This document shows, one piece after another, positions 1-64,000 of a stretch of DNA of 64,000 bases. This DNA comes from Desulfomonilia bacterium (GTDB lineage: Bacteria > Desulfobacterota > Desulfomonilia > UBA1062): assembly GCA_050014195.1 (NCBI GenBank), contig JBEKDT010000006.1, positions 128,001 through 192,000 on the forward strand, written 5' to 3'. Both the position numbers and the translations under genes were made by a program. Under the pieces are notes generated by a model. That model saw nothing but the letters and a program-made list of their open reading frames with translations. It ran no database searches and was not told the origin of the DNA. The first letter of the stretch is position 1. Every line of letters starts with the position of its first letter.

Positions 1-347
1 CAAAGGAAGCCTGGGAGCTCAGAAAAGAGCGGGTCCGTACGAAGATTTCCGGAACGCCTAATAGGCTGCGCCTGAGCGTGTACCGGGGCAACAGGAACAT
101 CTACACCCAGATCATTGATGACACCAAAGGCGTAACGCTGGTGGCCGCATCAAGCATGAGTCCCGAGATCCGCGGAAAGGTGAAGGGATTCGGCATCGAG
201 ACCGCAAAACAGGTGGGTGCCTTGCTTGCCCAAAAGGCCAAGGCTTTAGGGATCGAAAAGGTGGTCTTCGACCGCTCGGGCTACAGGTACCACGGTAAGA
301 TAAAGGCCCTATCCGAAGCCGCACGGGAAGGCGGGTTGAAGTTCTAA
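1..347 (+). CDS. rplR: 50S ribosomal protein L18 (5' end outside window)
   Basis: Frame open from position 3 ([28 protein letters not shown]); motif [17 protein letters not shown]; directly upstream of rpsE. Confidence 0.97.
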
Positions 348-363
348 GAAACGAGGTGGTGAA

Positions 364-870
364 TTGGCTAGATTTGAAAAGATCGAAGAAGATAAGGATC
401 AATTGATCGACAAGGTTGTATATATCAACCGCGTCGCCAAGGTCGTCAAGGGAGGCAAACGCTTCCGGTTCAGCGCGCTCGTTGTGGTGGGCGACGGCAA
501 CGGCAAGGTCGGCCACGGGCTCGGCAAGGCCAAGGAAGTGTCGGTGAGCATCCGCAAGGGTGTCGAGGCCGCCAAGAAGGCAATGGTGGATGTGCCCATC
601 ATAAAAGGCACGATACCCCATGCCATTACCGGTGAGTTCGGGTCCTCCAAGGTGTATGTAAAACCCGCTCCCGAAGGCACGGGCATTATTGCAGGCAACG
701 CAGTCCGCGCCGTCATGGAGGCGGCAGGGTACCGGAACGTAGTGGCCAAGACTTTAGGCTCACGAAACCATAACAACGTCATCCGCGCCACTCTTGATGC
801 CCTGGAGCGCTTGGAGACGAAGGAGTTCGTCGAGGCCAAGCGGGGCAAGTCTCTCGATGCGGTATTGTAA
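364..870 (+). CDS. rpsE: 30S ribosomal protein S5 (TTG start)
   Basis: INRVAKVVKGGKRFRFSALVVVGDGNG motif; operon position. Confidence 0.98.
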   Translation: MARFEKIEEDKDQLIDKVVYINRVAKVVKGGKRFRFSALVVVGDGNGKVGHGLGKAKEVSVSIRKGVEAAKKAMVDVPIIKGTIPHAITGEFGSSKVYVKPAPEGTGIIAGNAVRAVMEAAGYRNVVAKTLGSRNHNNVIRATLDALERLETKEFVEAKRGKSLDAVL

Positions 871-897
871 ACCCAAAAAAGGGATGGAAAAGAAATC

Positions 898-1080
898 ATG
901 GCTGGTAAGATAAAGGTGACATTGAGCCGTTCGGTGATCGGCTGTACGGTAAAGCAGAGGGCGGTCGTAACGGCATTGGGCCTGAAGAGGCGCGGCAGGT
1001 CGAGGATATTGCCCGACAACAAGGCAACCCGCGGTGCCATCAACAAGGTGCCTCATCTTTTAACCTGGGAGGAGGCATAA
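898..1080 (+). CDS. rpmD: 50S ribosomal protein L30
   Basis: 60 aa, KIKVTLSRSVIG...GAINKVPHLL; between rpsE and rplO. Confidence 0.96.
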   Translation: MAGKIKVTLSRSVIGCTVKQRAVVTALGLKRRGRSRILPDNKATRGAINKVPHLLTWEEA

Positions 1081-1081
1081 C

Positions 1082-1528
1082 ATGCTCGATCTATCAAACC
1101 TGAAACCGGCGGAAGGGTCACGGAAGAAGAGAAAGAGGGTCGGAAGAGGCAATGCATCGGGCATGGGCACCACCAGCGGCCGCGGCGCCAAGGGCCAGAA
1201 GGCGCGCTCCGGCGGCAGTGTTCCCCACTGGTTTGAAGGCGGGCAGATGCCCATATACCGCAGGCTCCCGAAGAGGGGTTTCAAGAATTTCTTATTCCGC
1301 AAGGAATATGCAGTGGTGAACATCCGGGACCTTACCATATTCGAAAAGGGCAGCCTGGTGGACCGCAAGGCCTTGAAGGACAAGGGGAAGATCCCGAATT
1401 TGAGCGTCTCCGTCAAGCTGCTGGCAGACGGGGATATTGACATTCCATTGACAGTGAAGCTGGATAAGGCATCCCAGGCAGCCCTTGACAAGATCGTAAA
1501 GGCCGGCGGGACCTTCGAGGCTCTTTAG
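1082..1528 (+). CDS. rplO: 50S ribosomal protein L15
   Basis: RVGRG...GRGAKGQKARSGG, FEGGQMPIYRRLPKRGF. Confidence 0.98.
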   Translation: MLDLSNLKPAEGSRKKRKRVGRGNASGMGTTSGRGAKGQKARSGGSVPHWFEGGQMPIYRRLPKRGFKNFLFRKEYAVVNIRDLTIFEKGSLVDRKALKDKGKIPNLSVSVKLLADGDIDIPLTVKLDKASQAALDKIVKAGGTFEAL

Positions 1529-1540
1529 GGGTTAATAAAA

Positions 1541-2848
1541 GTGAGCTACGGATTCGACAATATTGCAAAAGTACCTGAGCTGCAAAAGCGCATCATCTTT
1601 ACGCTGCTCATGCTCTTGGTCTACCGGGTCGGGATTCATATCCCCACACCCGGCATCGATTCCGCAGTGATGGCGGAATGGTTCGACCAGCAGAAGGGCA
1701 CCTTGCTGGGCATGTTTGATATGTTCGCAGGCGGCGGTTTCAGGAGTCTTTCCATCTTTGCCCTGGGTGTCATGCCCTACATCAGTTCCTCCATCATCGT
1801 ACAGCTCTTGTGCATGATCTATCCGCCATTCGAACAACTCCAGAAAGAGGGTGCGGCAGGCAAGCACAAGCTCACCGTGTACACACGCTACGGCACGGTC
1901 TTCCTCTGCATGGTCCAGAGTTATTTCATGGCCTTCGGCGTGGAACAGATGAGCATGGGCGGCCAGTCGGTGGTTATCATGCCGGGTTGGGGGTTCAGGC
2001 TCGTAGCCATGCTCACCATGACCACGGGCACCTGCTTCCTCATGTGGCTCGGCGAGCAGATCACGGAGCGCGGCATCGGCAACGGCATATCGCTCATCAT
2101 CTTTGCAGGTATTGTCGCGAGGCTGCCGGTGGCGGTCTACAACAGCGTAAGGCTTGCGCGTACCGGTGAAATGTCCATCTTCATACTGCTCTTTGTGGTG
2201 GTACTGATGCTGGCGGTCATCGGCGGCATCGTATTCATGGAGACTGCGCAGCGCAGGGTGCCCATCCAGTACCCCAAACAGATCAAGGGCCGCAAGGTCT
2301 ACGGCGGGCAGAGCACCCACCTGCCTCTGAAGATAAACATCTCGGGCGTTATTCCTCCCATCTTCGCTTCGTCCATCATCGTGTTTCCGGCCACCATTGC
2401 ACAGTTCTTCCCGGATGTGGGTTTTATGAAGTCGGTAGCGAATGCGCTGCATCCCAGGGGGATTGCATATAATGCCATATACATACTAGCGATCATCTTT
2501 TTCACGTATTTCTATACCGCGGTCATCTTCAACCCGTTGGATGTCGCCGAGAACCTCAAGAAGAACGGGGGATACGTCCCGGGTATCAGGCCGGGAAAGG
2601 CAACGGCCGAGTATCTTGACAAGGTGCTTTCAAGGCTCACGTTTATCGGGGCCATTTATCTGTGCGTCGTCTGCGTCCTGCCCATACTGCTCACGGCCAA
2701 GGCCAACGTGCCGTTTTATTTCGGCGGTACCTCGCTCCTGATTGTCATCGGCGTCTCTTTGGACACCATGAGCCAGATCGAGTCTCATTTGATAAGCAGG
2801 CAGTATGACGGTCTGTTAAAGACGGGCCGCATTCGTGGCAGAAGGTAG
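1541..2848 (+). CDS. secY: Preprotein translocase subunit SecY
   Basis: SIFALGVMPYISSSII, WLGEQITERGIGNGISL, PGIRPG; about 10 hydrophobic segments. Confidence 0.98.
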   Translation: MSYGFDNIAKVPELQKRIIFTLLMLLVYRVGIHIPTPGIDSAVMAEWFDQQKGTLLGMFDMFAGGGFRSLSIFALGVMPYISSSIIVQLLCMIYPPFEQLQKEGAAGKHKLTVYTRYGTVFLCMVQSYFMAFGVEQMSMGGQSVVIMPGWGFRLVAMLTMTTGTCFLMWLGEQITERGIGNGISLIIFAGIVARLPVAVYNSVRLARTGEMSIFILLFVVVLMLAVIGGIVFMETAQRRVPIQYPKQIKGRKVYGGQSTHLPLKINISGVIPPIFASSIIVFPATIAQFFPDVGFMKSVANALHPRGIAYNAIYILAIIFFTYFYTAVIFNPLDVAENLKKNGGYVPGIRPGKATAEYLDKVLSRLTFIGAIYLCVVCVLPILLTAKANVPFYFGGTSLLIVIGVSLDTMSQIESHLISRQYDGLLKTGRIRGRR

Positions 2849-2878
2849 CTCATACAACCTTAAGAGGGGGGAATCATC

Positions 2879-3523
2879 ATGAATATTATTTTAATAGGAC
2901 CGCCGGGTGCCGGTAAGGGAACACAGGCCACGAGAATGATCGACAGACTGAAGGTTCCCCAGATCTCCACGGGCGATATGTTCAGGGCAGCCGTCAAGGA
3001 AGGCACGCCCATGGGCACAAAGGCCAAGGAATATATGGACAAGGGTGCGCTGGTGCCGGACGATGTAGTCATCGGCGTAGTGAAAGAGCGCTTCGGCAAG
3101 CCCGACTGCAAGAAGGGGTTCATCCTTGACGGGTTCCCCAGGACATTGGAACAGGCCAAGGCCCTGGACGGGTTGCTGAAGGATCTCAAAACCAAGCTCG
3201 ATCATGTCGTGGTCATCGACGTGCCGGACGACTATCTGGTGGAAAGGCTCACCGGCCGCAGGACATGCAGGGGCTGCAACTATATGCACCACATCGAGTT
3301 CGATCCGCCCAAGAAGGCAGGCGTTTGCGACAAGTGCGGCGGCGAGCTCTATCAGAGGGACGACGATAAGGAAGAGACCATACGCCAGAGGCTGACGAAC
3401 TATCACAACCAGACGTCGCCCCTTATCGAATATTACGGCAAGCAGGCAATCGTCAGAAAAATCAACGGAACCTTAAGCATGGAGAAGGTTCAGGACGAGA
3501 TCAAAAAGGCGATCGGCGCTTAA
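2879..3523 (+). CDS. adk: Adenylate kinase with Zn-binding LID
   Basis: [24 protein letters not shown] CxxC...CxxC (CRGC/CDKC). Confidence 0.98.
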
Positions 3524-3534
3524 ATAGGATACGT

Positions 3535-3750
3535 ATGGCAAAGGATGTAATCGAGGCTGAAGGTGTCGTTCTAGAACCGTTGCCGAACGCCATGTTCAAG
3601 GTGGAGTTGGTCAACGGGCACCAGATTCTCGCGCACATCTCGGGCAAGATGAGAATGCACTACATCCGGATATTACCAGGCGACAAAGTGCAGGTGGAGA
3701 TATCGCCCTATGATCTGACAAAAGGGCGGATCGTCTACCGATCAAAGTAA
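3535..3750 (+). CDS. infA: Translation initiation factor IF-1
   Basis: [30 protein letters not shown]. Confidence 0.98.
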
Positions 3751-3763
3751 TGATGAGGCGGAT

Positions 3764-3877
3764 ATGAAGGTAAGCGCATCAATCAAGAAGCGGTGCAGGA
3801 AGTGCAAGATTATCAGAAGAAGCGGGACAGTCAGGGTAATCTGCGAGAATCCGCGTCATAAACAGAGACAGGGTTAA
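3764..3877 (+). CDS. rpmJ: 50S ribosomal protein L36, zinc-binding type (absent from ORF track)
   Basis: Manual translation: [37 protein letters not shown], 37 aa. Confidence 0.97.
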
Positions 3878-3892
3878 AAGGAGGCAGGAGTC

Positions 3893-4261
3893 TTGGCTAG
3901 GATTGCAGGAGTAGACTTACCACGGAACAAGCGCATCGATATCGCACTGACCTACATCTACGGTATCGGCAGGGCAAAGGCTTCCGAGCTCATCACGGCC
4001 GTTAATATCGATCCGGCAAAGAGGAGCGATGACCTTTCGGAGCACGACATTTCGTCGATCAGGGACTATATCGACAAGACCTTGACCGTAGAGGGCGATC
4101 TGCGCAGAGAGATCACCATGAACATCAGACGCCTGATGGACATTGCCTCCTACCGGGGTATCAGGCACCGCAAAGGCCTGCCCTGTCGCGGACAGCATAC
4201 CCACAACAACGCCCGTACCAGGAAAGGTCCGAGACGGGCCGTGGTCGGCAAGAAGAAATAA
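3893..4261 (+). CDS. rpsM: 30S ribosomal protein S13 (TTG start)
   Basis: [32 protein letters not shown]. Confidence 0.98.
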
Positions 4262-4287
4262 CCTTTTTAAGGTAAGGAGTGCTTTTC

Positions 4288-4680
4288 ATGGCGAAAGTGA
4301 GAGCGAAAACAGGCAGAAAAAAGGCCAGGAAAGAGGTGAGCGAGGGTGTCGTTCATATCCAGGCCACTTTCAATAACACCATCGTGACCATCACGGACCA
4401 GCAGGGGAATACCCTGGGCTGGTCGTCTGCAGGGTCGCAGGGGTTTAAGGGCTCCCGCAAATCCACTCCGTTTGCGGCCCAGATCGCAGCCCAGGAGGCG
4501 TGCAAGAAGGCGGCCGAATTCGGGGTTAAGAGTGCATTCGCATACATAAAGGGGCCCGGCGGCGGCAGGGAATCGGCTTTAAGGGCGATCAATGCGAGCG
4601 GCATCCGGATCACCGGTATCCGCGATATTACGCCGATCCCTCACAACGGCTGCAGGCCGCCTAAGCGAAGAAGGGTATAA
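4288..4680 (+). CDS. rpsK: 30S ribosomal protein S11
   Basis: [32 protein letters not shown]; ATG at 4288 after AAGGAG. Confidence 0.98.
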
Positions 4681-4700
4681 ACAAGCAAGGAGGAATAATC

Positions 4701-5327
4701 TTGTCGAGATATGCAGGAGCTGTTTGTAAGATCTGTCGCAGAGAAGGAATGAAGCTCTTCCTGAAAGGAGAGCGGTGCTTTACGGACAAGTGCGCCATTG
4801 AGCAGCGGGAATATCCTCCCGGGCAGCACGGCCAGGGCCGCGTCAGGACCACCGAATACCGGATCCACTTAAGAGAGAAGCAGAAGGTCAGGTACACGTA
4901 TGGGGTATCCGAGGCCCAGTTCCGCAAGTATTATGATATGGCAAAGCGCCGCAAGGGTGTTACCGGCGAGCTGCTCCTGCAGCTTCTGGAACGGAGGCTC
5001 GACAACATAGTATACCGCCTCGGGTTCTCGCAGTCACGCAACGGGGCACGCCAGCTTATCAGCCACGGACATATCACGGTGAACGGGCATAAGGTCAACA
5101 TCCCCTCATTTCTCGTGGATGCCGGAGACGAGGTCGAGGTGAAGGAAAAGAGTAAAAAATTAGACTTCATCGGAGTGTCTCTGGAAAATCGTGAACAGCG
5201 TGGTTTTACCGAGTGGCTCGAAGTCGATAAGGATGCCAAGAAAGGCAAGGTAAAGGCGCTGCCGGAGCGCAAGGATATGCCAATGTCGGTCCAGGAGACC
5301 TTGATCATTGAGTACTATTCGAGATAA
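4701..5327 (+). CDS. rpsD: 30S ribosomal protein S4 (TTG start)
   Basis: CKICRREG, YPPGQHG, LERRLDNIVYRLGF, IIEYYSR. Confidence 0.98.
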   Translation: MSRYAGAVCKICRREGMKLFLKGERCFTDKCAIEQREYPPGQHGQGRVRTTEYRIHLREKQKVRYTYGVSEAQFRKYYDMAKRRKGVTGELLLQLLERRLDNIVYRLGFSQSRNGARQLISHGHITVNGHKVNIPSFLVDAGDEVEVKEKSKKLDFIGVSLENREQRGFTEWLEVDKDAKKGKVKALPERKDMPMSVQETLIIEYYSR

Positions 5328-5357
5328 GACTTTTAAGCCTTGGGGTGAGGGTGAGGG

Positions 5358-6395
5358 ATGATTGAGAAGAACTGGAAAGAAATTATAAAACCGACCAAAT
5401 TGGAGATAGTGGAAGACACGTACACGGATACCTACGCCCGCTTTAATGCACAACCTCTGGAACGCGGCTTCGGTGTCACCATCGGGAATTCGCTGAGGCG
5501 GATTCTTCTGTCCTCCATCTACGGCTCTGCTATCATTGGGGTGAAGTTTGAAGAAGCCTTGGGCGTTCTCCATGAATTTTCCAGCATCTCGGGTGTTTAC
5601 GAGGATGTCACGGACATCATCCTGAACCTCAAGAAGGTGGTGCTGCGCATGCATACGGATAAACCCCAGACCGTGTCCCTTGAAAAGAAGGGCCCCTGCG
5701 AGGTTAAGGCCGGCGACATCGAAACCGGCGGCAAGATCGAGGTGATAAACCCGGATCAGCTCATCGCCACTATCCAGAGCGATATCACGCTGAAGGTTGA
5801 TATGCGGGTGGACTGGGGAAGGGGCTATGTGCCTGCAGAGCTTATCAAGGAAAAGCTGGATACCCACGGCTGGATCCCCATTGATGCCATCTTTTCTCCG
5901 GTGAGAAGGGTGTCTTTTAATGTGACGCCCACCATCGTCGGCCGAAGGACGGACTATGACAGGCTCTCACTTGAGGTATGGACCAACGGCGTGGTGACCC
6001 CGGATGACGCCCTGGCATTCGCCGCCAAGATCCAGAAGGAGTATATGGACGTGTTCATCAACTTCCAGGAGGAGGAGATAGAGCACGAGTTGCGGGAAGA
6101 AGAGAAAGACAAGGAATTGAACAACAACCTCTTCAGGACCGTGGAGGAACTCGAACTCTCGGTTCGTTCCGCCAACTGCCTGAAGAACGCGAATATGACT
6201 TATATCTATGAGCTCGTGCAGAAGACGGAGGCCGAGCTTTTAAAGACCAAGAACTTCGGCAGGAAGTCCTTGGAAGAGATCAAGGAAAAGCTCTCTAAAA
6301 TGGGTTTGCACATCGGGATGAAGCTCCCGGATCTGCCCTCGGTCGACGAGATCGAGGCGCGGCGCAAGAGAATGGAAGAAGAGGAAAGCAAGTAG
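5358..6395 (+). CDS. rpoA: RNA polymerase alpha subunit
   Basis: [45 protein letters not shown]. Confidence 0.98.
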
Positions 6396-6411
6396 GATCG
6401 GAGCATAAGAC

Positions 6412-6906
6412 ATGAATCATCACATTGCAGGAAGAAAACTCGGACGGACAACGGATCATAAGCTCTCGATGCTCAAGAACCTGGTGACATCGCTGATCAT
6501 CCATGACAGGCTCACCACTACCGAGGCAAAGGCAAAAGAGCTCAGAAGGATCGCCGATAAAATGATCACCCTGGGCAAGAAGGGCGACCTCGCAGCGATC
6601 CGCAGGGCCCACCAGACAATAAGATCAAAGGAAGCCCTCGGCAAGCTCTTCAAAGACCTTGCACCGCTTTTTGCCGCACGTAACGGCGGGTATACCCGCA
6701 TCATCAAGTATAAGAACCGCCACGGCGACCATGCTCCTCTTGCCATCATCGAATGGACGGAGTCGGCAGCAATAAATGTCCCGGAAAAGAAGGCACCCGA
6801 GAAGAAGGCTTCGGCGAAAAAGGCCTCCGAGAAGAAGGCGCCCGAGAAAAAGGCCGCCCCGAAGAAGAAGGCTGCAGCAAAGAAGGCTGACGAGAATAAG
6901 GATTGA
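6412..6906 (+). CDS. rplQ: 50S ribosomal protein L17 with Lys/Ala-rich C-terminal tail
   Basis: GRKLGRT, TTEAKAKELR, RNGGYTRIIK; follows rpoA. Confidence 0.97.
   Translation: MNHHIAGRKLGRTTDHKLSMLKNLVTSLIIHDRLTTTEAKAKELRRIADKMITLGKKGDLAAIRRAHQTIRSKEALGKLFKDLAPLFAARNGGYTRIIKYKNRHGDHAPLAIIEWTESAAINVPEKKAPEKKASAKKASEKKAPEKKAAPKKKAAAKKADENKD
6781..6891 (+). repeat. Degenerate 15-nt coding repeat (PEKKA/SAKKA/SEKKA) in the L17 tail
   Basis: PEKKAPEKKASAKKASEKKAPEKKAAPKKKAAAKKAD. Confidence 0.85.
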
Positions 6907-7706
6907 TCCGGAAGGAAACACAACACACTGCATTAACACTATCTGGAGTTACTTTTTCCTATCCCAACAAAAACGCTCTGGCGGGTATCGATCTCACGGT
7001 ACCCGCCGGTTCTTATTTCGGCATTGTGGGTCCGAACGGCAGCGGCAAGACCACACTGGCCTTTCTCATCTCAGGCATTCTCAAGCCCGCTTCCGGCCTC
7101 ATCGACACGCACGGCATGCGGGTCGGTCTTGTCCTTTCCAACCCCGCCAATCAGATCGTGAGCCTTGTAGTGGAGGAAGACATCGCCTTCGGACCCGAGA
7201 ACATGGGTCTTCCGAGCCACGAGATCAGGGCCAGGATCGATTACGCACTGGGGGCCATCCACGGCGAGCACCTTCGTCACTCACTCACCTCGACTCTCTC
7301 CGGCGGCCAGCTCGCCAAGGTTGCCTATGCGGGCCAGCTTGCACTGGATGTGGATGTCCTGGTCTTAGACGAGGGCACGGTAATGCTCGATCCCTCAAGC
7401 CGGGCTGCCCTTTTAAAGACCATAAAAGAGCTGAATGCGGATCTGGGCACTACCGTCATCCACATCTCTCACCGCCTGGAAGACCTGCAGAGCGCTCATT
7501 GCGTGCTGGTCATGGAAGAAGGCGTTATCAGGCTTACAGCAGAGGGTGCCCTCGATCTCATAAAAAGGCTTTCACAAGATACTACACCGGGGATAGAGGC
7601 CGGTCCCGAACTGATCTATCGCGGGTTCTTGCATGACCACGGGATCGATGAGACTGATCTCGAAAAGGCGACAAGAATATGTGCCGGCCTGATGAAGAAA
7701 ACCTGA
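6903..7706 (+). CDS. ECF-transporter ATPase (EcfA/CbiO/BioM family)
   Basis: Walker A GPNGSGKT, VEEDIAFGPENMG, LSGGQ, VLVLDE, ISH; overlaps rplQ stop; start uncertain. Confidence 0.88.
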   Translation: MIRKETQHTALTLSGVTFSYPNKNALAGIDLTVPAGSYFGIVGPNGSGKTTLAFLISGILKPASGLIDTHGMRVGLVLSNPANQIVSLVVEEDIAFGPENMGLPSHEIRARIDYALGAIHGEHLRHSLTSTLSGGQLAKVAYAGQLALDVDVLVLDEGTVMLDPSSRAALLKTIKELNADLGTTVIHISHRLEDLQSAHCVLVMEEGVIRLTAEGALDLIKRLSQDTTPGIEAGPELIYRGFLHDHGIDETDLEKATRICAGLMKKT

Positions 7707-7725
7707 TCCTGCACCATTCTGTGCG

Positions 7726-8511
7726 TCAGACCCCCTTGTCGTTCAACCATGCAATGATATAGTCGGCTACCTCTTGCCAGTTCTTTTGTCCGATGATGAA
7801 GTGCGTTCGTCCGGCGAACTCCTTGAAGTCGGTTATGGATGGTGACCTCTTGTATTTGTTATAGTTGGTCTTGTTGAGCGAAGCCGGGATTATGTTGTCA
7901 TCAGAACCGGCAATCAAGAGTAGAGGGGGGTGTTGTTTTTTGAAGTCAATCCCGGCAACGCTGGTGAGTGACTCACGGGGCACCCTTCGTGATTCGGGCA
8001 CCACATATCTTTCATAAGCTGCTCGTTGTTCTGGTAACGACATCGTATTCACGAACGTGTACTGAAAGTGTTCAAACGGCATTTGCATGGGTTGGCCCTT
8101 GGGCACAAATGGGTTAATCGCTGGCCAGTTGGACTTGATAAAGGACCACTTGATGGTGAATACACCGGGCGGCGGCGCGGAATCAATCGCAACGCCTGCA
8201 ATAGCCAGATCTCTCTGAAGTAATAATTGCACGATCAACCCCCCCATCGAATGACCGATGAGAATGGGCTTTGCACCCAGTGGTTTGATGGTTTCCACGA
8301 GAGACTCAATGACGGCGCTCAAGGTGAGCTTGCCTAGTTGCGGATCGGGGTAGTTCTTGCGCAGTGTTTCGACGGGCTTTTCTCTGCCGGGCCAGGCCGG
8401 GGCGATGCACGTATAGCCTTTGGTTTGATAGTGCTTGATCCAGTGCTCCCAACACAACGGGTTCATGAACATTCCGTGTATGAATAAGATAGTCCCGGTC
8501 TTCATGATCAA
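7726..8511 (-). CDS. Alpha/beta-fold hydrolase
   Basis: FIHG oxyanion motif, GHSMGG nucleophile elbow, Asp (GSDD) and His (RTH). Confidence 0.9.
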   Translation of the reverse strand: MIMKTGTILFIHGMFMNPLCWEHWIKHYQTKGYTCIAPAWPGREKPVETLRKNYPDPQLGKLTLSAVIESLVETIKPLGAKPILIGHSMGGLIVQLLLQRDLAIAGVAIDSAPPPGVFTIKWSFIKSNWPAINPFVPKGQPMQMPFEHFQYTFVNTMSLPEQRAAYERYVVPESRRVPRESLTSVAGIDFKKQHPPLLLIAGSDDNIIPASLNKTNYNKYKRSPSITDFKEFAGRTHFIIGQKNWQEVADYIIAWLNDKGV

Positions 8512-8705
8512 ACTCCTTTTTTAGAGATGGATAACGATATAAAGTGCCTTCGGATGCCCCTCCGGAATCCTTGTTCATACTTTCATGTAATATAAGAGCC
8601 AGACCGTCCCAGGCAAGGAATCTGCAGAGCTGGAATAATAGTAAGAACGCCTTCAGGCGAGATCGGACACAGGGAAGAAAGGGAACAGATTTATTTTCTA
8701 AAGGG

Positions 8706-8803
8706 GCCTAACCATCGGTTTCACGAGGACCGCCAGGACCGTCCGGCCCTGCAAAGTTAAACGTACACTTTGCCCTAGCGGCCGCTGATGCCTACCGTTT
8801 CGG
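8706..8803 (+). mobile_element. Degenerate integron attC-like site
   Basis: R'' GCCTAAC (8706-8712), central hairpin GCAAAGT/ACTTTGC, L'-like CTGATGC, then GTT at 8797; the L''/L' pairing is poor. Confidence 0.55.
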
Positions 8804-8831
8804 TGTATGAGTGCACGGCGAAAAACCAGTA

Positions 8832-8860
8832 TTGCATATCCACTTTGTGTACGATACTAT
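8832..8860 (+). promoter_or_regulatory. Putative sigma-70 promoter inside the hicBA cassette
   Basis: TTGCAT-N17-TACTAT ending 18 nt before the hicB ATG. Confidence 0.55.
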
Positions 8861-8878
8861 GTTTTATAAGGTGACCTC

Positions 8879-9079
8879 ATGAGAATCGAGATAGAAAGAG
8901 AGGATGATGGCCGCTGGATAGCTGAAATCCCAGAGCTGCCCGGTGTATTAGCCTATGGAGATACTCGTAAACAAGCCATTGCAAAGGCAGAAGCGTTGGC
9001 GTTGCGAGTTCTGGCTGACCGACTTGAGCATGATGAAGAGATTCCAGAACTCAAGGAAGTGTTTGCAGTCTCCGCATGA
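8879..9079 (+). CDS. hicB: HicB-family antitoxin (short, no DNA-binding domain)
   Basis: EREDDGRWIAEIPELPGVLAYGDT is the HicB N-domain pattern; ATGA overlap with the next gene. Confidence 0.9.
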   Translation: MRIEIEREDDGRWIAEIPELPGVLAYGDTRKQAIAKAEALALRVLADRLEHDEEIPELKEVFAVSA

Positions 9080-9291
9080 GTCAGTGGCCATCAACTAGGC
9101 CCCAGCAAGTTCTAGCAGCTCTTTTTCGTATTGGTTGGGTGATCAAAAGACAGTCTGGTACATCTCATCGTATTCTTGCTCGTCCGGGTTGGCCTGATTA
9201 TGTTTTCGCCTTTCATGATCGTGAAGAGATCGGTCCGAAAATGCTGGCACGGATTTCGAAACATACAGGTCTTACTCCTAAAGATTTGTGA
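9076..9291 (+). CDS. hicA: HicA-family mRNA interferase toxin
   Basis: GWVIKRQSGTSH motif, H-x-x-x-EIGPKML; 71 aa, basic. Confidence 0.9.
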   Translation: MSQWPSTRPQQVLAALFRIGWVIKRQSGTSHRILARPGWPDYVFAFHDREEIGPKMLARISKHTGLTPKDL

Positions 9292-9296
9292 TAATC

Positions 9297-9360
9297 ACCG
9301 AACAAAGGCATCCAGAAGGACACGGGCTGCCGCCCGCGCTACTGATGCGTGTCGTTGAAT
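9297..9360 (+). mobile_element. Integron attC site (64 bp)
   Basis: R'' ACCGAAC, L'' GCATCCAG pairing with L' CTGATGC leaving one extrahelical base, inner hairpin CGGGC/GCCCG, 5-nt spacer, R' GTTGAAT; starts 5 nt after the hicA stop. Confidence 0.75.
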
Positions 9361-9398
9361 GAATATCCCTGCGATTAACAAACAGTCGTATTTTTCAG

Positions 9399-9702
9399 TT
9401 ATGAATCGGAGATCTCAAGATGAGATCGTCAGTGTATTTTCTCTCATAGAGGGAATTATTTAAATGAGGGCTTGGCTCTCAGCCGTCCCCGATAAAACTG
9501 CTGACTACACCTTTCAGGTATTGAGCAGGATTAATCCGAGCCATATTCTTTATGATATCGATGTTGGAGTGGAGATGTCGGGTGTCCAGCACCCACATGA
9601 TATGACGTTTCTTATACGGGATACCTGCCCTGTCCATGTACTCGCACGGGAAGATCTGTACCGTGACCGTTTTTATGTCATAATCTTTGCCGCACTCACA
9701 GA
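9399..9702. repeat. 304-bp direct repeat, copy 1 (copy 2 at 24054-24357)
   Basis: Aligned by eye without gaps; 6 substitutions counted. Confidence 0.95.
9479..9702 (-). pseudogene. Orphan 3' fragment (about 74 codons) of the 24134-26242 gene
   Basis: Encodes CECGKDYDIKTVTVQIFP...FIGDG* with no upstream part. Confidence 0.88.
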
Positions 9703-9716
9703 AGCCTAAACATTAA

Positions 9717-9745
9717 TTGACATATGCTTTAATTGTTGATATCAT
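9717..9745 (+). promoter_or_regulatory. Putative sigma-70 promoter of TMTC-like gene 1
   Basis: TTGACA-N17-TATCAT just upstream of the ORF. Confidence 0.65.
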
Positions 9746-9763
9746 GTAAGTGATTATAATTAG

Positions 9764-11998
9764 GTGACATTATTGAGGAGGGATGTTTTGATAGGGTTCA
9801 CTTCATCTCCAGAAGCTAAAAACACCACTCAGGAAACCACCGGTCACCTATTTTACATAGTTCTTATTTGCGTTTTGCTCACCATAATAACTCTATCTGT
9901 TTATTGGCAAGTAATCGGATATAATTTCATAGCGTTTGATGATTCAACATATGTTGTTAATAATGATATTGTCAAACAAGGAATAAGCTTTGATGGAGTC
10001 AGAAGAGCTTTTTCAGAAGTTTATGCAGGCAACTGGCACCCAATGACTTGGATCTCACATATGCTTGATGTACAGTTTTTCGGAATCAACCCAGGTATGC
10101 ATCACTTAACCAATTTGATCTTCCACATACTCAATACCATACTGCTTTTCCTTGTTTTGGATAGGATGACTGGGGCTATGTGGAGGAGTGCCTTAGTAGC
10201 AGGGTTGTTTGCCATACATCCACTACATGTTGAATCGGTGGTTTGGATCTCCGAACGAAAGGATGTTTTAAGCACCTTCTTTTGGATACTCACCATGATG
10301 GGTTATCACTATTATATACTGAAACGCACTTTATGGAGATATCTCATTGTAGTTCTATTCTACGTCTTAGGGCTTCTATCCAAACCTATGTTAATGACTT
10401 TACCGTTCGTATTACTACTCTTGGATTACTGGCCGTTAAACCGACTGGGGGCCCTTCAGAAAGGAGAGAATAAAAGTGGACATAGCACAGGTATAATGGG
10501 ATCTAGCAACCGGTGTTCGTCCCTTTCAGTTCTTATAATAGAAAAGATACCGCTTATTGTGTTTGCAATGATCTCATGTTGTGTGACCTTCTATGCACAG
10601 AAAAGCGGTGGGGCAATGAGAACAATTGCTGTGATAGGTATGGCCCCCAGGATAGTAAATGCTATAAACACATATATAGCCTATCTAGGGAAGACACTTT
10701 GCCCAGTCAACCTTGCAATATTCTACCCATATCCAGATACATTTAATCCTCTTTGGGTAATATTGTGTGCCCTGCTTCTTTTGTTCATCTCCGCATTTGT
10801 CTTGTTTTCTGTAAGGAGGTTCCCCTACCTCGCAGTGGGTTGGTTCTGGTATCTCGGTACGTTAATCCCGGTCATTGGGATCGTACAAGTGGGAGACCAG
10901 GCAATGGCTGACAGGTACACATATATACCACTTGTTGGTATTTTCCTTATGATCGTTTGGGGACTTGGGGATTTGTTTGCCAAGTGGCATTACAAAAAAG
11001 TTTTCCTAGAAGTTGTAACAGTCATCGTTTTTACACTTCTTATTGTATTTACGTGGTTGCAGATTGGCTTTTGGAAGAACAATGAGACCCTCTTCAGGCA
11101 CACACTTGCTGTCACTGAAAACAACTACCTAGCACATGGAATCCTTGGGAAGGTTCTTATCAGTCAAGGTAATGTGGATGGGGCCATCAAGGAGTACAAG
11201 GAGGCTATTCGGATAAACCCGTATTACTATCTGGCATATTTCCGTCTTGGACAGATGTTTACAAAAAAGAAGGAAGATGGAAAGGCTATTGAATATTATT
11301 CAAAAGGATTGGAAATCAAGCCTGATGATATCTTAGCCCACAATTATCTAGGCGACCTGTTAGTAAAGATGGGAAAAACAGATGAGGCTATTAGTCGATA
11401 TAATGACTCATTGCGAATAAATCCACACCAGCCAGTAGTCTACAATAATCTTGGGAATATCTACCTTCTGAAAGGGAATACTGAAAAAGCTATTGAATGT
11501 TATCAGTATGCTGTAAACGAAAAATCTGATTATTCTAAGGCAATAATTAATCTCAAAAATGCACGGATGATCCAAAGTGTACAAGAATTGTTGAAGGCCA
11601 ATCCTCAGAATTCTGCACTGCACACAAAACTCGGCAATATCTACAGTCAAATGGGTGGATATGATGAAGCTATTGCTCAATATCAAAAAGCGATCTCAAT
11701 TCAACCCAAATACATCCAAGCCATGGACGGTCTTTCACGCATATATTCTAACGGTCAGGATTACGATAAGGCTCTGAGTGTGCTTAAAAATATGCAGAAG
11801 ATGCAGCCCGGAAATCCAACTATCTACTATAATATTGCGTGTATTTATGCAAAACAGAATAATATTGTTGAATCCATTGTTTGGCTAAAACATTCAATTG
11901 AGAAGGGATTTCATAATTGGGACCTGATTAAGAAGGACCCCGATCTTGCAAACATCAGAAACACCTCTTTTGTTAATGAATTGATAAAAAATCATTAA
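9764..11998 (+). CDS. TMTC-like membrane glycosyltransferase (GT-C fold) with C-terminal TPRs, paralog 1
   Basis: FDD loop, NWHPMTWISHMLD, HPLHVESVVWISERKDVLS, ADRYTYIP; many TM segments then TPRs; AT-rich; start uncertain. Confidence 0.85.
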   Translation: MTLLRRDVLIGFTSSPEAKNTTQETTGHLFYIVLICVLLTIITLSVYWQVIGYNFIAFDDSTYVVNNDIVKQGISFDGVRRAFSEVYAGNWHPMTWISHMLDVQFFGINPGMHHLTNLIFHILNTILLFLVLDRMTGAMWRSALVAGLFAIHPLHVESVVWISERKDVLSTFFWILTMMGYHYYILKRTLWRYLIVVLFYVLGLLSKPMLMTLPFVLLLLDYWPLNRLGALQKGENKSGHSTGIMGSSNRCSSLSVLIIEKIPLIVFAMISCCVTFYAQKSGGAMRTIAVIGMAPRIVNAINTYIAYLGKTLCPVNLAIFYPYPDTFNPLWVILCALLLLFISAFVLFSVRRFPYLAVGWFWYLGTLIPVIGIVQVGDQAMADRYTYIPLVGIFLMIVWGLGDLFAKWHYKKVFLEVVTVIVFTLLIVFTWLQIGFWKNNETLFRHTLAVTENNYLAHGILGKVLISQGNVDGAIKEYKEAIRINPYYYLAYFRLGQMFTKKKEDGKAIEYYSKGLEIKPDDILAHNYLGDLLVKMGKTDEAISRYNDSLRINPHQPVVYNNLGNIYLLKGNTEKAIECYQYAVNEKSDYSKAIINLKNARMIQSVQELLKANPQNSALHTKLGNIYSQMGGYDEAIAQYQKAISIQPKYIQAMDGLSRIYSNGQDYDKALSVLKNMQKMQPGNPTIYYNIACIYAKQNNIVESIVWLKHSIEKGFHNWDLIKKDPDLANIRNTSFVNELIKNH

Positions 11999-12019
11999 GA
12001 TATTTTATGGAAGAAGAAG

Positions 12020-12280
12020 TTCGGAAGTCCTCCAGTGCATAATGGGTCCTCTTCTTGTGCCCATAACGTTCCTGCTCAGCGAACCGAGGGTCCCTTGTCC
12101 GGAATCCCCTGTCCGGGATATAGGCATCCACTTCCTCTTCAGGTCATTAACCGATCCGCTCCACTGCTTGGATGCATTACTCGAGAGCTTGCAGCCATCC
12201 AATGCAAACAGCGTCCCCCCAAGCAGTGCCATCTCCTCACAGACCAGCAGTACATCCTGAAACAGAGGCAGGATCTCCTC
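12020..12280 (-). mobile_element. IS1182-like transposase remnant with internal deletion
   Basis: EEILPLFQDVLLVCEEMALLGGTLFALDGCKLSSNASKQWSG joined out of frame to VDAYIPDRGFRTRDPRF; family recalled from motifs. Confidence 0.7.
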
Positions 12281-12425
12281 TCACACGATTTCAGAGTGTG
12301 TCCTCTGGCACGCGATCTATATTTTATAACTTTTATGATGTTCTCTGACCTTTCAGTTCTTATAGATGTCGTTATTTCATTTGAATCATGCCGGGTGAGA
12401 GTTATGTTCAGAAACATTCCCGATT

Positions 12426-12477
12426 AAAAAAAAGCACCCGACTCCCAGCTCTCATTGCGGGAGAGGAAGACGGATGC
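12426..12477 (-). terminator. Probable intrinsic terminator after the MCP/cheW cluster
   Basis: Minus strand GCATCCG...CGGGTGC stem with inner CTCCC/GGGAG, followed by T8. Confidence 0.5.
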
Positions 12478-12543
12478 AAGGGAGGTTGTTTCTCTTTTAT
12501 TCGTTTAATCAGGCATTATAACCCCTGATTACCGTTTCTTTCC

Positions 12544-12776
12544 TTAGGCCTGAGTGACCTGGCGCTCTACTTCAAGATCTTCGGCGGAAAAGACCTTATC
12601 GATGTCGAGGATCATGACCAATTCCTCACCCCGCTTACCCATGCCCTTTAAAAACTCCGTGTTCAGCCGGTCCCGATCCTGGGAGCCGGCTCGATGTTCT
12701 CCGGTTCAATATCCATGACCTCATGTACAGAGTACGCCAGTACACCAAGCATGATATCATTGCCGTCGATGTCCAT
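12544..12776 (-). pseudogene. cheW: cheW pseudogene (N-terminal half deleted, one frameshift)
   Basis: MDIDGNDIMLGVLAYSVHEVMDIEPENIEPAPRIGT, frameshift, then RLNTEFLKGMGKRGEELVMILDIDKVFS; matches the C-half of the intact cheW. Confidence 0.88.
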
Positions 12777-13990
12777 GCCCAATTCCCTCCAGAGGACCTT
12801 CCAGGGACCTCAGTAGCTCTCGAACTCTTTATCGACTTCATCGCCCTTGGATTCTCCATCATGGAGGTCGATGATGGCACCCGAAGTTCTGACTTCTCCG
12901 TTATTTCTGCCTTTGATGACCGGGGGTATCTCATGGTGCACTTTTCCTGCCTGTGGCTTTGGGGACATATGACCGATCTTTGCCGTCCTTGCCATTGCAG
13001 AGACCTTATTCGCACCCTGCTTCTCAACCTTGAAGAATGAAATAGCCTCCTGGAGCTGGACCGCCTGGGATGAGAGCTCCTCGGATGTGGAAGACATCTC
13101 CTCGGCTGCAGAGGCGTTCTGCTGCACCACCTGGTTGAGCTGCTGGATGGCCGAGTTGATCTGCTCGGCCCCGGTATTCTGCTCGTTGCTCGCCGCGGTA
13201 ATCTCCTGAACAAGCTGGGAGGTCTTCTGGATGTCGGGCACGATCTGAGAGAGGAGCTTGCCTGCCTTTTCAGCCACATCCACGCTGCTCACCGAGAGCT
13301 TGCTGATCTCGCCTGCGGCCTCTGCGGACCGCTCGGCAAGCCTCCTCACCGCTGCGGCCACCACCGCAAACCCCTTGCCGTGTTCCCCGGCCCGGGCGGC
13401 TTCGATGGCGGCGTTTAAGGCCAGCAGGTCGGTCTGACGGGCGATCTCCTCAACGATGTCGATCTTCTCCGCTATGGTCTTCATGGCCGAGACCGTCTCA
13501 AGTACGGCCTTGCCGCCCTCACGGGCGTCTTCCGCCGACTTGACGGCAATCTTCTCGGTCTGCTGGGCATTGTCCGCGTTCTGGCGGATGTTGGATGCCA
13601 TCTGCTCCATGGAGGAAGATGCCTCCTCGGCAGCAGAGGACTGCTCGCTTGCACCCTGTGACATCTGCTCGGCAGTGGAGCTCATCTGCTCACTGCCCGC
13701 GGCAACATTGTCTGCCGCACCCTTGACATTCTGGACTATATCGGAAAGCTTTTCCACCATATCCTGGATAGAGATCATGAGCTTGTCCTGATCGGAACGT
13801 TTCTGGACCTTCACGGTCAGATCGCCCTGCGCGATTTTCTCGGCCGTTTCAGCCACATCATTCATGGCCTGAATGAGCATGTTGAGGTTGTTCTTGATGG
13901 TATTGAAATCACCATTGTAGCTCTCGGTGATCTTGGACGGTATATCACCCTTGGATATCCGGTCCACATACTCCGCGGTCACATTCAGCG
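12771..13990. repeat. Near-identical MCP HAMP/signalling region plus 3' flank (other copy about 16132-17353)
   Basis: Long identical DNA stretches, including the downstream intergenic sequence; ends approximate. Confidence 0.9.
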
Positions 13991-15449
13991 GGCCTATGAC
14001 GGCATCAAGAAGCTGGTTGACACCATCGATAGCTCTTTTATGAATCCCTTGATATTGGGACGTATCGGCTCTATAAGACAGCTTTCCCTGTATTGCGGAT
14101 TCGATGAGCAGACCGACGTCCTTACCGCGGCTTTCCAAGACATCGATCAGTACATTCAGGTTGTTTTTGATGGTATTGAAATCTCCATTATAAGAGTCCG
14201 TAATCCTGGCCGGGATGTTGCCTTTGCTTATATCGTCAACATACTTAGCGGCTATATTAAGAGGACCGATCACTGTATCCAGGGTGTCGTTCACACCTTC
14301 AACAACCTTCCTGAAATCTCCCTGGTGCTTGGTCGCATCCGCTCTCGTGGCCAGTTTCCCTTCCACAGCTGCTTTGGAGAGCACATTGACATCTACTACC
14401 AGGGTGTTAACCGTGCCGATTAGGTTTGCCAGGGCCTTCATTAACTCATCCTTTTCCGAGCGCTGTTTTACCTCAAGGTTTGTATTTCCGATCGACATCT
14501 CCTTTGCTATTTCAGTCACTTTTTGTATAGCATCGATCAACATGTTCAGGTTGTTCTTGATCTCGTTGAAGTCGCCATTGTAAGAATCCGTGATCTTCGG
14601 AGGAATATCACCCTTGGATATACGGTCCACGTACTCGGCTGCCACGTTGAGCGGCCCGATCACTGCGTCGAGAATGTTATTGATGCCCTTGATGATATCC
14701 CGGAATTCAAAGTTGATCTTCTGAGGATCGCCCCTTGTGGTAAGCTTGCCCTCTACGCACGCATTGGTCAGAAGATTAGTCTCCTCCAGCATCCCGCTGA
14801 TGATTTTTGTGATGCTGCGGGTCATGGCGATGGCATAGGTCAAGCTCCCGATACCGATTACAAGCAGGACGGCAAAGATGATATAAAACAGACTTGAAAA
14901 GGACTTCTGCATATCATCAATATAGATTCCGGAACCGACAACCCAGCCCCAAGGCTTAAAAAGCTTAACATAGGATATCTTGTCAACGGGCTTTTCTGTT
15001 CCCGGCTTCTCCCATTTATACTCAACCAAGCCTTCGCCTTTTTCTTTGCAAATATTAACCATCTCCACAAAGAGCCTTTTCCCTTTTGGGTCCTTGTTCT
15101 CCGATAGGTCTTTGCCATTCAACTCGGGTTTGAAAGGATGCATGATCATCTTTGGGGTCATGTCGTTAATCCAGAAATATTCTTTTTCGGCATAACGAAG
15201 GTTTTGCACTTCCATGGCGGCTTTGCCCTGTGCTTCTGCCAGCGGCATCTTTCCTTTTTTCACTAGGTCATCATACTGGACAAGGATGCTGTAGGCCACA
15301 TCGACCAGACGACGCGTCGCTGTAATCTTTTCGTCATAAATCCTTCCCCTGGAAGTTATATAGAGCCCTCCTATAACAAGGGTGAAAAGGATAATAGTAA
15401 CGACAGACTGCATCATGATCCGGCTTGAAAGTTTCAGTTTTAATGACAC
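12810..15449 (-). CDS. Methyl-accepting chemotaxis protein, single-Cache sensor, poly-HAMP
   Basis: YFWIND...MHPFKPEL...YKWEKP...KISYV...[13 protein letters not shown]; repeated GDFN HAMPs; [30 protein letters not shown]; C-terminal EFESY. Confidence 0.95.
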
Positions 15450-15493
15450 ATGATCCTCCTTGATCTACGATTCATCATGCCCGGGAAGGTGCA

Positions 15494-16015
15494 TCACAGG
15501 GCTGACTCGATCGCCTCGGCATTGACATGGGTCTGTCCCGCAAGATTGACCATGGACAGGTCATCAGAGGAGAAGACCTTGTCGATGTCCAGGATCATGA
15601 CGAATTCCTCGTCGCGTCTTCCCATGCCTTTGATAAAATCCGTGTTAAGCCTGGTGCCTATCCGGGGGGCCGGCTCGATGTTCTCCGGTTCAATATCCAT
15701 GACCTCGTGAACCGAGTCTGCCAGTACCCCGAGTACTGTCTCATCGCCTTCGATTGAGATCTCGCCGATGATGATCCTCGTATTCACCGTCTTTTCCGTG
15801 TCCTTGATCCCGAACTTCCTGTTGAGGTCCACCACCGGCACCACTGAGCCCCGCAGGTTGATCACCCCTTTCATAAAATCCGGGGTCTGAGGCACCTTGG
15901 TTATCTTGGTGAAGTCGAGCACCTCGCGGACCTTGGATATGTCCAGTGCGAATTCCTCTTCATCGAGCTTGAACGAAAGGTACTGCCTGGTCTCGGTTAT
16001 TGTCTCCACACTCAT
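15494..16015 (-). CDS. cheW: Chemotaxis coupling protein CheW
   Basis: QYLSFKLDEEEFALDISKVREV, GVINLRGSVVPVVDL; ATG at 16015 after AAGGAG (the ORF-track extension overlaps the MCP). Confidence 0.95.
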   Translation of the reverse strand: MSVETITETRQYLSFKLDEEEFALDISKVREVLDFTKITKVPQTPDFMKGVINLRGSVVPVVDLNRKFGIKDTEKTVNTRIIIGEISIEGDETVLGVLADSVHEVMDIEPENIEPAPRIGTRLNTDFIKGMGRRDEEFVMILDIDKVFSSDDLSMVNLAGQTHVNAEAIESAL

Positions 16016-16137
16016 GGTTTTCTCCTTCTTCTCTTCAGCATAATCTTCAACCCGATCGATACTATCAGCATCAGGGGGAACAGGCCCTTCATGGGTGCTG
16101 TATCTTTGGGCGCTGAATGCCCCTTGTAGCTGTCCAT
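16012..16137 (-). CDS. Putative 41-aa membrane peptide coupled to cheW
   Basis: MDSYKGHSAPKDTAPMKGLFPLMLIVSIGLKIMLKRRRRKP*; stop overlaps the cheW start (ATGA). Confidence 0.3.
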   Translation of the reverse strand: MDSYKGHSAPKDTAPMKGLFPLMLIVSIGLKIMLKRRRRKP

Positions 16138-16172
16138 GCCCAATTTCCCTGCGAGGACCTTCCAAGGGGTCC

Positions 16173-18149
16173 TCAGTAGCTCTCGAAATCTTTATCGGCT
16201 TCATCGCCCTTAGATTCTCCATCATGGAGGTTGATGATTGCACCCGTCTTTTTAGCTTCTCCGTTATTCCTGCCTTTGATGACTGGAGGTATCTCATGGT
16301 GCACCTTCCCCACCTGGGGATTGGGGGACATGTGACCGATCTTTGCCGTCCTTGCTATTGCAGAGGCCTTATTCGCACCCTGCTTGTCGATTTTGAAGAA
16401 GGAAATGGACCCCTGGAGCTGGACCGCCTGGGATGAGAGCTCCTCGGAGGTGGATGACATCTCTTCGGCTGCAGAGGCATTCTGCTGCACCACCTGGTTG
16501 AGTTGCTGGATCGCGGAATTTATCTGGTTCGCACCGGTGTTCTGCTCGTTGCTCGCCGCAGTGATCTCCTGGACCAGTTGGGAGGTCTTCTGGATGTCGG
16601 GCACGATCTGAGAGAGGAGCTTGCCCGCCTTTTCAGCCACATCCACGCTGCTTACCGAGAGCTTGCTGATCTCGCCTGCGGCCTCTGCGGACCGCTCGGC
16701 AAGCCTTCTCACCGCTGCGGCCACTACCGCAAACCCCTTGCCGTGTTCCCCGGCACGGGCCGCCTCGATGGCGGCGTTTAAGGCCAGCAGGTCGGTCTGA
16801 CGGGCGATCTCCTCAACGATGTCAATCTTCTCCGCTATGGTCTTCATGGCCGAGACCGTCTCAAGTACGGCCTTGCCGCCCTCACGGGCATCTTCCGCCG
16901 ACTTGACGGCGATCTTCTCGGTCTGCTGGGCATTGTCCGCGTTCTGGCGGATGTTGGATGCCATCTGCTCCATGGAGGAAGATGCCTCCTCGGCAGCGGA
17001 GGCCTGCTCGCTTGCACCCTGGGACATCTCCTCGGCCGTGGAGCTCATCTGCTCGCTGCCTGCTGCCACATTGTCCGCTGCGTTCTTGACATCCTGAACA
17101 ACGTTTGAGAGCTTATCCACCATGTCTTGCAGAGAGATCATGAGTTTGTCTTGTTCGGAACGTTTCAGAACTTTAATGGTTAGATCACCGTTTGCGATCT
17201 TTTCAGCCGTCTCGGCCACATCATTCATGGCCTGAATGAGCATGTTGAGGTTGTTCTTGATGGTATTGAAATCGCCGTTGTAATTGTCGGTGATCTTGTC
17301 CGGGATATCTCCCTTGGATATCCGGTCCACATACTCGGCTGTCACATTCAGCGGCTTGATAAGGGCATCGAGGATATTGTTGACACCTTGCACAATACCC
17401 TGGAACTCGAAGTTGATCTTCTCAGGATCACCGCGTGTATCAAGCTTTCCTTCCAGGCATGCCTCGGTAAGGTGCTGTGTTTCATTCAAGATAGACTTTA
17501 TGATGTTGACTACGTTCTTCATTAAGATAGTACCAAGAACACCAGCAAGCAGGGCACCTAAAATGATAATAGATATCATGGTATTTGTGGCACGACTTGT
17601 TGTAGCCTGATTGTCCTCCATGGTCTTCTTGCCACTGTCGACATTGTATTTCGTGACATTATTAAGGGTGTCTTCAACTGCAGTATATTTTTTATCAAGA
17701 TCACCTAACAGGAGAGTAAGGGCCTCGGCTTTTTTATCAGCTTTAGCAAGATCGATACACTGGTTCGTCTCGCTGACAGCCAAATTCCTGGCATCAAGAT
17801 AGGTTTGCCAATTTTTCTTGTCTTGTTCATCCAGGTTTGTCTTGGCATAATCATCTTCGGTTTTTTTTATTGATTCGAGATCACCCTTAACTTGATCCTG
17901 CATCTTTAGTCTTTCAGAAGGGTCCGTCTTGATAAGCATATCACGGAGATCTACTTGAAGTGTCTGGATTTCTCGTCCAAGGTCACCAAGGGCGGCAATT
18001 GGTACGGTTACCTGCTCATAGAGAATGGTATCAGCATTGTCTATTTTCTTGATGTTCATGATGCCGCAAACACCAATCGCTAGGGAAATGATGATCATTA
18101 CTGCCAATGCACTGATAATTTTGGGCCCCATCTTCATATTTTTAAACAT
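16173..18149 (-). CDS. Methyl-accepting chemotaxis protein, four-helix-bundle sensor
   Basis: Two TMs flanking a helical periplasmic domain, HAMPs, MCP hairpin, C-terminal DFESY. Confidence 0.95.
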
Positions 18150-18642
18150 TGTTCTTCCCTCCTTGGTATGTATTCGTTGAATTACATGGATCTGACGGTG
18201 AATATCTTGTACAGCTCATAGCCTTATCCTTGTTCTTTTCTTCCATGGTGTCCGGCGGATCGTTCTCGTAGTGCAAGTGGTCGGCGCCAGCGGTCTTTGT
18301 ATGGCATTCATGTCCTAGAAGTATGCCGTTTACCTTTTCAATGAGGTCATAGTATGGAGTGATCCCCAGTATGCTTCCCATGATTTTACCCCGATCAAGA
18401 ATGAGATATGTGGGTGTACCCCTGGTGGAGTACTTTTCACTGAAGTAGGGGAACACGTCTTCCAGTGTGTAGTATACAGCTAGGCTCCCCTTGAAGTGAT
18501 CAGCAATGTGTTTGAGGGTTATGAGCTGATCCTGAAACTTATGGTCCCTTCGTATGCACGCAATAAGGATAGGGGCATGTGCCCTGTTCAGATCAGTAAT
18601 GGTATCTTGGGTAATCTGAGATACCTCGTATCTCGAATGCAT
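18142..18642 (-). CDS. Thioredoxin-fold protein lacking CxxC (CIRRD motif), copy A
   Basis: [10 protein letters not shown] at the active-site strand, RGTPTYLIL cis-Pro loop, GSILG; stop overlaps the MCP start. Confidence 0.7.
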
Positions 18643-18692
18643 CGCCTATACCCCCCTGGGGAAAGAACCTGTCTTTCCCGCGGTTCCTCCTA

Positions 18693-18709
18693 CTCAACAT
18701 GCGTGCCAT
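18693..18709 (-). promoter_or_regulatory. Sigma-54 (-24/-12)-like promoter A
   Basis: TGGCACGCATGTTGA against consensus TGGCACG-N4-TTGC (GA at -12), about 50 nt upstream of Trx-like A. Confidence 0.6.
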
Positions 18710-18799
18710 AGGGCCGGATGGATGGGGATTATCAGCAAACGATAATTATATTGGTAAGTTAAAATGAATTACGCTTTTGAAAGATGTGCAAACGGCTGG

Positions 18800-18844
18800 T
18801 GTAAAGTTACAGGAATTAACTGTAAGGAGAATGTAAGTTTTACA
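18800..18844. promoter_or_regulatory. Candidate activator sites (TGTAA-N-TTACA palindromes), copy A
   Basis: TGTAAAGTTACA (18800-18811) and TGTAAGTTTTACA (18832-18844), about 95-135 bp upstream of the -24 element. Confidence 0.55.
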
Positions 18845-20582
18845 CTTCTTCAGTAGGAATACAAATATTGTAATCCTTCATCTTTTGATAGAGGCTTGGG
18901 CGGCTGACGCCGAGGATGCGTGCCGCCTGAACCTTGTTCCAGCCGGTGTTTTCCAGGGCGCTGTAAATGTCTTCTCTGGTCAGGGGGGTTTTCTTTCGAC
19001 TGTGGCTGGTTTCATGCGAGTGATATATGCTGAGGTGTTCTCTTATCTCCTGGGGCAGATTATCCATATTTATGGTCTGTGACCGGCATACCACAAAGGC
19101 ATGCTCGAGCACATGCATGAGTTCCCTGATGTTGCCGGGCCAGTCATACCCCATGAAGCAGATCTCGACTTCCTTTGAGATACCCGTGATATTCTTTTTG
19201 AATTTTTTATCGAATGAGCTGATTAAATGATCGACCAGGAGGGGAATATCCTCCCTTCTTTCCCGAAGGGGGGGCACCTTGATCTCGACCACTTTCAGGC
19301 GATAATACAGGTCTTCCCGGAATTCGCCCTTCCTCACCTTGTCCATAAGGTCCTGGTTCGTGGCGGACAGTATCCGGACATCCATCCTGATGGGCGTGGG
19401 GTCGCCCACCCGTTCGAACTCCTTTGTCTCGAGCACCCTCAGGAGTTTGACCTGCGTCCTGGGAGATATGTCTCCGATCTCATCGAGGAAGAGGGTGCCA
19501 TGGTTTGCCAGCTGGAAACGCCCGACTTTATCCTTCACCGCTCCGGTAAAGGCCCCCTTGACATGGCCGAACAGCTCGCTCTCGAGGAGGCTCTCTGTCA
19601 GCGCCGAGCAGTTGACAACCACAAAGGGCTTGTGCGCCCGTACGCCGGAATAATGGACCGCCCGGGCTATGAGCTCCTTGCCTGTCCCGCTAGGCCCTGT
19701 GATGAGAATGGTGGTGTCCATATCCTTCAGATTTTCGAGCAGGCTGTAGATGTCCTGCATCTTCCTGCTCCTGCCGATGATATTGTTGAACTGGTTCCTG
19801 TCCTGGAGCTCCTTCTCGAGGTGAGACAACCGTGAGATGTCCCTGATGACCATGACCCCGCCTATCTGGTTTTCCTCGGTATCCTTGAGTGGTGTGACAT
19901 TCAGCAGTACAATCTGCAGGGGATTTCTGGCATGTTCGCACTCGATCCGGTAATCCCGGATGTAATTCCTGCTGAGCAGGGCATCCTCGAAGACACTCCA
20001 GCATCTCAGGCTGCACCTGTTTCTAATCTGAGGTACCATGTTTCCTAAAATGGAAGATGCACCGCAGATACTCTTGAACGCATTGTTCACCCGGGTCACC
20101 TTCATCTGGTTGTCAACCGTGACGATGGCATCCTCGACACTCTGGAAGATGGCCTCCAGGTGCGCCTGGTATGCCTTGTTCTCGCGCTCGATGGCTTCCT
20201 TTTCATCCTGAAAGGCCTTGAATTGGATGGCGTGTTTTGTCACGCGGATCAGGGTGTCGGCAAAGATAGGCTTTGCGATGTAATCAAAGGCCCCGTAGCG
20301 CACTGCAGCAGCAGCGGTTTCGATTTCAGGCTCACCGGTGATCATGATCACCGGACTGTCGAGGTCGAGGGTCTTCGCCTCCTTGAGGATATCGATGCCC
20401 GAGCGTTCCTCGAGGATGATGTCCGCAAAGATGACATCAAAGTGGGTTTGTGAGATAGCAGCCATGGCCGAGTCATAATCATCAGCCGTGTGCACGATGT
20501 ACCCGTGATTACCGAGCACCGCACTGAAGGTCTTCAGGATGCTTTCATCATCGTCTATGATGAGGATCTTTGATTGAATCAT
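18840..20582 (-). CDS. Sigma-54-dependent activator REC-PAS-AAA+-HTH, paralog A
   Basis: IIDDD/ADI/KP receiver, PAS, GPSGTGKE, GAFTGA, FLDEIGD, WPGNIREL, HTH SRPSLY. Confidence 0.95.
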   Translation of the reverse strand: MIQSKILIIDDDESILKTFSAVLGNHGYIVHTADDYDSAMAAISQTHFDVIFADIILEERSGIDILKEAKTLDLDSPVIMITGEPEIETAAAAVRYGAFDYIAKPIFADTLIRVTKHAIQFKAFQDEKEAIERENKAYQAHLEAIFQSVEDAIVTVDNQMKVTRVNNAFKSICGASSILGNMVPQIRNRCSLRCWSVFEDALLSRNYIRDYRIECEHARNPLQIVLLNVTPLKDTEENQIGGVMVIRDISRLSHLEKELQDRNQFNNIIGRSRKMQDIYSLLENLKDMDTTILITGPSGTGKELIARAVHYSGVRAHKPFVVVNCSALTESLLESELFGHVKGAFTGAVKDKVGRFQLANHGTLFLDEIGDISPRTQVKLLRVLETKEFERVGDPTPIRMDVRILSATNQDLMDKVRKGEFREDLYYRLKVVEIKVPPLRERREDIPLLVDHLISSFDKKFKKNITGISKEVEICFMGYDWPGNIRELMHVLEHAFVVCRSQTINMDNLPQEIREHLSIYHSHETSHSRKKTPLTREDIYSALENTGWNKVQAARILGVSRPSLYQKMKDYNICIPTEEV

Positions 20583-20746
20583 GTGAGTCCGCCTTTGGTT
20601 ATGATTCAATTGCTATTAGATTATACCAGTTCATAGGAATCTTTTACAAAAGAAAGAATGCAGCATGGATGTGAAACCTTTTTCATACTGCAGCCCCCAG
20701 GCTCCAGCCCATAATTCAAGGGACGCATCTTTACCTGATCCCGCCG

Positions 20747-23700
20747 TCATTCTCCCATCTGCCGTCGGATCACCTGGGAAATCAACCTTTTTGTGAAGGG
20801 CTTCTCTATATACTCCCGTATACCTGCAGCCTTTGCCTTGTCCTGATCAACCGACTCGCTGTAACCGGTCATGATGATGATGGGAAGCTCCGGGCGTATC
20901 TTGAGCAACTCCACGGAGAGCTGCAGACCGGTCATCTCGGGCATCACTTGATCCGTGATGACAAGGTCGTAGCGCTGCGGCGCCGAGCGGAAGAGCATAA
21001 GGGCGTCCATGCTCGAGGTCAAGCTTGTGACCGGGTACCCGAGCTGATCGAGCATGATCCTGGTGAAATGGATGATGGACTCCTCATCGTCCACCACCAT
21101 GATGTGCTCTTTTTTGTGAAGAGTCGGTTCCTCATACTCTTCCTTGGGGAGATCCTCTGCGGGCAGACGTCCGGAGATGGGCAGGTACACCGAAAAGGTG
21201 CTTCCTCCCCCCGGGTTGGAGTCGACAGTGATGGCGCCTCCCAGCTCGGTGACGATGCCGTAGACCGTTGCCAGGCCGAGCCCGGTACCTTTGCCCTTTT
21301 CCTTGGTGGTGAAGAAGGGGTCGAATATGCGCTTCATGGTATGCTCATCCATACCATATCCCGTGTCGTTGACAATGAGCCGCAGGTGCGCACCCACCTT
21401 CAGGGGCGGGAGCTGCTGAACGTAATTCTCATCCAGGTTTACGGTATTGAGGGTTATGGTCAAATCGCCGCCGTCGGGTACCATGGCATGGTATGCATTG
21501 GTGCACAGATTTATGATGAGCTGGTGGATCTTGGCCGGGTCGCCATCCACCGGTCCTGCCCCGGGGTTGATACGATCGATGATGGTGATGTTCTTGGGGA
21601 TGGATGACCGGAGGAGCTTGATGGTTTCCCTGGCGATGAGCTGTACCTTTACCGGCTCCCGCCTGGATTCTACCTGGTGGCTGAAGGTGAGGATTTGTTT
21701 CACAAGGTCCCTGGCTCTCTCCCCTGCGTGGAGGACTTCCATGACGTGCTCATATGCCGGGCTCTTTCGCGGGACCTCTTCCTTGACGAGCTCCGAGAAG
21801 CCGATGATTGCCGAGAGAATGTTGTTGAAGTCGTGCGCAATACCGCCTGCCAGTGTGCCGATAGCTTCCAGTTTCTGGGATCGCAGCAGCTGCTCCTCGA
21901 GCTCCATCTCCTTGGTGATGTCCTTCTTGACCGCAACAAAATTCACGATATTCCCGGCCTTGTCCCGGATGGGGGAGATGGAGGCGTCTTCGTGGTACAG
22001 GGTGCCGTTTTTCCTGCGGTTGACGAAGCGGCCTGACCACGTGCACTCGCTGGTTATGGTCTCCCACAGACCCTTGTAGAAGGCCTCGTCCTGCATGCCG
22101 CTCTTGAGGATGCGGGGGTTCTGTCCCATAGCCTCCTCTTTGCTATAGCCCGTGATCCTCTCGAAGGCCGGATTGACATACTGGATCAGGCCTTCCCGAT
22201 CAGTGATGACCACACATTCCGCGGCCTGTTCGATTGCAGAGGCAAGCTTCATCATTTCCTCCTCTGCCTGCTTGCGCTCGGTGATGTCTATGATGGATCC
22301 TTCTAGTATCCCCTGTTCCTGGTAGAGTCGCAACGACGTGAGGCACGTCCTCACCTTGCCCTGCTTGTCCAGCATCCTGCATTCGAAATCGATGACATAG
22401 CCCTCAGCATTAAGCCTGCGGGACATTTCATCCCGTTCACCCGGATCGGCCCAGTGGATCACTGATGGATTTCCCTGCATCTCCTTACGTGTGCGTCCGA
22501 AGATTTTGAGGTATTGTTCGTTAAAATCCAGGATCTCGGACCCGTCAATTCTGGTCCTGAACATACCCACTTCGGCATTATAGAAGAGGTTCCGGAACTT
22601 TTCCTCGCTTTTTTTAAGAGCCTCCTCCGCCTGCTTGCGCTCGGTGATGTCCACCATGCTCCCCTGGAAATAGAGGATGGACCCATAGTCTGCCCGGAAT
22701 GTTGCCCCACCGATGGAGACCCATATGATACTGCCGTCCCTGCGCCTCAGCCTGGCTTCATAGTTGCTGAGGGTGCCGTTTTCTTCGAGGGTTCGTTTGA
22801 CCTCCCGGCGCTGTGATGGGTCGACATATACCTGGGAGCCGATATCGGTGATGGTCGAAACCAGCTCTTCAGGGGAATCATACCCGAGCATACGCGCGAG
22901 CGATGGGTTTGCCTGCAGGAACCTGCCTTCCGGCGTTGTCTGGTAGATCCCCTCCACCGCCTGCTCGAAGATGGTCTGGTACTTCTCTTCAGCCTGCTTC
23001 TTCTCGGTGATGTCCTGGATGATCCCGTCATAGGAGACGAGACGGCCACTGCGGTCATGGTATGGCACCGGGGTGTTCCTTACCCAGCGCAGCTTGCCGT
23101 CCTTGCGGATGATGCGGTGCTCGATGGCTTTAAAGGACCGGCCATTGAGGATATCCTCAGCCTGCCTCATCACGGCCTCCCGGTCCTCCTGGTGAACCAT
23201 GGTGATCCAGAGGTTCAGGCCATCAGAGAATTCCTCTACGGTATAGCCTGTGACGGCGACACATGCATGGCTGTGGAGGGTCTCGACGGCCTTGCGGTTC
23301 TTCACCGTGACGGTGAAGATGTAGTCGATCATCGTATCGGTGATCTTCCGGTAGCGCTCCTCGCTCTCCTTGAGCTTCCTGTCCATGTTATGCCGATAAA
23401 GCGCGATCTCGATTGTTGCCACAAGCTCGCGATCCGGTACGGGCTTGACCAGGTATCCATATGGTGCAGTGACCTTGGCCTGTTGGAGCAGAGGGTCCCG
23501 CGAGTAGCCGGTGAGGTAGACGACCGGGATGTCCAGATTGGCCCGGATGGTCTCGGATGCCTCGATGCCGTTCAGCCTTCCGAGAAGATCAACGTCCATG
23601 AGCACGAGGTCGGGCCTGTTGTCTGTGGCTGCAGCGATAGCCCTGTCGCCTGTCGCCACAGGATCGAGGACTGCGTATCCAAGTCGCGAAAGTGTCTCTT

Positions 23701-23764
23701 TCAGGTCAATGGCAATGATCCCATCATCCTCCACAATAAGGATGGTTTTTCCCCCCATGGTCAT
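20747..23764 (-). CDS. Hybrid sensor kinase REC-4xPAS-HisKA-HATPase-REC
   Basis: IVEDD receiver, four PAS units ending in DIT, AHDFNNIL, GTGLGL, C-terminal VVDDE receiver. Confidence 0.95.
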   Translation of the reverse strand: MTMGGKTILIVEDDGIIAIDLKETLSRLGYAVLDPVATGDRAIAAATDNRPDLVLMDVDLLGRLNGIEASETIRANLDIPVVYLTGYSRDPLLQQAKVTAPYGYLVKPVPDRELVATIEIALYRHNMDRKLKESEERYRKITDTMIDYIFTVTVKNRKAVETLHSHACVAVTGYTVEEFSDGLNLWITMVHQEDREAVMRQAEDILNGRSFKAIEHRIIRKDGKLRWVRNTPVPYHDRSGRLVSYDGIIQDITEKKQAEEKYQTIFEQAVEGIYQTTPEGRFLQANPSLARMLGYDSPEELVSTITDIGSQVYVDPSQRREVKRTLEENGTLSNYEARLRRRDGSIIWVSIGGATFRADYGSILYFQGSMVDITERKQAEEALKKSEEKFRNLFYNAEVGMFRTRIDGSEILDFNEQYLKIFGRTRKEMQGNPSVIHWADPGERDEMSRRLNAEGYVIDFECRMLDKQGKVRTCLTSLRLYQEQGILEGSIIDITERKQAEEEMMKLASAIEQAAECVVITDREGLIQYVNPAFERITGYSKEEAMGQNPRILKSGMQDEAFYKGLWETITSECTWSGRFVNRRKNGTLYHEDASISPIRDKAGNIVNFVAVKKDITKEMELEEQLLRSQKLEAIGTLAGGIAHDFNNILSAIIGFSELVKEEVPRKSPAYEHVMEVLHAGERARDLVKQILTFSHQVESRREPVKVQLIARETIKLLRSSIPKNITIIDRINPGAGPVDGDPAKIHQLIINLCTNAYHAMVPDGGDLTITLNTVNLDENYVQQLPPLKVGAHLRLIVNDTGYGMDEHTMKRIFDPFFTTKEKGKGTGLGLATVYGIVTELGGAITVDSNPGGGSTFSVYLPISGRLPAEDLPKEEYEEPTLHKKEHIMVVDDEESIIHFTRIMLDQLGYPVTSLTSSMDALMLFRSAPQRYDLVITDQVMPEMTGLQLSVELLKIRPELPIIIMTGYSESVDQDKAKAAGIREYIEKPFTKRLISQVIRRQMGE

Positions 23765-24060
23765 CTCCTGTTCCTGGGCCTGAACATGATGGTGACCCGT
23801 GTCCCGCCCGCCCTGTCCACTTCGATGGTGCTGCTGAGCTGGTGCTCGCCGAGCATCCGTACGATCCTAAGCCCCAGGTTCTTTTCCGATGCCAGGTCAA
23901 CATCCTCAGGAAGCCCCCAGCCGTTGTCCGCCACCGTGAGGGTATGTTGGTCACCGTCCCACCCTATGGTCACCATGATCTCGTTCGCCTCGGCACCGAT
24001 ATAGGGTCTGCCCTCAGGAAAGGCATACTTGAGGGCATTGGTTACAAGCTCGCTTATGAA
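23761..24060 (-). pseudogene. 5'-truncated HisKA_2-type histidine kinase (ATPase domain only)
   Basis: ISELVTNALKYAFP...VADNGWGLP...NLGLRIV; homology ends at the repeat boundary; in-frame stop at 24070-24072. Confidence 0.82.
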
Positions 24061-24357
24061 TCGTAGATCTCAAGATGAGATCGTCAGTGTATTTTCTCTC
24101 ATAGAGGGAATTATTTAAATGAGGGCTTGGCTCTCAGCCGCCCCCGATAAAACTGCTGACTACACCTTTAAGATATTGAGCAGGATTAATCCGAGCCATA
24201 TTCTTTATGATATCGATATTGGAGTGGAGATGTCGGGTGTCCAGCACCCACATGATATGACGTTTCTTATACGGGATACCTGCCCTGTCCATGTACTCGC
24301 ACGGGAAGATCTGTACCGTGACCGTCTTTATGTCATAATCTTTGCCGCACTCACAGA
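24054..24357. repeat. 304-bp direct repeat, copy 2
   Basis: Matches 9399-9702; left end carries the inverted repeat GATCTCA-AGA-TGAGATC. Confidence 0.95.
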
Positions 24358-26242
24358 TGGCTGCATGGAGCACATACCAGGGGACGGAGCTGTTCTGAGG
24401 CACAATAACCTTAATACTGTTGATCAGGTCGGAAAGATTAACGCCCCTGTCGCTCTGGTCGACGACAAAGTATGCTTTGGGATTGTTGTCATGGAATAAA
24501 GTATAGGAGCTGCATGTCCTTTTGAGCCCGTATTTTTTATAAATATCCCCGATGGATTCCCCGGGGCGTTTCGGTGAATCGAGACATAAGGCATCCACAA
24601 AGATGCCATCGGAGAGCTGCTTGTATGCAGCCCTGAGATTCTGGATGTCTTTGGGAGAGCTCTGTCTCATAGTCCAGCCCTTGGGCAGATCGGGAATTGA
24701 TTGGGGCAGATCTATGTTCAAATATGCAAAAATGTCCATAGAGAGGTGCGACGGGTTGTTCACTGCTTTATAGGCGTTGCTGAAAAAATTATTAGGGAAA
24801 CGGTTTTCAGGGGGGAAATAGATGATCATATAATCCATACCGATTGACGGCATCCGGGTGATACTGTCGAGATAGTTAAGTATCTGTTTCAGGACATATG
24901 GTCCGGTAATTTTCAGACCAATATCTTTGGTGGCAAGGTGGTTTACCAGCCATGACTTTTCATATGCCTTGATCAGAGAAACATGGCCATAGATCACACC
25001 ATTGCGCTCATACGTTAAATTCGCAAATATATCAGGACATTGATGGTACAGTTTTTTATATGTTTCTTTAAAATCGTCTTTGTACTGAGCGATGCTGGTG
25101 TATTTCTCCGGGTATATAAACCCGGACTCAAAGAAGAAGTTCCATAAGGATGCCATATCCACATCATAAGATACCCGTGCATAGGGGTCGTCGGCCCTTG
25201 ATATGACGTTGAACAGCTGATTGTAGGAACTAACATCAATATCGGTGATCGAAAAACCGTACTTGATACTGTTCTTTTTCTTCTTTTCTCCATAGACGAC
25301 CTGGACCGGGCACTTCAGATTGAGGCCGCCCGCAAACTCTATGAAGGCTTCATCAATAATCATGCCGGGCATGAGGAGCGACGAGTCTGATTCCACCATC
25401 ACGGAGAAGCCCGAAGAGTTGATGTCGACTATGTCATAGGAGACCCTCATCCCCGTCAGGGGATGCGTGAATTTTACTTCAGGGCTTGGAACGAGATTCA
25501 GACGCGGATTACGGTTTTTCCGCTCGCCGTATCTTTTCTGAGGAATATTCATGGGTGCGAGAACAATGGTTTTGCCCTGGTTCTCAGTACGGATGAGTTT
25601 GGACATACCCGAAAATATCAGCCTGCCACCACGCATAAGCTCTACTTTAATGGGCTCGTCGGTGGAGACCTGGGATTCGGATGTTGCCCATGGGATACCT
25701 TTCAATTCGATTCGCAGCCCTGCAGGATTGAACTCGTAAAGGGCTCCGGCATATTCGATGTCATCATGACTGACCCGTGCATTCACGTTTTGGCACTGAT
25801 ACCTTTTGGCATGACGGGCTTGATATATCACACCGGTCTTCCGAAGCTTGACATTTAATAGTCGTGATGTGATGAGAAGAGGATCCGCCTGCATCATTAT
25901 CACGGACTTTCCGTTGTCCACCAGGAGGCCCTTGAAAATGAAGTCTTCAAAGTCTTGGATGGATCCTTCCGGCAGCGAGAAAGTTACCTCGCTTCCGGTG
26001 CACGGCCCCGGGATTACCTTGAAGAGAAACTCCTCTTTGGTATGCGGGAAGATCATGTGTGCGAAAATTTGATCGTCAACAAAGTTCCTGAAATTCATTG
26101 CATTGATGAATTGTTTCTGATCAATGCTGGAGGAGAAAAATGGGGATCGCTTCAGGTCAGATCGCCTGAAAGGGATAAGGAAAGGGTTGTCAAGTAAAGA
26201 ATTTTCCTGGAGTTCTTTTCCGCCATGAACATCACTGCTCAT
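24134..26242 (-). CDS. Large PilZ-domain-containing protein with unassigned C-terminal domain
   Basis: RKNRNPR followed by DINSSG (RxxxR...DxxxxG); second degenerate PilZ-like segment (RHAKR...EFNPAG). Confidence 0.65.
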   Translation of the reverse strand: MSSDVHGGKELQENSLLDNPFLIPFRRSDLKRSPFFSSSIDQKQFINAMNFRNFVDDQIFAHMIFPHTKEEFLFKVIPGPCTGSEVTFSLPEGSIQDFEDFIFKGLLVDNGKSVIMMQADPLLITSRLLNVKLRKTGVIYQARHAKRYQCQNVNARVSHDDIEYAGALYEFNPAGLRIELKGIPWATSESQVSTDEPIKVELMRGGRLIFSGMSKLIRTENQGKTIVLAPMNIPQKRYGERKNRNPRLNLVPSPEVKFTHPLTGMRVSYDIVDINSSGFSVMVESDSSLLMPGMIIDEAFIEFAGGLNLKCPVQVVYGEKKKKNSIKYGFSITDIDVSSYNQLFNVISRADDPYARVSYDVDMASLWNFFFESGFIYPEKYTSIAQYKDDFKETYKKLYHQCPDIFANLTYERNGVIYGHVSLIKAYEKSWLVNHLATKDIGLKITGPYVLKQILNYLDSITRMPSIGMDYMIIYFPPENRFPNNFFSNAYKAVNNPSHLSMDIFAYLNIDLPQSIPDLPKGWTMRQSSPKDIQNLRAAYKQLSDGIFVDALCLDSPKRPGESIGDIYKKYGLKRTCSSYTLFHDNNPKAYFVVDQSDRGVNLSDLINSIKVIVPQNSSVPWYVLHAAICECGKDYDIKTVTVQIFPCEYMDRAGIPYKKRHIMWVLDTRHLHSNIDIIKNMARINPAQYLKGVVSSFIGGG

Positions 26243-26467
26243 TGTATACCCCCCCTGAGTGAATGATATGGTATCTAAATTATCCTACCCCCCGGTGCGG
26301 ATATTATAAAGAATTACTTCTTATGATCATACATGGATTCTCTCTCAACACAAGTGCCTTTTTGTGGCGATGAATAGGGAAGTCGAGAATTTTATAGTTT
26401 TATCATTCATATATCATTGCATCGGTTCACAATTTAGCTATATTGATATTATAATCATGAGTGACGC

Positions 26468-29170
26468 ATGATTTCACATGGGGATGATATGAAAGATGAC
26501 AATAAGACAAACCAGCAGCTCATAGAAGAGTTATCAGAAGCACACCGGCGCATCGCTGAATTGGAAAATTCGGTATATGAGGGCAAACGCATGGAAGAGG
26601 CTATGAAAGGGAGCGAAGAGCGCTACCGAATCCTTGCCGAGAATGCCCATGATTTGATCTGGGTCTTCGACCTCAACTTCGGCTACACCTATGTGAGCCC
26701 ATCAGTCAAACATCTTAAGGGATATACTGTTGAAGAGGCTATGAAACTTAAGCTTCATGAAGTCCTCACGCCTGATTCCTACACGAAGGCAATGGAGATA
26801 TTAACAAAAGAACGTTTCCTCGAGGAGGCCGGGCAGCGGCATGGTCCTGACTGGTCAAAGACCATCGAGCTTGAGATGTTCCGGAAGGATGGCTCGAAAG
26901 TTTGGACAGAGGTTACGCTGAACCTTCTTTACAATGAAAAAGGCTGGATCAAAGGCATTATGGGGATTACCCGCGATATTTCCGAGCGCAAGCAGGTTGA
27001 GGAGGCACTCAGGGCTTCGGAGGCAAAGTATCACCGATTATATGACAGTATGACGGATGCCTTTGTCAGTACTGATATGGACGGTCAAGTAAAGGAATAT
27101 AATGAAACGTACAGGAACATGCTCGGCTATAAACCGGAAGAAATCAGCGCGCTTACCTATTCCGACCTTACCCCTGAGAAATGGCATGCGCTTGAAGCCG
27201 ACATTGTTGAAAAACAGGTTCTTCAAAGGGGGTATTCGGATATCTATGAAAAGGAATACCGTAAGCAAGATGGTACGGTTTTCCCTGTGGAGTTGCGGAT
27301 GTTCCTCCTCAAGGACGATGGCGGGAAACCCACCGGTATGTGGGCAATCGTACGTGATATCACCGGGCGCAGACAGGCTGAGGAAGAACTGAAGGACCAT
27401 CGTGACCATCTGGAAGATTTGGTCAAAGATCGCACACTTAAACTCACGAAGGCAAATGAGAAGCTTAAGCTGGAAATAGAGGAGCGCAAACAAATAGAGA
27501 AAACGTTAAAGAAGAGTGATGAAAAATACCGCAGCTATTTCTCCCTCACCGATGATGTTATGTTCTCCTATGATAGCCAGTTCCGGGTCTTAAGCGTCTC
27601 TCCGAACGTAGAGAGGGTCCTTGGGTACAAGCCCGAGGAACTGGTCGGGAAGTACTTTCAGGACCTAACAATGCTCCTGCATCCGGAAGACGTGGGGGAT
27701 GCTTTTGATAATGCCCTGCATGTGCTCTCTGGTAAGACAATCTATACCAACATTTACCGGTTTATCACCAAAGACGGGGAAGTGAAATTTGGGGAGGCAA
27801 ACGGTGTTCCGATCATTCGCGATGGCCGTGTTGTTGCGATGATCACCGTGGCCAGGGATATCACCAAGCGCATCGAGATGGAAAATTCACTGCAGGAAAG
27901 CGAGGAAAGATACCGTATCACCCTTCAGAGCATGCCGGATGCCGTGAGCATTATAAAAATCAAAGATATGCGATATCTCTATGTAAATGATACATTCTGC
28001 AAGATAACCGGATACTCCTTTGAAGAAACCATCGGGAAAACGCCCTTTGACCTGAATCTGTCTGTGAGTTCCGAAGATTTTGATTATTATATTAAGCTCA
28101 TAAAAAACGACGAATTGGTTGACAGCCTGGAGTGCCAGTGCCGGACAAAAGAAGGGAATATTTTAGATACCCTCGTATCCGCCAGGGCGGTACACTACAG
28201 CGGAGAAGACGGTATGGTCATGGTAATGACCGATATCACCGCTCTTATAGAGATCAAAGAAGAGAAGAAGAGGCTGGAGATTCAAACGCAGAAAATGGAG
28301 TCAATCGGAACACTGGCAAGCGGTATAGCCCATGATTTCAACGACATTCTGACAACCATTATCGGCTACACCAAGATGTCGATGAAAGATATCATGGACC
28401 TGACGAGGGGGGATAAAGACTTAAACGTAGTACACGCTGACCTCAATGAAGTGCGTAAAGCGGCTATCCGGGCGAGAGACCTTGTAAATCAGATCCTTGC
28501 CTTCAGCCGGCATGCGGAGAAGGAATATGTCCCGGTAGTGCTCGATTCTACCATACGTGAATCGCTTAAAATGTTGCGGCCGTCATTACCCGCAAACATC
28601 AAGATCCGTGAGATGCTTGCCCCTTCAGGACAGATCCTGGGAGATCCGGCTCAGATTCACCAGGTTATGACTAACCTTTGTACCAATGCAGCCCATGCTA
28701 TGGGTGAGACCGGGGGAGAATTGGAAGTGAGCCTTCAGAGAGTTTTTATCGACAGTGATGCCGCCCTTAATCTGGATGTACCGCCTGGACCTTATCTCAG
28801 GATGACGGTAAGGGATACCGGTCATGGAATGACCTCAAAGGTTATAGCACGAATCTATGACCCCTATTTTACCACCAAATGGAAAGGACATGGTACAGGT
28901 CTGGGGTTGTCGATTGTTCATGGGATTGTGAAAAGCCATGGAGGTGCAATCAGCTGTAAGAGCGCTCCGGGACAAGGAACCGCTTTTGATATTTATCTAC
29001 CCGAGCTCGGATTTAAAAGAGAGGTGGTGGAAGATCTCGTTGAGATGGCCGACATGGCCGGAAACGAGAGAATCCTTAACCTTGATGAAGAGCTCCCTCG
29101 TGTTGAGTTGATGAGCAAGGAGAAAGCGGATCCCGGGACACACGTTAAAGACAGAAACAAGCGGTATTAA
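26468..29170 (+). CDS. Multi-PAS sensor histidine kinase with vestigial receiver tail
   Basis: Four PAS units, AHDFNDIL, NLCTNA, GTGLGL; start may be 26489. Confidence 0.93.
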   Translation: MISHGDDMKDDNKTNQQLIEELSEAHRRIAELENSVYEGKRMEEAMKGSEERYRILAENAHDLIWVFDLNFGYTYVSPSVKHLKGYTVEEAMKLKLHEVLTPDSYTKAMEILTKERFLEEAGQRHGPDWSKTIELEMFRKDGSKVWTEVTLNLLYNEKGWIKGIMGITRDISERKQVEEALRASEAKYHRLYDSMTDAFVSTDMDGQVKEYNETYRNMLGYKPEEISALTYSDLTPEKWHALEADIVEKQVLQRGYSDIYEKEYRKQDGTVFPVELRMFLLKDDGGKPTGMWAIVRDITGRRQAEEELKDHRDHLEDLVKDRTLKLTKANEKLKLEIEERKQIEKTLKKSDEKYRSYFSLTDDVMFSYDSQFRVLSVSPNVERVLGYKPEELVGKYFQDLTMLLHPEDVGDAFDNALHVLSGKTIYTNIYRFITKDGEVKFGEANGVPIIRDGRVVAMITVARDITKRIEMENSLQESEERYRITLQSMPDAVSIIKIKDMRYLYVNDTFCKITGYSFEETIGKTPFDLNLSVSSEDFDYYIKLIKNDELVDSLECQCRTKEGNILDTLVSARAVHYSGEDGMVMVMTDITALIEIKEEKKRLEIQTQKMESIGTLASGIAHDFNDILTTIIGYTKMSMKDIMDLTRGDKDLNVVHADLNEVRKAAIRARDLVNQILAFSRHAEKEYVPVVLDSTIRESLKMLRPSLPANIKIREMLAPSGQILGDPAQIHQVMTNLCTNAAHAMGETGGELEVSLQRVFIDSDAALNLDVPPGPYLRMTVRDTGHGMTSKVIARIYDPYFTTKWKGHGTGLGLSIVHGIVKSHGGAISCKSAPGQGTAFDIYLPELGFKREVVEDLVEMADMAGNERILNLDEELPRVELMSKEKADPGTHVKDRNKRY

Positions 29171-29205
29171 GGTTCTCTTGATGGAAAAATATACCTATTT
29201 ACTTA

Positions 29206-29769
29206 ATGAATTTATTATATTATTCCCATGTAACTGTGGATAGAAACAAGTTGGCCCTCATGGCACTCTGCGCTGCACTCACTGCAGCGGGTTCTTTTAT
29301 CAAGATTCCACTCTGGCCTGTAGCAATCACTCTTCAGACCTTCTTTGTCATACTTTCGGGGATTATCCTTGGCCCTCGCGATGGGGCCTTTAGCCAGCTT
29401 GCCTATCTGATAGTGGGTTTGCTCGGGCTTCCGGTCTTTTCCGGCGGGGGAGGACTTGCGTATCTTATGCAGCCGTCATTCGGGTATCTTATCGGTTTTG
29501 TGATTGCACCTCTTGCAGTCGGGAGTCTGCTGAGAAATAAAACGCTTACCCATAAGTCGGTATTCATCGCCGCGCTTGCAGGAACACTCGTCATCTATAG
29601 CATCGGCATCCCCTATCTGGCTGTCTATATGCGTATGGTGTTGAAGAAACCTGACGCCATAAACTTCGCTATCAAGACCGGAGCCCTGGTATTTCTGCCC
29701 GGAGATCTCCTCAAATGTCTGATTCTGGCTATGATCGCGCCCAGACTCAAGTTACAGAGGCATACATAG
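29206..29769 (+). CDS. bioY: Biotin ECF S-component BioY
   Basis: PVAITLQTF, YLIVGLLGLPVFSGG, PSFGYLIGF, FLPGDLLK; start uncertain. Confidence 0.92.
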   Translation: MNLLYYSHVTVDRNKLALMALCAALTAAGSFIKIPLWPVAITLQTFFVILSGIILGPRDGAFSQLAYLIVGLLGLPVFSGGGGLAYLMQPSFGYLIGFVIAPLAVGSLLRNKTLTHKSVFIAALAGTLVIYSIGIPYLAVYMRMVLKKPDAINFAIKTGALVFLPGDLLKCLILAMIAPRLKLQRHT

Positions 29770-29895
29770 GGTATGATGTGAGAGTGATCTTTTCAGGTTC
29801 TCGATCAATATCTAAGGGACACAACATTCTTATTCCGGATTCTTCTCTGAGAAGCATACTTATATGGTTAACATCTTTTCCTCAGCCCATTGTTA

Positions 29896-30140
29896 TCACC
29901 ACGAAGGACACGAAGAGTGGTTCGCATCCTAATTCTTTTCTCACCACGAAGGACACGAAGAGCACGAAGATGATCTAAAAAATGCAAACAAACACGCTTA
30001 GACCCTTTGAACTGGTCCGCAATTTCTATAAAATCCTTTTTTCGTGTCCTTCGTGCTCTTCGTGGTGAAGTACTCTTCTGTCTGCTAGAGCCCATGCTCC
30101 ATTTTGGTTGCGGCTATGCTGCGCTAAGCTCTTCGTGGTG
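29896..30140. repeat. Cluster of CACGAAG(GA/AG) 9-nt-unit repeats in direct and inverted orientation
   Basis: TCACCACGAAGGACACGAAGAG at 29896 and 29941; inverted copies at 30041-30068 and 30128-30140. Confidence 0.85.
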
Positions 30141-30251
30141 GAATATCCCTCTCTCGTGCTCCGCAATGATCCGAGTATGCTTTACTGTGATGAACCTTAT
30201 TCCGGGTTGGGGGATACTGAATGCTAAACCCTGACATCGGTCTCACAGCAG

Positions 30252-31130
30252 CTAGCTCTTTCCAAGGCGTTGGATCATGAGCCCGGTGATGATGAATACG
30301 AGCCCTGCAAAGGTGGATGGGAAGATCTCCTCACCCACGATGAAGTGGATGAACAAGAGCGACAGGAATGGGGAAAGGAAGATGAGGTTGCCCACTTTGG
30401 CAGTATTCTCGGAGAGCCTTAATGCCGTGAGCCAGAATACAAAAGTGATTCCCATCTCAAAGGTGCCGACATACGCTGCCCCCCAAAGCCCTCTGAAATC
30501 AGGAACGTTAAATCCTGTAGTCACAAGGGCTGTAATAAAGATGAAGGGGAGGCCAAAGAGAAAGGCAAGCAGCAGACTCGCTACCGGGTCCCGTTTGTCC
30601 TGGGTGTTGTAGATCCAGGAGAGTGACCACACAAGCGTACTGGAAAGGGCCAGTGCGACACCCAGGGTATTGAACGAACTGAAGCTTACGAGGGAGCCTT
30701 TACTCGATATCACCACAACACCACAGTAACAGATAACACCTGCAACGATGTCTCTCATGCCGATTTTCTGTTTCAGAAGTGGTATAGATAGGAATGTCAG
30801 CGTAAGCGCCCAGGTGTAATTGAGCGGCTGGGCCACCTGTGCGGGCAGGAGGTCATAGGCCTTGAAGAGGATGAGGTAATAGAGAAAGGGATTAAGAAAC
30901 CCAAGCTTCAGAGAGCTTAAATACTGACCACGTGAGTAAGACAGTATAATGCTCAGGTTTCCCTGAACCAGCAGGATAAGGCTTAAGGTCAAGATAGACA
31001 CGACAGAGGCATAGAAGAGGAGTTGTATGGGCTTGAGGAACTGAAGAGAGATCTTAAAGGCAGAGGCTACGGTAGACCACAGCAGCACTGTCAACAGGCC
31101 ATAGAGGTATGCCTTCTGCTGATTTTTCAT
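30252..31130 (-). CDS. EamA/DMT family transporter
   Basis: 292 aa, about 10 TMs in two repeats, LWST...K, LSPFLS...GE. Confidence 0.9.
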   Translation of the reverse strand: MKNQQKAYLYGLLTVLLWSTVASAFKISLQFLKPIQLLFYASVVSILTLSLILLVQGNLSIILSYSRGQYLSSLKLGFLNPFLYYLILFKAYDLLPAQVAQPLNYTWALTLTFLSIPLLKQKIGMRDIVAGVICYCGVVVISSKGSLVSFSSFNTLGVALALSSTLVWSLSWIYNTQDKRDPVASLLLAFLFGLPFIFITALVTTGFNVPDFRGLWGAAYVGTFEMGITFVFWLTALRLSENTAKVGNLIFLSPFLSLLFIHFIVGEEIFPSTFAGLVFIITGLMIQRLGKS

Positions 31131-31223
31131 AAGACAAGGATTAGGTGTTAACTTATATGGAGAAAGTATTTACCCCAGGGCCGTACGCCAGGAACCTAGG
31201 TCTTTAAACTCAAGACCTAAAAC

Positions 31224-31919
31224 TTATTGCCCCTTTCCTACAAGCTTGATGAAGCTTTCTCTGAACCTGAGCACATCGGGTGATGCCATTTCCACCTTAC
31301 CCCAGAGGACATCATGGGCGCTCAACCCTCTTTTTCCGTAGAGGGTTGCGGTTGCAGTATCGTCCATGCGCATGGTGGCTCCCTGGAGCGCGAACCCAAC
31401 ATTCAAACCTGCCGAGCGGGAGAAAGAATATATCTCGGCCCTCAGATCGGCCTCGGTATTTTCATCCATGTGGAGAGCCATGGTCCCGGCTACGATGGAC
31501 ACGTCGGTTCCCAGGAGGATATCCTCTTTAGCCTTTGTTTCGAGGGCTCGGCTTCTCCTGAAGACCAACACAAGATCGGTGGATTGCATGCCCATCTGCA
31601 GGCCGAAGCTGCCGCCGTTGATGGTGATGAGAACAGGGTTGCTCCAATGCCCGTCTTTGTCTCTTACTATGAGTACGCCCTTGCCCAATCTCGCACCCAC
31701 AAAAAAACTGGCCTTTATCATATTGGGTATAATGGCTATGCCTTCAGCCTTCTGGAGGAGTACCGGCGGTATGGCACTTTGGGGAGATGACATGATCTTT
31801 GAGAATGTCTGCAGCGAATCCTGCAGGCGAGCCGTCATAGTGGGATCGGTGACGGCCGGGCTATATGAAGGAAAGAGAATGGCCAGCAGCACAAGCATCA
31901 GCAACCTTGATCGTTTCAT
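31224..31919 (-). CDS. Secreted Ysc84/SYLF lipid-binding domain protein
   Basis: Signal peptide; GIAIIP, GKGVL, WSNP, GGSFGLQMG, YSFSRSAG. Confidence 0.88.
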   Translation of the reverse strand: MKRSRLLMLVLLAILFPSYSPAVTDPTMTARLQDSLQTFSKIMSSPQSAIPPVLLQKAEGIAIIPNMIKASFFVGARLGKGVLIVRDKDGHWSNPVLITINGGSFGLQMGMQSTDLVLVFRRSRALETKAKEDILLGTDVSIVAGTMALHMDENTEADLRAEIYSFSRSAGLNVGFALQGATMRMDDTATATLYGKRGLSAHDVLWGKVEMASPDVLRFRESFIKLVGKGQ

Positions 31920-31982
31920 GTGTTCTCTCTCCTTGCCATGCAGTCCGTCATGAACAGGCAAAGTCTACTAAAAAGATCATCA

Positions 31983-33041
31983 TCAGTCCATTCCATTAAT
32001 ATTTTCCTCGTGTGTCGGCACATCGGAATCCAGGAGGATGGCGATCCAGCGGGTAGATGGGAAGCTCTCGCAGGTGATCTTGAGAATCATGGTCAGCGGC
32101 ACGCACAGCAGCATTCCCACAGGCCCGAGCACCCACCCCCAGAATATCAGGGAAAGGAAAACCACCAGAATCGAGAGCGATAACCCCCTGCCCATGAAGA
32201 TAGGTTCAAGGATGTCACCCATTACCGTCTTGATGACAACATATCCCAGGGTCACCAGGCTTGCCGATACCAGACCGGAATCCACCAAAGAGAGCAGGAT
32301 AGGGGGTATGGCAGCTATGAAAGGGCCGATATTGGGGATGTAGTTCAAAAGAAATGCCACCACACCCCACAGAATAGGATATTTGACCCCGAGTATCATG
32401 AGCCAGAGCGTCACTACTATGCCGGTGGACAGGCTGATCCATGTCTTAAGAGCAAGGTATTTCTCAATGCTCCGCACGATTCTGTCAATGGTCTCCAGGC
32501 TCGTTCGCGATGTGCCGCAAGCCGCCAATTTTTTCGAGAAGCTCGACGCCTCGACCAGGATGAACACCACGGTGAAGAAGATCAGGAAAGCATAGGTGAG
32601 TGCACTTCCGAGGCCGCTGAGGAAGTTTGCGATGATATTCATGATAGAGCCGGGATCGAAGTACCTCAGGATCATTCTCTCGGAGATATAGATATTGAAA
32701 CCCCTAAGCCATTTAATAACCATTACCATGAGATCATGAATGCGTTTCTGATAGAAGGGTAATTGCTGGATAAAATCGCTGACTGAGGCCCCGATGTAAG
32801 CCCCCATACCGAAAATAGCCCCAAAGATAATGAGGATAATAATGGAGATCGCAAGAAATGCAGGTATGCCCTTTCTTCTCATCCAGGAGAACAACCCGCC
32901 GCACATTATTGCAATGAAGAAAGAGAGCAGGAAGGGCACTATGATGGATGACGCCTCTCGCAAGCCTGCAATAACGATCACGATGCATGCAAGGATGATA
33001 ACGATACTGCCTTCGCCGGTCTCTTTCAGATCCACACCCAT
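31983..33041 (-). CDS. AI-2E family transporter
   Basis: FLLNYIPNIGP, LEPIFMGRGLSLS, FWGWVLGPVGMLLCVP. Confidence 0.92.
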   Translation of the reverse strand: MGVDLKETGEGSIVIILACIVIVIAGLREASSIIVPFLLSFFIAIMCGGLFSWMRRKGIPAFLAISIIILIIFGAIFGMGAYIGASVSDFIQQLPFYQKRIHDLMVMVIKWLRGFNIYISERMILRYFDPGSIMNIIANFLSGLGSALTYAFLIFFTVVFILVEASSFSKKLAACGTSRTSLETIDRIVRSIEKYLALKTWISLSTGIVVTLWLMILGVKYPILWGVVAFLLNYIPNIGPFIAAIPPILLSLVDSGLVSASLVTLGYVVIKTVMGDILEPIFMGRGLSLSILVVFLSLIFWGWVLGPVGMLLCVPLTMILKITCESFPSTRWIAILLDSDVPTHEENINGMD

Positions 33042-33259
33042 CTCTACACCTCTTTCATCACATCGGCCTGCATGATTCGGGAATTATGCAGCCTTGAAAG
33101 CGAGACTCTATGAAATACGCTATCCTTCAAGAATAAAAACAATCTCTCCGTGCTCCAGGCAGGCTGATTATCCCTGATGGGACAGGGCATGTCAAGGAAT
33201 GGCACTTTAGGAGATGTGCAGGGAATAATATTGGGAAAATTTGTATCCATATTATTGTA

Positions 33260-34030
33260 TTATGGTATTACCGGGTTTTGTAAAGAGCAGGGCAGACCGC
33301 ATGAGCACTTGCCGCACACATCGCTGCGGCCTTCGAGATTAAGGTGTGACTCGTTTTCAAGAAGCCTCTCATAACATTTCCGCCTGTCGAAGGTATCCTT
33401 TTGCAGGGCGTCACAGGGACACCGCTCAAGGCATACGGCACATGAGCCATTCTGGAAATACAGGCAATGATTACCATTAATCCTTTTATCGGGTGTCAGT
33501 TCAAGATCGGTCACCAGGCTCCCGATCCTGCCGCAGCAGCCGTTTTCTGTAATCAGCAATCTATGAAGACCGAAGGTTCCTAACCCTGCAATATAGGCCG
33601 CATGGCGGTGAGACCAGGCGCTCATGAGACTTACGGGGTCGAAGTTGTGGGTGGGAGGTATGGTGCATGCCCGATATCCTTTTGATTCAAGTAAGGTGGT
33701 GAGCTCGGAATGAATGATCGCAATCAGCCCATTGGTCTGGCTATAGGCATAAGCCCACTGCCTGCTTGGAGACTCGCCATGGACATTGCTCGAAACTATT
33801 GCCTCGGTATAGGGCAGAAAGTAGACAATCACGGACTTTGCCCCTTTGAGCAGATCCTTAGGCAGCAGGTGTCCGGGGTGTACAACCTGTTTCAGATGCT
33901 TAAAAAGAGGGTCTTCGGCGTTCGCAAAGCCGATGAGGGGGTCCTTCCATGCCGATTGAACGGGTCCGGATGGAATATACCCGGCAACGGTCTGCTTAAG
34001 TTGCTGCCCGATGAGATCCTTCATGTCCAT
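33260..34030 (-). CDS. QueG-like / cobalamin-ferredoxin family Fe-S protein
   Basis: WSHRHAAYIAGLGTFG, CAVCLERCP and CGKC..GLPC Cys motifs. Confidence 0.75.
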   Translation of the reverse strand: MDMKDLIGQQLKQTVAGYIPSGPVQSAWKDPLIGFANAEDPLFKHLKQVVHPGHLLPKDLLKGAKSVIVYFLPYTEAIVSSNVHGESPSRQWAYAYSQTNGLIAIIHSELTTLLESKGYRACTIPPTHNFDPVSLMSAWSHRHAAYIAGLGTFGLHRLLITENGCCGRIGSLVTDLELTPDKRINGNHCLYFQNGSCAVCLERCPCDALQKDTFDRRKCYERLLENESHLNLEGRSDVCGKCSCGLPCSLQNPVIP

Positions 34031-34074
34031 TGATCAAGAAATATGCACTCCCCCAAGAATCGAATGCTTTAGGA

Positions 34075-35397
34075 TCAGGGCCGTATCTTCCTGCACTCTA
34101 CATAATAACGCTTTTCCTCGGCATGACCCATGGAAAATGCCTTTCTGGGCAAGGCCCCTTCCATGATGATGGTTTTGAAGAGGTTGTGCTTGGAGAGCAC
34201 GGGCAGGAGGAAGCCGAAAACCGAAGGCTTTCCTGCGAGGTCTTCAACCACCTTATCGCCGTGAATATAGTCAATCTCAGTGTCCGGATGTCCTTTGCAG
34301 AAGGTGTCGAGGAAGGACTGGAGGCTACCCACCTCAAGGTTCCAACGGGGGTTTGATATCCGGATATACCCATGAGACTCCTGCGTTACGAACTCGATGG
34401 TATGGGTGTTCTTATCGTGCACGGGCTGCGGTTCGCCCTCGGTAATGATGGATACCGCCGAGCCCTTGGGCTCGAAGAACTCGGTCATGGCCTTGAAGAC
34501 GTCGTGGTCCTTCACGTTGAAGAGCACCCGATGGATGGGCTCGAAATCGAGGCCCTTGTCGTGGACATTGACCAACTCCACCAGCGCATAACGGGCAGGG
34601 TGGCGCATGATGGTGTCCTTGTCGCGTGAGAGTTCCTTGAGCTGCTCCCAGAAGAGTTTTGCCGAGGCAAGGGAATGGTTCCCGTCTCCCACGGCATAGA
34701 GGAGCACATCGGAGTCTCTGACTCCGTAACGATCGTTGAACCGTGCGGGGTCGGCAAGCCGCATGAGGCTTCCGGCGATTTCCCCGATCGCTTGCTCATC
34801 GTCCACATGGTAGCCCCTGATGTGACCTCCGTTCATCATGAGGTCGGAATCATAGAGCTTGTTAAACCTTTTACCGAACAGGGGCTCGATAACGGTCATT
34901 TCCGGGTCGTCGATGAGAATCATTATGTGCGGTAGCTCTATTGAGGCCTTGGCCCTGATTTTCACGCGCACGGGGAGCCGCTCGATGACGGTCCCTTCCG
35001 TAGCCCGAATCAGGCAAGTACTGCCCTCCCTGAAGTCGTAGCGTTCGAGGTCCAGGCATACAAGCAGACCCCGCCTTATGGTCCCCCGGGAGGTGACACG
35101 CTCAACCAGGACAAAGCCTTCTTTCTGAGGCTCGATGATCCCTTCTGCAAGGTAGTGCTCCATGGCATTGCTGATCTTTTCGAGCTGTTCGTCGTTGTTT
35201 GTAGAGTTCAGATATGCCTCTGGATAGATAAGACGGAGTGTGGATGGCGAAGAACCCACGAATTCATCCACCTGCTTCCAGTAGTCGGGCTGGGAAGTAA
35301 ATTGGTCGCAGGCAACGACCGACCAGCGCAGAAGGTCGGTTCCCTGTCTCGGCAGGAGAATCCGAGGGATATGCAAGGCTGCCTTTTCAAGGCTCAT
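34075..35397 (-). CDS. DUF1015-family protein
   Basis: WSVVACDQFTSQP, RATEGT, AVGDGNHSLA, LPRKAFSMG; start uncertain (up to 35496). Confidence 0.85.
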   Translation of the reverse strand: MSLEKAALHIPRILLPRQGTDLLRWSVVACDQFTSQPDYWKQVDEFVGSSPSTLRLIYPEAYLNSTNNDEQLEKISNAMEHYLAEGIIEPQKEGFVLVERVTSRGTIRRGLLVCLDLERYDFREGSTCLIRATEGTVIERLPVRVKIRAKASIELPHIMILIDDPEMTVIEPLFGKRFNKLYDSDLMMNGGHIRGYHVDDEQAIGEIAGSLMRLADPARFNDRYGVRDSDVLLYAVGDGNHSLASAKLFWEQLKELSRDKDTIMRHPARYALVELVNVHDKGLDFEPIHRVLFNVKDHDVFKAMTEFFEPKGSAVSIITEGEPQPVHDKNTHTIEFVTQESHGYIRISNPRWNLEVGSLQSFLDTFCKGHPDTEIDYIHGDKVVEDLAGKPSVFGFLLPVLSKHNLFKTIIMEGALPRKAFSMGHAEEKRYYVECRKIRP

Positions 35398-35514
35398 AGA
35401 AAATTTCTCCTCTTGGTGAGTGGAATCGTGGTGATGTTGACGTATCCAGATCTTCATACCAGATCCATCACCTTGCTTGTCAACAGCATTGAGCATGAAG
35501 GTTGCTTTTCATTA

Positions 35515-38082
35515 TCATGGTGTAAGGACCAGCACCTCACGGTACTGGTCCTTTACAGCAGCTTCCTTGAAGGGGAATGGGATGTAGCTTCCTTTGAGCC
35601 AGGCTTTAATTCCGTCATCATAATGAGGGCTCGAAGGGTTGTCGGACTGGCCGGAGCTGTTTACCCCGAGCATGGGCTCTTCCAGGCTGAAATCCACAAT
35701 GATGCGCATGGCAGGGATGATAAAGGTATCAAAATCCCTTCCCATGAGATAATTTGATACGTTCAGGGTGAAGTCATCACCCGGGGCAGGATATGGTCCC
35801 CGGTTGAAGTATGACCAGAGGAGGCCCATGCCAGTCCTCTCGATAAAGCCCATGCTCGGGCTCATTTTTGCCGCCTCAGTCTCCCATTCATAGGTATGGA
35901 GCGATCCCCACTGCCATTGCTTGGGGTCACTGCCCGACTTTGTCTGTAAGAATGTGACGGCATCAGCCAGGGATTTGGCGAGAATCTGTGCCTTTGTCTC
36001 TCTTTCCGGTGTCTTTACATCATCCCAGAAAGGGCTCTCATCTCCGCGAATCAGGATATGGTCGCAGGTGGCATTGTAACTCAGGTTATTGATGACCATG
36101 AAGGCTTTCCACGTCTTTGAACCTTCTGGGCCCAGCTCGTCGAGAAAGATATTTTTTGTTGCGCAGTGGAGCAGGGCACCCACAAGGGCTGCACCGTTGG
36201 ATCCGGCCCGCATGTCCCCATCAAACCCCTGAAGCATCTCAAGGGCGAGATGGGCCTTCTTTCTCCTCCCTTCATCAGCCCACCCGTTGATCTCTCGATT
36301 GATCTCTTGGGCAAGGCTCCCTTTCAGGAGAACATTCTTGAGTTTTGGTACAAAGGGTGAATAGGTGTCGAGCTGCATTGCCATGCATGTCTCGGTGGTG
36401 TGCCTGTCCGTGGCAGTAGCCATCTGGGCGATGCGCTCGGCACGCTCGGGCCAGTACCATGAAGATGAGAGAACATAAGGATAATCTTTTGCTATGGTGC
36501 GGTTGTTGGCCGTGCCTATGAACCCTTCAGGTGGATTCTTGGCATTCGGCAGTACCGAGGGGTCCAGGAGCCCTGTCCAGTCGTACTCGCCGGTCCAGCC
36601 AGGCGACGGCATGAGTCCTCGTCCCTTGGCGCGCACCGGATAGTTCCCGGTCACCTGCCATGCGATATTGTCCTTGTCGGCAAAGACCATGTTCAGTGCA
36701 ATGGCCCTGATCCGTTTCATGAACGGCATTGCTTCGTCCACGGATTTGGCAAAGCTCAGGCTGAAGAATGCATTTATGCTTTCGTCATCTTCCGTTGCGG
36801 ATGCCCAGCTCAAGGCGATGCCATAGGGGAGATCCACGGAGGCCGGCTGGAACATCAGGGCAGGCTCCTTCTTAAGGGCATTGTTGAGAAGCATACCGTG
36901 CCTGGTTTCATGAACCGTTATGGAAACAGGGTCCTTGCCTTTGATCTTGATGGTTTCCTGGTGCTCGGTGGTAGGAAGCCAATGTTCTTTGTACAGGTAA
37001 TGGAGCTTGCCGTCTATGGTCTTAAGGCGCTCCAGGAAAATATCCTGGTTATCCGCCATGACCATGGTCATCCCCCAGGCGATATGGCCGTTGTACCCTG
37101 CAACCACGTAAGGGAGGCCGGCAATATTTACGCCGGCCACATCATATTGGCCGCACCTTACGTGCATCATGTTCCAGAGCGACGGAATGCTCAGCAGGAG
37201 ATGGGTGTCATTGCATAGTATGCTTGCACCGCCCTTTGTCCTGTTTTTGGCAATGCCCCAGTTATTGGATGCGGCAAATCCGGAGAGCCCGATGGAGCTC
37301 AGGAGGGGTTGAATGTCTGCAAGCTGTGATGAGGCAAGCGCAGCCTTGTTCAGGTCAACACCTTTCAGCTTGTCAGCCTCATGGAAGGGTATGGGCTCAT
37401 CCGGGTAGATGGGCATGAGCCATGCGGTTTTTTCAGCACCGATGGCCTGGGCAATGTTCAGCGCGGAGATCTCCTCATAGAGGTTAAACGACAATGCAAG
37501 ATTCACCAGGGCAAAGATCATGATGGAATCGATTGGCTTCCACTGCTCCGGACTGTATCCTGACAGCGAAAGTCCGGGAGGCAGCTTGTTTTTATGCGTG
37601 TCCTGGTAAGCGTTCACACCTCTGCAGTATTGTTCCATCAATGCCAGATTCTCAGCACTCATGTTTTTGAGCAGGTTGTTTGCAGTACGTCTGAGGTTCA
37701 TGGTGCGCATGTATATGTCCAGATCGAGCGCAGACTTCCCAACCATCTCGGCAAGCCTGCCTTGTGATGCAAGCTTGAGCCCCACCATCTGGGTAAGCCG
37801 GTCCGAGGCATGCACATAGCCGACGGCAAAAGCCATATCAGCGAAGGATTTCGCCTCAATGAATGGGATTCCAAAGGCGTCTCTCCTTACGGTTACCGGT
37901 TCTTTAAGCCCGGGCAGGCGTATAGTCCCTTGAGCCGGATCAACCGTATCTTTGAAATGCCTGTTGACCATATTGGTACAGCCGCTGGTGAAAAGATGGA
38001 GGATTACAATAGTGCACACCGAATAATATATGAACCTGTGTCTGCCGTTAAGGAAACAGAGATTCATACGTGAGGCCTTCAT
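35515..38082 (-). CDS. Ntn-hydrolase, penicillin acylase family (QuiP-like), probable lipoprotein
   Basis: VRRDAFGIP, AASNNW beta-subunit start, NDTHL, GQSDNP; lipobox-like FTSGC. Confidence 0.88.
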   Translation of the reverse strand: MKASRMNLCFLNGRHRFIYYSVCTIVILHLFTSGCTNMVNRHFKDTVDPAQGTIRLPGLKEPVTVRRDAFGIPFIEAKSFADMAFAVGYVHASDRLTQMVGLKLASQGRLAEMVGKSALDLDIYMRTMNLRRTANNLLKNMSAENLALMEQYCRGVNAYQDTHKNKLPPGLSLSGYSPEQWKPIDSIMIFALVNLALSFNLYEEISALNIAQAIGAEKTAWLMPIYPDEPIPFHEADKLKGVDLNKAALASSQLADIQPLLSSIGLSGFAASNNWGIAKNRTKGGASILCNDTHLLLSIPSLWNMMHVRCGQYDVAGVNIAGLPYVVAGYNGHIAWGMTMVMADNQDIFLERLKTIDGKLHYLYKEHWLPTTEHQETIKIKGKDPVSITVHETRHGMLLNNALKKEPALMFQPASVDLPYGIALSWASATEDDESINAFFSLSFAKSVDEAMPFMKRIRAIALNMVFADKDNIAWQVTGNYPVRAKGRGLMPSPGWTGEYDWTGLLDPSVLPNAKNPPEGFIGTANNRTIAKDYPYVLSSSWYWPERAERIAQMATATDRHTTETCMAMQLDTYSPFVPKLKNVLLKGSLAQEINREINGWADEGRRKKAHLALEMLQGFDGDMRAGSNGAALVGALLHCATKNIFLDELGPEGSKTWKAFMVINNLSYNATCDHILIRGDESPFWDDVKTPERETKAQILAKSLADAVTFLQTKSGSDPKQWQWGSLHTYEWETEAAKMSPSMGFIERTGMGLLWSYFNRGPYPAPGDDFTLNVSNYLMGRDFDTFIIPAMRIIVDFSLEEPMLGVNSSGQSDNPSSPHYDDGIKAWLKGSYIPFPFKEAAVKDQYREVLVLTP

Positions 38083-38144
38083 AGATTCCTCCCCTCATTT
38101 TCGAGGATACAAGATGCATTTCGTCAAATAAGAATGATCTTGGT

Positions 38145-38927
38145 TTACCCGATGGTAATGTTTCCCTGCATATATTTGACTGCATGTCCGGAGATAATGA
38201 CCCTCTCCCCGGCATCTTTGCAGAAGAGCTCCCCGCCGCGCTCCGATACCTGGTAGGCGTGCAGGTTTTTCTTTTTTAGTATTCCTGACCAGTAAGGAAT
38301 AAGCGCACAGTGGGCGGATCCGGTTACCGGATCTTCGTCGATCCCAAGCCTTGGTGCGAAAAACCGCGAGACAAAATCCGAACAGATACCGGGTGCAGTA
38401 ACAATAACCCCCCTAAGGTCCACCTTTTTAAGCAGGTCCATATTGGGCCTTAATGTACGGACATCCTCCTCATGAGCATATACTACAAAGTAATCTGCGC
38501 TCTTGAGCACCGCTATAGGTTTAACCCCAAGACCATGAATGAGTTCAGCAGGCCAAGCGCATTCAACCGGCGGCTGGGAAGGAAAGTCCATAGAGAGCAT
38601 CTCTCCTGTACGCTCCACCCGTAATGGTCCGCTCTTTGACGTAAACACAACCTTTGAGCTCTTTGGGGCAAGCTCGGTAAAGATGACAAAGGCGCTTGCC
38701 AGCGTTGCATGGCCGCAGAGGTCCACCTCTTCCACAGGTGTGAACCATCGGATGGAAAAGTTCTCACCATCCCGGATGAAGAAGGCGGTCTCGGAGAGGT
38801 TATTCTCCCGGGCAATAAGCTGCATGGTTTTTTCGTCAAGCCACTGATCGAGAGGGCACACTGCAGCAGGGTTGCCGGAAAAGACATTCGCCGTGAAGGC
38901 ATCGACCTGGTAGATGGGAATATTCAT
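38145..38927 (-). CDS. PhzF family isomerase/epimerase
   Basis: VDAF...GNPAAV, NLSETAF, EVDLCGHATLA, EDPVTGSAH. Confidence 0.95.
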   Translation of the reverse strand: MNIPIYQVDAFTANVFSGNPAAVCPLDQWLDEKTMQLIARENNLSETAFFIRDGENFSIRWFTPVEEVDLCGHATLASAFVIFTELAPKSSKVVFTSKSGPLRVERTGEMLSMDFPSQPPVECAWPAELIHGLGVKPIAVLKSADYFVVYAHEEDVRTLRPNMDLLKKVDLRGVIVTAPGICSDFVSRFFAPRLGIDEDPVTGSAHCALIPYWSGILKKKNLHAYQVSERGGELFCKDAGERVIISGHAVKYMQGNITIG

Positions 38928-39302
38928 GGTCCCAAAGCCTCCTCATAACATGGATCGTGAGAACACCTAAAAAAGTTCATAAGGCCATATCTTGAAAGAG
39001 TGGCCGTACGTACGCCTGCCAAGCAATAAAATTGTACACCCTCGGGTATGGGCACTGCAATGGCAATCTAAAGACGGCTCTGGGGCTTTTGGTTATGCAC
39101 CAGGGTAAAAGGGTTTCATGACTTCATAGCCAAAAGGCTCATAGCCTCTTTTTTGTTTCATAAACGGAATTGGAATACATAAAAAGGATAAAAAAAGTTA
39201 CACTTTTAAGTACTTCCATAGACTGTATCATATAACACTATGATAATATTTAATAAAATAATGGCATGTCCTTTGCTGTATCTCTCATATCAGTATTCAG
39301 GC

Positions 39303-39623
39303 ATGAAAGAGGACATAAATCGGGCAAGAAAGGCGGCAAAAGAAGCTATGATTTTTGATCAAGGACATCTCAACAAGATTGAAGGCCAAAGACGCGAAAG
39401 TCCCGAAGTCGAGCGGCTCATTGCCCAGAGAAACAAGTTGCTCAGTGACCATCCCCATCTCAGAGAACTTCAAGAAGAAGTCGACGTCCTTCTGAGTACC
39501 ACGATTGACCCTGTTATGAGGCTTGAAATCCTCTTTATGCTCATGACGGACAGGCTCATGGAGTTGAGAGCGGTCTTTACCGAGCTCATGAAGCTTGCAC
39601 GCACTGCCGTGGCAGAGGAGTAG
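39303..39623 (+). CDS. Hypothetical helical protein
   Basis: 106-aa ORF filling the intergenic space; no family recognised; start uncertain. Confidence 0.6.
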   Translation: MKEDINRARKAAKEAMIFDQGHLNKIEGQRRESPEVERLIAQRNKLLSDHPHLRELQEEVDVLLSTTIDPVMRLEILFMLMTDRLMELRAVFTELMKLARTAVAEE

Positions 39624-39930
39624 CATCCCTTTTAGGACATTGCCCTGCATTTGCTTAGAAAGAGCTCTCAATGCAATATCAGCCTGTCTGGAGGGCGAAT
39701 CCTTTTGAAGCTTTTTCAATCAGACTCACTATTCAAGAGAACATATATCTTGATCCCTTAAGCGGCTTAAAAATAGAACAGGCACATGCGAAAAGCCTTG
39801 TTTGCCTTGGCCCCGATCTTACTACAGGTATATAACCCTATCTCAAACTAAGCCTTGGAAGATGGGCCCAAGTGCCCTAGATGTTGGTATATGAAGATGT
39901 ACTGAATGGCAATCATACATCGGCAACACA

Positions 39931-41400
39931 ATGATCCGCTATAATAGGGTAGCTATGAGAGACGGTACGGACATACAAAAGGAAGACTCCCTAGGCAATC
40001 ATCCACATCTTGGGACCAACCCCATCACAGCCGGTAATACATGGAATGCCATCTGGCGCCTGACCTGGCCTATGCTGATTATCATGATCCTCAACTTCCT
40101 TGTAGGGTTCACCGACATCTATGTAGCCGGGCTCATCAGCAGCGATGTACAGGCTGCAATCGGATATGTCTCGCAACTCTATTTTCTCTTCATTATCCTG
40201 GCCAATGCCATCAGCATCGGTACGGTGGCGCTGGTGTCAAGGGCCTTTGGCGCATTGGCCTTTGAGAAGGTTTCAGAGTATGCAAAGCAGTCACTGATCT
40301 TTGGCCTCGTGGTCTCGCTTATGCTCATGACCTTCGGCCTCCTCTTTTATGCACCCACGGTGAAGATTGCGGGCTTTCCGTCCCAGATACGCACCATGGC
40401 CGAGACATTCCTTGTAATATTCTCCTTTGCGCTGGGCGCGAACTACCTCCTGATAATCAGCAGCGGGATCTTCCGGGCAAGCGGAGAGGTGATAAAACCC
40501 CTCATCATCATGTCCGTCTTTTGTGTTATCAACATCGTGCTTGATTTTGCCCTCGTGTTCGGCCTTGGACCGTTTCCTGTCCTGGGTTATGTGGGGATCG
40601 GCATTGCTACGGCGACTGCAGCCACAGTGAGCATGGTGATAAGCCTCCTTTTTTTCTTTACCGGAAGATGGAGGGGACTCCTAAAGAAAGGTTGGAGGAT
40701 ACAGGCCCGAACGATCTTCCTGATTGCAAAGCTTGGCTGGCCGGCCGGACTGCTCCAGGTAGCATGGAATGCCGGAAGCATCATTCTCTACAACATACTA
40801 TCCCGCCTCGGCAGTGAAAGCATCACGGCATTGGCCTCCATCACCAATGGGCTGAGGATCGAGGCAATCATCTTCCTGCCTGCCTTTGCCATGAACATGG
40901 CCGCCTCAGTCCTTGTGGGCCAGAATCTCGGTGCCGGCAATACGAAAAGGGCCACCCGGCTCGGGTGGAAGATCGCTTTAACGGCCACGATCACCTTAAG
41001 CCTGCTGTCGTGTATCATCTTTGTAGGGGCTCGGTTTTTTGCCTCGCTTCTGGCCCGGGACCCTGCCGTGCTTGCAGAGACGGCCAGATACCTGAGAGTG
41101 AACATGTTCTCCGAACCGTTTATGGCCTTGAGCCTCGTACTTGGTGGTGCCCTCCAGGGGGCGGGGGACACCAAGGGCAATATGTGGGTCATCATCTTCT
41201 GCATGTGGATCATACGGCTGCCGCTGGCCTTTGCCCTGGCCATCCTTCTCGGCTTCGGCGCCCTGGGCGTATGGATAGCCATGGTCACCTCCATGGTATT
41301 CCAAGGTCTGCTCATGGCATACCGGTTCCATAGGGGGAAGTGGAGAATGGTGAGGATAGATGGATTAGTAACGAGTGAAAGGAAAGTGACTAGTGAATAG
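39931..41400 (+). CDS. MATE family efflux transporter
   Basis: About 12 TMs, VGQNLGAG, LQGAGDT; start uncertain. Confidence 0.93.
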   Translation: MIRYNRVAMRDGTDIQKEDSLGNHPHLGTNPITAGNTWNAIWRLTWPMLIIMILNFLVGFTDIYVAGLISSDVQAAIGYVSQLYFLFIILANAISIGTVALVSRAFGALAFEKVSEYAKQSLIFGLVVSLMLMTFGLLFYAPTVKIAGFPSQIRTMAETFLVIFSFALGANYLLIISSGIFRASGEVIKPLIIMSVFCVINIVLDFALVFGLGPFPVLGYVGIGIATATAATVSMVISLLFFFTGRWRGLLKKGWRIQARTIFLIAKLGWPAGLLQVAWNAGSIILYNILSRLGSESITALASITNGLRIEAIIFLPAFAMNMAASVLVGQNLGAGNTKRATRLGWKIALTATITLSLLSCIIFVGARFFASLLARDPAVLAETARYLRVNMFSEPFMALSLVLGGALQGAGDTKGNMWVIIFCMWIIRLPLAFALAILLGFGALGVWIAMVTSMVFQGLLMAYRFHRGKWRMVRIDGLVTSERKVTSE

Positions 41401-41412
41401 TGACTAGTGACT
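41385..41412 (+). repeat. 7-nt tandem repeat AGTGA(C/A)T x4 overlapping the MATE stop
   Basis: AGTGACT AGTGAAT AGTGACT AGTGACT. Confidence 0.8.
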
Positions 41413-41441
41413 ATAAGTGAACTTGTCCTCGCCCTTCATTC

Positions 41442-41545
41442 TGTAGGAGTGACTTTAGCCGCGACATCCGGAATTGGGTCGCGCCTGAAGGCGCTCCTAC
41501 ATCTCGATAATATGTTGCATGCTGTAGGAGCGGGTTGAGCTTTAG
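41442..41545. repeat. GTAG-type REP-like elements (inverted pair plus third partial copy)
   Basis: TGTAGGAG(41442)...GCGAC/GTCGC...CTCCTACA(41501); TGTAGGAGCG at 41523. Confidence 0.7.
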
Positions 41546-41818
41546 CGAAAAACAACATCGTGTTCTATCTCCTGCTTGCTTGTTTCCGACGATCTATCCG
41601 CACACTTCAATGAGATATTTGCACAAATCACTGATCCTTTGCAATACTACCCGGCATATGGTTCATGTGTTTCTGGACACGCACACCCGGAGGGACTACA
41701 ATTTGCTTCCATGCCGCCATGAAACGCTACATACAGGTATGATTTAACGAGCATGGCTCAAGGCTTAATGCCTGTACTATGTTACTCTGGAAGGCATTGT
41801 CCGTTTGCAGGAGGATTC

Positions 41819-43147
41819 ATGGCTGAGAAGGTCATTATCATGGGTGCGGCAGGAAGGGATTTCCACAACTTTAATATCTACTTCAAGGACAATTCACGCT
41901 ATCATGTAGTGGCATTCACTGCGGCACAGATACCAGATATCGAGCAGAGGTCATACCCTGCCCGGCTTGCAGGAGGCCTCTATCCGGAAGGCATCCCCAT
42001 CTATCCCGAGGCCATGCTGGCAAATCTTATCACTGATAATCAGGTAGACTTGGTGGCCTTCTCCTACAGCGATGTCCCGCATGTGGAGCTCATGCACAAG
42101 GCATCCATCGCAATGGCCCACGGTGCCGATTTTATCATGATCGCCGCATCCTACACCATGCTCAAGGCCGACAAACCCGTAGTGGCCGTGTGCGCAGTCC
42201 GTACCGGCTGCGGCAAGTCGCAAACCACCCGCAAGGTGTGCACTATCTTGCGGGGGCTCGGCAAGAAAGTCGTGGTGGTCCGCCATCCCATGCCGTATGG
42301 CGATCTCGTGGCCCAGGAGGTGCAGCGCTTCTCCACCTATGAAGATTTCGAGCACCATAAATGTACGATCGAGGAGCGAGAGGAATATGAGCCCATCGTG
42401 GACCAGGGCATAGTGGTGTATGCCGGCGTTGATTACGGCAAGATCCTTGAGGCGGCCCAGCAAGAGGCGGACATCATTGTCTGGGATGGCGGCAACAACG
42501 ACACACCATTCTACAGGCCCGATGTGCACATCGTGCTCTTTGACCCGCACCGTGCCGGTCATGAACTGCTCTACTATCCGGGCGAGACCAACATGCGTAT
42601 GGCCCAAATTGCAATCATCAACAAGGTGGACAGTGCAGAGCCCTCTCAGGTAGAGTTGGTAAGGGCCAACATTGTTTCGTTCAATCCCTCAGCCAAAATC
42701 GTTCTTGCCTCTTCACCCGTTATTGTGAGCGAGCCCGAACGGGTCAAGGGTAAACGGGTCCTGGTGGTGGAAGATGGACCAACCCTTACCCACGGCGAGA
42801 TGGCCTTCGGAGCCGGCTTAATTGCGGCGCATACGTTCAAGGCCTCTGAGATAATAGATCCCCGGCCCTCTGCTGCAGGTTCCATCAGGGATACATACCG
42901 GGTCTATCCCCATATCGGCCCGGTATTGCCCGCCATGGGCTATAGCGCAGACCAGATCGCAGACCTCGAGCAGACGATCAATGCCTCTGATTGCGATCTT
43001 GTGCTCTTTGCCACCCCCATCCAGCTCACCAGGATCGTATCCATCAACAAGCCCGCCATCCGCGTGCGTTATGAATATGAAAACTATGGGGAGCCTACGT
43101 TAGAGGATGTCCTTCTGCGTGAACTTAAAGACATGGGGCTGATCTAG
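41819..43147 (+). CDS. COG2403 P-loop NTPase (cDPG-synthetase-like; candidate arginine synthetase ArcE)
   Basis: MGAAGRDFHNFN, AVRTGCGKS, RHPMPYG, WDGGNND, EDGPTLTHG; AGGAGG RBS; coupled to carbamate kinase. Confidence 0.82.
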   Translation: MAEKVIIMGAAGRDFHNFNIYFKDNSRYHVVAFTAAQIPDIEQRSYPARLAGGLYPEGIPIYPEAMLANLITDNQVDLVAFSYSDVPHVELMHKASIAMAHGADFIMIAASYTMLKADKPVVAVCAVRTGCGKSQTTRKVCTILRGLGKKVVVVRHPMPYGDLVAQEVQRFSTYEDFEHHKCTIEEREEYEPIVDQGIVVYAGVDYGKILEAAQQEADIIVWDGGNNDTPFYRPDVHIVLFDPHRAGHELLYYPGETNMRMAQIAIINKVDSAEPSQVELVRANIVSFNPSAKIVLASSPVIVSEPERVKGKRVLVVEDGPTLTHGEMAFGAGLIAAHTFKASEIIDPRPSAAGSIRDTYRVYPHIGPVLPAMGYSADQIADLEQTINASDCDLVLFATPIQLTRIVSINKPAIRVRYEYENYGEPTLEDVLLRELKDMGLI

Positions 43148-44082
43148 TGCAAAGCTCAAAGCCCATTCTGCTCGTTGCATTAGGCGGCAACGCCCTGATA
43201 AGGAAAGGCCAGCAAGGCACCATCGAGGAACAATTTGATAACCTCAGGGTGCCGATAAGCCAGATAGCCAGGCTCACGCGCGATTACCGCATCATCATCA
43301 CCCATGGGAACGGACCGCAGGTGGGCAATCTCCTGCTCCAGCAGGAATGCTGCAATGATGTGCCCAAGATGCCCCTGGAGATCCTGGTGGCACAGACCCA
43401 GGGCGCCATAGGATATATGATAGAGTCCACCCTTGACAGCGAGCTCATGCGCCAGGCGATTGCCGCCAGCAAGCCCCTGGTAAGCCTCATCAGCTATGTG
43501 GTGGTGGATGAGAACAGCCAGGCCTTCAGAGACCCCAGCAAGCCCATAGGTCCGGCCTTCACCGAGGATAAGGCCGGGACATTACCCTATCGTGTTAAAA
43601 AGACGGAGAAGGGGTTCCGCAGGGTTGTGGCATCTCCCGAGCCTCTCACCATTGTGGAGAAGAACGAGATCATGAAACTCATTGCGATGGATTTCGTGGT
43701 TATATGCTGTGGTGGGGGAGGGATACCGGTAGTCCGTGAGGGCAGGTCATTCGCCGGTGTGGACGCGGTCATCGACAAGGATCTCGCAAGTGCCAAGCTG
43801 GCCGTTGAAGTAGGCGTGGATACATTCATCATTGCTACCGATGTCCCCGGCGTTGCCATCAACTATGGAAGAGAAGACCAGCATTTTTTAAAGACCATGA
43901 CTACGACCCAGGCCGGTCGCTATAGGGAAGAAGGTCAATTCTCAGAAGGCTCCATGCTGCCCAAGATCCAGGCTGCAACTGCTTTTATTCATTCCGGGGG
44001 CAGAAGGGCCGTCATTACTGCAATCGAAGCAATTGAAGATGCAGTGGCAGGCCGGGCCGGCACCGAGATCACGAGGGGATAG
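43147..44082 (+). CDS. arcC: Carbamate kinase
   Basis: VALGGNAL, THGNGPQVG, KPIGP, RRVVASP, GGGGIPV, AVIDKD, GSMLPK. Confidence 0.95.
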   Translation: MQSSKPILLVALGGNALIRKGQQGTIEEQFDNLRVPISQIARLTRDYRIIITHGNGPQVGNLLLQQECCNDVPKMPLEILVAQTQGAIGYMIESTLDSELMRQAIAASKPLVSLISYVVVDENSQAFRDPSKPIGPAFTEDKAGTLPYRVKKTEKGFRRVVASPEPLTIVEKNEIMKLIAMDFVVICCGGGGIPVVREGRSFAGVDAVIDKDLASAKLAVEVGVDTFIIATDVPGVAINYGREDQHFLKTMTTTQAGRYREEGQFSEGSMLPKIQAATAFIHSGGRRAVITAIEAIEDAVAGRAGTEITRG

Positions 44083-44269
44083 CCCTAACTCTCTTCGCGG
44101 GGATCCGATAGTATTTTAGGAAATAAAAGTAGTTGTCTCGATCCATACATATCACATGAAGAATGGTATCCTGACTGAAGAGATCTCATGACGTAATATT
44201 CATAATTTCAGATGGGAAGGAAGCGGATATTTATCGCAGAGATCTATGCTTTTACTTCATAAAGAAATC

Positions 44270-46483
44270 TTAATGATTTTTAATCAATTCAATAAAATAA
44301 GAAGTATTTCTAATGTTAGCAAGATCAGGGTCCCTCTTGATCAGACCCCAATTGTTAAATCCCTTTTCAATTGACTGTTTCAGCCATTCAATAGATTTAT
44401 CAGTCATATTCTGCTTAGCATAGATGCATGCAATGTTATAGTAGACCTCTGGATTACCTGGCTGAATCCGCTGCATGTTCTTAAGCACATCTAAAGCCTG
44501 ATCGTACTTCTGAAACTTAGAATATATGAGCACAAGCCCAGACATGGCCTTCATATATTCTGGTTGAATTGAGATTGCTTTTTGATATTGGATAATGGCG
44601 TCATCATATTCTCCCATCTGAGAATAGAGATCACCAAGCCTTGCATGGTAAGTAGGATTTTGTGGTTCTGATTTCAATGATTCATTTAATAGGGATAGTT
44701 CGGCTTCAAACTTTTCCGGAGTAGCCTTTGCTTTTTCAAGATAACTCACCACCACATATTGATGTGGATCGATAAGCAGTGCTTCATTCAGTTGAAAAAT
44801 GGCTTCATGTAGTTTCCCTGTCAGCAACATGGCTTTTCCGAGATTAAAATGGGCCTGAAAGTCCATTGGGTTGAGCCTGAGCAACTCCTGGAATTGCTCG
44901 ATGGCCTCATCTGTTCTGCCCATCGATGCTAAAAGGAGCCCTAGATTATTGTGTATATTCATATTATTAGGATCTATCTGTACGCCTTTTGATAAATACT
45001 CGACAGCAGCTTTATCTTCTTTCTTCATTATATACGACATCCCGATACCATTATACGCTTCCGAGGTCGGTCTTATCCGCAAGGCCTGATGGAATTCTTT
45101 GATGGCCTCATCCAGCTGTCCCTTCTTTATCAGTACAAGCCCCAGATTAGTGTAAGCCATGTAGTTATTCTTAGTGACAGCGATTGTGTGCCTGCAGATA
45201 GTTTCGCTGTTTTTCCAAAAGCCGACCTGCACCCATGCAACCGCTATCAGTAGTACCAGAACGCCGACAGATATCACTCCAAGGACCGCCTTGCCCCAGC
45301 GCCAACGGCAGAAGAGATCGCTGAATCCCCACACGATCATGAGAAATATCCCAATAAGCGGTATGTATGTGTACCTGTCTGCCATCGACTGAGATCCGAC
45401 TTGCACGATCCCAATAACTGGGACCAGGGTACCGATGTACCAGAGCCAGCCCACTACAAGATAAGGAAACCTAAACGCAAAAAACAGGACCGCAACTGTG
45501 ACAAACAAAAGAAATATGGCGCACAAAATAACTGCCAGGGGATGAATGACCTCAGGATACGCGTAGAAGTTTGCTAAATTGAACGGCCATATCATCTTCC
45601 AGAGATAAGAAGCATAAGAGATGATGACATTGGCCATTTTGAAACCGAAATCTAACTCACTCAGGGAACTTAACGATCCCGCACTTTTTTGGGCAAACAT
45701 GGTAATACCGCTTGAGATCATTGCAAACACAATGAGGGGTATCTTTTCAAGAACAAGGGCTGAAAGTCTTGAGTGCCATCCTACAGATTCCGCTGTTCCC
45801 TTGTCCTGGTTTTTGTTGAGATCTCCTGCCTGATGAATTTCCAGACGATTTAACGGCCAGAAATCCAAAAGAAGCAGTACGAAGGGCAAGGTCACAATCA
45901 TGGGTTTGGACAGAAGCCCCAGGATAAAGAAGAGAATCAAAACAAGATATCTCTTAATAGTACGGTTCTGAACATACCAGAGATAACTCATCATGGTGAG
46001 CATCCAGAAAAAAGTGCTCAGCACATCTTTGCGCTCTGCGATCCATGCAACCGACTCAACATGCAACGGATGCACGGCAAAAAGAGCAGCCACCGCAGCG
46101 CTCCTCCAGGATGCAGCGGTCATCTTCTCCAGAACGAGAAAGAGAAGTATGGTATTGAGAATGTGAAAGATCACGTTGGTAATGTGGTGCAGGCCCGGAT
46201 TGAGGAGACCGAAGATCTGTACATCAAGCATATGAGAAATCCAGGTTAGTGGATGCCAGTTCGATGCATAAAACGATGAAAATGCCCATCTGATTCCTTC
46301 AAGACTCACCCCATTTCTGAGGGTATAGTTGTCCAAAATATATTGAGGATCATCCATGTTAATGTAGTCAAAACCTACTACTTGCCAATACACTGTGAGT
46401 GTTGCAGCTGTTAACAGTAGGCAGATCCAAACCTTAAGGTTTGGATTTCTTGAGTTGCTTTTGGCATCCAGCTCAATTTTCAT
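44270..46483 (-). CDS. TMTC-like membrane glycosyltransferase (GT-C fold) with TPRs, paralog 2
   Basis: MDD loop, NWHPLTWISHMLD, HPLHVESVAWIAERKDVLS; same C-terminus DPDLANIRNTS..ELIKNH as paralog 1; AT-rich. Confidence 0.85.
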   Translation of the reverse strand: MKIELDAKSNSRNPNLKVWICLLLTAATLTVYWQVVGFDYINMDDPQYILDNYTLRNGVSLEGIRWAFSSFYASNWHPLTWISHMLDVQIFGLLNPGLHHITNVIFHILNTILLFLVLEKMTAASWRSAAVAALFAVHPLHVESVAWIAERKDVLSTFFWMLTMMSYLWYVQNRTIKRYLVLILFFILGLLSKPMIVTLPFVLLLLDFWPLNRLEIHQAGDLNKNQDKGTAESVGWHSRLSALVLEKIPLIVFAMISSGITMFAQKSAGSLSSLSELDFGFKMANVIISYASYLWKMIWPFNLANFYAYPEVIHPLAVILCAIFLLFVTVAVLFFAFRFPYLVVGWLWYIGTLVPVIGIVQVGSQSMADRYTYIPLIGIFLMIVWGFSDLFCRWRWGKAVLGVISVGVLVLLIAVAWVQVGFWKNSETICRHTIAVTKNNYMAYTNLGLVLIKKGQLDEAIKEFHQALRIRPTSEAYNGIGMSYIMKKEDKAAVEYLSKGVQIDPNNMNIHNNLGLLLASMGRTDEAIEQFQELLRLNPMDFQAHFNLGKAMLLTGKLHEAIFQLNEALLIDPHQYVVVSYLEKAKATPEKFEAELSLLNESLKSEPQNPTYHARLGDLYSQMGEYDDAIIQYQKAISIQPEYMKAMSGLVLIYSKFQKYDQALDVLKNMQRIQPGNPEVYYNIACIYAKQNMTDKSIEWLKQSIEKGFNNWGLIKRDPDLANIRNTSYFIELIKNH

Positions 46484-47069
46484 GAGGTCATCACCATATC
46501 AATTATTAAATTAATTGGTATTAATTTGATTGTAAATATTCAAATAGTAATTCAGAGTAGTTTGTACCTCAAACTACTCCCAGACACAAATATATTGACA
46601 TGAACCTATTATAAATTAATAATATTAATGATTACATTCTTTAATTCTTTGATTATTGTTTATTTAGAATATAGTTAATTATTTTTTTTCAAATACTATC
46701 ATCTCGATAATACCCTGAAAACTGAAGATGTTGTGTGCCAACCTGTGGTGTTTGAAATAAGATGCCCTATGTGTAGATTTCGTGCCACCGACATGGAGCG
46801 CCTTGCAGCATAGATTGTAAACCAAGATCATCAGTTTTGAGGCTCTTCGAAACATCTATAAATCGCAGTTATCAATGGTTCATAGAAGAAAGAAAGGTGT
46901 CATAAAATGTCAGAAAGAATCCTTCATGACTCTAAGCGGTAGAGCACCTTATGAATATGCAAAGACAAAGTCTGGGGCTCATGAAGTGTTACTTTCCCCG
47001 GTGCGAATAAGACCTGAAGTGTATCCCCTAAAGTGATCCTCAATTAAATTGCACTATTTTGGACAAGAG

Positions 47070-47098
47070 TGGATATTTATCGAGAAATGCTGTATAAT
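47070..47098 (+). promoter_or_regulatory. Putative sigma-70 promoter of the kinase/activator pair
   Basis: TGGATA-N17-TATAAT about 60 nt upstream of the ATG. Confidence 0.55.
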
Positions 47099-47160
47099 AT
47101 CTAATCTGATAGAAGCTCTTTTCATAAAGAAGACCCTGGTTACGTCTGGAGGTGGTGGGT

Positions 47161-49626
47161 ATGGCTGGACCCACAGACAGCACGGAGAAAAACAGGATCT
47201 GCAGGCTTGAGAGTGAATTGAATAAGTCACAGCTCACGATTGCTCAACTCCTTGAAAAAGAGCGCACGCTTTCCAATGTGATAGAAGCCATCCCCATCGC
47301 AGCCTTTGTCATCGACAGAACGCACCGGGTTACCCACTGTAACAGGGCCTATGAATACCTCACCGGATTCAGAAAAGAGGATCTCCTCAATACCAATAAA
47401 CAGTGGTCCCCCTTCTATACCCGAAAGAAGAAGACCCTTGCTGACCTTGTCGTGGACAATGCAGCAAGGCTGCAGATCGAAGATTACTATGGGAAGGATT
47501 CCCGTAGGATCAGCCACAAAGATGGGGCGTACGCGGTTGAGCTCTTTTTCCCCCATCTCGGTAATAAGGGGAAATGGATCTTCTGCACGGCCGCCCCCCT
47601 CAAGGACCGGGACGGGGTTACCATAGGTGCAGTGGAAACGCTCCAGGACCTCACCTCCCGAAAGGAGGTGGAAGAGGCCCTTTTCAAGTCGGAAGAGAAA
47701 TCCCGGATCATTCTCGACCAGATCGAAGACGGTTACTACGAGGTTGACCTTCGGGGAAGGGTCATATTTTTCAACGACGCCTTCTGCACAATCATCGGGT
47801 ATTCTAAGACAGACATGGTGGGCATGTCGTACAAGGTATTTGCTGGCCCTAAGTACATGAAAAAGATTTTCAGCATGTACAACCGGGTTTTCAGGACCGG
47901 CAAGCCCGTCAAGGCCTTCGAGTGGGAGATCGTCAGGAAGGATGGAACAAAACGGCTCGTGGAGTTCTCCGTGTCCCTCATGAGGAACGCATCAAATGCA
48001 CCGGTGGGGTTCCGTGGGATCGTGCGCGATGTCACGGATGCCAGGAGTGCGGAGAGGGAGCTGCGCAGGTACAAGAACCGCCTCGAAGAGCTCGTGCAGG
48101 AGCGGACCTCCGAACTAAACAAAACCAACAAGAGGCTCACCAGGGTGATCGACAACCTGAGAAGGACGGAGAAGAATCTGGTGAAGCAGCAAAATTTCTC
48201 CGAGAGTATCATCCGTTCGCTGCCGTGCATCTTCTATATGATCGATAAATCCGGCCAGTTCATTAAATGGAACAAAAAAACTGAGGAGATCGGGGGTTAT
48301 TCGACAAAGGAAATGAACGACGTTCATGCCCTCGACTTCTTCCCGGAGAGGGAAAAATCAAATATCGCAGACAAAATCAGTGAGGTATTCAGCAGGGGCA
48401 GGGCGTTTACCAACACCGTCGTACTGGGTAGGGACGGCCGCGAAACCCCTCACTACTTTACCGGGGTGCGTACGCATATCGACGGGAAGAGGTACCAGGT
48501 AGGGGTGGGGATCGACACCTCTGACGCGGTCCGTGCGGAGAAGGCGCTCAGGGAGAGTGAAGAGAAGCTCACCGCAATCCTTGGCTCGGTCACTGACTAC
48601 ATGATCATCGTCGATAGGTCGTACTCAGTGGTATGGGCCAATGAAAAGGCGCGCTCCCTTTTCCCGGACCTGATTAACAACAAATGCCACCAGGTCATCC
48701 ATGGCAGCAAGCTGCCTTGCAATCCGTGCATCGGCGAAGTGTGTTTCCGTAAGGGGGGCACTTATGAGCGAGAAGGTGCCTGCATCATCCCTGTCAGTGG
48801 GGAAAGGATGGATTTCTGGAGCACCACGAGCATCGTGACCAGGCATGGGGACGGCTCGCCTGAGCTTATCCTGGAGCTCTTCAGGGACACCACGGAAAAG
48901 AAAGCATACGAGGCCGAAGCCGTGCGTGTGGGCCAGCTCGCATCGCTGGGCGAGCTCGCTGCCGGAGTGGCCCATGAGATCAACAACCCCATTAATGGGA
49001 TACTCAACTATGGACAGATACTTCTTGAGAAAACAGGGAGAGCATCTGCAGACCATGAGATCCTGCAGAGGATAGTCCAAGAGGGGGAGCGGGTTGCGGG
49101 TATCGTCCATAATCTCCTTTCATTCGCCCGGGTAAGAAAGGATGAGTTCGTATCTACCTCACTGGATGAGGTTATCAGTTCCTGTCTCGGGCTTGTGGCC
49201 AAGCAGCTGGCCAATGACGGGATCTCACTGAGGATCGACACGGATGTCGGGCTCCCGAGGCTCTATTGCAACAGCCAGCAGCTTCAGCAGGTGTTCCTGA
49301 ACGTCATCAGCAACGCCCGGTATGCACTGAATCAGAAGTACAGGGGGGCCCACAGTAACAAGATCATCGAGATCAGCGCAGAAAAGACACGGATGAAGAG
49401 TATGAAGGCCCTGAGGATTATCGTGTGCGATCATGGCACGGGCATATCGCCGGAGATAATCGACAAGATCGGCTCCCCCTTCTTCACCACGAAACCCATG
49501 AATGAAGGAACAGGGCTCGGGCTGAACATCAGCCATGGCATCATCAAAAACCATGGGGGCAGGCTGTGGTTCGACAGCACCGTCGGTGAATTCACCAAGG
49601 TCATCATCGACCTGCCGGCACGTTAA
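47161..49626 (+). CDS. Cytoplasmic multi-PAS histidine kinase (NtrB-like)
   Basis: Four PAS units, the last Cys-rich (KCHQVIHGSKLPCNPC); AHEINNP, GTGLGL; GGAGG before the ATG. Confidence 0.95.
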   Translation: MAGPTDSTEKNRICRLESELNKSQLTIAQLLEKERTLSNVIEAIPIAAFVIDRTHRVTHCNRAYEYLTGFRKEDLLNTNKQWSPFYTRKKKTLADLVVDNAARLQIEDYYGKDSRRISHKDGAYAVELFFPHLGNKGKWIFCTAAPLKDRDGVTIGAVETLQDLTSRKEVEEALFKSEEKSRIILDQIEDGYYEVDLRGRVIFFNDAFCTIIGYSKTDMVGMSYKVFAGPKYMKKIFSMYNRVFRTGKPVKAFEWEIVRKDGTKRLVEFSVSLMRNASNAPVGFRGIVRDVTDARSAERELRRYKNRLEELVQERTSELNKTNKRLTRVIDNLRRTEKNLVKQQNFSESIIRSLPCIFYMIDKSGQFIKWNKKTEEIGGYSTKEMNDVHALDFFPEREKSNIADKISEVFSRGRAFTNTVVLGRDGRETPHYFTGVRTHIDGKRYQVGVGIDTSDAVRAEKALRESEEKLTAILGSVTDYMIIVDRSYSVVWANEKARSLFPDLINNKCHQVIHGSKLPCNPCIGEVCFRKGGTYEREGACIIPVSGERMDFWSTTSIVTRHGDGSPELILELFRDTTEKKAYEAEAVRVGQLASLGELAAGVAHEINNPINGILNYGQILLEKTGRASADHEILQRIVQEGERVAGIVHNLLSFARVRKDEFVSTSLDEVISSCLGLVAKQLANDGISLRIDTDVGLPRLYCNSQQLQQVFLNVISNARYALNQKYRGAHSNKIIEISAEKTRMKSMKALRIIVCDHGTGISPEIIDKIGSPFFTTKPMNEGTGLGLNISHGIIKNHGGRLWFDSTVGEFTKVIIDLPAR

Positions 49627-49640
49627 ACGAGGGGGACATC

Positions 49641-51386
49641 ATGGCAGAGCCTGAGAAGAAGAGACTCAAAAAAAAGATCCTCGTCGTGGATGACGAGGAA
49701 AGCATCAGGTTCACCTTCTCCCACTTCCTGAAGGAAGAGGGGTATGATGTCGTCACCGCATCGGACCTCAAGAGCGCCCGGAGGATCCTGTTCCACACCC
49801 AGGTGGACCTCATCTTCATCGATATTGTGCTCGGAGGAGAATCTGGTCTGGACTTGCTCAAGCAGGTGAAGTCGCTGCATCTGAAGCATCCTGTGATCAT
49901 GATAACGGGGAATCCTACCTTGGACAATGCGACCGATGCGCTCAGGCTCGGGGCCTTTGATTTCCTGCTAAAGCCTGTGCGGAAGGACGATCTGCTGAGG
50001 GCAGTCTCCCTGGCCATCAGTCACAAGGCTCTCATCGATGAGAAAGAGCTTGTCACGAGGGAGAAGGAGAAATACCGCACGAACCTGGAGGCGATCTTCC
50101 AGAGTGTGAACGAAGTGATCATAACGGTTGATGAGGACATGCACGTGATCGATGCCAACAGACATATCGAGACCATCTGCAGCATATCCATCAAAAAAAT
50201 CACCGGGCAGGCCTTTGATGATTGTTTCACGAAATGCAGCCACAACTGCTCCAAGGTGATAAGGGAAACCCTGAAACAGAAAAAGCCCATACGGGAGCTC
50301 CGGATGGAATGCGAGCACTATGACCGGCCCCGGCAGGTGGTGCTGCTCTCATGTTCCCCCCTGATGGACGATGAAGGTGCATACATGGGGGCTGTTCTTG
50401 TAATCCGTGATATCACCAAGCTCCACGATCTCGAGGAGGAGCTGAGAGGCAGGAGCAAGTTCCAAAACATTATAGGAAAAAGCAAGAAAGTTCAGAATAT
50501 CTTCAAACTTGTCGAGGCCCTCTCGGATCTCGGGACCACGGTTCTCATAACCGGCGAGAGCGGGACCGGCAAGGAGCTTGTGGCAAACGCCCTTCATTAT
50601 TCGGGAAAGAGGGCGGGAAAACCCTTCGTGAAGGTGAACTGTGCAGCACTGGCCGAGAACCTGCTCGAGAGCGAGCTCTTCGGACACGCCAGGGGGGCGT
50701 TCACGGGTGCGATAAAGGACAAGCAGGGCCGATTCGAACTGGCAAAGGATGGCACCATTTTACTGGATGAGATCGGAGACATTCCACCGCGCATCCAGTC
50801 CAAGCTCCTGCGGGTCCTTGAGGCAAAGACCTACGAGCGCGTGGGCGATGCCGCCCCGAAAAAGACCGAGGCCAGGGTCATAGCCAGCACGAACCGCAAC
50901 CTGCGGGAAAAGGTCAAGTCGGGGGAATTCAGGGAAGACCTGTACTACAGGCTCAACGTGGTCGAGATCGAGCTCCCGCCCATGCGGGAGAGACTTGAAG
51001 ACATCCCCCTGCTTGTGGATCATTTCTGCTCCATATTTGAAACTACGTTCAAAAAGTTGATCAACGGCATCTCAGACGAAGTGATGAGGATATTCATCAA
51101 TTACCGCTGGCCCGGAAACGTGAGGGAGCTGGAGCATGCCATAGAGCACGCGTTCGTACTGTGCAACGATCGTGTCATCCTGCCGGAGCACCTCCCTCCA
51201 TACATGCTCGGCTCTGCGCTGAAGACTGGTACTGGGGATAACCAGTCCGGTGGTGAGATGGAGCTCATCCTTGATATCCTGACGCAGACCGACTGGAACA
51301 TCGCCAAGGCCGCGCGTATGCTCTCCATGAGCAGGCCCACCCTGTATCGAAAGATGCGCGAGCATGGTATCGGCAAGCAAGGATAA
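49641..51386 (+). CDS. Sigma-54-dependent activator REC-PAS-AAA+-HTH, paralog B
   Basis: VVDDE receiver, PAS, GESGTGKE, GAFTGA, WPGNVREL, HTH SRPTLY; collinear with 18840-20582. Confidence 0.95.
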   Translation: MAEPEKKRLKKKILVVDDEESIRFTFSHFLKEEGYDVVTASDLKSARRILFHTQVDLIFIDIVLGGESGLDLLKQVKSLHLKHPVIMITGNPTLDNATDALRLGAFDFLLKPVRKDDLLRAVSLAISHKALIDEKELVTREKEKYRTNLEAIFQSVNEVIITVDEDMHVIDANRHIETICSISIKKITGQAFDDCFTKCSHNCSKVIRETLKQKKPIRELRMECEHYDRPRQVVLLSCSPLMDDEGAYMGAVLVIRDITKLHDLEEELRGRSKFQNIIGKSKKVQNIFKLVEALSDLGTTVLITGESGTGKELVANALHYSGKRAGKPFVKVNCAALAENLLESELFGHARGAFTGAIKDKQGRFELAKDGTILLDEIGDIPPRIQSKLLRVLEAKTYERVGDAAPKKTEARVIASTNRNLREKVKSGEFREDLYYRLNVVEIELPPMRERLEDIPLLVDHFCSIFETTFKKLINGISDEVMRIFINYRWPGNVRELEHAIEHAFVLCNDRVILPEHLPPYMLGSALKTGTGDNQSGGEMELILDILTQTDWNIAKAARMLSMSRPTLYRKMREHGIGKQG

Positions 51387-51442
51387 GGCGATTAAGTATG
51401 ATCTCATAGGGGCAATTACATCATAATAAAACACTATAATTA

Positions 51443-51483
51443 TTACACTTGTGTAAATTACACTCGTGTAAAGATTTAACACA
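51443..51483. promoter_or_regulatory. Candidate activator sites (overlapping GTGTAA/TTACAC palindromes), copy B
   Basis: TTACACTTGTGTAAATTACACTCGTGTAAAGATTTAACACA, about 75-115 bp upstream of the -24 element. Confidence 0.55.
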
Positions 51484-51555
51484 TATCGAGTGCATATCCG
51501 CCCTACTGCTTTTGCAACCAACTTAAATCCCGAAAGATATCTCGTCATACCCCTC

Positions 51556-51572
51556 TTGGCACGAAGTTTTCA
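51556..51572 (+). promoter_or_regulatory. Sigma-54 (-24/-12)-like promoter B
   Basis: TTGGCACGAAGTTTTCA (perfect -24, TC at -12), about 70 nt upstream of Trx-like B. Confidence 0.55.
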
Positions 51573-51643
51573 TTAGGAAACTATCAGGAGCCCTTCGGGG
51601 CATTAGTTTCTTAAAGCGATTAATTTTGCCGTGGTGTGGTGAC

Positions 51644-52009
51644 ATGAAGAGAAGAGTGAAACGGGAATATCCCATCAAGCTTATTAAGTACAACGAGTTT
51701 GACCACGAAATCGATTCGGCGGGCAAACCGGTCCTCATGCTGTGCATTCGCAGGGATTACGAGTTCAGCAGCCAGACGGATCTGATCAGGGATGTGCTCG
51801 GCAGGATGGTTCAAGGATTTCCCATAGACCTGAAGGTATGCCTGGTGGACGAAGAGTCCCGGCTGGCGCTCAAAGACAAGCTTGATCTTCAGGGCAGCCC
51901 TGCCTTCCTGCTCTTCGAAAAAGGCGAGGAAAAGAACCGCCTGCTGGGTGTTGCGGACGAGGAGCAGCTCAGGGGCTTTCTCAGCAGCACGCTGGGCTGG
52001 AACTTGTAG
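51644..52009 (+). CDS. Thioredoxin-fold protein lacking CxxC (CIRRD motif), copy B
   Basis: EFDHEIDSAGKPVLMLCIRRD, QGSPAFLLFEKGEEKNRLLG (Trx cis-Pro hairpin pattern). Confidence 0.78.
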   Translation: MKRRVKREYPIKLIKYNEFDHEIDSAGKPVLMLCIRRDYEFSSQTDLIRDVLGRMVQGFPIDLKVCLVDEESRLALKDKLDLQGSPAFLLFEKGEEKNRLLGVADEEQLRGFLSSTLGWNL

Positions 52010-52053
52010 GGGGCGGTTTAAGTTGATTTTCATAGACAGGAGGAGAGAAAGGT

Positions 52054-53313
52054 ATGCCGAACATTGATGATTTTATCAGGCCGAAGGAATGGGTTTCCGA
52101 TTTCGTTACCGACATCGGGAAAGTGTTGAGGGAGTGGGGGAAGGACAAATATTTACCGGTCAGACAGAAGATCGATGAGGATTGGACGCACCACAAGATC
52201 GTCAAACCCCTGTTGAAAGAGGTACTCGTCGATCTTGGGATTAACGCAGCATTTTTCCCGTATGAGGTTGGTGGGACTGATATCCCAGATGCCTGCACGC
52301 TGATCTGCGTTCTTGGTGAGGAGGGGGCGAGGATCGATTCGGGATTCACTGTTGCCTGCCTGTGTTCCGTATGGCCGATGCTGCCAATCATATTGAAACC
52401 TCACCGCAATATGAAACTTCTTGAGGAACTTGGACCGAAATTCTGTAGCTCCGAGCTGTATGTTGGCTGCAATGCCATGACAGAGCCTGCCAGCGGGGCG
52501 GACATTGAGAACATTGACCGGATGCAGGGCAAGACCATTCAGACGACCGCAAAACTCGACGGTGATGAATGGGTGATCAACGGCCATAAGATATGGCCTA
52601 CAAACTCAGGCGACGTGGCAAACCTTTACGGCGTGGTGTGCACCACGAAGAAGGGGTCAAAGGACCTGAATGACTTTGCCTTCATTTACGTGCCCGCTGA
52701 TACAAAAGGGGTCTCGGTCGGAGGTCCTTATCAGAAGGCAGGGATGGCGGCAGACATGAATACTGATATCTGGTTTGATCAAGTGCGTGTGCCGAAGAGG
52801 TATCGCGCGCATGGACCAGGCGATGATCTGAAATATTTCAAAGAGATGATAACCTATGGGAACATGGGGACTGCCGCTATGTGTCTGGGGGTAATGAAGG
52901 GCGTCTATGAGATTATCAAAAAATGGACCACTGAGAGGATCATAGCAGGGAAACCCCTCAAGGAACACAGCATGGTGGCCGCAGCCCTTTCTGATATAGC
53001 CATCAACATCGAGGCAACATCTGCATGGATCCATATGTACGCACGGGAAGTTGATCGCCCAGACATCTATGGAACAAATCCGTGGGATGACACGCTGGTG
53101 CATAAGACACGCGGACTATCCACATTTGCCTGTAAGGCAGTTGAGAAAGTCTGCAGCACAGCCATGGATTACATGGGCTCGTACGGTTACTCGAGAGAAT
53201 TTGATCTTGAGAAGCACTGGAGGGACGGCAAAATGCTGGGACTTTGGATGGGCGGCCTGGGTTTGAAGCAGATGGAGAATGCCAGGTACTGGTATGAGCT
53301 GGAGACGTTGTAG
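52054..53313 (+). CDS. Acyl-CoA dehydrogenase family protein
   Basis: AMTEPASGAD, WVINGHKIWPTN, MGSYGYSREFDLEKHWRD. Confidence 0.93.
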   Translation: MPNIDDFIRPKEWVSDFVTDIGKVLREWGKDKYLPVRQKIDEDWTHHKIVKPLLKEVLVDLGINAAFFPYEVGGTDIPDACTLICVLGEEGARIDSGFTVACLCSVWPMLPIILKPHRNMKLLEELGPKFCSSELYVGCNAMTEPASGADIENIDRMQGKTIQTTAKLDGDEWVINGHKIWPTNSGDVANLYGVVCTTKKGSKDLNDFAFIYVPADTKGVSVGGPYQKAGMAADMNTDIWFDQVRVPKRYRAHGPGDDLKYFKEMITYGNMGTAAMCLGVMKGVYEIIKKWTTERIIAGKPLKEHSMVAAALSDIAINIEATSAWIHMYAREVDRPDIYGTNPWDDTLVHKTRGLSTFACKAVEKVCSTAMDYMGSYGYSREFDLEKHWRDGKMLGLWMGGLGLKQMENARYWYELETL

Positions 53314-53370
53314 GCAAGGGATACAATAACCAGAATTTATGAAAGAAAAAATCAATTAGGAGGTGAACCA

Positions 53371-53793
53371 ATGGCTCTATATCCATCGCAGGAATGGTGT
53401 GATGCATGGAAAAATGCAATGAACAATGATCCGGCATGTGTAGAAAACGGGAAGAATTGGGCCCTGGATTTTCCAGGGGATTTTCTCTTTGAGGTCACCC
53501 CGGGATCAGGGCTGGATAAGACACACTACATATATGCCAACATCAAAGGGGGCAAGTGCCTTGAATTGAAAATGCTCGATAGCCCAGGGGAAATAAAGCC
53601 TGGGTTCTATGTCACAGGCACCTATGGCGACTTTAAACCGGTGGTTAAGGGTGAAAAAGACTTTATAGAAGGCGTTGTTCGGGCGCTTTTCAAACTGAAG
53701 GGGGATATGGGGAAGATCATGCGCAATGCCAAATACATCCGGGCAATGGCAGCTTCCATAAGCTCATTCAAGAACGAGTATCTCGGCGAGTGA
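53371..53793 (+). CDS. SCP2 sterol/lipid-binding domain protein
   Basis: YPSQEW N-terminus and FKLKGDMGKIMR C-terminal pattern. Confidence 0.75.
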   Translation: MALYPSQEWCDAWKNAMNNDPACVENGKNWALDFPGDFLFEVTPGSGLDKTHYIYANIKGGKCLELKMLDSPGEIKPGFYVTGTYGDFKPVVKGEKDFIEGVVRALFKLKGDMGKIMRNAKYIRAMAASISSFKNEYLGE

Positions 53794-53813
53794 GGGCTGG
53801 ATAAGGAGGCCAA

Positions 53814-54176
53814 ATGGGAGAGATCCGCATCATCGGCGATCTCAACGGCCTGGGTGCCACTCTGCTGCCCATTATGGAACAGAACATCGACAACCCGCAG
53901 CGCATGAAGAAGATCAGCAGGATTTCGGGCAGCCTCATGGCGACGGAGAAGAGCACCGGTGTGGCGATCACCATTCTGTTCGATAGAGGGGTGATTTCCA
54001 TCAAGGATGGGGCCATCCCAAACCCCTCGGCTGCACTGTGGACTGATTTCGACACGTTGGCTGCATACAGCTGCGGTGAGCTGAATCCCATCGTGGGTGT
54101 GCTCAAGGGCAGGATAAAGGTAAGGGGAAACCTCCTCAAGCTCCTGAAGATGGTGACCATCGTGCGGGCAGACTAA
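53814..54176 (+). CDS. SCP2-like lipid-binding domain protein
   Basis: GELNPIVGVLKGRIKVRGNL pattern typical of SCP2. Confidence 0.7.
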   Translation: MGEIRIIGDLNGLGATLLPIMEQNIDNPQRMKKISRISGSLMATEKSTGVAITILFDRGVISIKDGAIPNPSAALWTDFDTLAAYSCGELNPIVGVLKGRIKVRGNLLKLLKMVTIVRAD

Positions 54177-54201
54177 CACGATACGGCAAGGGGATAAGGA
54201 C

Positions 54202-56061
54202 ATGTCCGGTTTCATGGGAAAGATTCTCAGGGTAGATCTTACACACAGGAAGGTATCGGAAGAGCCCCTTCCCAGAGGAGATGCCGCCCTCCTCCTGGGA
54301 GGGTGCGGTCTAGCCACCAAGTACCTGTTCCAGGAGCTCAAACCAGGTGTTGACCCGCTCGGACCCGAGAACAAGCTCATCTTCATGTCGGGGCCTTTAA
54401 CCGGGACGCTCTCTCCCAGTTCCGGCAAGTACAATGCCGTCACCAAGTCCCCGCTGACAGGCCTCTGGGGCCAATCGGGCTCGGGTGGGAAGTGGGGCAG
54501 GGAGCTCAAGAGGAGCGGCTTTGACGGCATCATCATCGAGGGGGCCTCCGAAAAACCAGTCTACCTCATCATTGACAATGGCAAAGTTACGTTCAACGAT
54601 GCTTCCGGGCTCTGGGGGAAGAACGTCTTTGACACCACGACGATCCTCGAACAGCAGCTCGGCAAGGGCTTCTGTATCGCCTGCATCGGTACTGGCGGTG
54701 AAAACCTCGTCAAGTATGCCGCCATCATGAACGAGCGCCACCGGGCGTTGGGCCGGGGCGGATTCGGCGCTGTGATGGGCTCCAAGAAGCTCAAGGCCGT
54801 GGCAGTGAAAGGCGAGATGAAGATTCCCATATTCGACCAGGCGGCCTTCGAGGCGGCTGCGAAGGTTGCCTCCGACTTCATCAGCGAAAGCCTCCTCAAG
54901 ATAACGCTCGAGGTGTACGGCACCGCCATGGTGCTCGACCTCGTCAACGTCAAGGGCGGTCTGCCCACGCGCAACTGGCAGGGCGGTGTCTGCGCATATG
55001 CAGACAAGATTAATGCACCGGCCATCAATGATAAGATCCTGGTGGGGAGGAAGGCGTGCTTTGCCTGCCCTATTGCTTGCGGCAGGCACGTGGACATCAA
55101 GACCGGAAAATATGCCATTAAGGGCGAGGGACCGGAGTACGAGAGCATCGGCACCTTCGGGTCCATGTGCGATATCAGTGATATTGAGGCCATCACCTAT
55201 GCCCACATCCTGTGCAACGACCTGGGTCTCGACACGGTCTCGGCGGGCAGTACTATCGCCTTTGCCATGGAGTGCTACGAGAAGGGGATACTCAAGAAGA
55301 AGGACACGGGAGGCAAGGAGATCCTGTTCGGCAATGCGGACACCATGGTTGACCTGGTCCGAAGCATTGCTGCCAGGCAGGGTATAGGCGACCTCCTGGC
55401 CGAGGGTACCAGGCGCATGGCCGCTCAGCTCGGGCATGGCAGCGAGCGGTTCGCCATGAATGTCAAGGGCATGGAGCTGCCCGCCTATGACTGCAGGGCC
55501 ACAAAGATCACCGGCCTGGCGTATGTCACGGCAAACAGGGGCGGCGACCATATAACTGCATACATTCAAGGGCCTACATTTCTGGACATCCCCTTCCTCA
55601 TCGTGGAGGAGAACACCATCGAGGACGCCACAAAGGAAAACCCTCTGGAGGCCAAGGTCGTCAAGGACATGGAAGACGCTCTGACCACCTTCGATGCGCT
55701 GGGTGCCTGCAAGTTCATGGGCATGGCCCTCATGGCCGACGATCTCTTGCCCGTGATCAACGCCGCCACGGGCTGGAACCTCGATGTGGCCGGGTTCAGG
55801 CGTTCGGGTGAGCGGATCTTCAACCTGGCCCGTATGTTCAACATACGGGAGGGAATGAGGAGGAAAGATGACACCCTGCCGGCCAGGCTGCTCGAAGAAC
55901 CACTGCCCGACGGCCCTGCAGCAGGGCTTACCGTTGACCTCGATCCGCTGCTTGACGCCTACTACGAATTCAGGGGTTGGGACATGCAGACAGGGATACC
56001 CACAAGAGAGAAGCTTCGCGAACTGGAATTGGATTTTGTGATCGACGAGTTGGGAGACTGA
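54202..56061 (+). CDS. Aldehyde:ferredoxin oxidoreductase (tungstopterin, AOR family)
   Basis: GKILRVDL, KSPLTG, GRGGFGAVMGSKKLKA, CFACPIAC, GPEYE, DLGLD, YYEFRGW. Confidence 0.95.
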   Translation: MSGFMGKILRVDLTHRKVSEEPLPRGDAALLLGGCGLATKYLFQELKPGVDPLGPENKLIFMSGPLTGTLSPSSGKYNAVTKSPLTGLWGQSGSGGKWGRELKRSGFDGIIIEGASEKPVYLIIDNGKVTFNDASGLWGKNVFDTTTILEQQLGKGFCIACIGTGGENLVKYAAIMNERHRALGRGGFGAVMGSKKLKAVAVKGEMKIPIFDQAAFEAAAKVASDFISESLLKITLEVYGTAMVLDLVNVKGGLPTRNWQGGVCAYADKINAPAINDKILVGRKACFACPIACGRHVDIKTGKYAIKGEGPEYESIGTFGSMCDISDIEAITYAHILCNDLGLDTVSAGSTIAFAMECYEKGILKKKDTGGKEILFGNADTMVDLVRSIAARQGIGDLLAEGTRRMAAQLGHGSERFAMNVKGMELPAYDCRATKITGLAYVTANRGGDHITAYIQGPTFLDIPFLIVEENTIEDATKENPLEAKVVKDMEDALTTFDALGACKFMGMALMADDLLPVINAATGWNLDVAGFRRSGERIFNLARMFNIREGMRRKDDTLPARLLEEPLPDGPAAGLTVDLDPLLDAYYEFRGWDMQTGIPTREKLRELELDFVIDELGD

Positions 56062-56064
56062 AGA

Positions 56065-57750
56065 ATGAGTGAAAACAGCAAGAGACCATGGATCAAGAAC
56101 TACAAGCTCGGACCGTTCGCCCTGGCGGACACCATGGCACCGTATCCGGTGGTGTCGCTCAGTGCCATCTTCGATGAGACAGCTGCAAAATATGCGAAGA
56201 GGGCGGCATGCGAGTATTTGGGCAAGAAATATACCTGGGAGGAGCTGAAGAACCTTGTGGACAGGCTCGCAACCGCCCTGGCAGGCCTCGGCACCGTCAA
56301 GGGGGACAGGGTGGCGACCATCCTGCCCACATCACCCCAGTTCATCATCAGCGATTATGCAATCCTCAGGGCAGGTGCGGTCCACGTGCCGTGCAGCCCG
56401 CTGCACCGCAGCAAGGAGCTCGCTTACGAGATCGGCCAGTCCGGGGCGAAGATCCTCATCTGTCTCGAGGAGTCTCTCGAACTCGTGAGTTCCATACGGG
56501 ATAATACGATACTCGATCACATCATTGTCACCAATGTGCAGGATTTCTCTGCAGACGAGCCGGCCGTCAAGGAGATACCCGGAGTGCTCCAACTCAGGAA
56601 GGTAATTGCAGCCCATGAGCCCATGCGGGCTGCGGTCAGCGTGAATCCGGAGGAGGACCTCGCAGAGCTCGTATTCACCGGCGGCGCCACAGGTGTACCC
56701 AAGGGGGTCATGCTGACGCACTACAACCTGGTCACGAACACGATCCAGGCATTGCCCTGGGTCCTCAAGCCGCTGGAGAAGGGTATCATCGGCAAGGCAT
56801 CCATGCTCATCGGGATACCCACGTTCCACTCCTACGGTCATTGGACCATCAGGGCGTCCGTGTTCTGGGGGCTCCAGATGCTCCTGCTGCCGGACTCGAG
56901 GGACACGGACACCATCGTACACTTTCTAAAGAAGTACCGGCCCTTCATGGCACCCCTGGTCCCCACCCAGTATATGCGGCTCGTGGAGAAGAAGATCGGC
57001 CGGACGAACACGACCTTTGCATCAGGGGCAGCGCCTTTGCCCGAGAAGGTGAGGGCCGATTTCAAGAAGGAGACCGGCATGCCCATCACCGAGGCATACG
57101 GGCTGACCGAGACTAGCCCGGTTACGCACTTCAATGTGTCCAGCTTCTCGAAGATAACTGGTTTCATGCCCTTCGAGAAGGTCGGCTCCATCGGGGTGCC
57201 TGTCGTGGATACCGATGCCAGGGTTGTGGACGAGGCAACGGGGAAGGACCTCGGACCGGGCGAGGTGGGTGAGCTCTACGTGCGCGGACCTCAGGTCATG
57301 ATGGGGTACTGGCCGGAGCCGGGTTCCGGCCTCATTGAAGGCTGGCTCAGGACCGGCGACCTCTGCAGGATGGACGATGACGGGTACTTCTTCCTAGTGG
57401 ACCGCGACAAGGACATGGTGAATGTCTCTGGCAACAAGGTCTACACCACACTCGTCGACACAGTGCTCTTTGAGCACGCGTCCGTGGCCAGTGCTGTAGC
57501 TATCGGGGTTCCCGATCCGGAGCGGGACGGCAGCGAGCGGATCAAGGCGTTCGTGGTCCTGAAGGACAGCTGCAAGGGAACGGTAACGGAGGCGGACATC
57601 ATCGAGCACTGTCGGCAGAATCTGGCGCCGTATGCAGTGCCCAGGACTGTGGAGTTTCGGGACAGCCTTCCCATGACCGTGACGGAGAAACTTTTCAAGA
57701 AGCAGTTGAGAGATGAAGAAATGCGGAAACAGCAGGAAATGAAAGGATAA
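56065..57750 (+). CDS. Acyl-CoA synthetase (AMP-forming, long-chain type)
   Basis: FTGGATGVPKG, YGLTETSP, GEL.VRGPQVM.GY, TGD. Confidence 0.93.
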   Translation: MSENSKRPWIKNYKLGPFALADTMAPYPVVSLSAIFDETAAKYAKRAACEYLGKKYTWEELKNLVDRLATALAGLGTVKGDRVATILPTSPQFIISDYAILRAGAVHVPCSPLHRSKELAYEIGQSGAKILICLEESLELVSSIRDNTILDHIIVTNVQDFSADEPAVKEIPGVLQLRKVIAAHEPMRAAVSVNPEEDLAELVFTGGATGVPKGVMLTHYNLVTNTIQALPWVLKPLEKGIIGKASMLIGIPTFHSYGHWTIRASVFWGLQMLLLPDSRDTDTIVHFLKKYRPFMAPLVPTQYMRLVEKKIGRTNTTFASGAAPLPEKVRADFKKETGMPITEAYGLTETSPVTHFNVSSFSKITGFMPFEKVGSIGVPVVDTDARVVDEATGKDLGPGEVGELYVRGPQVMMGYWPEPGSGLIEGWLRTGDLCRMDDDGYFFLVDRDKDMVNVSGNKVYTTLVDTVLFEHASVASAVAIGVPDPERDGSERIKAFVVLKDSCKGTVTEADIIEHCRQNLAPYAVPRTVEFRDSLPMTVTEKLFKKQLRDEEMRKQQEMKG

Positions 57751-57794
57751 ATCGATTGATGGAGACACCAGGACTAAAAAATGAGGAGGTCAAA

Positions 57795-58928
57795 ATGACA
57801 GCGATAGAAGAGCTGAAGAAATTACCTTCACGCGAAAAGAATCCGTACATAAAGGAATGGAAGGCAGATGGGCGCAAAATCGTCGGTTTCACCTGCCATT
57901 ATGCGCCGAAGGAGATTATTAACGCAGCAGGCATATTTCCTTACCGGCTTGAAGCCCGGGGGACAAAAGAAACAGGACTTGCCGATGTGTACTACCACCG
58001 TTTCAACTGTACGTATTCCCGGTGTATTTTGCAGGAGGGTCTATCCGGCGGATATGATTTCCTTGACGGAGTGTGCTTCTTGAATGGCTGCGAACAGATA
58101 CGGCGGATGTACGAAGTATGGAAAGAAGCCGTTCCGACAACCGATTATCAATACATGGTCACTGTCCCCCACTCGATCTATGATGAGGGCTTTGAATGGT
58201 ATAAGGAGGAGATCTTCAGGTTCAAAGAAGATCTAATGAGTAATTTCTCCGTAAGACTTAACAATAGCGACTTACAGTCAAGTATCGGTGTGTACAACGA
58301 AAGCAAACACCTATTGAAGGAGCTCTATGAGCTGAGAAAGGCCGATAATCCTCCCATCAGCGGTACAGAGGCAATGAAGCTTGTATTTGCTGCTGATATC
58401 ATGCCCAGGGAAAAGTACAATACCCTCCTCAAAAAATCCCTGAAGCAGATCCGATCGCGTGATGGAATTAAGGATTATAAGGCAAGGATCATGGTCGGAG
58501 GTTCCCCATTAGATGATACTCAGCTTATTGAGATCATCGAGAGCCTCGGTGGGATCGTGGTGACAGATACCCTCTGCGGAGGCTCAAGAAACTTCCAGGA
58601 GTTTGTTGAGGTTGAACAGGATGGAGATCCCTTGGCAGCGATTGCCAGGTGCTATTACTATAGTAATCCATGTCCCCGTATGCTTGGTCATTTTGAATCG
58701 CGGCTCCAGTATACGGAAAAAATTGCCAAGGAAGCGAATGTGGACGGCATCATCCTCCAGAGGGTCGTGTTCTGCGACAACCATGCTGTTGATAACACCA
58801 TGTTAGCAGATGAATTGGAACCCAAGGGGATCCCTGTACTCAATCTCGAGAGAGAACATATGCTGACTGATGTGGGGAGAGTGAGAACCAGGATCGAGGC
58901 CTTTATCGAGAGAATTTCAAGGAGGTAG
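57795..58928 (+). CDS. Benzoyl-CoA reductase / 2-hydroxyacyl-CoA dehydratase family subunit (BzdN/BcrC-like)
   Basis: PKEIINAAG, NCTY, NGCE, FCDNH, RTRIEAFIE; GAGGAGG RBS. Confidence 0.85.
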   Translation: MTAIEELKKLPSREKNPYIKEWKADGRKIVGFTCHYAPKEIINAAGIFPYRLEARGTKETGLADVYYHRFNCTYSRCILQEGLSGGYDFLDGVCFLNGCEQIRRMYEVWKEAVPTTDYQYMVTVPHSIYDEGFEWYKEEIFRFKEDLMSNFSVRLNNSDLQSSIGVYNESKHLLKELYELRKADNPPISGTEAMKLVFAADIMPREKYNTLLKKSLKQIRSRDGIKDYKARIMVGGSPLDDTQLIEIIESLGGIVVTDTLCGGSRNFQEFVEVEQDGDPLAAIARCYYYSNPCPRMLGHFESRLQYTEKIAKEANVDGIILQRVVFCDNHAVDNTMLADELEPKGIPVLNLEREHMLTDVGRVRTRIEAFIERISRR

Positions 58929-58931
58929 ACC

Positions 58932-60332
58932 GTGGCTGAATACAGTGACAGAAAAGACAGAACAATCACCACAAGGTGGCAGATAACCGGTGATTTGGCA
59001 AAATTTATTCTAACGCAGGATCTCTCGCACCTGGATGATTGGGGTGGGAAGGAGGCTGTACGCGAGGTCTTGCCCGAGCACTATCAGAAAATTTTCGATC
59101 TCGTACAGACCGATTTGATAAACTGCCTCCTGGAAGAGAAGAACAGGAAAACGGCCATGGGATTTGCGGAGTGCATGGGGAGATGGGGCGACTGGTTTCA
59201 CTCACAACTGGATCAAGGGAAAAAGGTAGTATACCATTATTTTGTCCATACCATCGAGCCTATGCTTGCCCTTGATCTTGCACCCATATGTCTCGAAGTC
59301 CTCTCAGGCTTGACCGCTGCCCTCTATACCGACGGGTGCGAAGAGGGTATCGATGCTATGCATGCCGAAGGGTATCCCGATCACCTCTGTTCTTCCAATA
59401 TGGGAGGAGCCGGCTTTCTCTTAAAAGGATACGTACCTAAACCTGACGCCTTTTTAAAGGGGACCACCCCATGCGATCCCAGCAACAGGGTCTATGAATA
59501 TCTTGCCCGCAAATTTAATGCCCCTCTTATCGTTGTCGAGACTCCCTATTACATGAACGAGCGTGCTCTCAAGTTTTTGACGACTGAAATGAAGAGGATG
59601 ATTGGAAAACTGGAGAAGATTGCAGGGAAAAAGCTCGATGAGGACAAGTTGAGGGAGTACATTAAATTAAGTAATGAAACCGGGGAATATATCTTGAAAA
59701 TTCAGGAATTGAGGAAGCTGGTACCATGCCCAGACACGGGATGGCACCGCCCCGCCGACACCATCTTTACGGCGCAGATGGGAACACCTTTTTCCAGGGA
59801 TTATTTCAAGGGCCTCTACGAGATTGTAAAAGAACGCGCTGACAAGGGCCAGGGAGTCATACCTGAGGGCAAAAAGGAGGTACGCCTGGCGTGGGGATAT
59901 ACCTGGGAGTGCTTTGATCTGCCGTTTTTCAACTGGCTCGAAAACAAATACGGTGCAATCTACACGGAAGATTGTCTCACGTTATTCCCTGCGGACTATG
60001 CGATGATTGATACGACCAACATGGAGACCATGATTGAGGGGCTGGCACAGAGAATGATGCAGGTGCCCATGGCGAGGCAAGCCATGAGCTGGTCAGATAC
60101 CTGGGTAAATGATTTTGTTGATGTAGCAAGGGCGTATAAGGTTGATGCCTTGGCCATTGGCGGTCATATGGCCTGCAAGCATTTCTGGGCGCTCAACAAA
60201 CTTCTTACCGACAAGGTAAAGGAAAAAACTGGTGTTCCCGCCTTGCGTTTCGAAATGGATATGATGGACAAGAGGTTCACCAGTCCCTCGGAGTTGAAAC
60301 GTATTATGGACGACTTTTTTGCAACCTTCTGA
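58932..60332 (+). CDS. Benzoyl-CoA reductase / 2-hydroxyacyl-CoA dehydratase family subunit (BzdO/BcrB-like)
   Basis: GYPDHLCS, TPCD, HMACK, EMDMMD Cys pattern. Confidence 0.82.
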   Translation: MAEYSDRKDRTITTRWQITGDLAKFILTQDLSHLDDWGGKEAVREVLPEHYQKIFDLVQTDLINCLLEEKNRKTAMGFAECMGRWGDWFHSQLDQGKKVVYHYFVHTIEPMLALDLAPICLEVLSGLTAALYTDGCEEGIDAMHAEGYPDHLCSSNMGGAGFLLKGYVPKPDAFLKGTTPCDPSNRVYEYLARKFNAPLIVVETPYYMNERALKFLTTEMKRMIGKLEKIAGKKLDEDKLREYIKLSNETGEYILKIQELRKLVPCPDTGWHRPADTIFTAQMGTPFSRDYFKGLYEIVKERADKGQGVIPEGKKEVRLAWGYTWECFDLPFFNWLENKYGAIYTEDCLTLFPADYAMIDTTNMETMIEGLAQRMMQVPMARQAMSWSDTWVNDFVDVARAYKVDALAIGGHMACKHFWALNKLLTDKVKEKTGVPALRFEMDMMDKRFTSPSELKRIMDDFFATF

Positions 60333-60373
60333 ACCTTTATCTGAAGACGTGATTCATGAAGGGGGAACATAAA

Positions 60374-61159
60374 ATGTTGATCCTTGGTTGTGATGTCGGT
60401 GCCATAACCACAAAGACCGTTATCTTTGGAGACGATGGTATTGTGGCATACGATATAACAGCGAACAACGGCAACCTGACAAAGGTTGTAGATAAAAGCG
60501 TGGATAATGTGATTTCCAAGGCCGGTGTGTCGCTTGCCGGCATCGATGTAAAGGCGGGTACGGGAATGGGTGAACGGTACATCTCCTTTGATCACATCAC
60601 GGAAAGCATTATCAAATGCCTTGCCGTGGCTGCCCATCGGATCCATCCCGATACGCGAACCGTTGTGGATATGGGGGGCTTGATAACCACCGTTATCAGC
60701 ATCAACGAGAAGGGGAAGGTGCTCGAGTACAGAACGAGCGATAAGTGCGCGTCAGGGTGCGGTTTTTTCCTGAGGCTTGCTGCCCAGGCCCTTGAAATGA
60801 AGGTCGAAGATTTTGGTAATCTTATTCTCCCCTACGGGGAAAGTGCCCATATGGGCACCCAGTGTGCAGTATTCGGGGAGAGTGAAATTGTCAGTCATAT
60901 AAATGACGGGGTGGAACCCGCGAAAATTGCAGCCGGGATCAACCACTCCCTAGGAAGATCAGTCACCACGATGATCAACAGGATTGGGGGGATCAAGGAT
61001 ATAGTTGCCACCGGCGGGGTCGCGAAAAACAAAGGTGTGATAAGGGCAATAGAGGAGACACTCGGCATGGAGGTGATCACTCTCTCATCAATAGACGAGC
61101 AGTTGTTAGGCGCACTCGGGGCTGCATTGTGTGCACAGCAGCGAGTGCAGCAGGGATAA
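60374..61159 (+). CDS. ASKHA-type ATP-dependent activase subunit (BzdP/BcrD-like)
   Basis: GCDVG, DMGG, DKCASGCG, QCAVFGESE, TGGVAKN, GALGAAL. Confidence 0.9.
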   Translation: MLILGCDVGAITTKTVIFGDDGIVAYDITANNGNLTKVVDKSVDNVISKAGVSLAGIDVKAGTGMGERYISFDHITESIIKCLAVAAHRIHPDTRTVVDMGGLITTVISINEKGKVLEYRTSDKCASGCGFFLRLAAQALEMKVEDFGNLILPYGESAHMGTQCAVFGESEIVSHINDGVEPAKIAAGINHSLGRSVTTMINRIGGIKDIVATGGVAKNKGVIRAIEETLGMEVITLSSIDEQLLGALGAALCAQQRVQQG

Positions 61160-61171
61160 GGAGGGATTGTA

Positions 61172-62014
61172 ATGATCTATGTGGGTTGTGATGTCGGTTC
61201 CCTCTCGGGCGAAGCAGTAATCATCGAAGATGATTCCATTGTCGAATATGAGATCATACGGGTAAGGCCGAGACCCGAACAAACTGCCTTAGAAGTGACT
61301 GAAAAAGTTCTATCCAAGACGAGCTTGTCGTTTGATGACATAGATTATTGTGTGAGCACGGGCTATGGTAGGGAGAAGATCCCCTTCGCACAGAGCAGCA
61401 TCTCGGAGATCTCCTGTCATGGAAGAGGGGCGCAGTGGGCCAACCCGAGTGTCCGGACGATCATAGATATCGGCGGTCAAGACGCCAAGGTAATCAGGGT
61501 AGACAAATATGGCTACATGGTCGATTTCATAATGAATGACAAGTGCGCTGCCGGGACGGGAAGATTTCTCGAGGGGATGGCAAGGGTTCTGGGTGTCGAG
61601 CTTGAGGATCTTGCAGCCCTCTCTTCCGGGGCAACCTCTCCTGTTGCCTTAACAAAGACGTGCACAGTACTGTCACAATTTGAGGTGTTGTACATGCTCA
61701 ATGATGGGGTAGACCGGGCAAACATTGCTGCCGGGATAAACAGGGCGATGGCTGATAGGATAAGTAAGCTGGTTAAGCGTGTTGGAATAAAGGAAGGGGT
61801 AGCCATAACAGGAGGTGTCGCAAAGAATTTTGCAGTGGTCCAGAGCCTGATAGAGGTGCTCGGAGTAGAGTTTGTGAGCCTTGGTGAAGTTGACCCTCAG
61901 ATTGTTGGAGCCTTGGGTGCAGCCCTATTTGCAAAGGAACGGTGGCAAAAGGCCCGGCAGAGGGAGGCCACCCCGGCTGGAGGAAACAAGGATACAAAGA
62001 GCGTATGTGTCTGA
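61172..62014 (+). CDS. ASKHA-type ATP-dependent activase subunit (BzdQ/BcrA-like)
   Basis: GCDVGS, TGYGR, SEISCHG, DIGGQDAK, MNDKCAAGTGRFLE. Confidence 0.92.
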   Translation: MIYVGCDVGSLSGEAVIIEDDSIVEYEIIRVRPRPEQTALEVTEKVLSKTSLSFDDIDYCVSTGYGREKIPFAQSSISEISCHGRGAQWANPSVRTIIDIGGQDAKVIRVDKYGYMVDFIMNDKCAAGTGRFLEGMARVLGVELEDLAALSSGATSPVALTKTCTVLSQFEVLYMLNDGVDRANIAAGINRAMADRISKLVKRVGIKEGVAITGGVAKNFAVVQSLIEVLGVEFVSLGEVDPQIVGALGAALFAKERWQKARQREATPAGGNKDTKSVCV

Positions 62015-62044
62015 GGGCTTCACGTCTATGCATAGGAGGAAAGA

Positions 62045-62872
62045 ATGTGCGAATGCTGCAACTCACACAAGAGACCCATTAATGAAATCATCGCGGTAAC
62101 AGGAAAGGGCGGGACCGGTAAGACCACCCTGGTATCCCTCATGACCCGAATCCTGCGCTCAAAGGGGTTCTCGGTCCTCGCAGTGGACGCAGACCCTGCG
62201 GTGAGCCTCACTTATGCCCTCGGGTGCACTCCGGTCAAGACCATCGCGGATCTCAGAACAAAAATGATCGAGGATCCAGAAGAGAAGAGGAGGATCAAGG
62301 ACATCCCCATGGAGGAGGTCATAGCTGGGGAAGCAGTCATGACCTTCAACGGATACAGCCTGCTTGTCATGGGCAAGTCAGAGGGACCGGGCTGCTTCTG
62401 CAAGATAAACGATCTCCTCAGGTATGGGATCAGTACGCTCTCGAAGCAATACGACTTCACTCTGGTCGATTGCGAGGCCGGAGTCGAGCAGATCAACAGG
62501 CGCGTTTTGGATACCATCACGAGGCTATTCATGGTGACGGATACGACTGCCAAGGGTCTGCGGACCGCCTCGAGCATCCGCGGGATCGCTGGCGAATACG
62601 GAATTCAGGGTGATTATACCAAGGGGGTGATCCTGAACAGGATACGAGGCACGGAGATCGATGAGATGGTGAAAAAGGCTAATGGTCTGGGCATCGAAAT
62701 CCTGGGCTTCATGCCTGAAGACCCTTGTGTAACGGAACATGATCTGCTGGACATACCCATAACGGACATCCCTGACAATTCCCCCTGTCTGAAGGCGGTC
62801 AGGGATATCCTCGAGAAGCAGGGTTTTTTCAATAATGCTCATCGCCATGAGGCTACAGGCACGCTCCGCTGA
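62045..62872 (+). CDS. CooC/AcsF-like MinD-family ATPase
   Basis: GKGGTGKT, DADP, GPGCFC, DCEAGVE; Cys-rich N-terminus MCECCNSH. Confidence 0.88.
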   Translation: MCECCNSHKRPINEIIAVTGKGGTGKTTLVSLMTRILRSKGFSVLAVDADPAVSLTYALGCTPVKTIADLRTKMIEDPEEKRRIKDIPMEEVIAGEAVMTFNGYSLLVMGKSEGPGCFCKINDLLRYGISTLSKQYDFTLVDCEAGVEQINRRVLDTITRLFMVTDTTAKGLRTASSIRGIAGEYGIQGDYTKGVILNRIRGTEIDEMVKKANGLGIEILGFMPEDPCVTEHDLLDIPITDIPDNSPCLKAVRDILEKQGFFNNAHRHEATGTLR

Positions 62873-62982
62873 ACTTTATGAAGATAGGAGCCGGATTGCA
62901 GGGCAAGGGGTGGATAACGAGGCTGTGAGGTGGGAAGCGCCTTTTTTCTATATATACATCTCATTTTTAAGGAGGAATTGAT

Positions 62983-63717
62983 ATGAAGTGTGTTTTAAAG
63001 TCGGCATTATTTCTTTGTGTATTTTTCATCTTGCCACTCATTGTGCACGCCGAGGATTTCATGGCCCAAGGCAATGCCCTCTTCGACAAAGGGAAGATAA
63101 ACCTGGAGAGCTATAAAGAGTCGGGTGACATGTTCATAAAGGCCCTGGAGGTAAATCCGAACAGCTATGAGGCGGCATGGAAGGCGGCCCGCTCGTACCG
63201 ATATTATGCCGATGAATCCAAGAAAAAGAACACGCAGAACTGGAAGGCTGTCTGCAAGGAGTACGGGAAGATTGGGATGAAGTATGGGGAGAAGGCTATT
63301 GCCCTGAATCCGGATGGTGTTGAAGGCAATACCTGGTACGGGTTCTCGGTAGCGAGCTATTCTGACAGCGTGAGCGTGCTCACGGCTCTCAGGGAAGGTT
63401 TGAAGGATAAGACCCAGAATAGTTTCGAGAGGGCTTACAAGATAAACAAGATGTATCAGGATGGTGGACCCATAAAAGCCCTAGGCCGCTTCTGGTACGT
63501 CCTACCCTGGCCGCTCCAAGACAAGAAATTATCATTACAGTACCTGAGGGAATTTCAGAAAACATTTCCTAATGACCCCGAAGGTCAAGTGTACCTGGGT
63601 GAGACACTCATAAAGAGCGGAGGAAAGGATGAGGCCAAGTCGATTCTCCAGAAGGCATCGGCATCCAACGACAAGTACTATGCCGACTGGGCGAAAAGGC
63701 TTATTGCTAATATGTAA
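62983..63717 (+). CDS. Secreted TPR-like helical protein
   Basis: Signal peptide ending VHA; TPR-like segments (ALEVNP, AIALNP); AGGAGG RBS. Confidence 0.8.
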   Translation: MKCVLKSALFLCVFFILPLIVHAEDFMAQGNALFDKGKINLESYKESGDMFIKALEVNPNSYEAAWKAARSYRYYADESKKKNTQNWKAVCKEYGKIGMKYGEKAIALNPDGVEGNTWYGFSVASYSDSVSVLTALREGLKDKTQNSFERAYKINKMYQDGGPIKALGRFWYVLPWPLQDKKLSLQYLREFQKTFPNDPEGQVYLGETLIKSGGKDEAKSILQKASASNDKYYADWAKRLIANM

Positions 63718-64000
63718 CGGACGTCCGGTTAGCCGGAATCCTCACATCAAGCCCTGAGTGAAAATAGAGAAGCTCGTGCTTGTGGGCATGGGTTGATGTT
63801 GTTTTTTGGCTCCTCGTGTAAGACTCGGTCACTACGGTCAAAACTTCCTGTTTATTCCTGCGTGACCTCCTCTCGGCCCTCTGCCGTATAACATCCTGGA
63901 AGGGAAGTGGAGTCAGTATAAAACGATGATTATGCAATAGAATCATCGGTCCTTAAAGCCCTGAGAAACTGGTGATTATGTGCCAAACCGTGGTGTTTGG

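Follow-up and report, generated by a model that had tools for sequence, protein, structure and literature searches.

A sigma-54 activator with a cysteine-bearing PAS domain (Cys-PAS), followed by palindromes, a -24/-12 type promoter and a small thioredoxin-like (Trx-like) gene, was found twice in the window (the whole stretch of 64,000 nucleotides that was analysed), a third time in the same genome, and repeatedly in related genomes. The arrangement suggests a self-contained and conserved sigma-54 cassette in which the Trx-like protein would serve the activator core as an accessory factor or a partner in feedback, a reading to which we give roughly even weight on the basis of sequence comparison. 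A more far-reaching version, in which the dead Trx-fold protein would represent a new class of EBP co-regulator, dedicated to Cys-PAS sigma-54 activators and closing a feedback loop within a plug-in cassette, is proposed tentatively, as possible rather than probable.

Organization of the cassette copies

The initial annotation had described the same gene order on the minus strand (copy A) and on the plus strand (copy B), and both occurrences were recovered (Table 1). With a third occurrence outside the window (copy C; on another contig, C1, locus L008), the number of copies in the genome amounts to three. In each of them, a gene for a multi-PAS kinase is followed by the gene of a REC-PAS-AAA+-HTH activator, palindromes, a -24/-12 promoter, the Trx-like gene (roughly 120-170 aa across the copies) and cargo genes. 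The gap between the activator and the Trx-like gene measured 197-257 bp in all three copies, namely 197 bp in copy A and, in copy B, 239 or 257 bp, depending on whether the TTG at 51626 or the ATG at 51644 is taken as the start. The described transitions into the cargo were likewise found: in copy A, the first gene of the MCP-CheW-MCP series starts at 18149, within the last 8 nt of the Trx-like gene, and in copy B, the Trx-like ORF ends 44 nt before the acyl-CoA dehydrogenase-like (ACAD-like) gene at 52054, after which the AOR/reductase cluster follows.

Table 1. Features of cassette copies A and B in the window.
Feature	Position	Strand	Description	Basis
Hybrid sensor kinase A	20747..23764	-	REC, 4 PAS, HisKA, HATPase_c, REC; 1005 aa	Pfam
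Activator A	18840..20609	-	REC, Cys-PAS, AAA+ with GAFTGA, HTH_8; 589 aa	Pfam
Candidate enhancer A	18800..18844	-	palindromes TGTAAAACTTACA (overlaps activator stop codon) and TGTAACTTTACA	sequence
Sigma-54 type -24/-12 box A	18708-18694	-	TGGCACGCATGTTGA; starts 66 nt before ATG	sequence
Trx-fold protein A	18142..18642	-	no CxxC; 166 aa, CIRRD, variable C-terminal tail	family profile member
Cargo A	12810..18149	-	MCP (4HB_MCP_1/HAMP_2), CheW, MCP (Cache/HAMP_2)	Pfam
Sensor kinase B	47152..49626	+	3 PAS, HisKA, HATPase_c, no REC; 824 aa	Pfam
Activator B	49641..51386	+	REC, Cys-PAS, AAA+, HTH_8; 581 aa; C180, C199, C203, C224	Pfam, alignments
Candidate enhancer B	51443..51471	+	two tandem 14-bp palindromes, TTACACTTGTGTAA and TTACACTCGTGTAA	sequence
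Sigma-54 type -24/-12 box B	51557..51572	+	TGGCACGAAGTTTTCA	sequence, scoring
Trx-fold protein B	51644..52009	+	no CxxC; CIRRD, 121 aa from ATG; ORF list starts at TTG 51626	
Cargo B, first part	52054..62872	+	ACAD-like gene (52054), 140-aa ORF, SCP2-like ORF, AOR	Pfam, NCBIfam
Cargo B, rest	within 52054..62872	+	acyl-CoA ligase, two HGD-D/BzdN-O-like, two BcrAD-type ATPases, MinD/ParA-like ATPase	Pfam, NCBIfam

The degree of divergence differed among the parts of the cassette. The activators of copies A and B share 52% identity and those of A and C 59% (52-59% among all three), and for the small proteins of A and B the identity is 29% over 83 aa (E 4e-11). The next-best activators of the genome reached 32-46% identity to the cassette activators, and their aligned span ran from AAA+ to HTH or, in four of them, from about residue 108-145, never including REC. 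Kinases A and B differ in architecture, and their identity of 21% amounts to no more than a generic PAS/HK likeness; 40% identity over 936 aa was found between the kinases of copies A and C. The description of the copies as diverged paralogs that keep all parts thus holds for the activators and the small proteins but fails for the kinase, which, given its low identity and differing architecture, is not a duplicated part between A and B.

Copies A, B and C would represent insulated units, with two of them controlling chemotaxis receptor operons and one an acyl-CoA/AOR/ATP-dependent reductase operon. The earlier suggestion of a link between taxis and catabolism is disfavoured: because the three copies differ in their kinases and in their palindromes, separate circuits are the preferred reading.

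Promoter and enhancer regions

The palindromes after the activator stop codon are conserved within each clade and specific to each paralog, and an AT-rich stretch separates them from the -24/-12 promoter. A genome scan for TGTAA-N2-3-TTACA yielded five matches, two of which lie in the copy A enhancer, 32 bp apart; related loci carry such sites at the equivalent position. The motif TTACAC-NN-GTGTAA matched twice in the 4.2-Mb genome, both times at 51443-51471 in copy B, and the copy B palindromes are conserved in the B-type loci L040-L044.

The promoters are of the TGGCA-N6-TTG -24/-12 type, with boxes of the form TGGCAC-N5-TTGA/TTTC. Sigma-54-like boxes with a score of at least 11, a threshold reached by 8% of shuffles, were present in 34 of 38 loci (the three own copies included), at 59-133 nt before the anchor, defined as the start of the tblastn match or the ATG; 32 of them were located at 59-110 nt. 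By position, the Trx-like gene is the first gene after the candidate enhancer and the box in 34 of the 38 loci. Scanning of the copy A spacer for sigma-70 promoters gave one match, which is at chance level. No sigma-70-like or terminator-like site was found in 51300-52100, and the copy B spacer and leader had no Rfam match.

Kinase B and activator B are covered by metatranscriptome contigs from four wetland runs, and the junction of both genes is spanned as well. These contigs are short, with 79 of 94 matching at 95-99% identity and 12 of 94 at 99% or more. No contig was found in 51404-52504, which takes in the spacer, the Trx-like gene and the first part of the ACAD gene; such a gap does not show that the region is silent, nor can contigs of this kind reveal a start site.

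Linkage to the activator and exchange of cargo

A profile of the small proteins was built and their neighbours were tallied, as had been proposed with the initial annotation. Of 35 foreign loci of the same class, 33 have an orthologous activator (56-93% identity) upstream in the same orientation, directly adjacent in 31, and the reciprocal comparison placed 35 of 38 Cys-PAS activators beside a Trx-like gene, with one at a contig end and two without it. Elsewhere in the phylum, the activator was directly or nearly directly upstream in 9 of 12 loci and within 2.6-4.4 kb in two more. These counts cover the same-class loci and a sample of the phylum, in which related loci are not independent of one another. 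One of the phylum-level loci with the pair belongs to a cultured organism, Desulfatibacillum alkenivorans DSM 16219. The pairing is not obligatory, since the activators of L117 and L119 stand without a Trx-like gene and in L056 the Trx-like gene remains with a mere activator remnant.

The trees of the activators and of the Trx-like proteins contain the same clades, and a correlation as high as the observed one was not obtained in any of 2000 Mantel permutations, although the trees of neighbouring genes would be expected to agree whether or not their products interact. Correlations of individual activator domains with Trx-like distances amounted to 0.75 for REC, 0.74 for PAS, 0.79 for AAA+ and 0.63 for HTH. 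The mirror-tree approach was rejected as a pointer to the contact domain, as all domains lie within 0.63-0.79 and partial correlations do not discriminate between them.

The cargo types comprise chemotaxis genes (dCache MCP-CheW-CheR), ACAD/AOR, beta-oxidation genes (thiolase/3HCDH), HGD-D-type reductases, and Liv-type and peptide ABC transporters. ACAD and AOR after the Trx-like gene are kept in all five B-type loci. Across the loci, the only constant neighbours of the Trx-like gene are the activator and its promoter. The earlier picture, a portable unit whose activator would drive the downstream Trx-like gene together with variable cargo, agrees with the activator linkage, the boxes and the exchange of cargo.

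The same cargo data bear on a different role for the Trx-like protein, as a helper of the operon products, for example a chaperone or assembly factor of the HyaE kind. Its gene is positioned for co-transcription with the cargo, most closely through the overlap with the MCP gene in copy A, and weak matches to the Pfam HyaE family were obtained for 18 of 52 members (best E 1.8e-4, under the family cut-off); copy B itself scored 14.5 bits against a cut-off of 22 (PF07449). Against such a role stands the heterogeneity of the cargo, from chemotaxis through ACAD/AOR and thiolase/3HCDH to HGD-D and ABC transporters, beside an activator and promoter as the constant neighbours. We regard it as unlikely, though the best placed of the alternatives to a partner of the activator core.

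The Trx-like protein

The AF2 model of the copy B protein (pLDDT 78.8) matched solved thioredoxins in Foldseek with TM 0.6-0.72 and E about 2e-6, and Atlas structures were matched as well. The 46 matches listed (ranks 1-50) consist of thioredoxins, Trx-like or Trx-related domains, and fusions or designed proteins of this fold. Comparison with thioredoxins by hhalign gave a probability of 98%. In contrast to this likeness in fold, Pfam Thioredoxin (PF00085) scored below the cut-off of 23.5 bits for copy B (21.5 bits from the TTG start, 20.7 from the ATG start), and the copy A protein had no match to it at E <=0.001.

In the hhalign alignment, the copy B residues F-S-S-Q-T fall on W-C-G-P-C, so that the CxxC positions carry no cysteine, and the cysteine of CIRRD is placed on the core Phe, a buried residue, in the 'VDF' strand of thioredoxin. 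Because this cysteine aligns with the core Phe and not with CxxC, the Trx-like protein is probably redox-dead. The family comprised 279 representative clusters at E <=1e-10, and motifs were counted in 140 representatives from among the best 150 of the 279. The position of the CIRRD cysteine is invariant in the 52 closest members and is occupied by Y, F, W, V or another residue in 29 of the 140 representatives; a CxxC starting at the conserved Cys occurs in 2 of 140, and the G-x-P of the cis-Pro loop is kept in 139-140 of 140.

These counts weigh against the redox partner that the initial annotation had seen in the CIRRD protein. Such a partner would be a redox-active or metal-handling monothiol protein, which reduces or resolves the PAS cysteines of the activator or shares a cluster with them. 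The retained thioredoxin fold and cis-Pro loop, the invariance of the cysteine among the closest members and the presence of 3-4 conserved cysteines in the activator PAS would suit it, but the cysteine sits at a core position, and its replacements, mostly Y, F and W, are those typical of a buried residue. This second-ranked alternative is considered doubtful. A redox or metal sensor, if the cassette has any, is more likely to be the PAS cysteine cluster than the Trx-like protein, judged from these alignments.

Values of dN/dS ranged from 0.09 to 0.42 in ten pairs, and from 0.09 to 0.22 between copy B and its orthologs, which indicates that the Trx-like gene is a real protein-coding gene under purifying selection. 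Residues R36, D38, G84, P86 and G102 are conserved across clades of the family that share a mere 22-38% identity. A search for long fused forms of at least 330 aa found none among the family members, which is weak evidence. The multi-domain matches P0087, P0123 and P0173 were discarded as family fusions, as they are repeats of ordinary thioredoxin domains.

The activator and its input

Activators A and B matched PF00158 with E 1.7e-68 and 3.8e-68, respectively, and GAFTGA is present in both in the alignment. HTH_8 was found at the activator C-terminus, a Fis-type HTH as in the NtrC family. A PF00072 receiver is present in all three activators of the genome, each with a kinase gene directly upstream, and the genome encodes rpoN (sigma-54; PF04552 above cut-off, C1:447228-447704). 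The best partial matches in NCBIfam were AtoC, NtrC, ZraR and PrdR, with scores far under the equivalog cut-offs (e.g., 426 bits against 714 for AtoC).

The constant core of the family consists of a PAS domain with 3-4 cysteines, AAA+ with GAFTGA, and HTH_8. Among 41 activators, C203 and C224 are present in all, C199 in 40 and C180 in 35; activator A has C199, C203 and C224. No close solved relative of this PAS domain was found (best E 0.0044). The N-terminal part takes the form REC-PAS, PAS-PAS or three PAS domains, the Cys-PAS being constant: input in this genome consists of REC and the adjacent multi-PAS kinase, and in other lineages extra PAS domains replace REC.

This variation is relevant to a possible action of the Trx-like protein on the phosphorelay, through binding to the receiver of the activator or of a hybrid kinase in the manner of KaiB/SasA. 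One natural fusion of a family member to REC (P0193, 239 aa), stand-alone REC genes immediately downstream of the Trx-like gene in L064, L071 and L073, and a weak family member among kinase and REC genes in L115 are consistent with it. However, REC is lacking in 6 of the 9 activators found beside a Trx-like gene at the phylum level (L104, L107 and L109-L112, with PAS-PAS or three PAS), the best structural matches are ordinary thioredoxins with neither KaiB nor SasA among those listed, and the downstream REC genes may be CheY-like chemotaxis cargo. Such an action ranks third among the alternatives and appears improbable.

That the small gene is a hitchhiker unlinked to the regulator, travelling with the promoter and leader as first gene, is a very remote prospect: the conserved unit does include the operon's 5' end together with its promoter, and L117 and L119 do without the pairing, but the gene is under selection at the protein level, keeps the five residues across distant clades, and has persisted across the phylum's families while cargo was exchanged repeatedly.

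Proposed mode of action and known systems

In the preferred reading of the Trx-like protein as a partner of the activator core, the activator would bind the palindromes and open the sigma-54 promoter, and the Trx-like protein, as the first product of that promoter, would act on the PAS-AAA+ core of the activator. The contact surface may be formed by the conserved area at the former active-site loop (R36, D38) and the cis-Pro loop, and the likely redox or metal sensor would be the PAS cysteine cluster. The outcome would be feedback or co-sensing, as in PspA-PspF, HrpV-HrpS or FleN-FleQ.

The cassette shares with NtrC-family two-component systems the REC domain, the sigma-54 AAA+ domain with GAFTGA, HTH_8, the palindromes, the -24/-12 promoter and the adjacent kinase. 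It differs from them in the cysteine-bearing PAS between REC and AAA+ and in the location of the enhancer directly after the stop codon of the activator itself, with the Trx-fold gene following.

Operon-encoded modulators of EBPs include PspA-PspF, HrpV-HrpS, FleN-FleQ, NifL-NifA and MphX-MphR. Common to these and the cassette is a small protein in or beside the activator's regulon, placed for feedback, a logic that would apply to the cassette by analogy. In contrast, they have no sequence or fold relation to the Trx-like protein, and the likeness rests on gene position. A literature search at the level of titles and abstracts found no description of a thioredoxin fold as EBP modulator or of such an activator/Trx-like pair.

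HyaE is a thioredoxin-fold protein without CxxC that acts as a chaperone for a hydrogenase subunit. It and other redox-inactive Trx-fold binders have in common with the Trx-like protein a fold without catalytic cysteines, used there for protein binding; unlike in HyaE, no hydrogenase genes are adjacent, and the partner would be a transcription activator. Thioredoxin-like domains acting in two-component signalling are also represented by KaiB and SasA.

BamVW of Geobacter metallireducens is a kinase and sigma-54 regulator for benzoate genes. It resembles copy B in that a kinase and a sigma-54 response regulator stand beside genes of anaerobic aromatic/acyl-CoA catabolism; a Trx-like gene is not known to us from BamVW.

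Significance

Sigma-54 activators are model molecular machines, and to our knowledge few accessory proteins have been described that modulate their activity. The pair described here, as seen in the sequences compared, points to an undescribed helper of the Cys-PAS sigma-54 activator family. A whole activator subfamily with the same small partner gene would offer a testable new layer of control. If the reading is true, Desulfobacterota have placed a plug-in cassette before chemotaxis, fatty-acid, aromatic/acyl-CoA and transport operons, and the four-cysteine PAS may provide sigma-54 control with a novel input based on Fe-S or metal.

The cassette may also serve as a compact orthogonal sensor-promoter unit for anaerobes, and for uncultured relatives of sulfate reducers from wetlands, the pairing may allow a prediction of the operons (chemotaxis receptors, beta-oxidation, ATP-dependent reductases) that a single signal switches on. 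Experiments are feasible because the pair occurs in the cultured Desulfatibacillum alkenivorans. The annotation 'thioredoxin family protein' carried by Trx-like genes is misleading.

Cassette Copies in the Window and in Its Genome

The initial annotation described the same gene order twice in the window, and ORF listing and Pfam scans bore this out, with copy A on the minus and copy B on the plus strand. In both copies, the spacer contained TGGCACG boxes and TGTAA/TTACA-type palindromes, and the small thioredoxin-like (Trx-like) protein encoded behind it carried CIRRD. The cargo junctions were also as annotated: the first MCP gene of copy A overlapped the end of the small ORF by 8 nt, and the acyl-CoA dehydrogenase-like gene of copy B began 44 nt past the small ORF.

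Features of the three cassettes (window coordinates for copies A and B)
Copy	Feature	Position	Strand	Basis or detail
A	Hybrid multi-PAS kinase, 1005 aa	20747-23764	minus	ORF listing, Pfam
A	REC-PAS-AAA+-HTH_8 activator, 589 aa	18840-20609	minus	ORF listing, Pfam
A	Spacer, activator to small ORF		minus	197 bp
A	Small ORF, 166 aa	18142-18642	minus	
A	Cargo	MCP ATG at 18149	minus	MCP, CheW, second MCP
B	Multi-PAS kinase, 824 aa	47152-49626	plus	ORF listing, Pfam
B	Activator, 581 aa	49641-51386	plus	ORF listing, Pfam
B	Small ORF	ends 52009	plus	separated from activator by spacer (51387-51643)
B	Cargo, in order		plus	acyl-CoA dehydrogenase-like, 140-aa ORF, SCP2-like ORF, aldehyde:ferredoxin oxidoreductase (AOR), CoA ligase, two HGD-D/BzdN-O-like subunits, two BcrAD-type ATPases, MinD-like ATPase
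C	Whole cassette (L008)	G000:C1:362000-381000, 3372-17896		
C	Hybrid multi-PAS kinase, 1302 aa			
C	Activator			59% identical to A, 54% to B
C	Spacer			TGTAACA/TGTTACA sites and TGGCATGCTTCTTGT
C	Trx-like gene, 134 aa			CIRDD
C	Cargo			MCP(dCache_1)-CheW-CheR-CheD-CheB-MCP-STAS-REC

The proposal that the copies are diverged paralogs retaining all parts held only in part. By sequence comparison, the activators (52% identity) are true paralogs and the small proteins (29% identity over 83 aa, E 4e-11) distant ones, whereas the kinases of A and B, with 21% identity and different architectures, show no paralogy beyond generic PAS/HK likeness. Queried with the small proteins, the genome to which the window belongs yielded a third family member on contig C1 (copy C). 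Since the kinases of A and C were 40% identical over 936 aa, these two copies are whole-cassette paralogs; what B has in common with them is limited to the activator, the small gene and the layout of the promoter. None of the other activators of the genome aligned over the REC domain; their identity was 32-46%, mostly from AAA+ on, and four aligned from about residue 108-145 onward.

Because the three copies differ in kinases and palindromes, they probably constitute separate circuits, and no indication was obtained of the common link between taxis and catabolism that had been considered possible. RNA-library contigs from four wetland runs spanned kinase B and activator B and bridged their junction; the promoter lay outside their coverage.

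Linkage of the Activator and the Small Gene

When a profile built on the small proteins of A, B and C was run on a large protein collection, it matched 52 clusters, all without a name or "hypothetical"; in the few cases with a named source, this was a Desulfomonilia metagenome bin. In the search of 122 same-class genomes, every full-length match came from the window's own family.

The neighbour tally suggested in the initial annotation was performed on 35 foreign class-level loci and supported a conserved arrangement. An orthologous activator (56-93% identity) was located upstream on the same strand in 33 of them, directly adjoining the Trx-like gene in 31. In L041 and L044 (2/35), it lay 2.2-3.0 kb upstream, with genes inserted between its stop and the palindromes. 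The activator of L056 was reduced to a 3'-end remnant, and the family membership of L071 was doubtful (one locus each).

Both insertions (2-3 kb) concern B-type loci, i.e., loci of the clade related to copy B. L044 (G096:C3) carries CN_hydrolase and DUF4440 genes and L041 (G105:C5) two reverse ORFs without assigned family; enhancer, promoter and Trx-like unit are intact in both despite the insertion. In L056 (G099:C127), the HTH-coding remnant is found at about 9400-9800, downstream of a 1582-aa kinase ORF, and the palindromes, a TGGCAT box and the Trx-like gene are retained.

The reciprocal query, the cysteine-bearing PAS (Cys-PAS) segment of activator B, gave 38 strong matches in the same class, 35 of which adjoined a Trx-like match (one on a split contig, one 3.6 kb away). 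One further match was cut by a contig end (L118), and two activators were genuinely without the small gene (L117 and L119). L117 (G118:C192, 3306-4953) encodes a B-like activator, 64% identical, followed by palindromes, a TGGCAT box, an ORF of ~40 aa and a FAD-type oxidoreductase-like gene. As a natural "minus partner" variant, it is useful for comparison.

Cargo at the 35 class-level loci comprised chemotaxis genes in 25 cases and ACAD plus AOR in five; three had none by BLAST and two offered too little sequence. The activator and small-protein trees resolved the same clades, and the observed correlation was not equalled in any of 2000 Mantel permutations. This congruence is strong but is expected anyway for adjacent genes; domain-wise correlation of the activator with the small protein was uninformative.

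In a phylum sample of 401 genomes, strong matches (E <1e-27) outside the window's family were obtained in 10 genomes, and weaker ones were ordinary thioredoxins. At the 12 phylum loci, an orthologous activator (54-60% identity) was directly upstream in eight, separated by one small ORF in one, 2.6-4.4 kb away in two and absent from one. Their cargo included a Liv-type ABC transporter, MCP-CheA, HGD-D enzymes, ACAD-thiolase-3HCDH-CoA ligase, thiolase-3HCDH, and CoA ligase with a peptide ABC transporter. One of these loci is carried by a cultured species, Desulfatibacillum alkenivorans DSM 16219.

Promoter and Palindromes

A TGGCA[CT]-N5-TTG-like box with a score of at least 11 was present in 34 of 38 loci, own copies included, a score attained by shuffled sequences in 8% of cases. 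It was positioned 59-133 nt (32/34 at 59-110 nt) before the start of the anchoring tblastn match or the ATG. The palindromes were clade-specific: TGTAACA/TGTTACA in the C type and related clades, TGTAA-N2-3-TTACA in the A type, and two copies of TTACAC-N2-GTGTAA in the B type. The B-type palindrome occurred twice in the 4.2-Mb genome, both times inside the copy B spacer. The genome encodes rpoN.

Nature of the Small Protein

An AlphaFold2 model built from a 52-sequence alignment (pLDDT 78.8) displayed the strand and helix order of thioredoxin. Foldseek matched it to many solved thioredoxins (E about 2e-6, TM 0.6-0.72, ~20% identity), and an Atlas search returned the same fold. Profile-profile alignment with 17 canonical thioredoxins from these genomes gave a probability of 98% and E 1.7e-13. 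In this alignment, the W-C-G-P-C position was occupied by F-S-S-Q-T, and "PVLMLC" of the small protein fell on "PVLVDF" of thioredoxin, so that the conserved Cys appears as the counterpart of the buried Phe after thioredoxin's conserved Asp. Among the 52 members, Pfam reported Thioredoxin sub-threshold in 40 and HyaE sub-threshold in 18; NCBIfam gave no match for the small protein.

An exhaustive profile search yielded 942 representative proteins at E <=0.001 and 279 at <=1e-10. Of the best 150 representatives, 140 were aligned, and they had in common L-[LVI]-A-C-[ILM]-[RH]-x-[DG]-x-[ED]-[FY] and G-T-P-T-[FY]-L. CxxC was found in just two of the 140. In 29, the conserved Cys was replaced by Y, F, W, V or a different residue; the cis-Pro loop was retained, with G-x-P in 139-140. 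Within the close family, R36, D38, G94 and L101-G102 were nearly invariant, and dN/dS values of 0.09-0.42 in 10 ortholog pairs indicated purifying selection on the small gene.

Given the fold matches, the replaced W-C-G-P-C and the kept cis-Pro loop, the model and alignments identify a thioredoxin fold that has lost its redox site and retained the substrate-holding surface of thioredoxins. For the redox or metal sensing proposed in the initial annotation, the four-cysteine pattern of the AAA+-adjacent PAS (C203 and C224 in 41/41 activators, C199 in 40/41, C180 in 35/41) makes this cluster the more likely input site.

C-type Trx-like proteins share a tail ending in K-[RK]-[RQ]-G-I-I past a variable linker, and the C-terminal ends of the A and B types are unlike it. 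In a 239-aa metagenome protein, P0193, a family member (13-110) is naturally fused to a receiver domain (115-225).

Proposed Mechanism

By what is established for enhancer-binding proteins, the activator would bind the palindromes that lie immediately past its gene and remodel sigma-54 polymerase at the -24/-12 box, with the small gene as first product. The small protein may then serve the activator as a partner in feedback or co-sensing, since the activator core and promoter are its sole constant neighbours and both cargo and inputs vary. The same logic applies to PspA-PspF, HrpV-HrpS, FleN-FleQ and MphX-MphR, in which a partner feeds back on an activator. The full model, binding included, is judged about evenly balanced between right and wrong.

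A phosphorelay role of the small protein is a less likely alternative and would agree with the receiver fusion in P0193 and with REC genes directly past the small gene in three loci. Activator N-termini, however, differ (REC-PAS, PAS-PAS or three PAS domains), and six of nine phylum-level activators lack REC.

The components are of known kinds, an NtrC-family activator and a thioredoxin fold. A full-text literature search, with most subscription journals beyond reach, returned no paper that describes a sigma-54 activator with a thioredoxin-fold partner; the constant pairing, and its reuse as a cassette, appear to be new.

Other Observations in the Window

The interval between the ACAD-like and AOR genes (53371-54176) contains two small ORFs, and both positions are kept in B-type loci; the 140-aa ORF had no family match and the 120-aa ORF a weak SCP2 lipid-transfer match (E 2.3e-5). 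The listed CheW ORF of copy A (15494-16297) shares 125 nt with the end of the MCP gene (16173-18149), and its CheW domain begins only at residue 105, so the true start is probably further downstream.

Between copies A and B, a third multi-PAS histidine kinase (26468-29170; 900 aa, 4 PAS) was found without an adjacent response regulator; the gene next to it (24134-26242) encodes a protein of 702 aa that matches PilZ weakly. G+C content was 0.40-0.46 at 8001-12000 and 44001-48000, compared to ~0.50-0.57 elsewhere, and a 737-aa TPR protein (44270-46483) is encoded in the latter segment, shortly before copy B.
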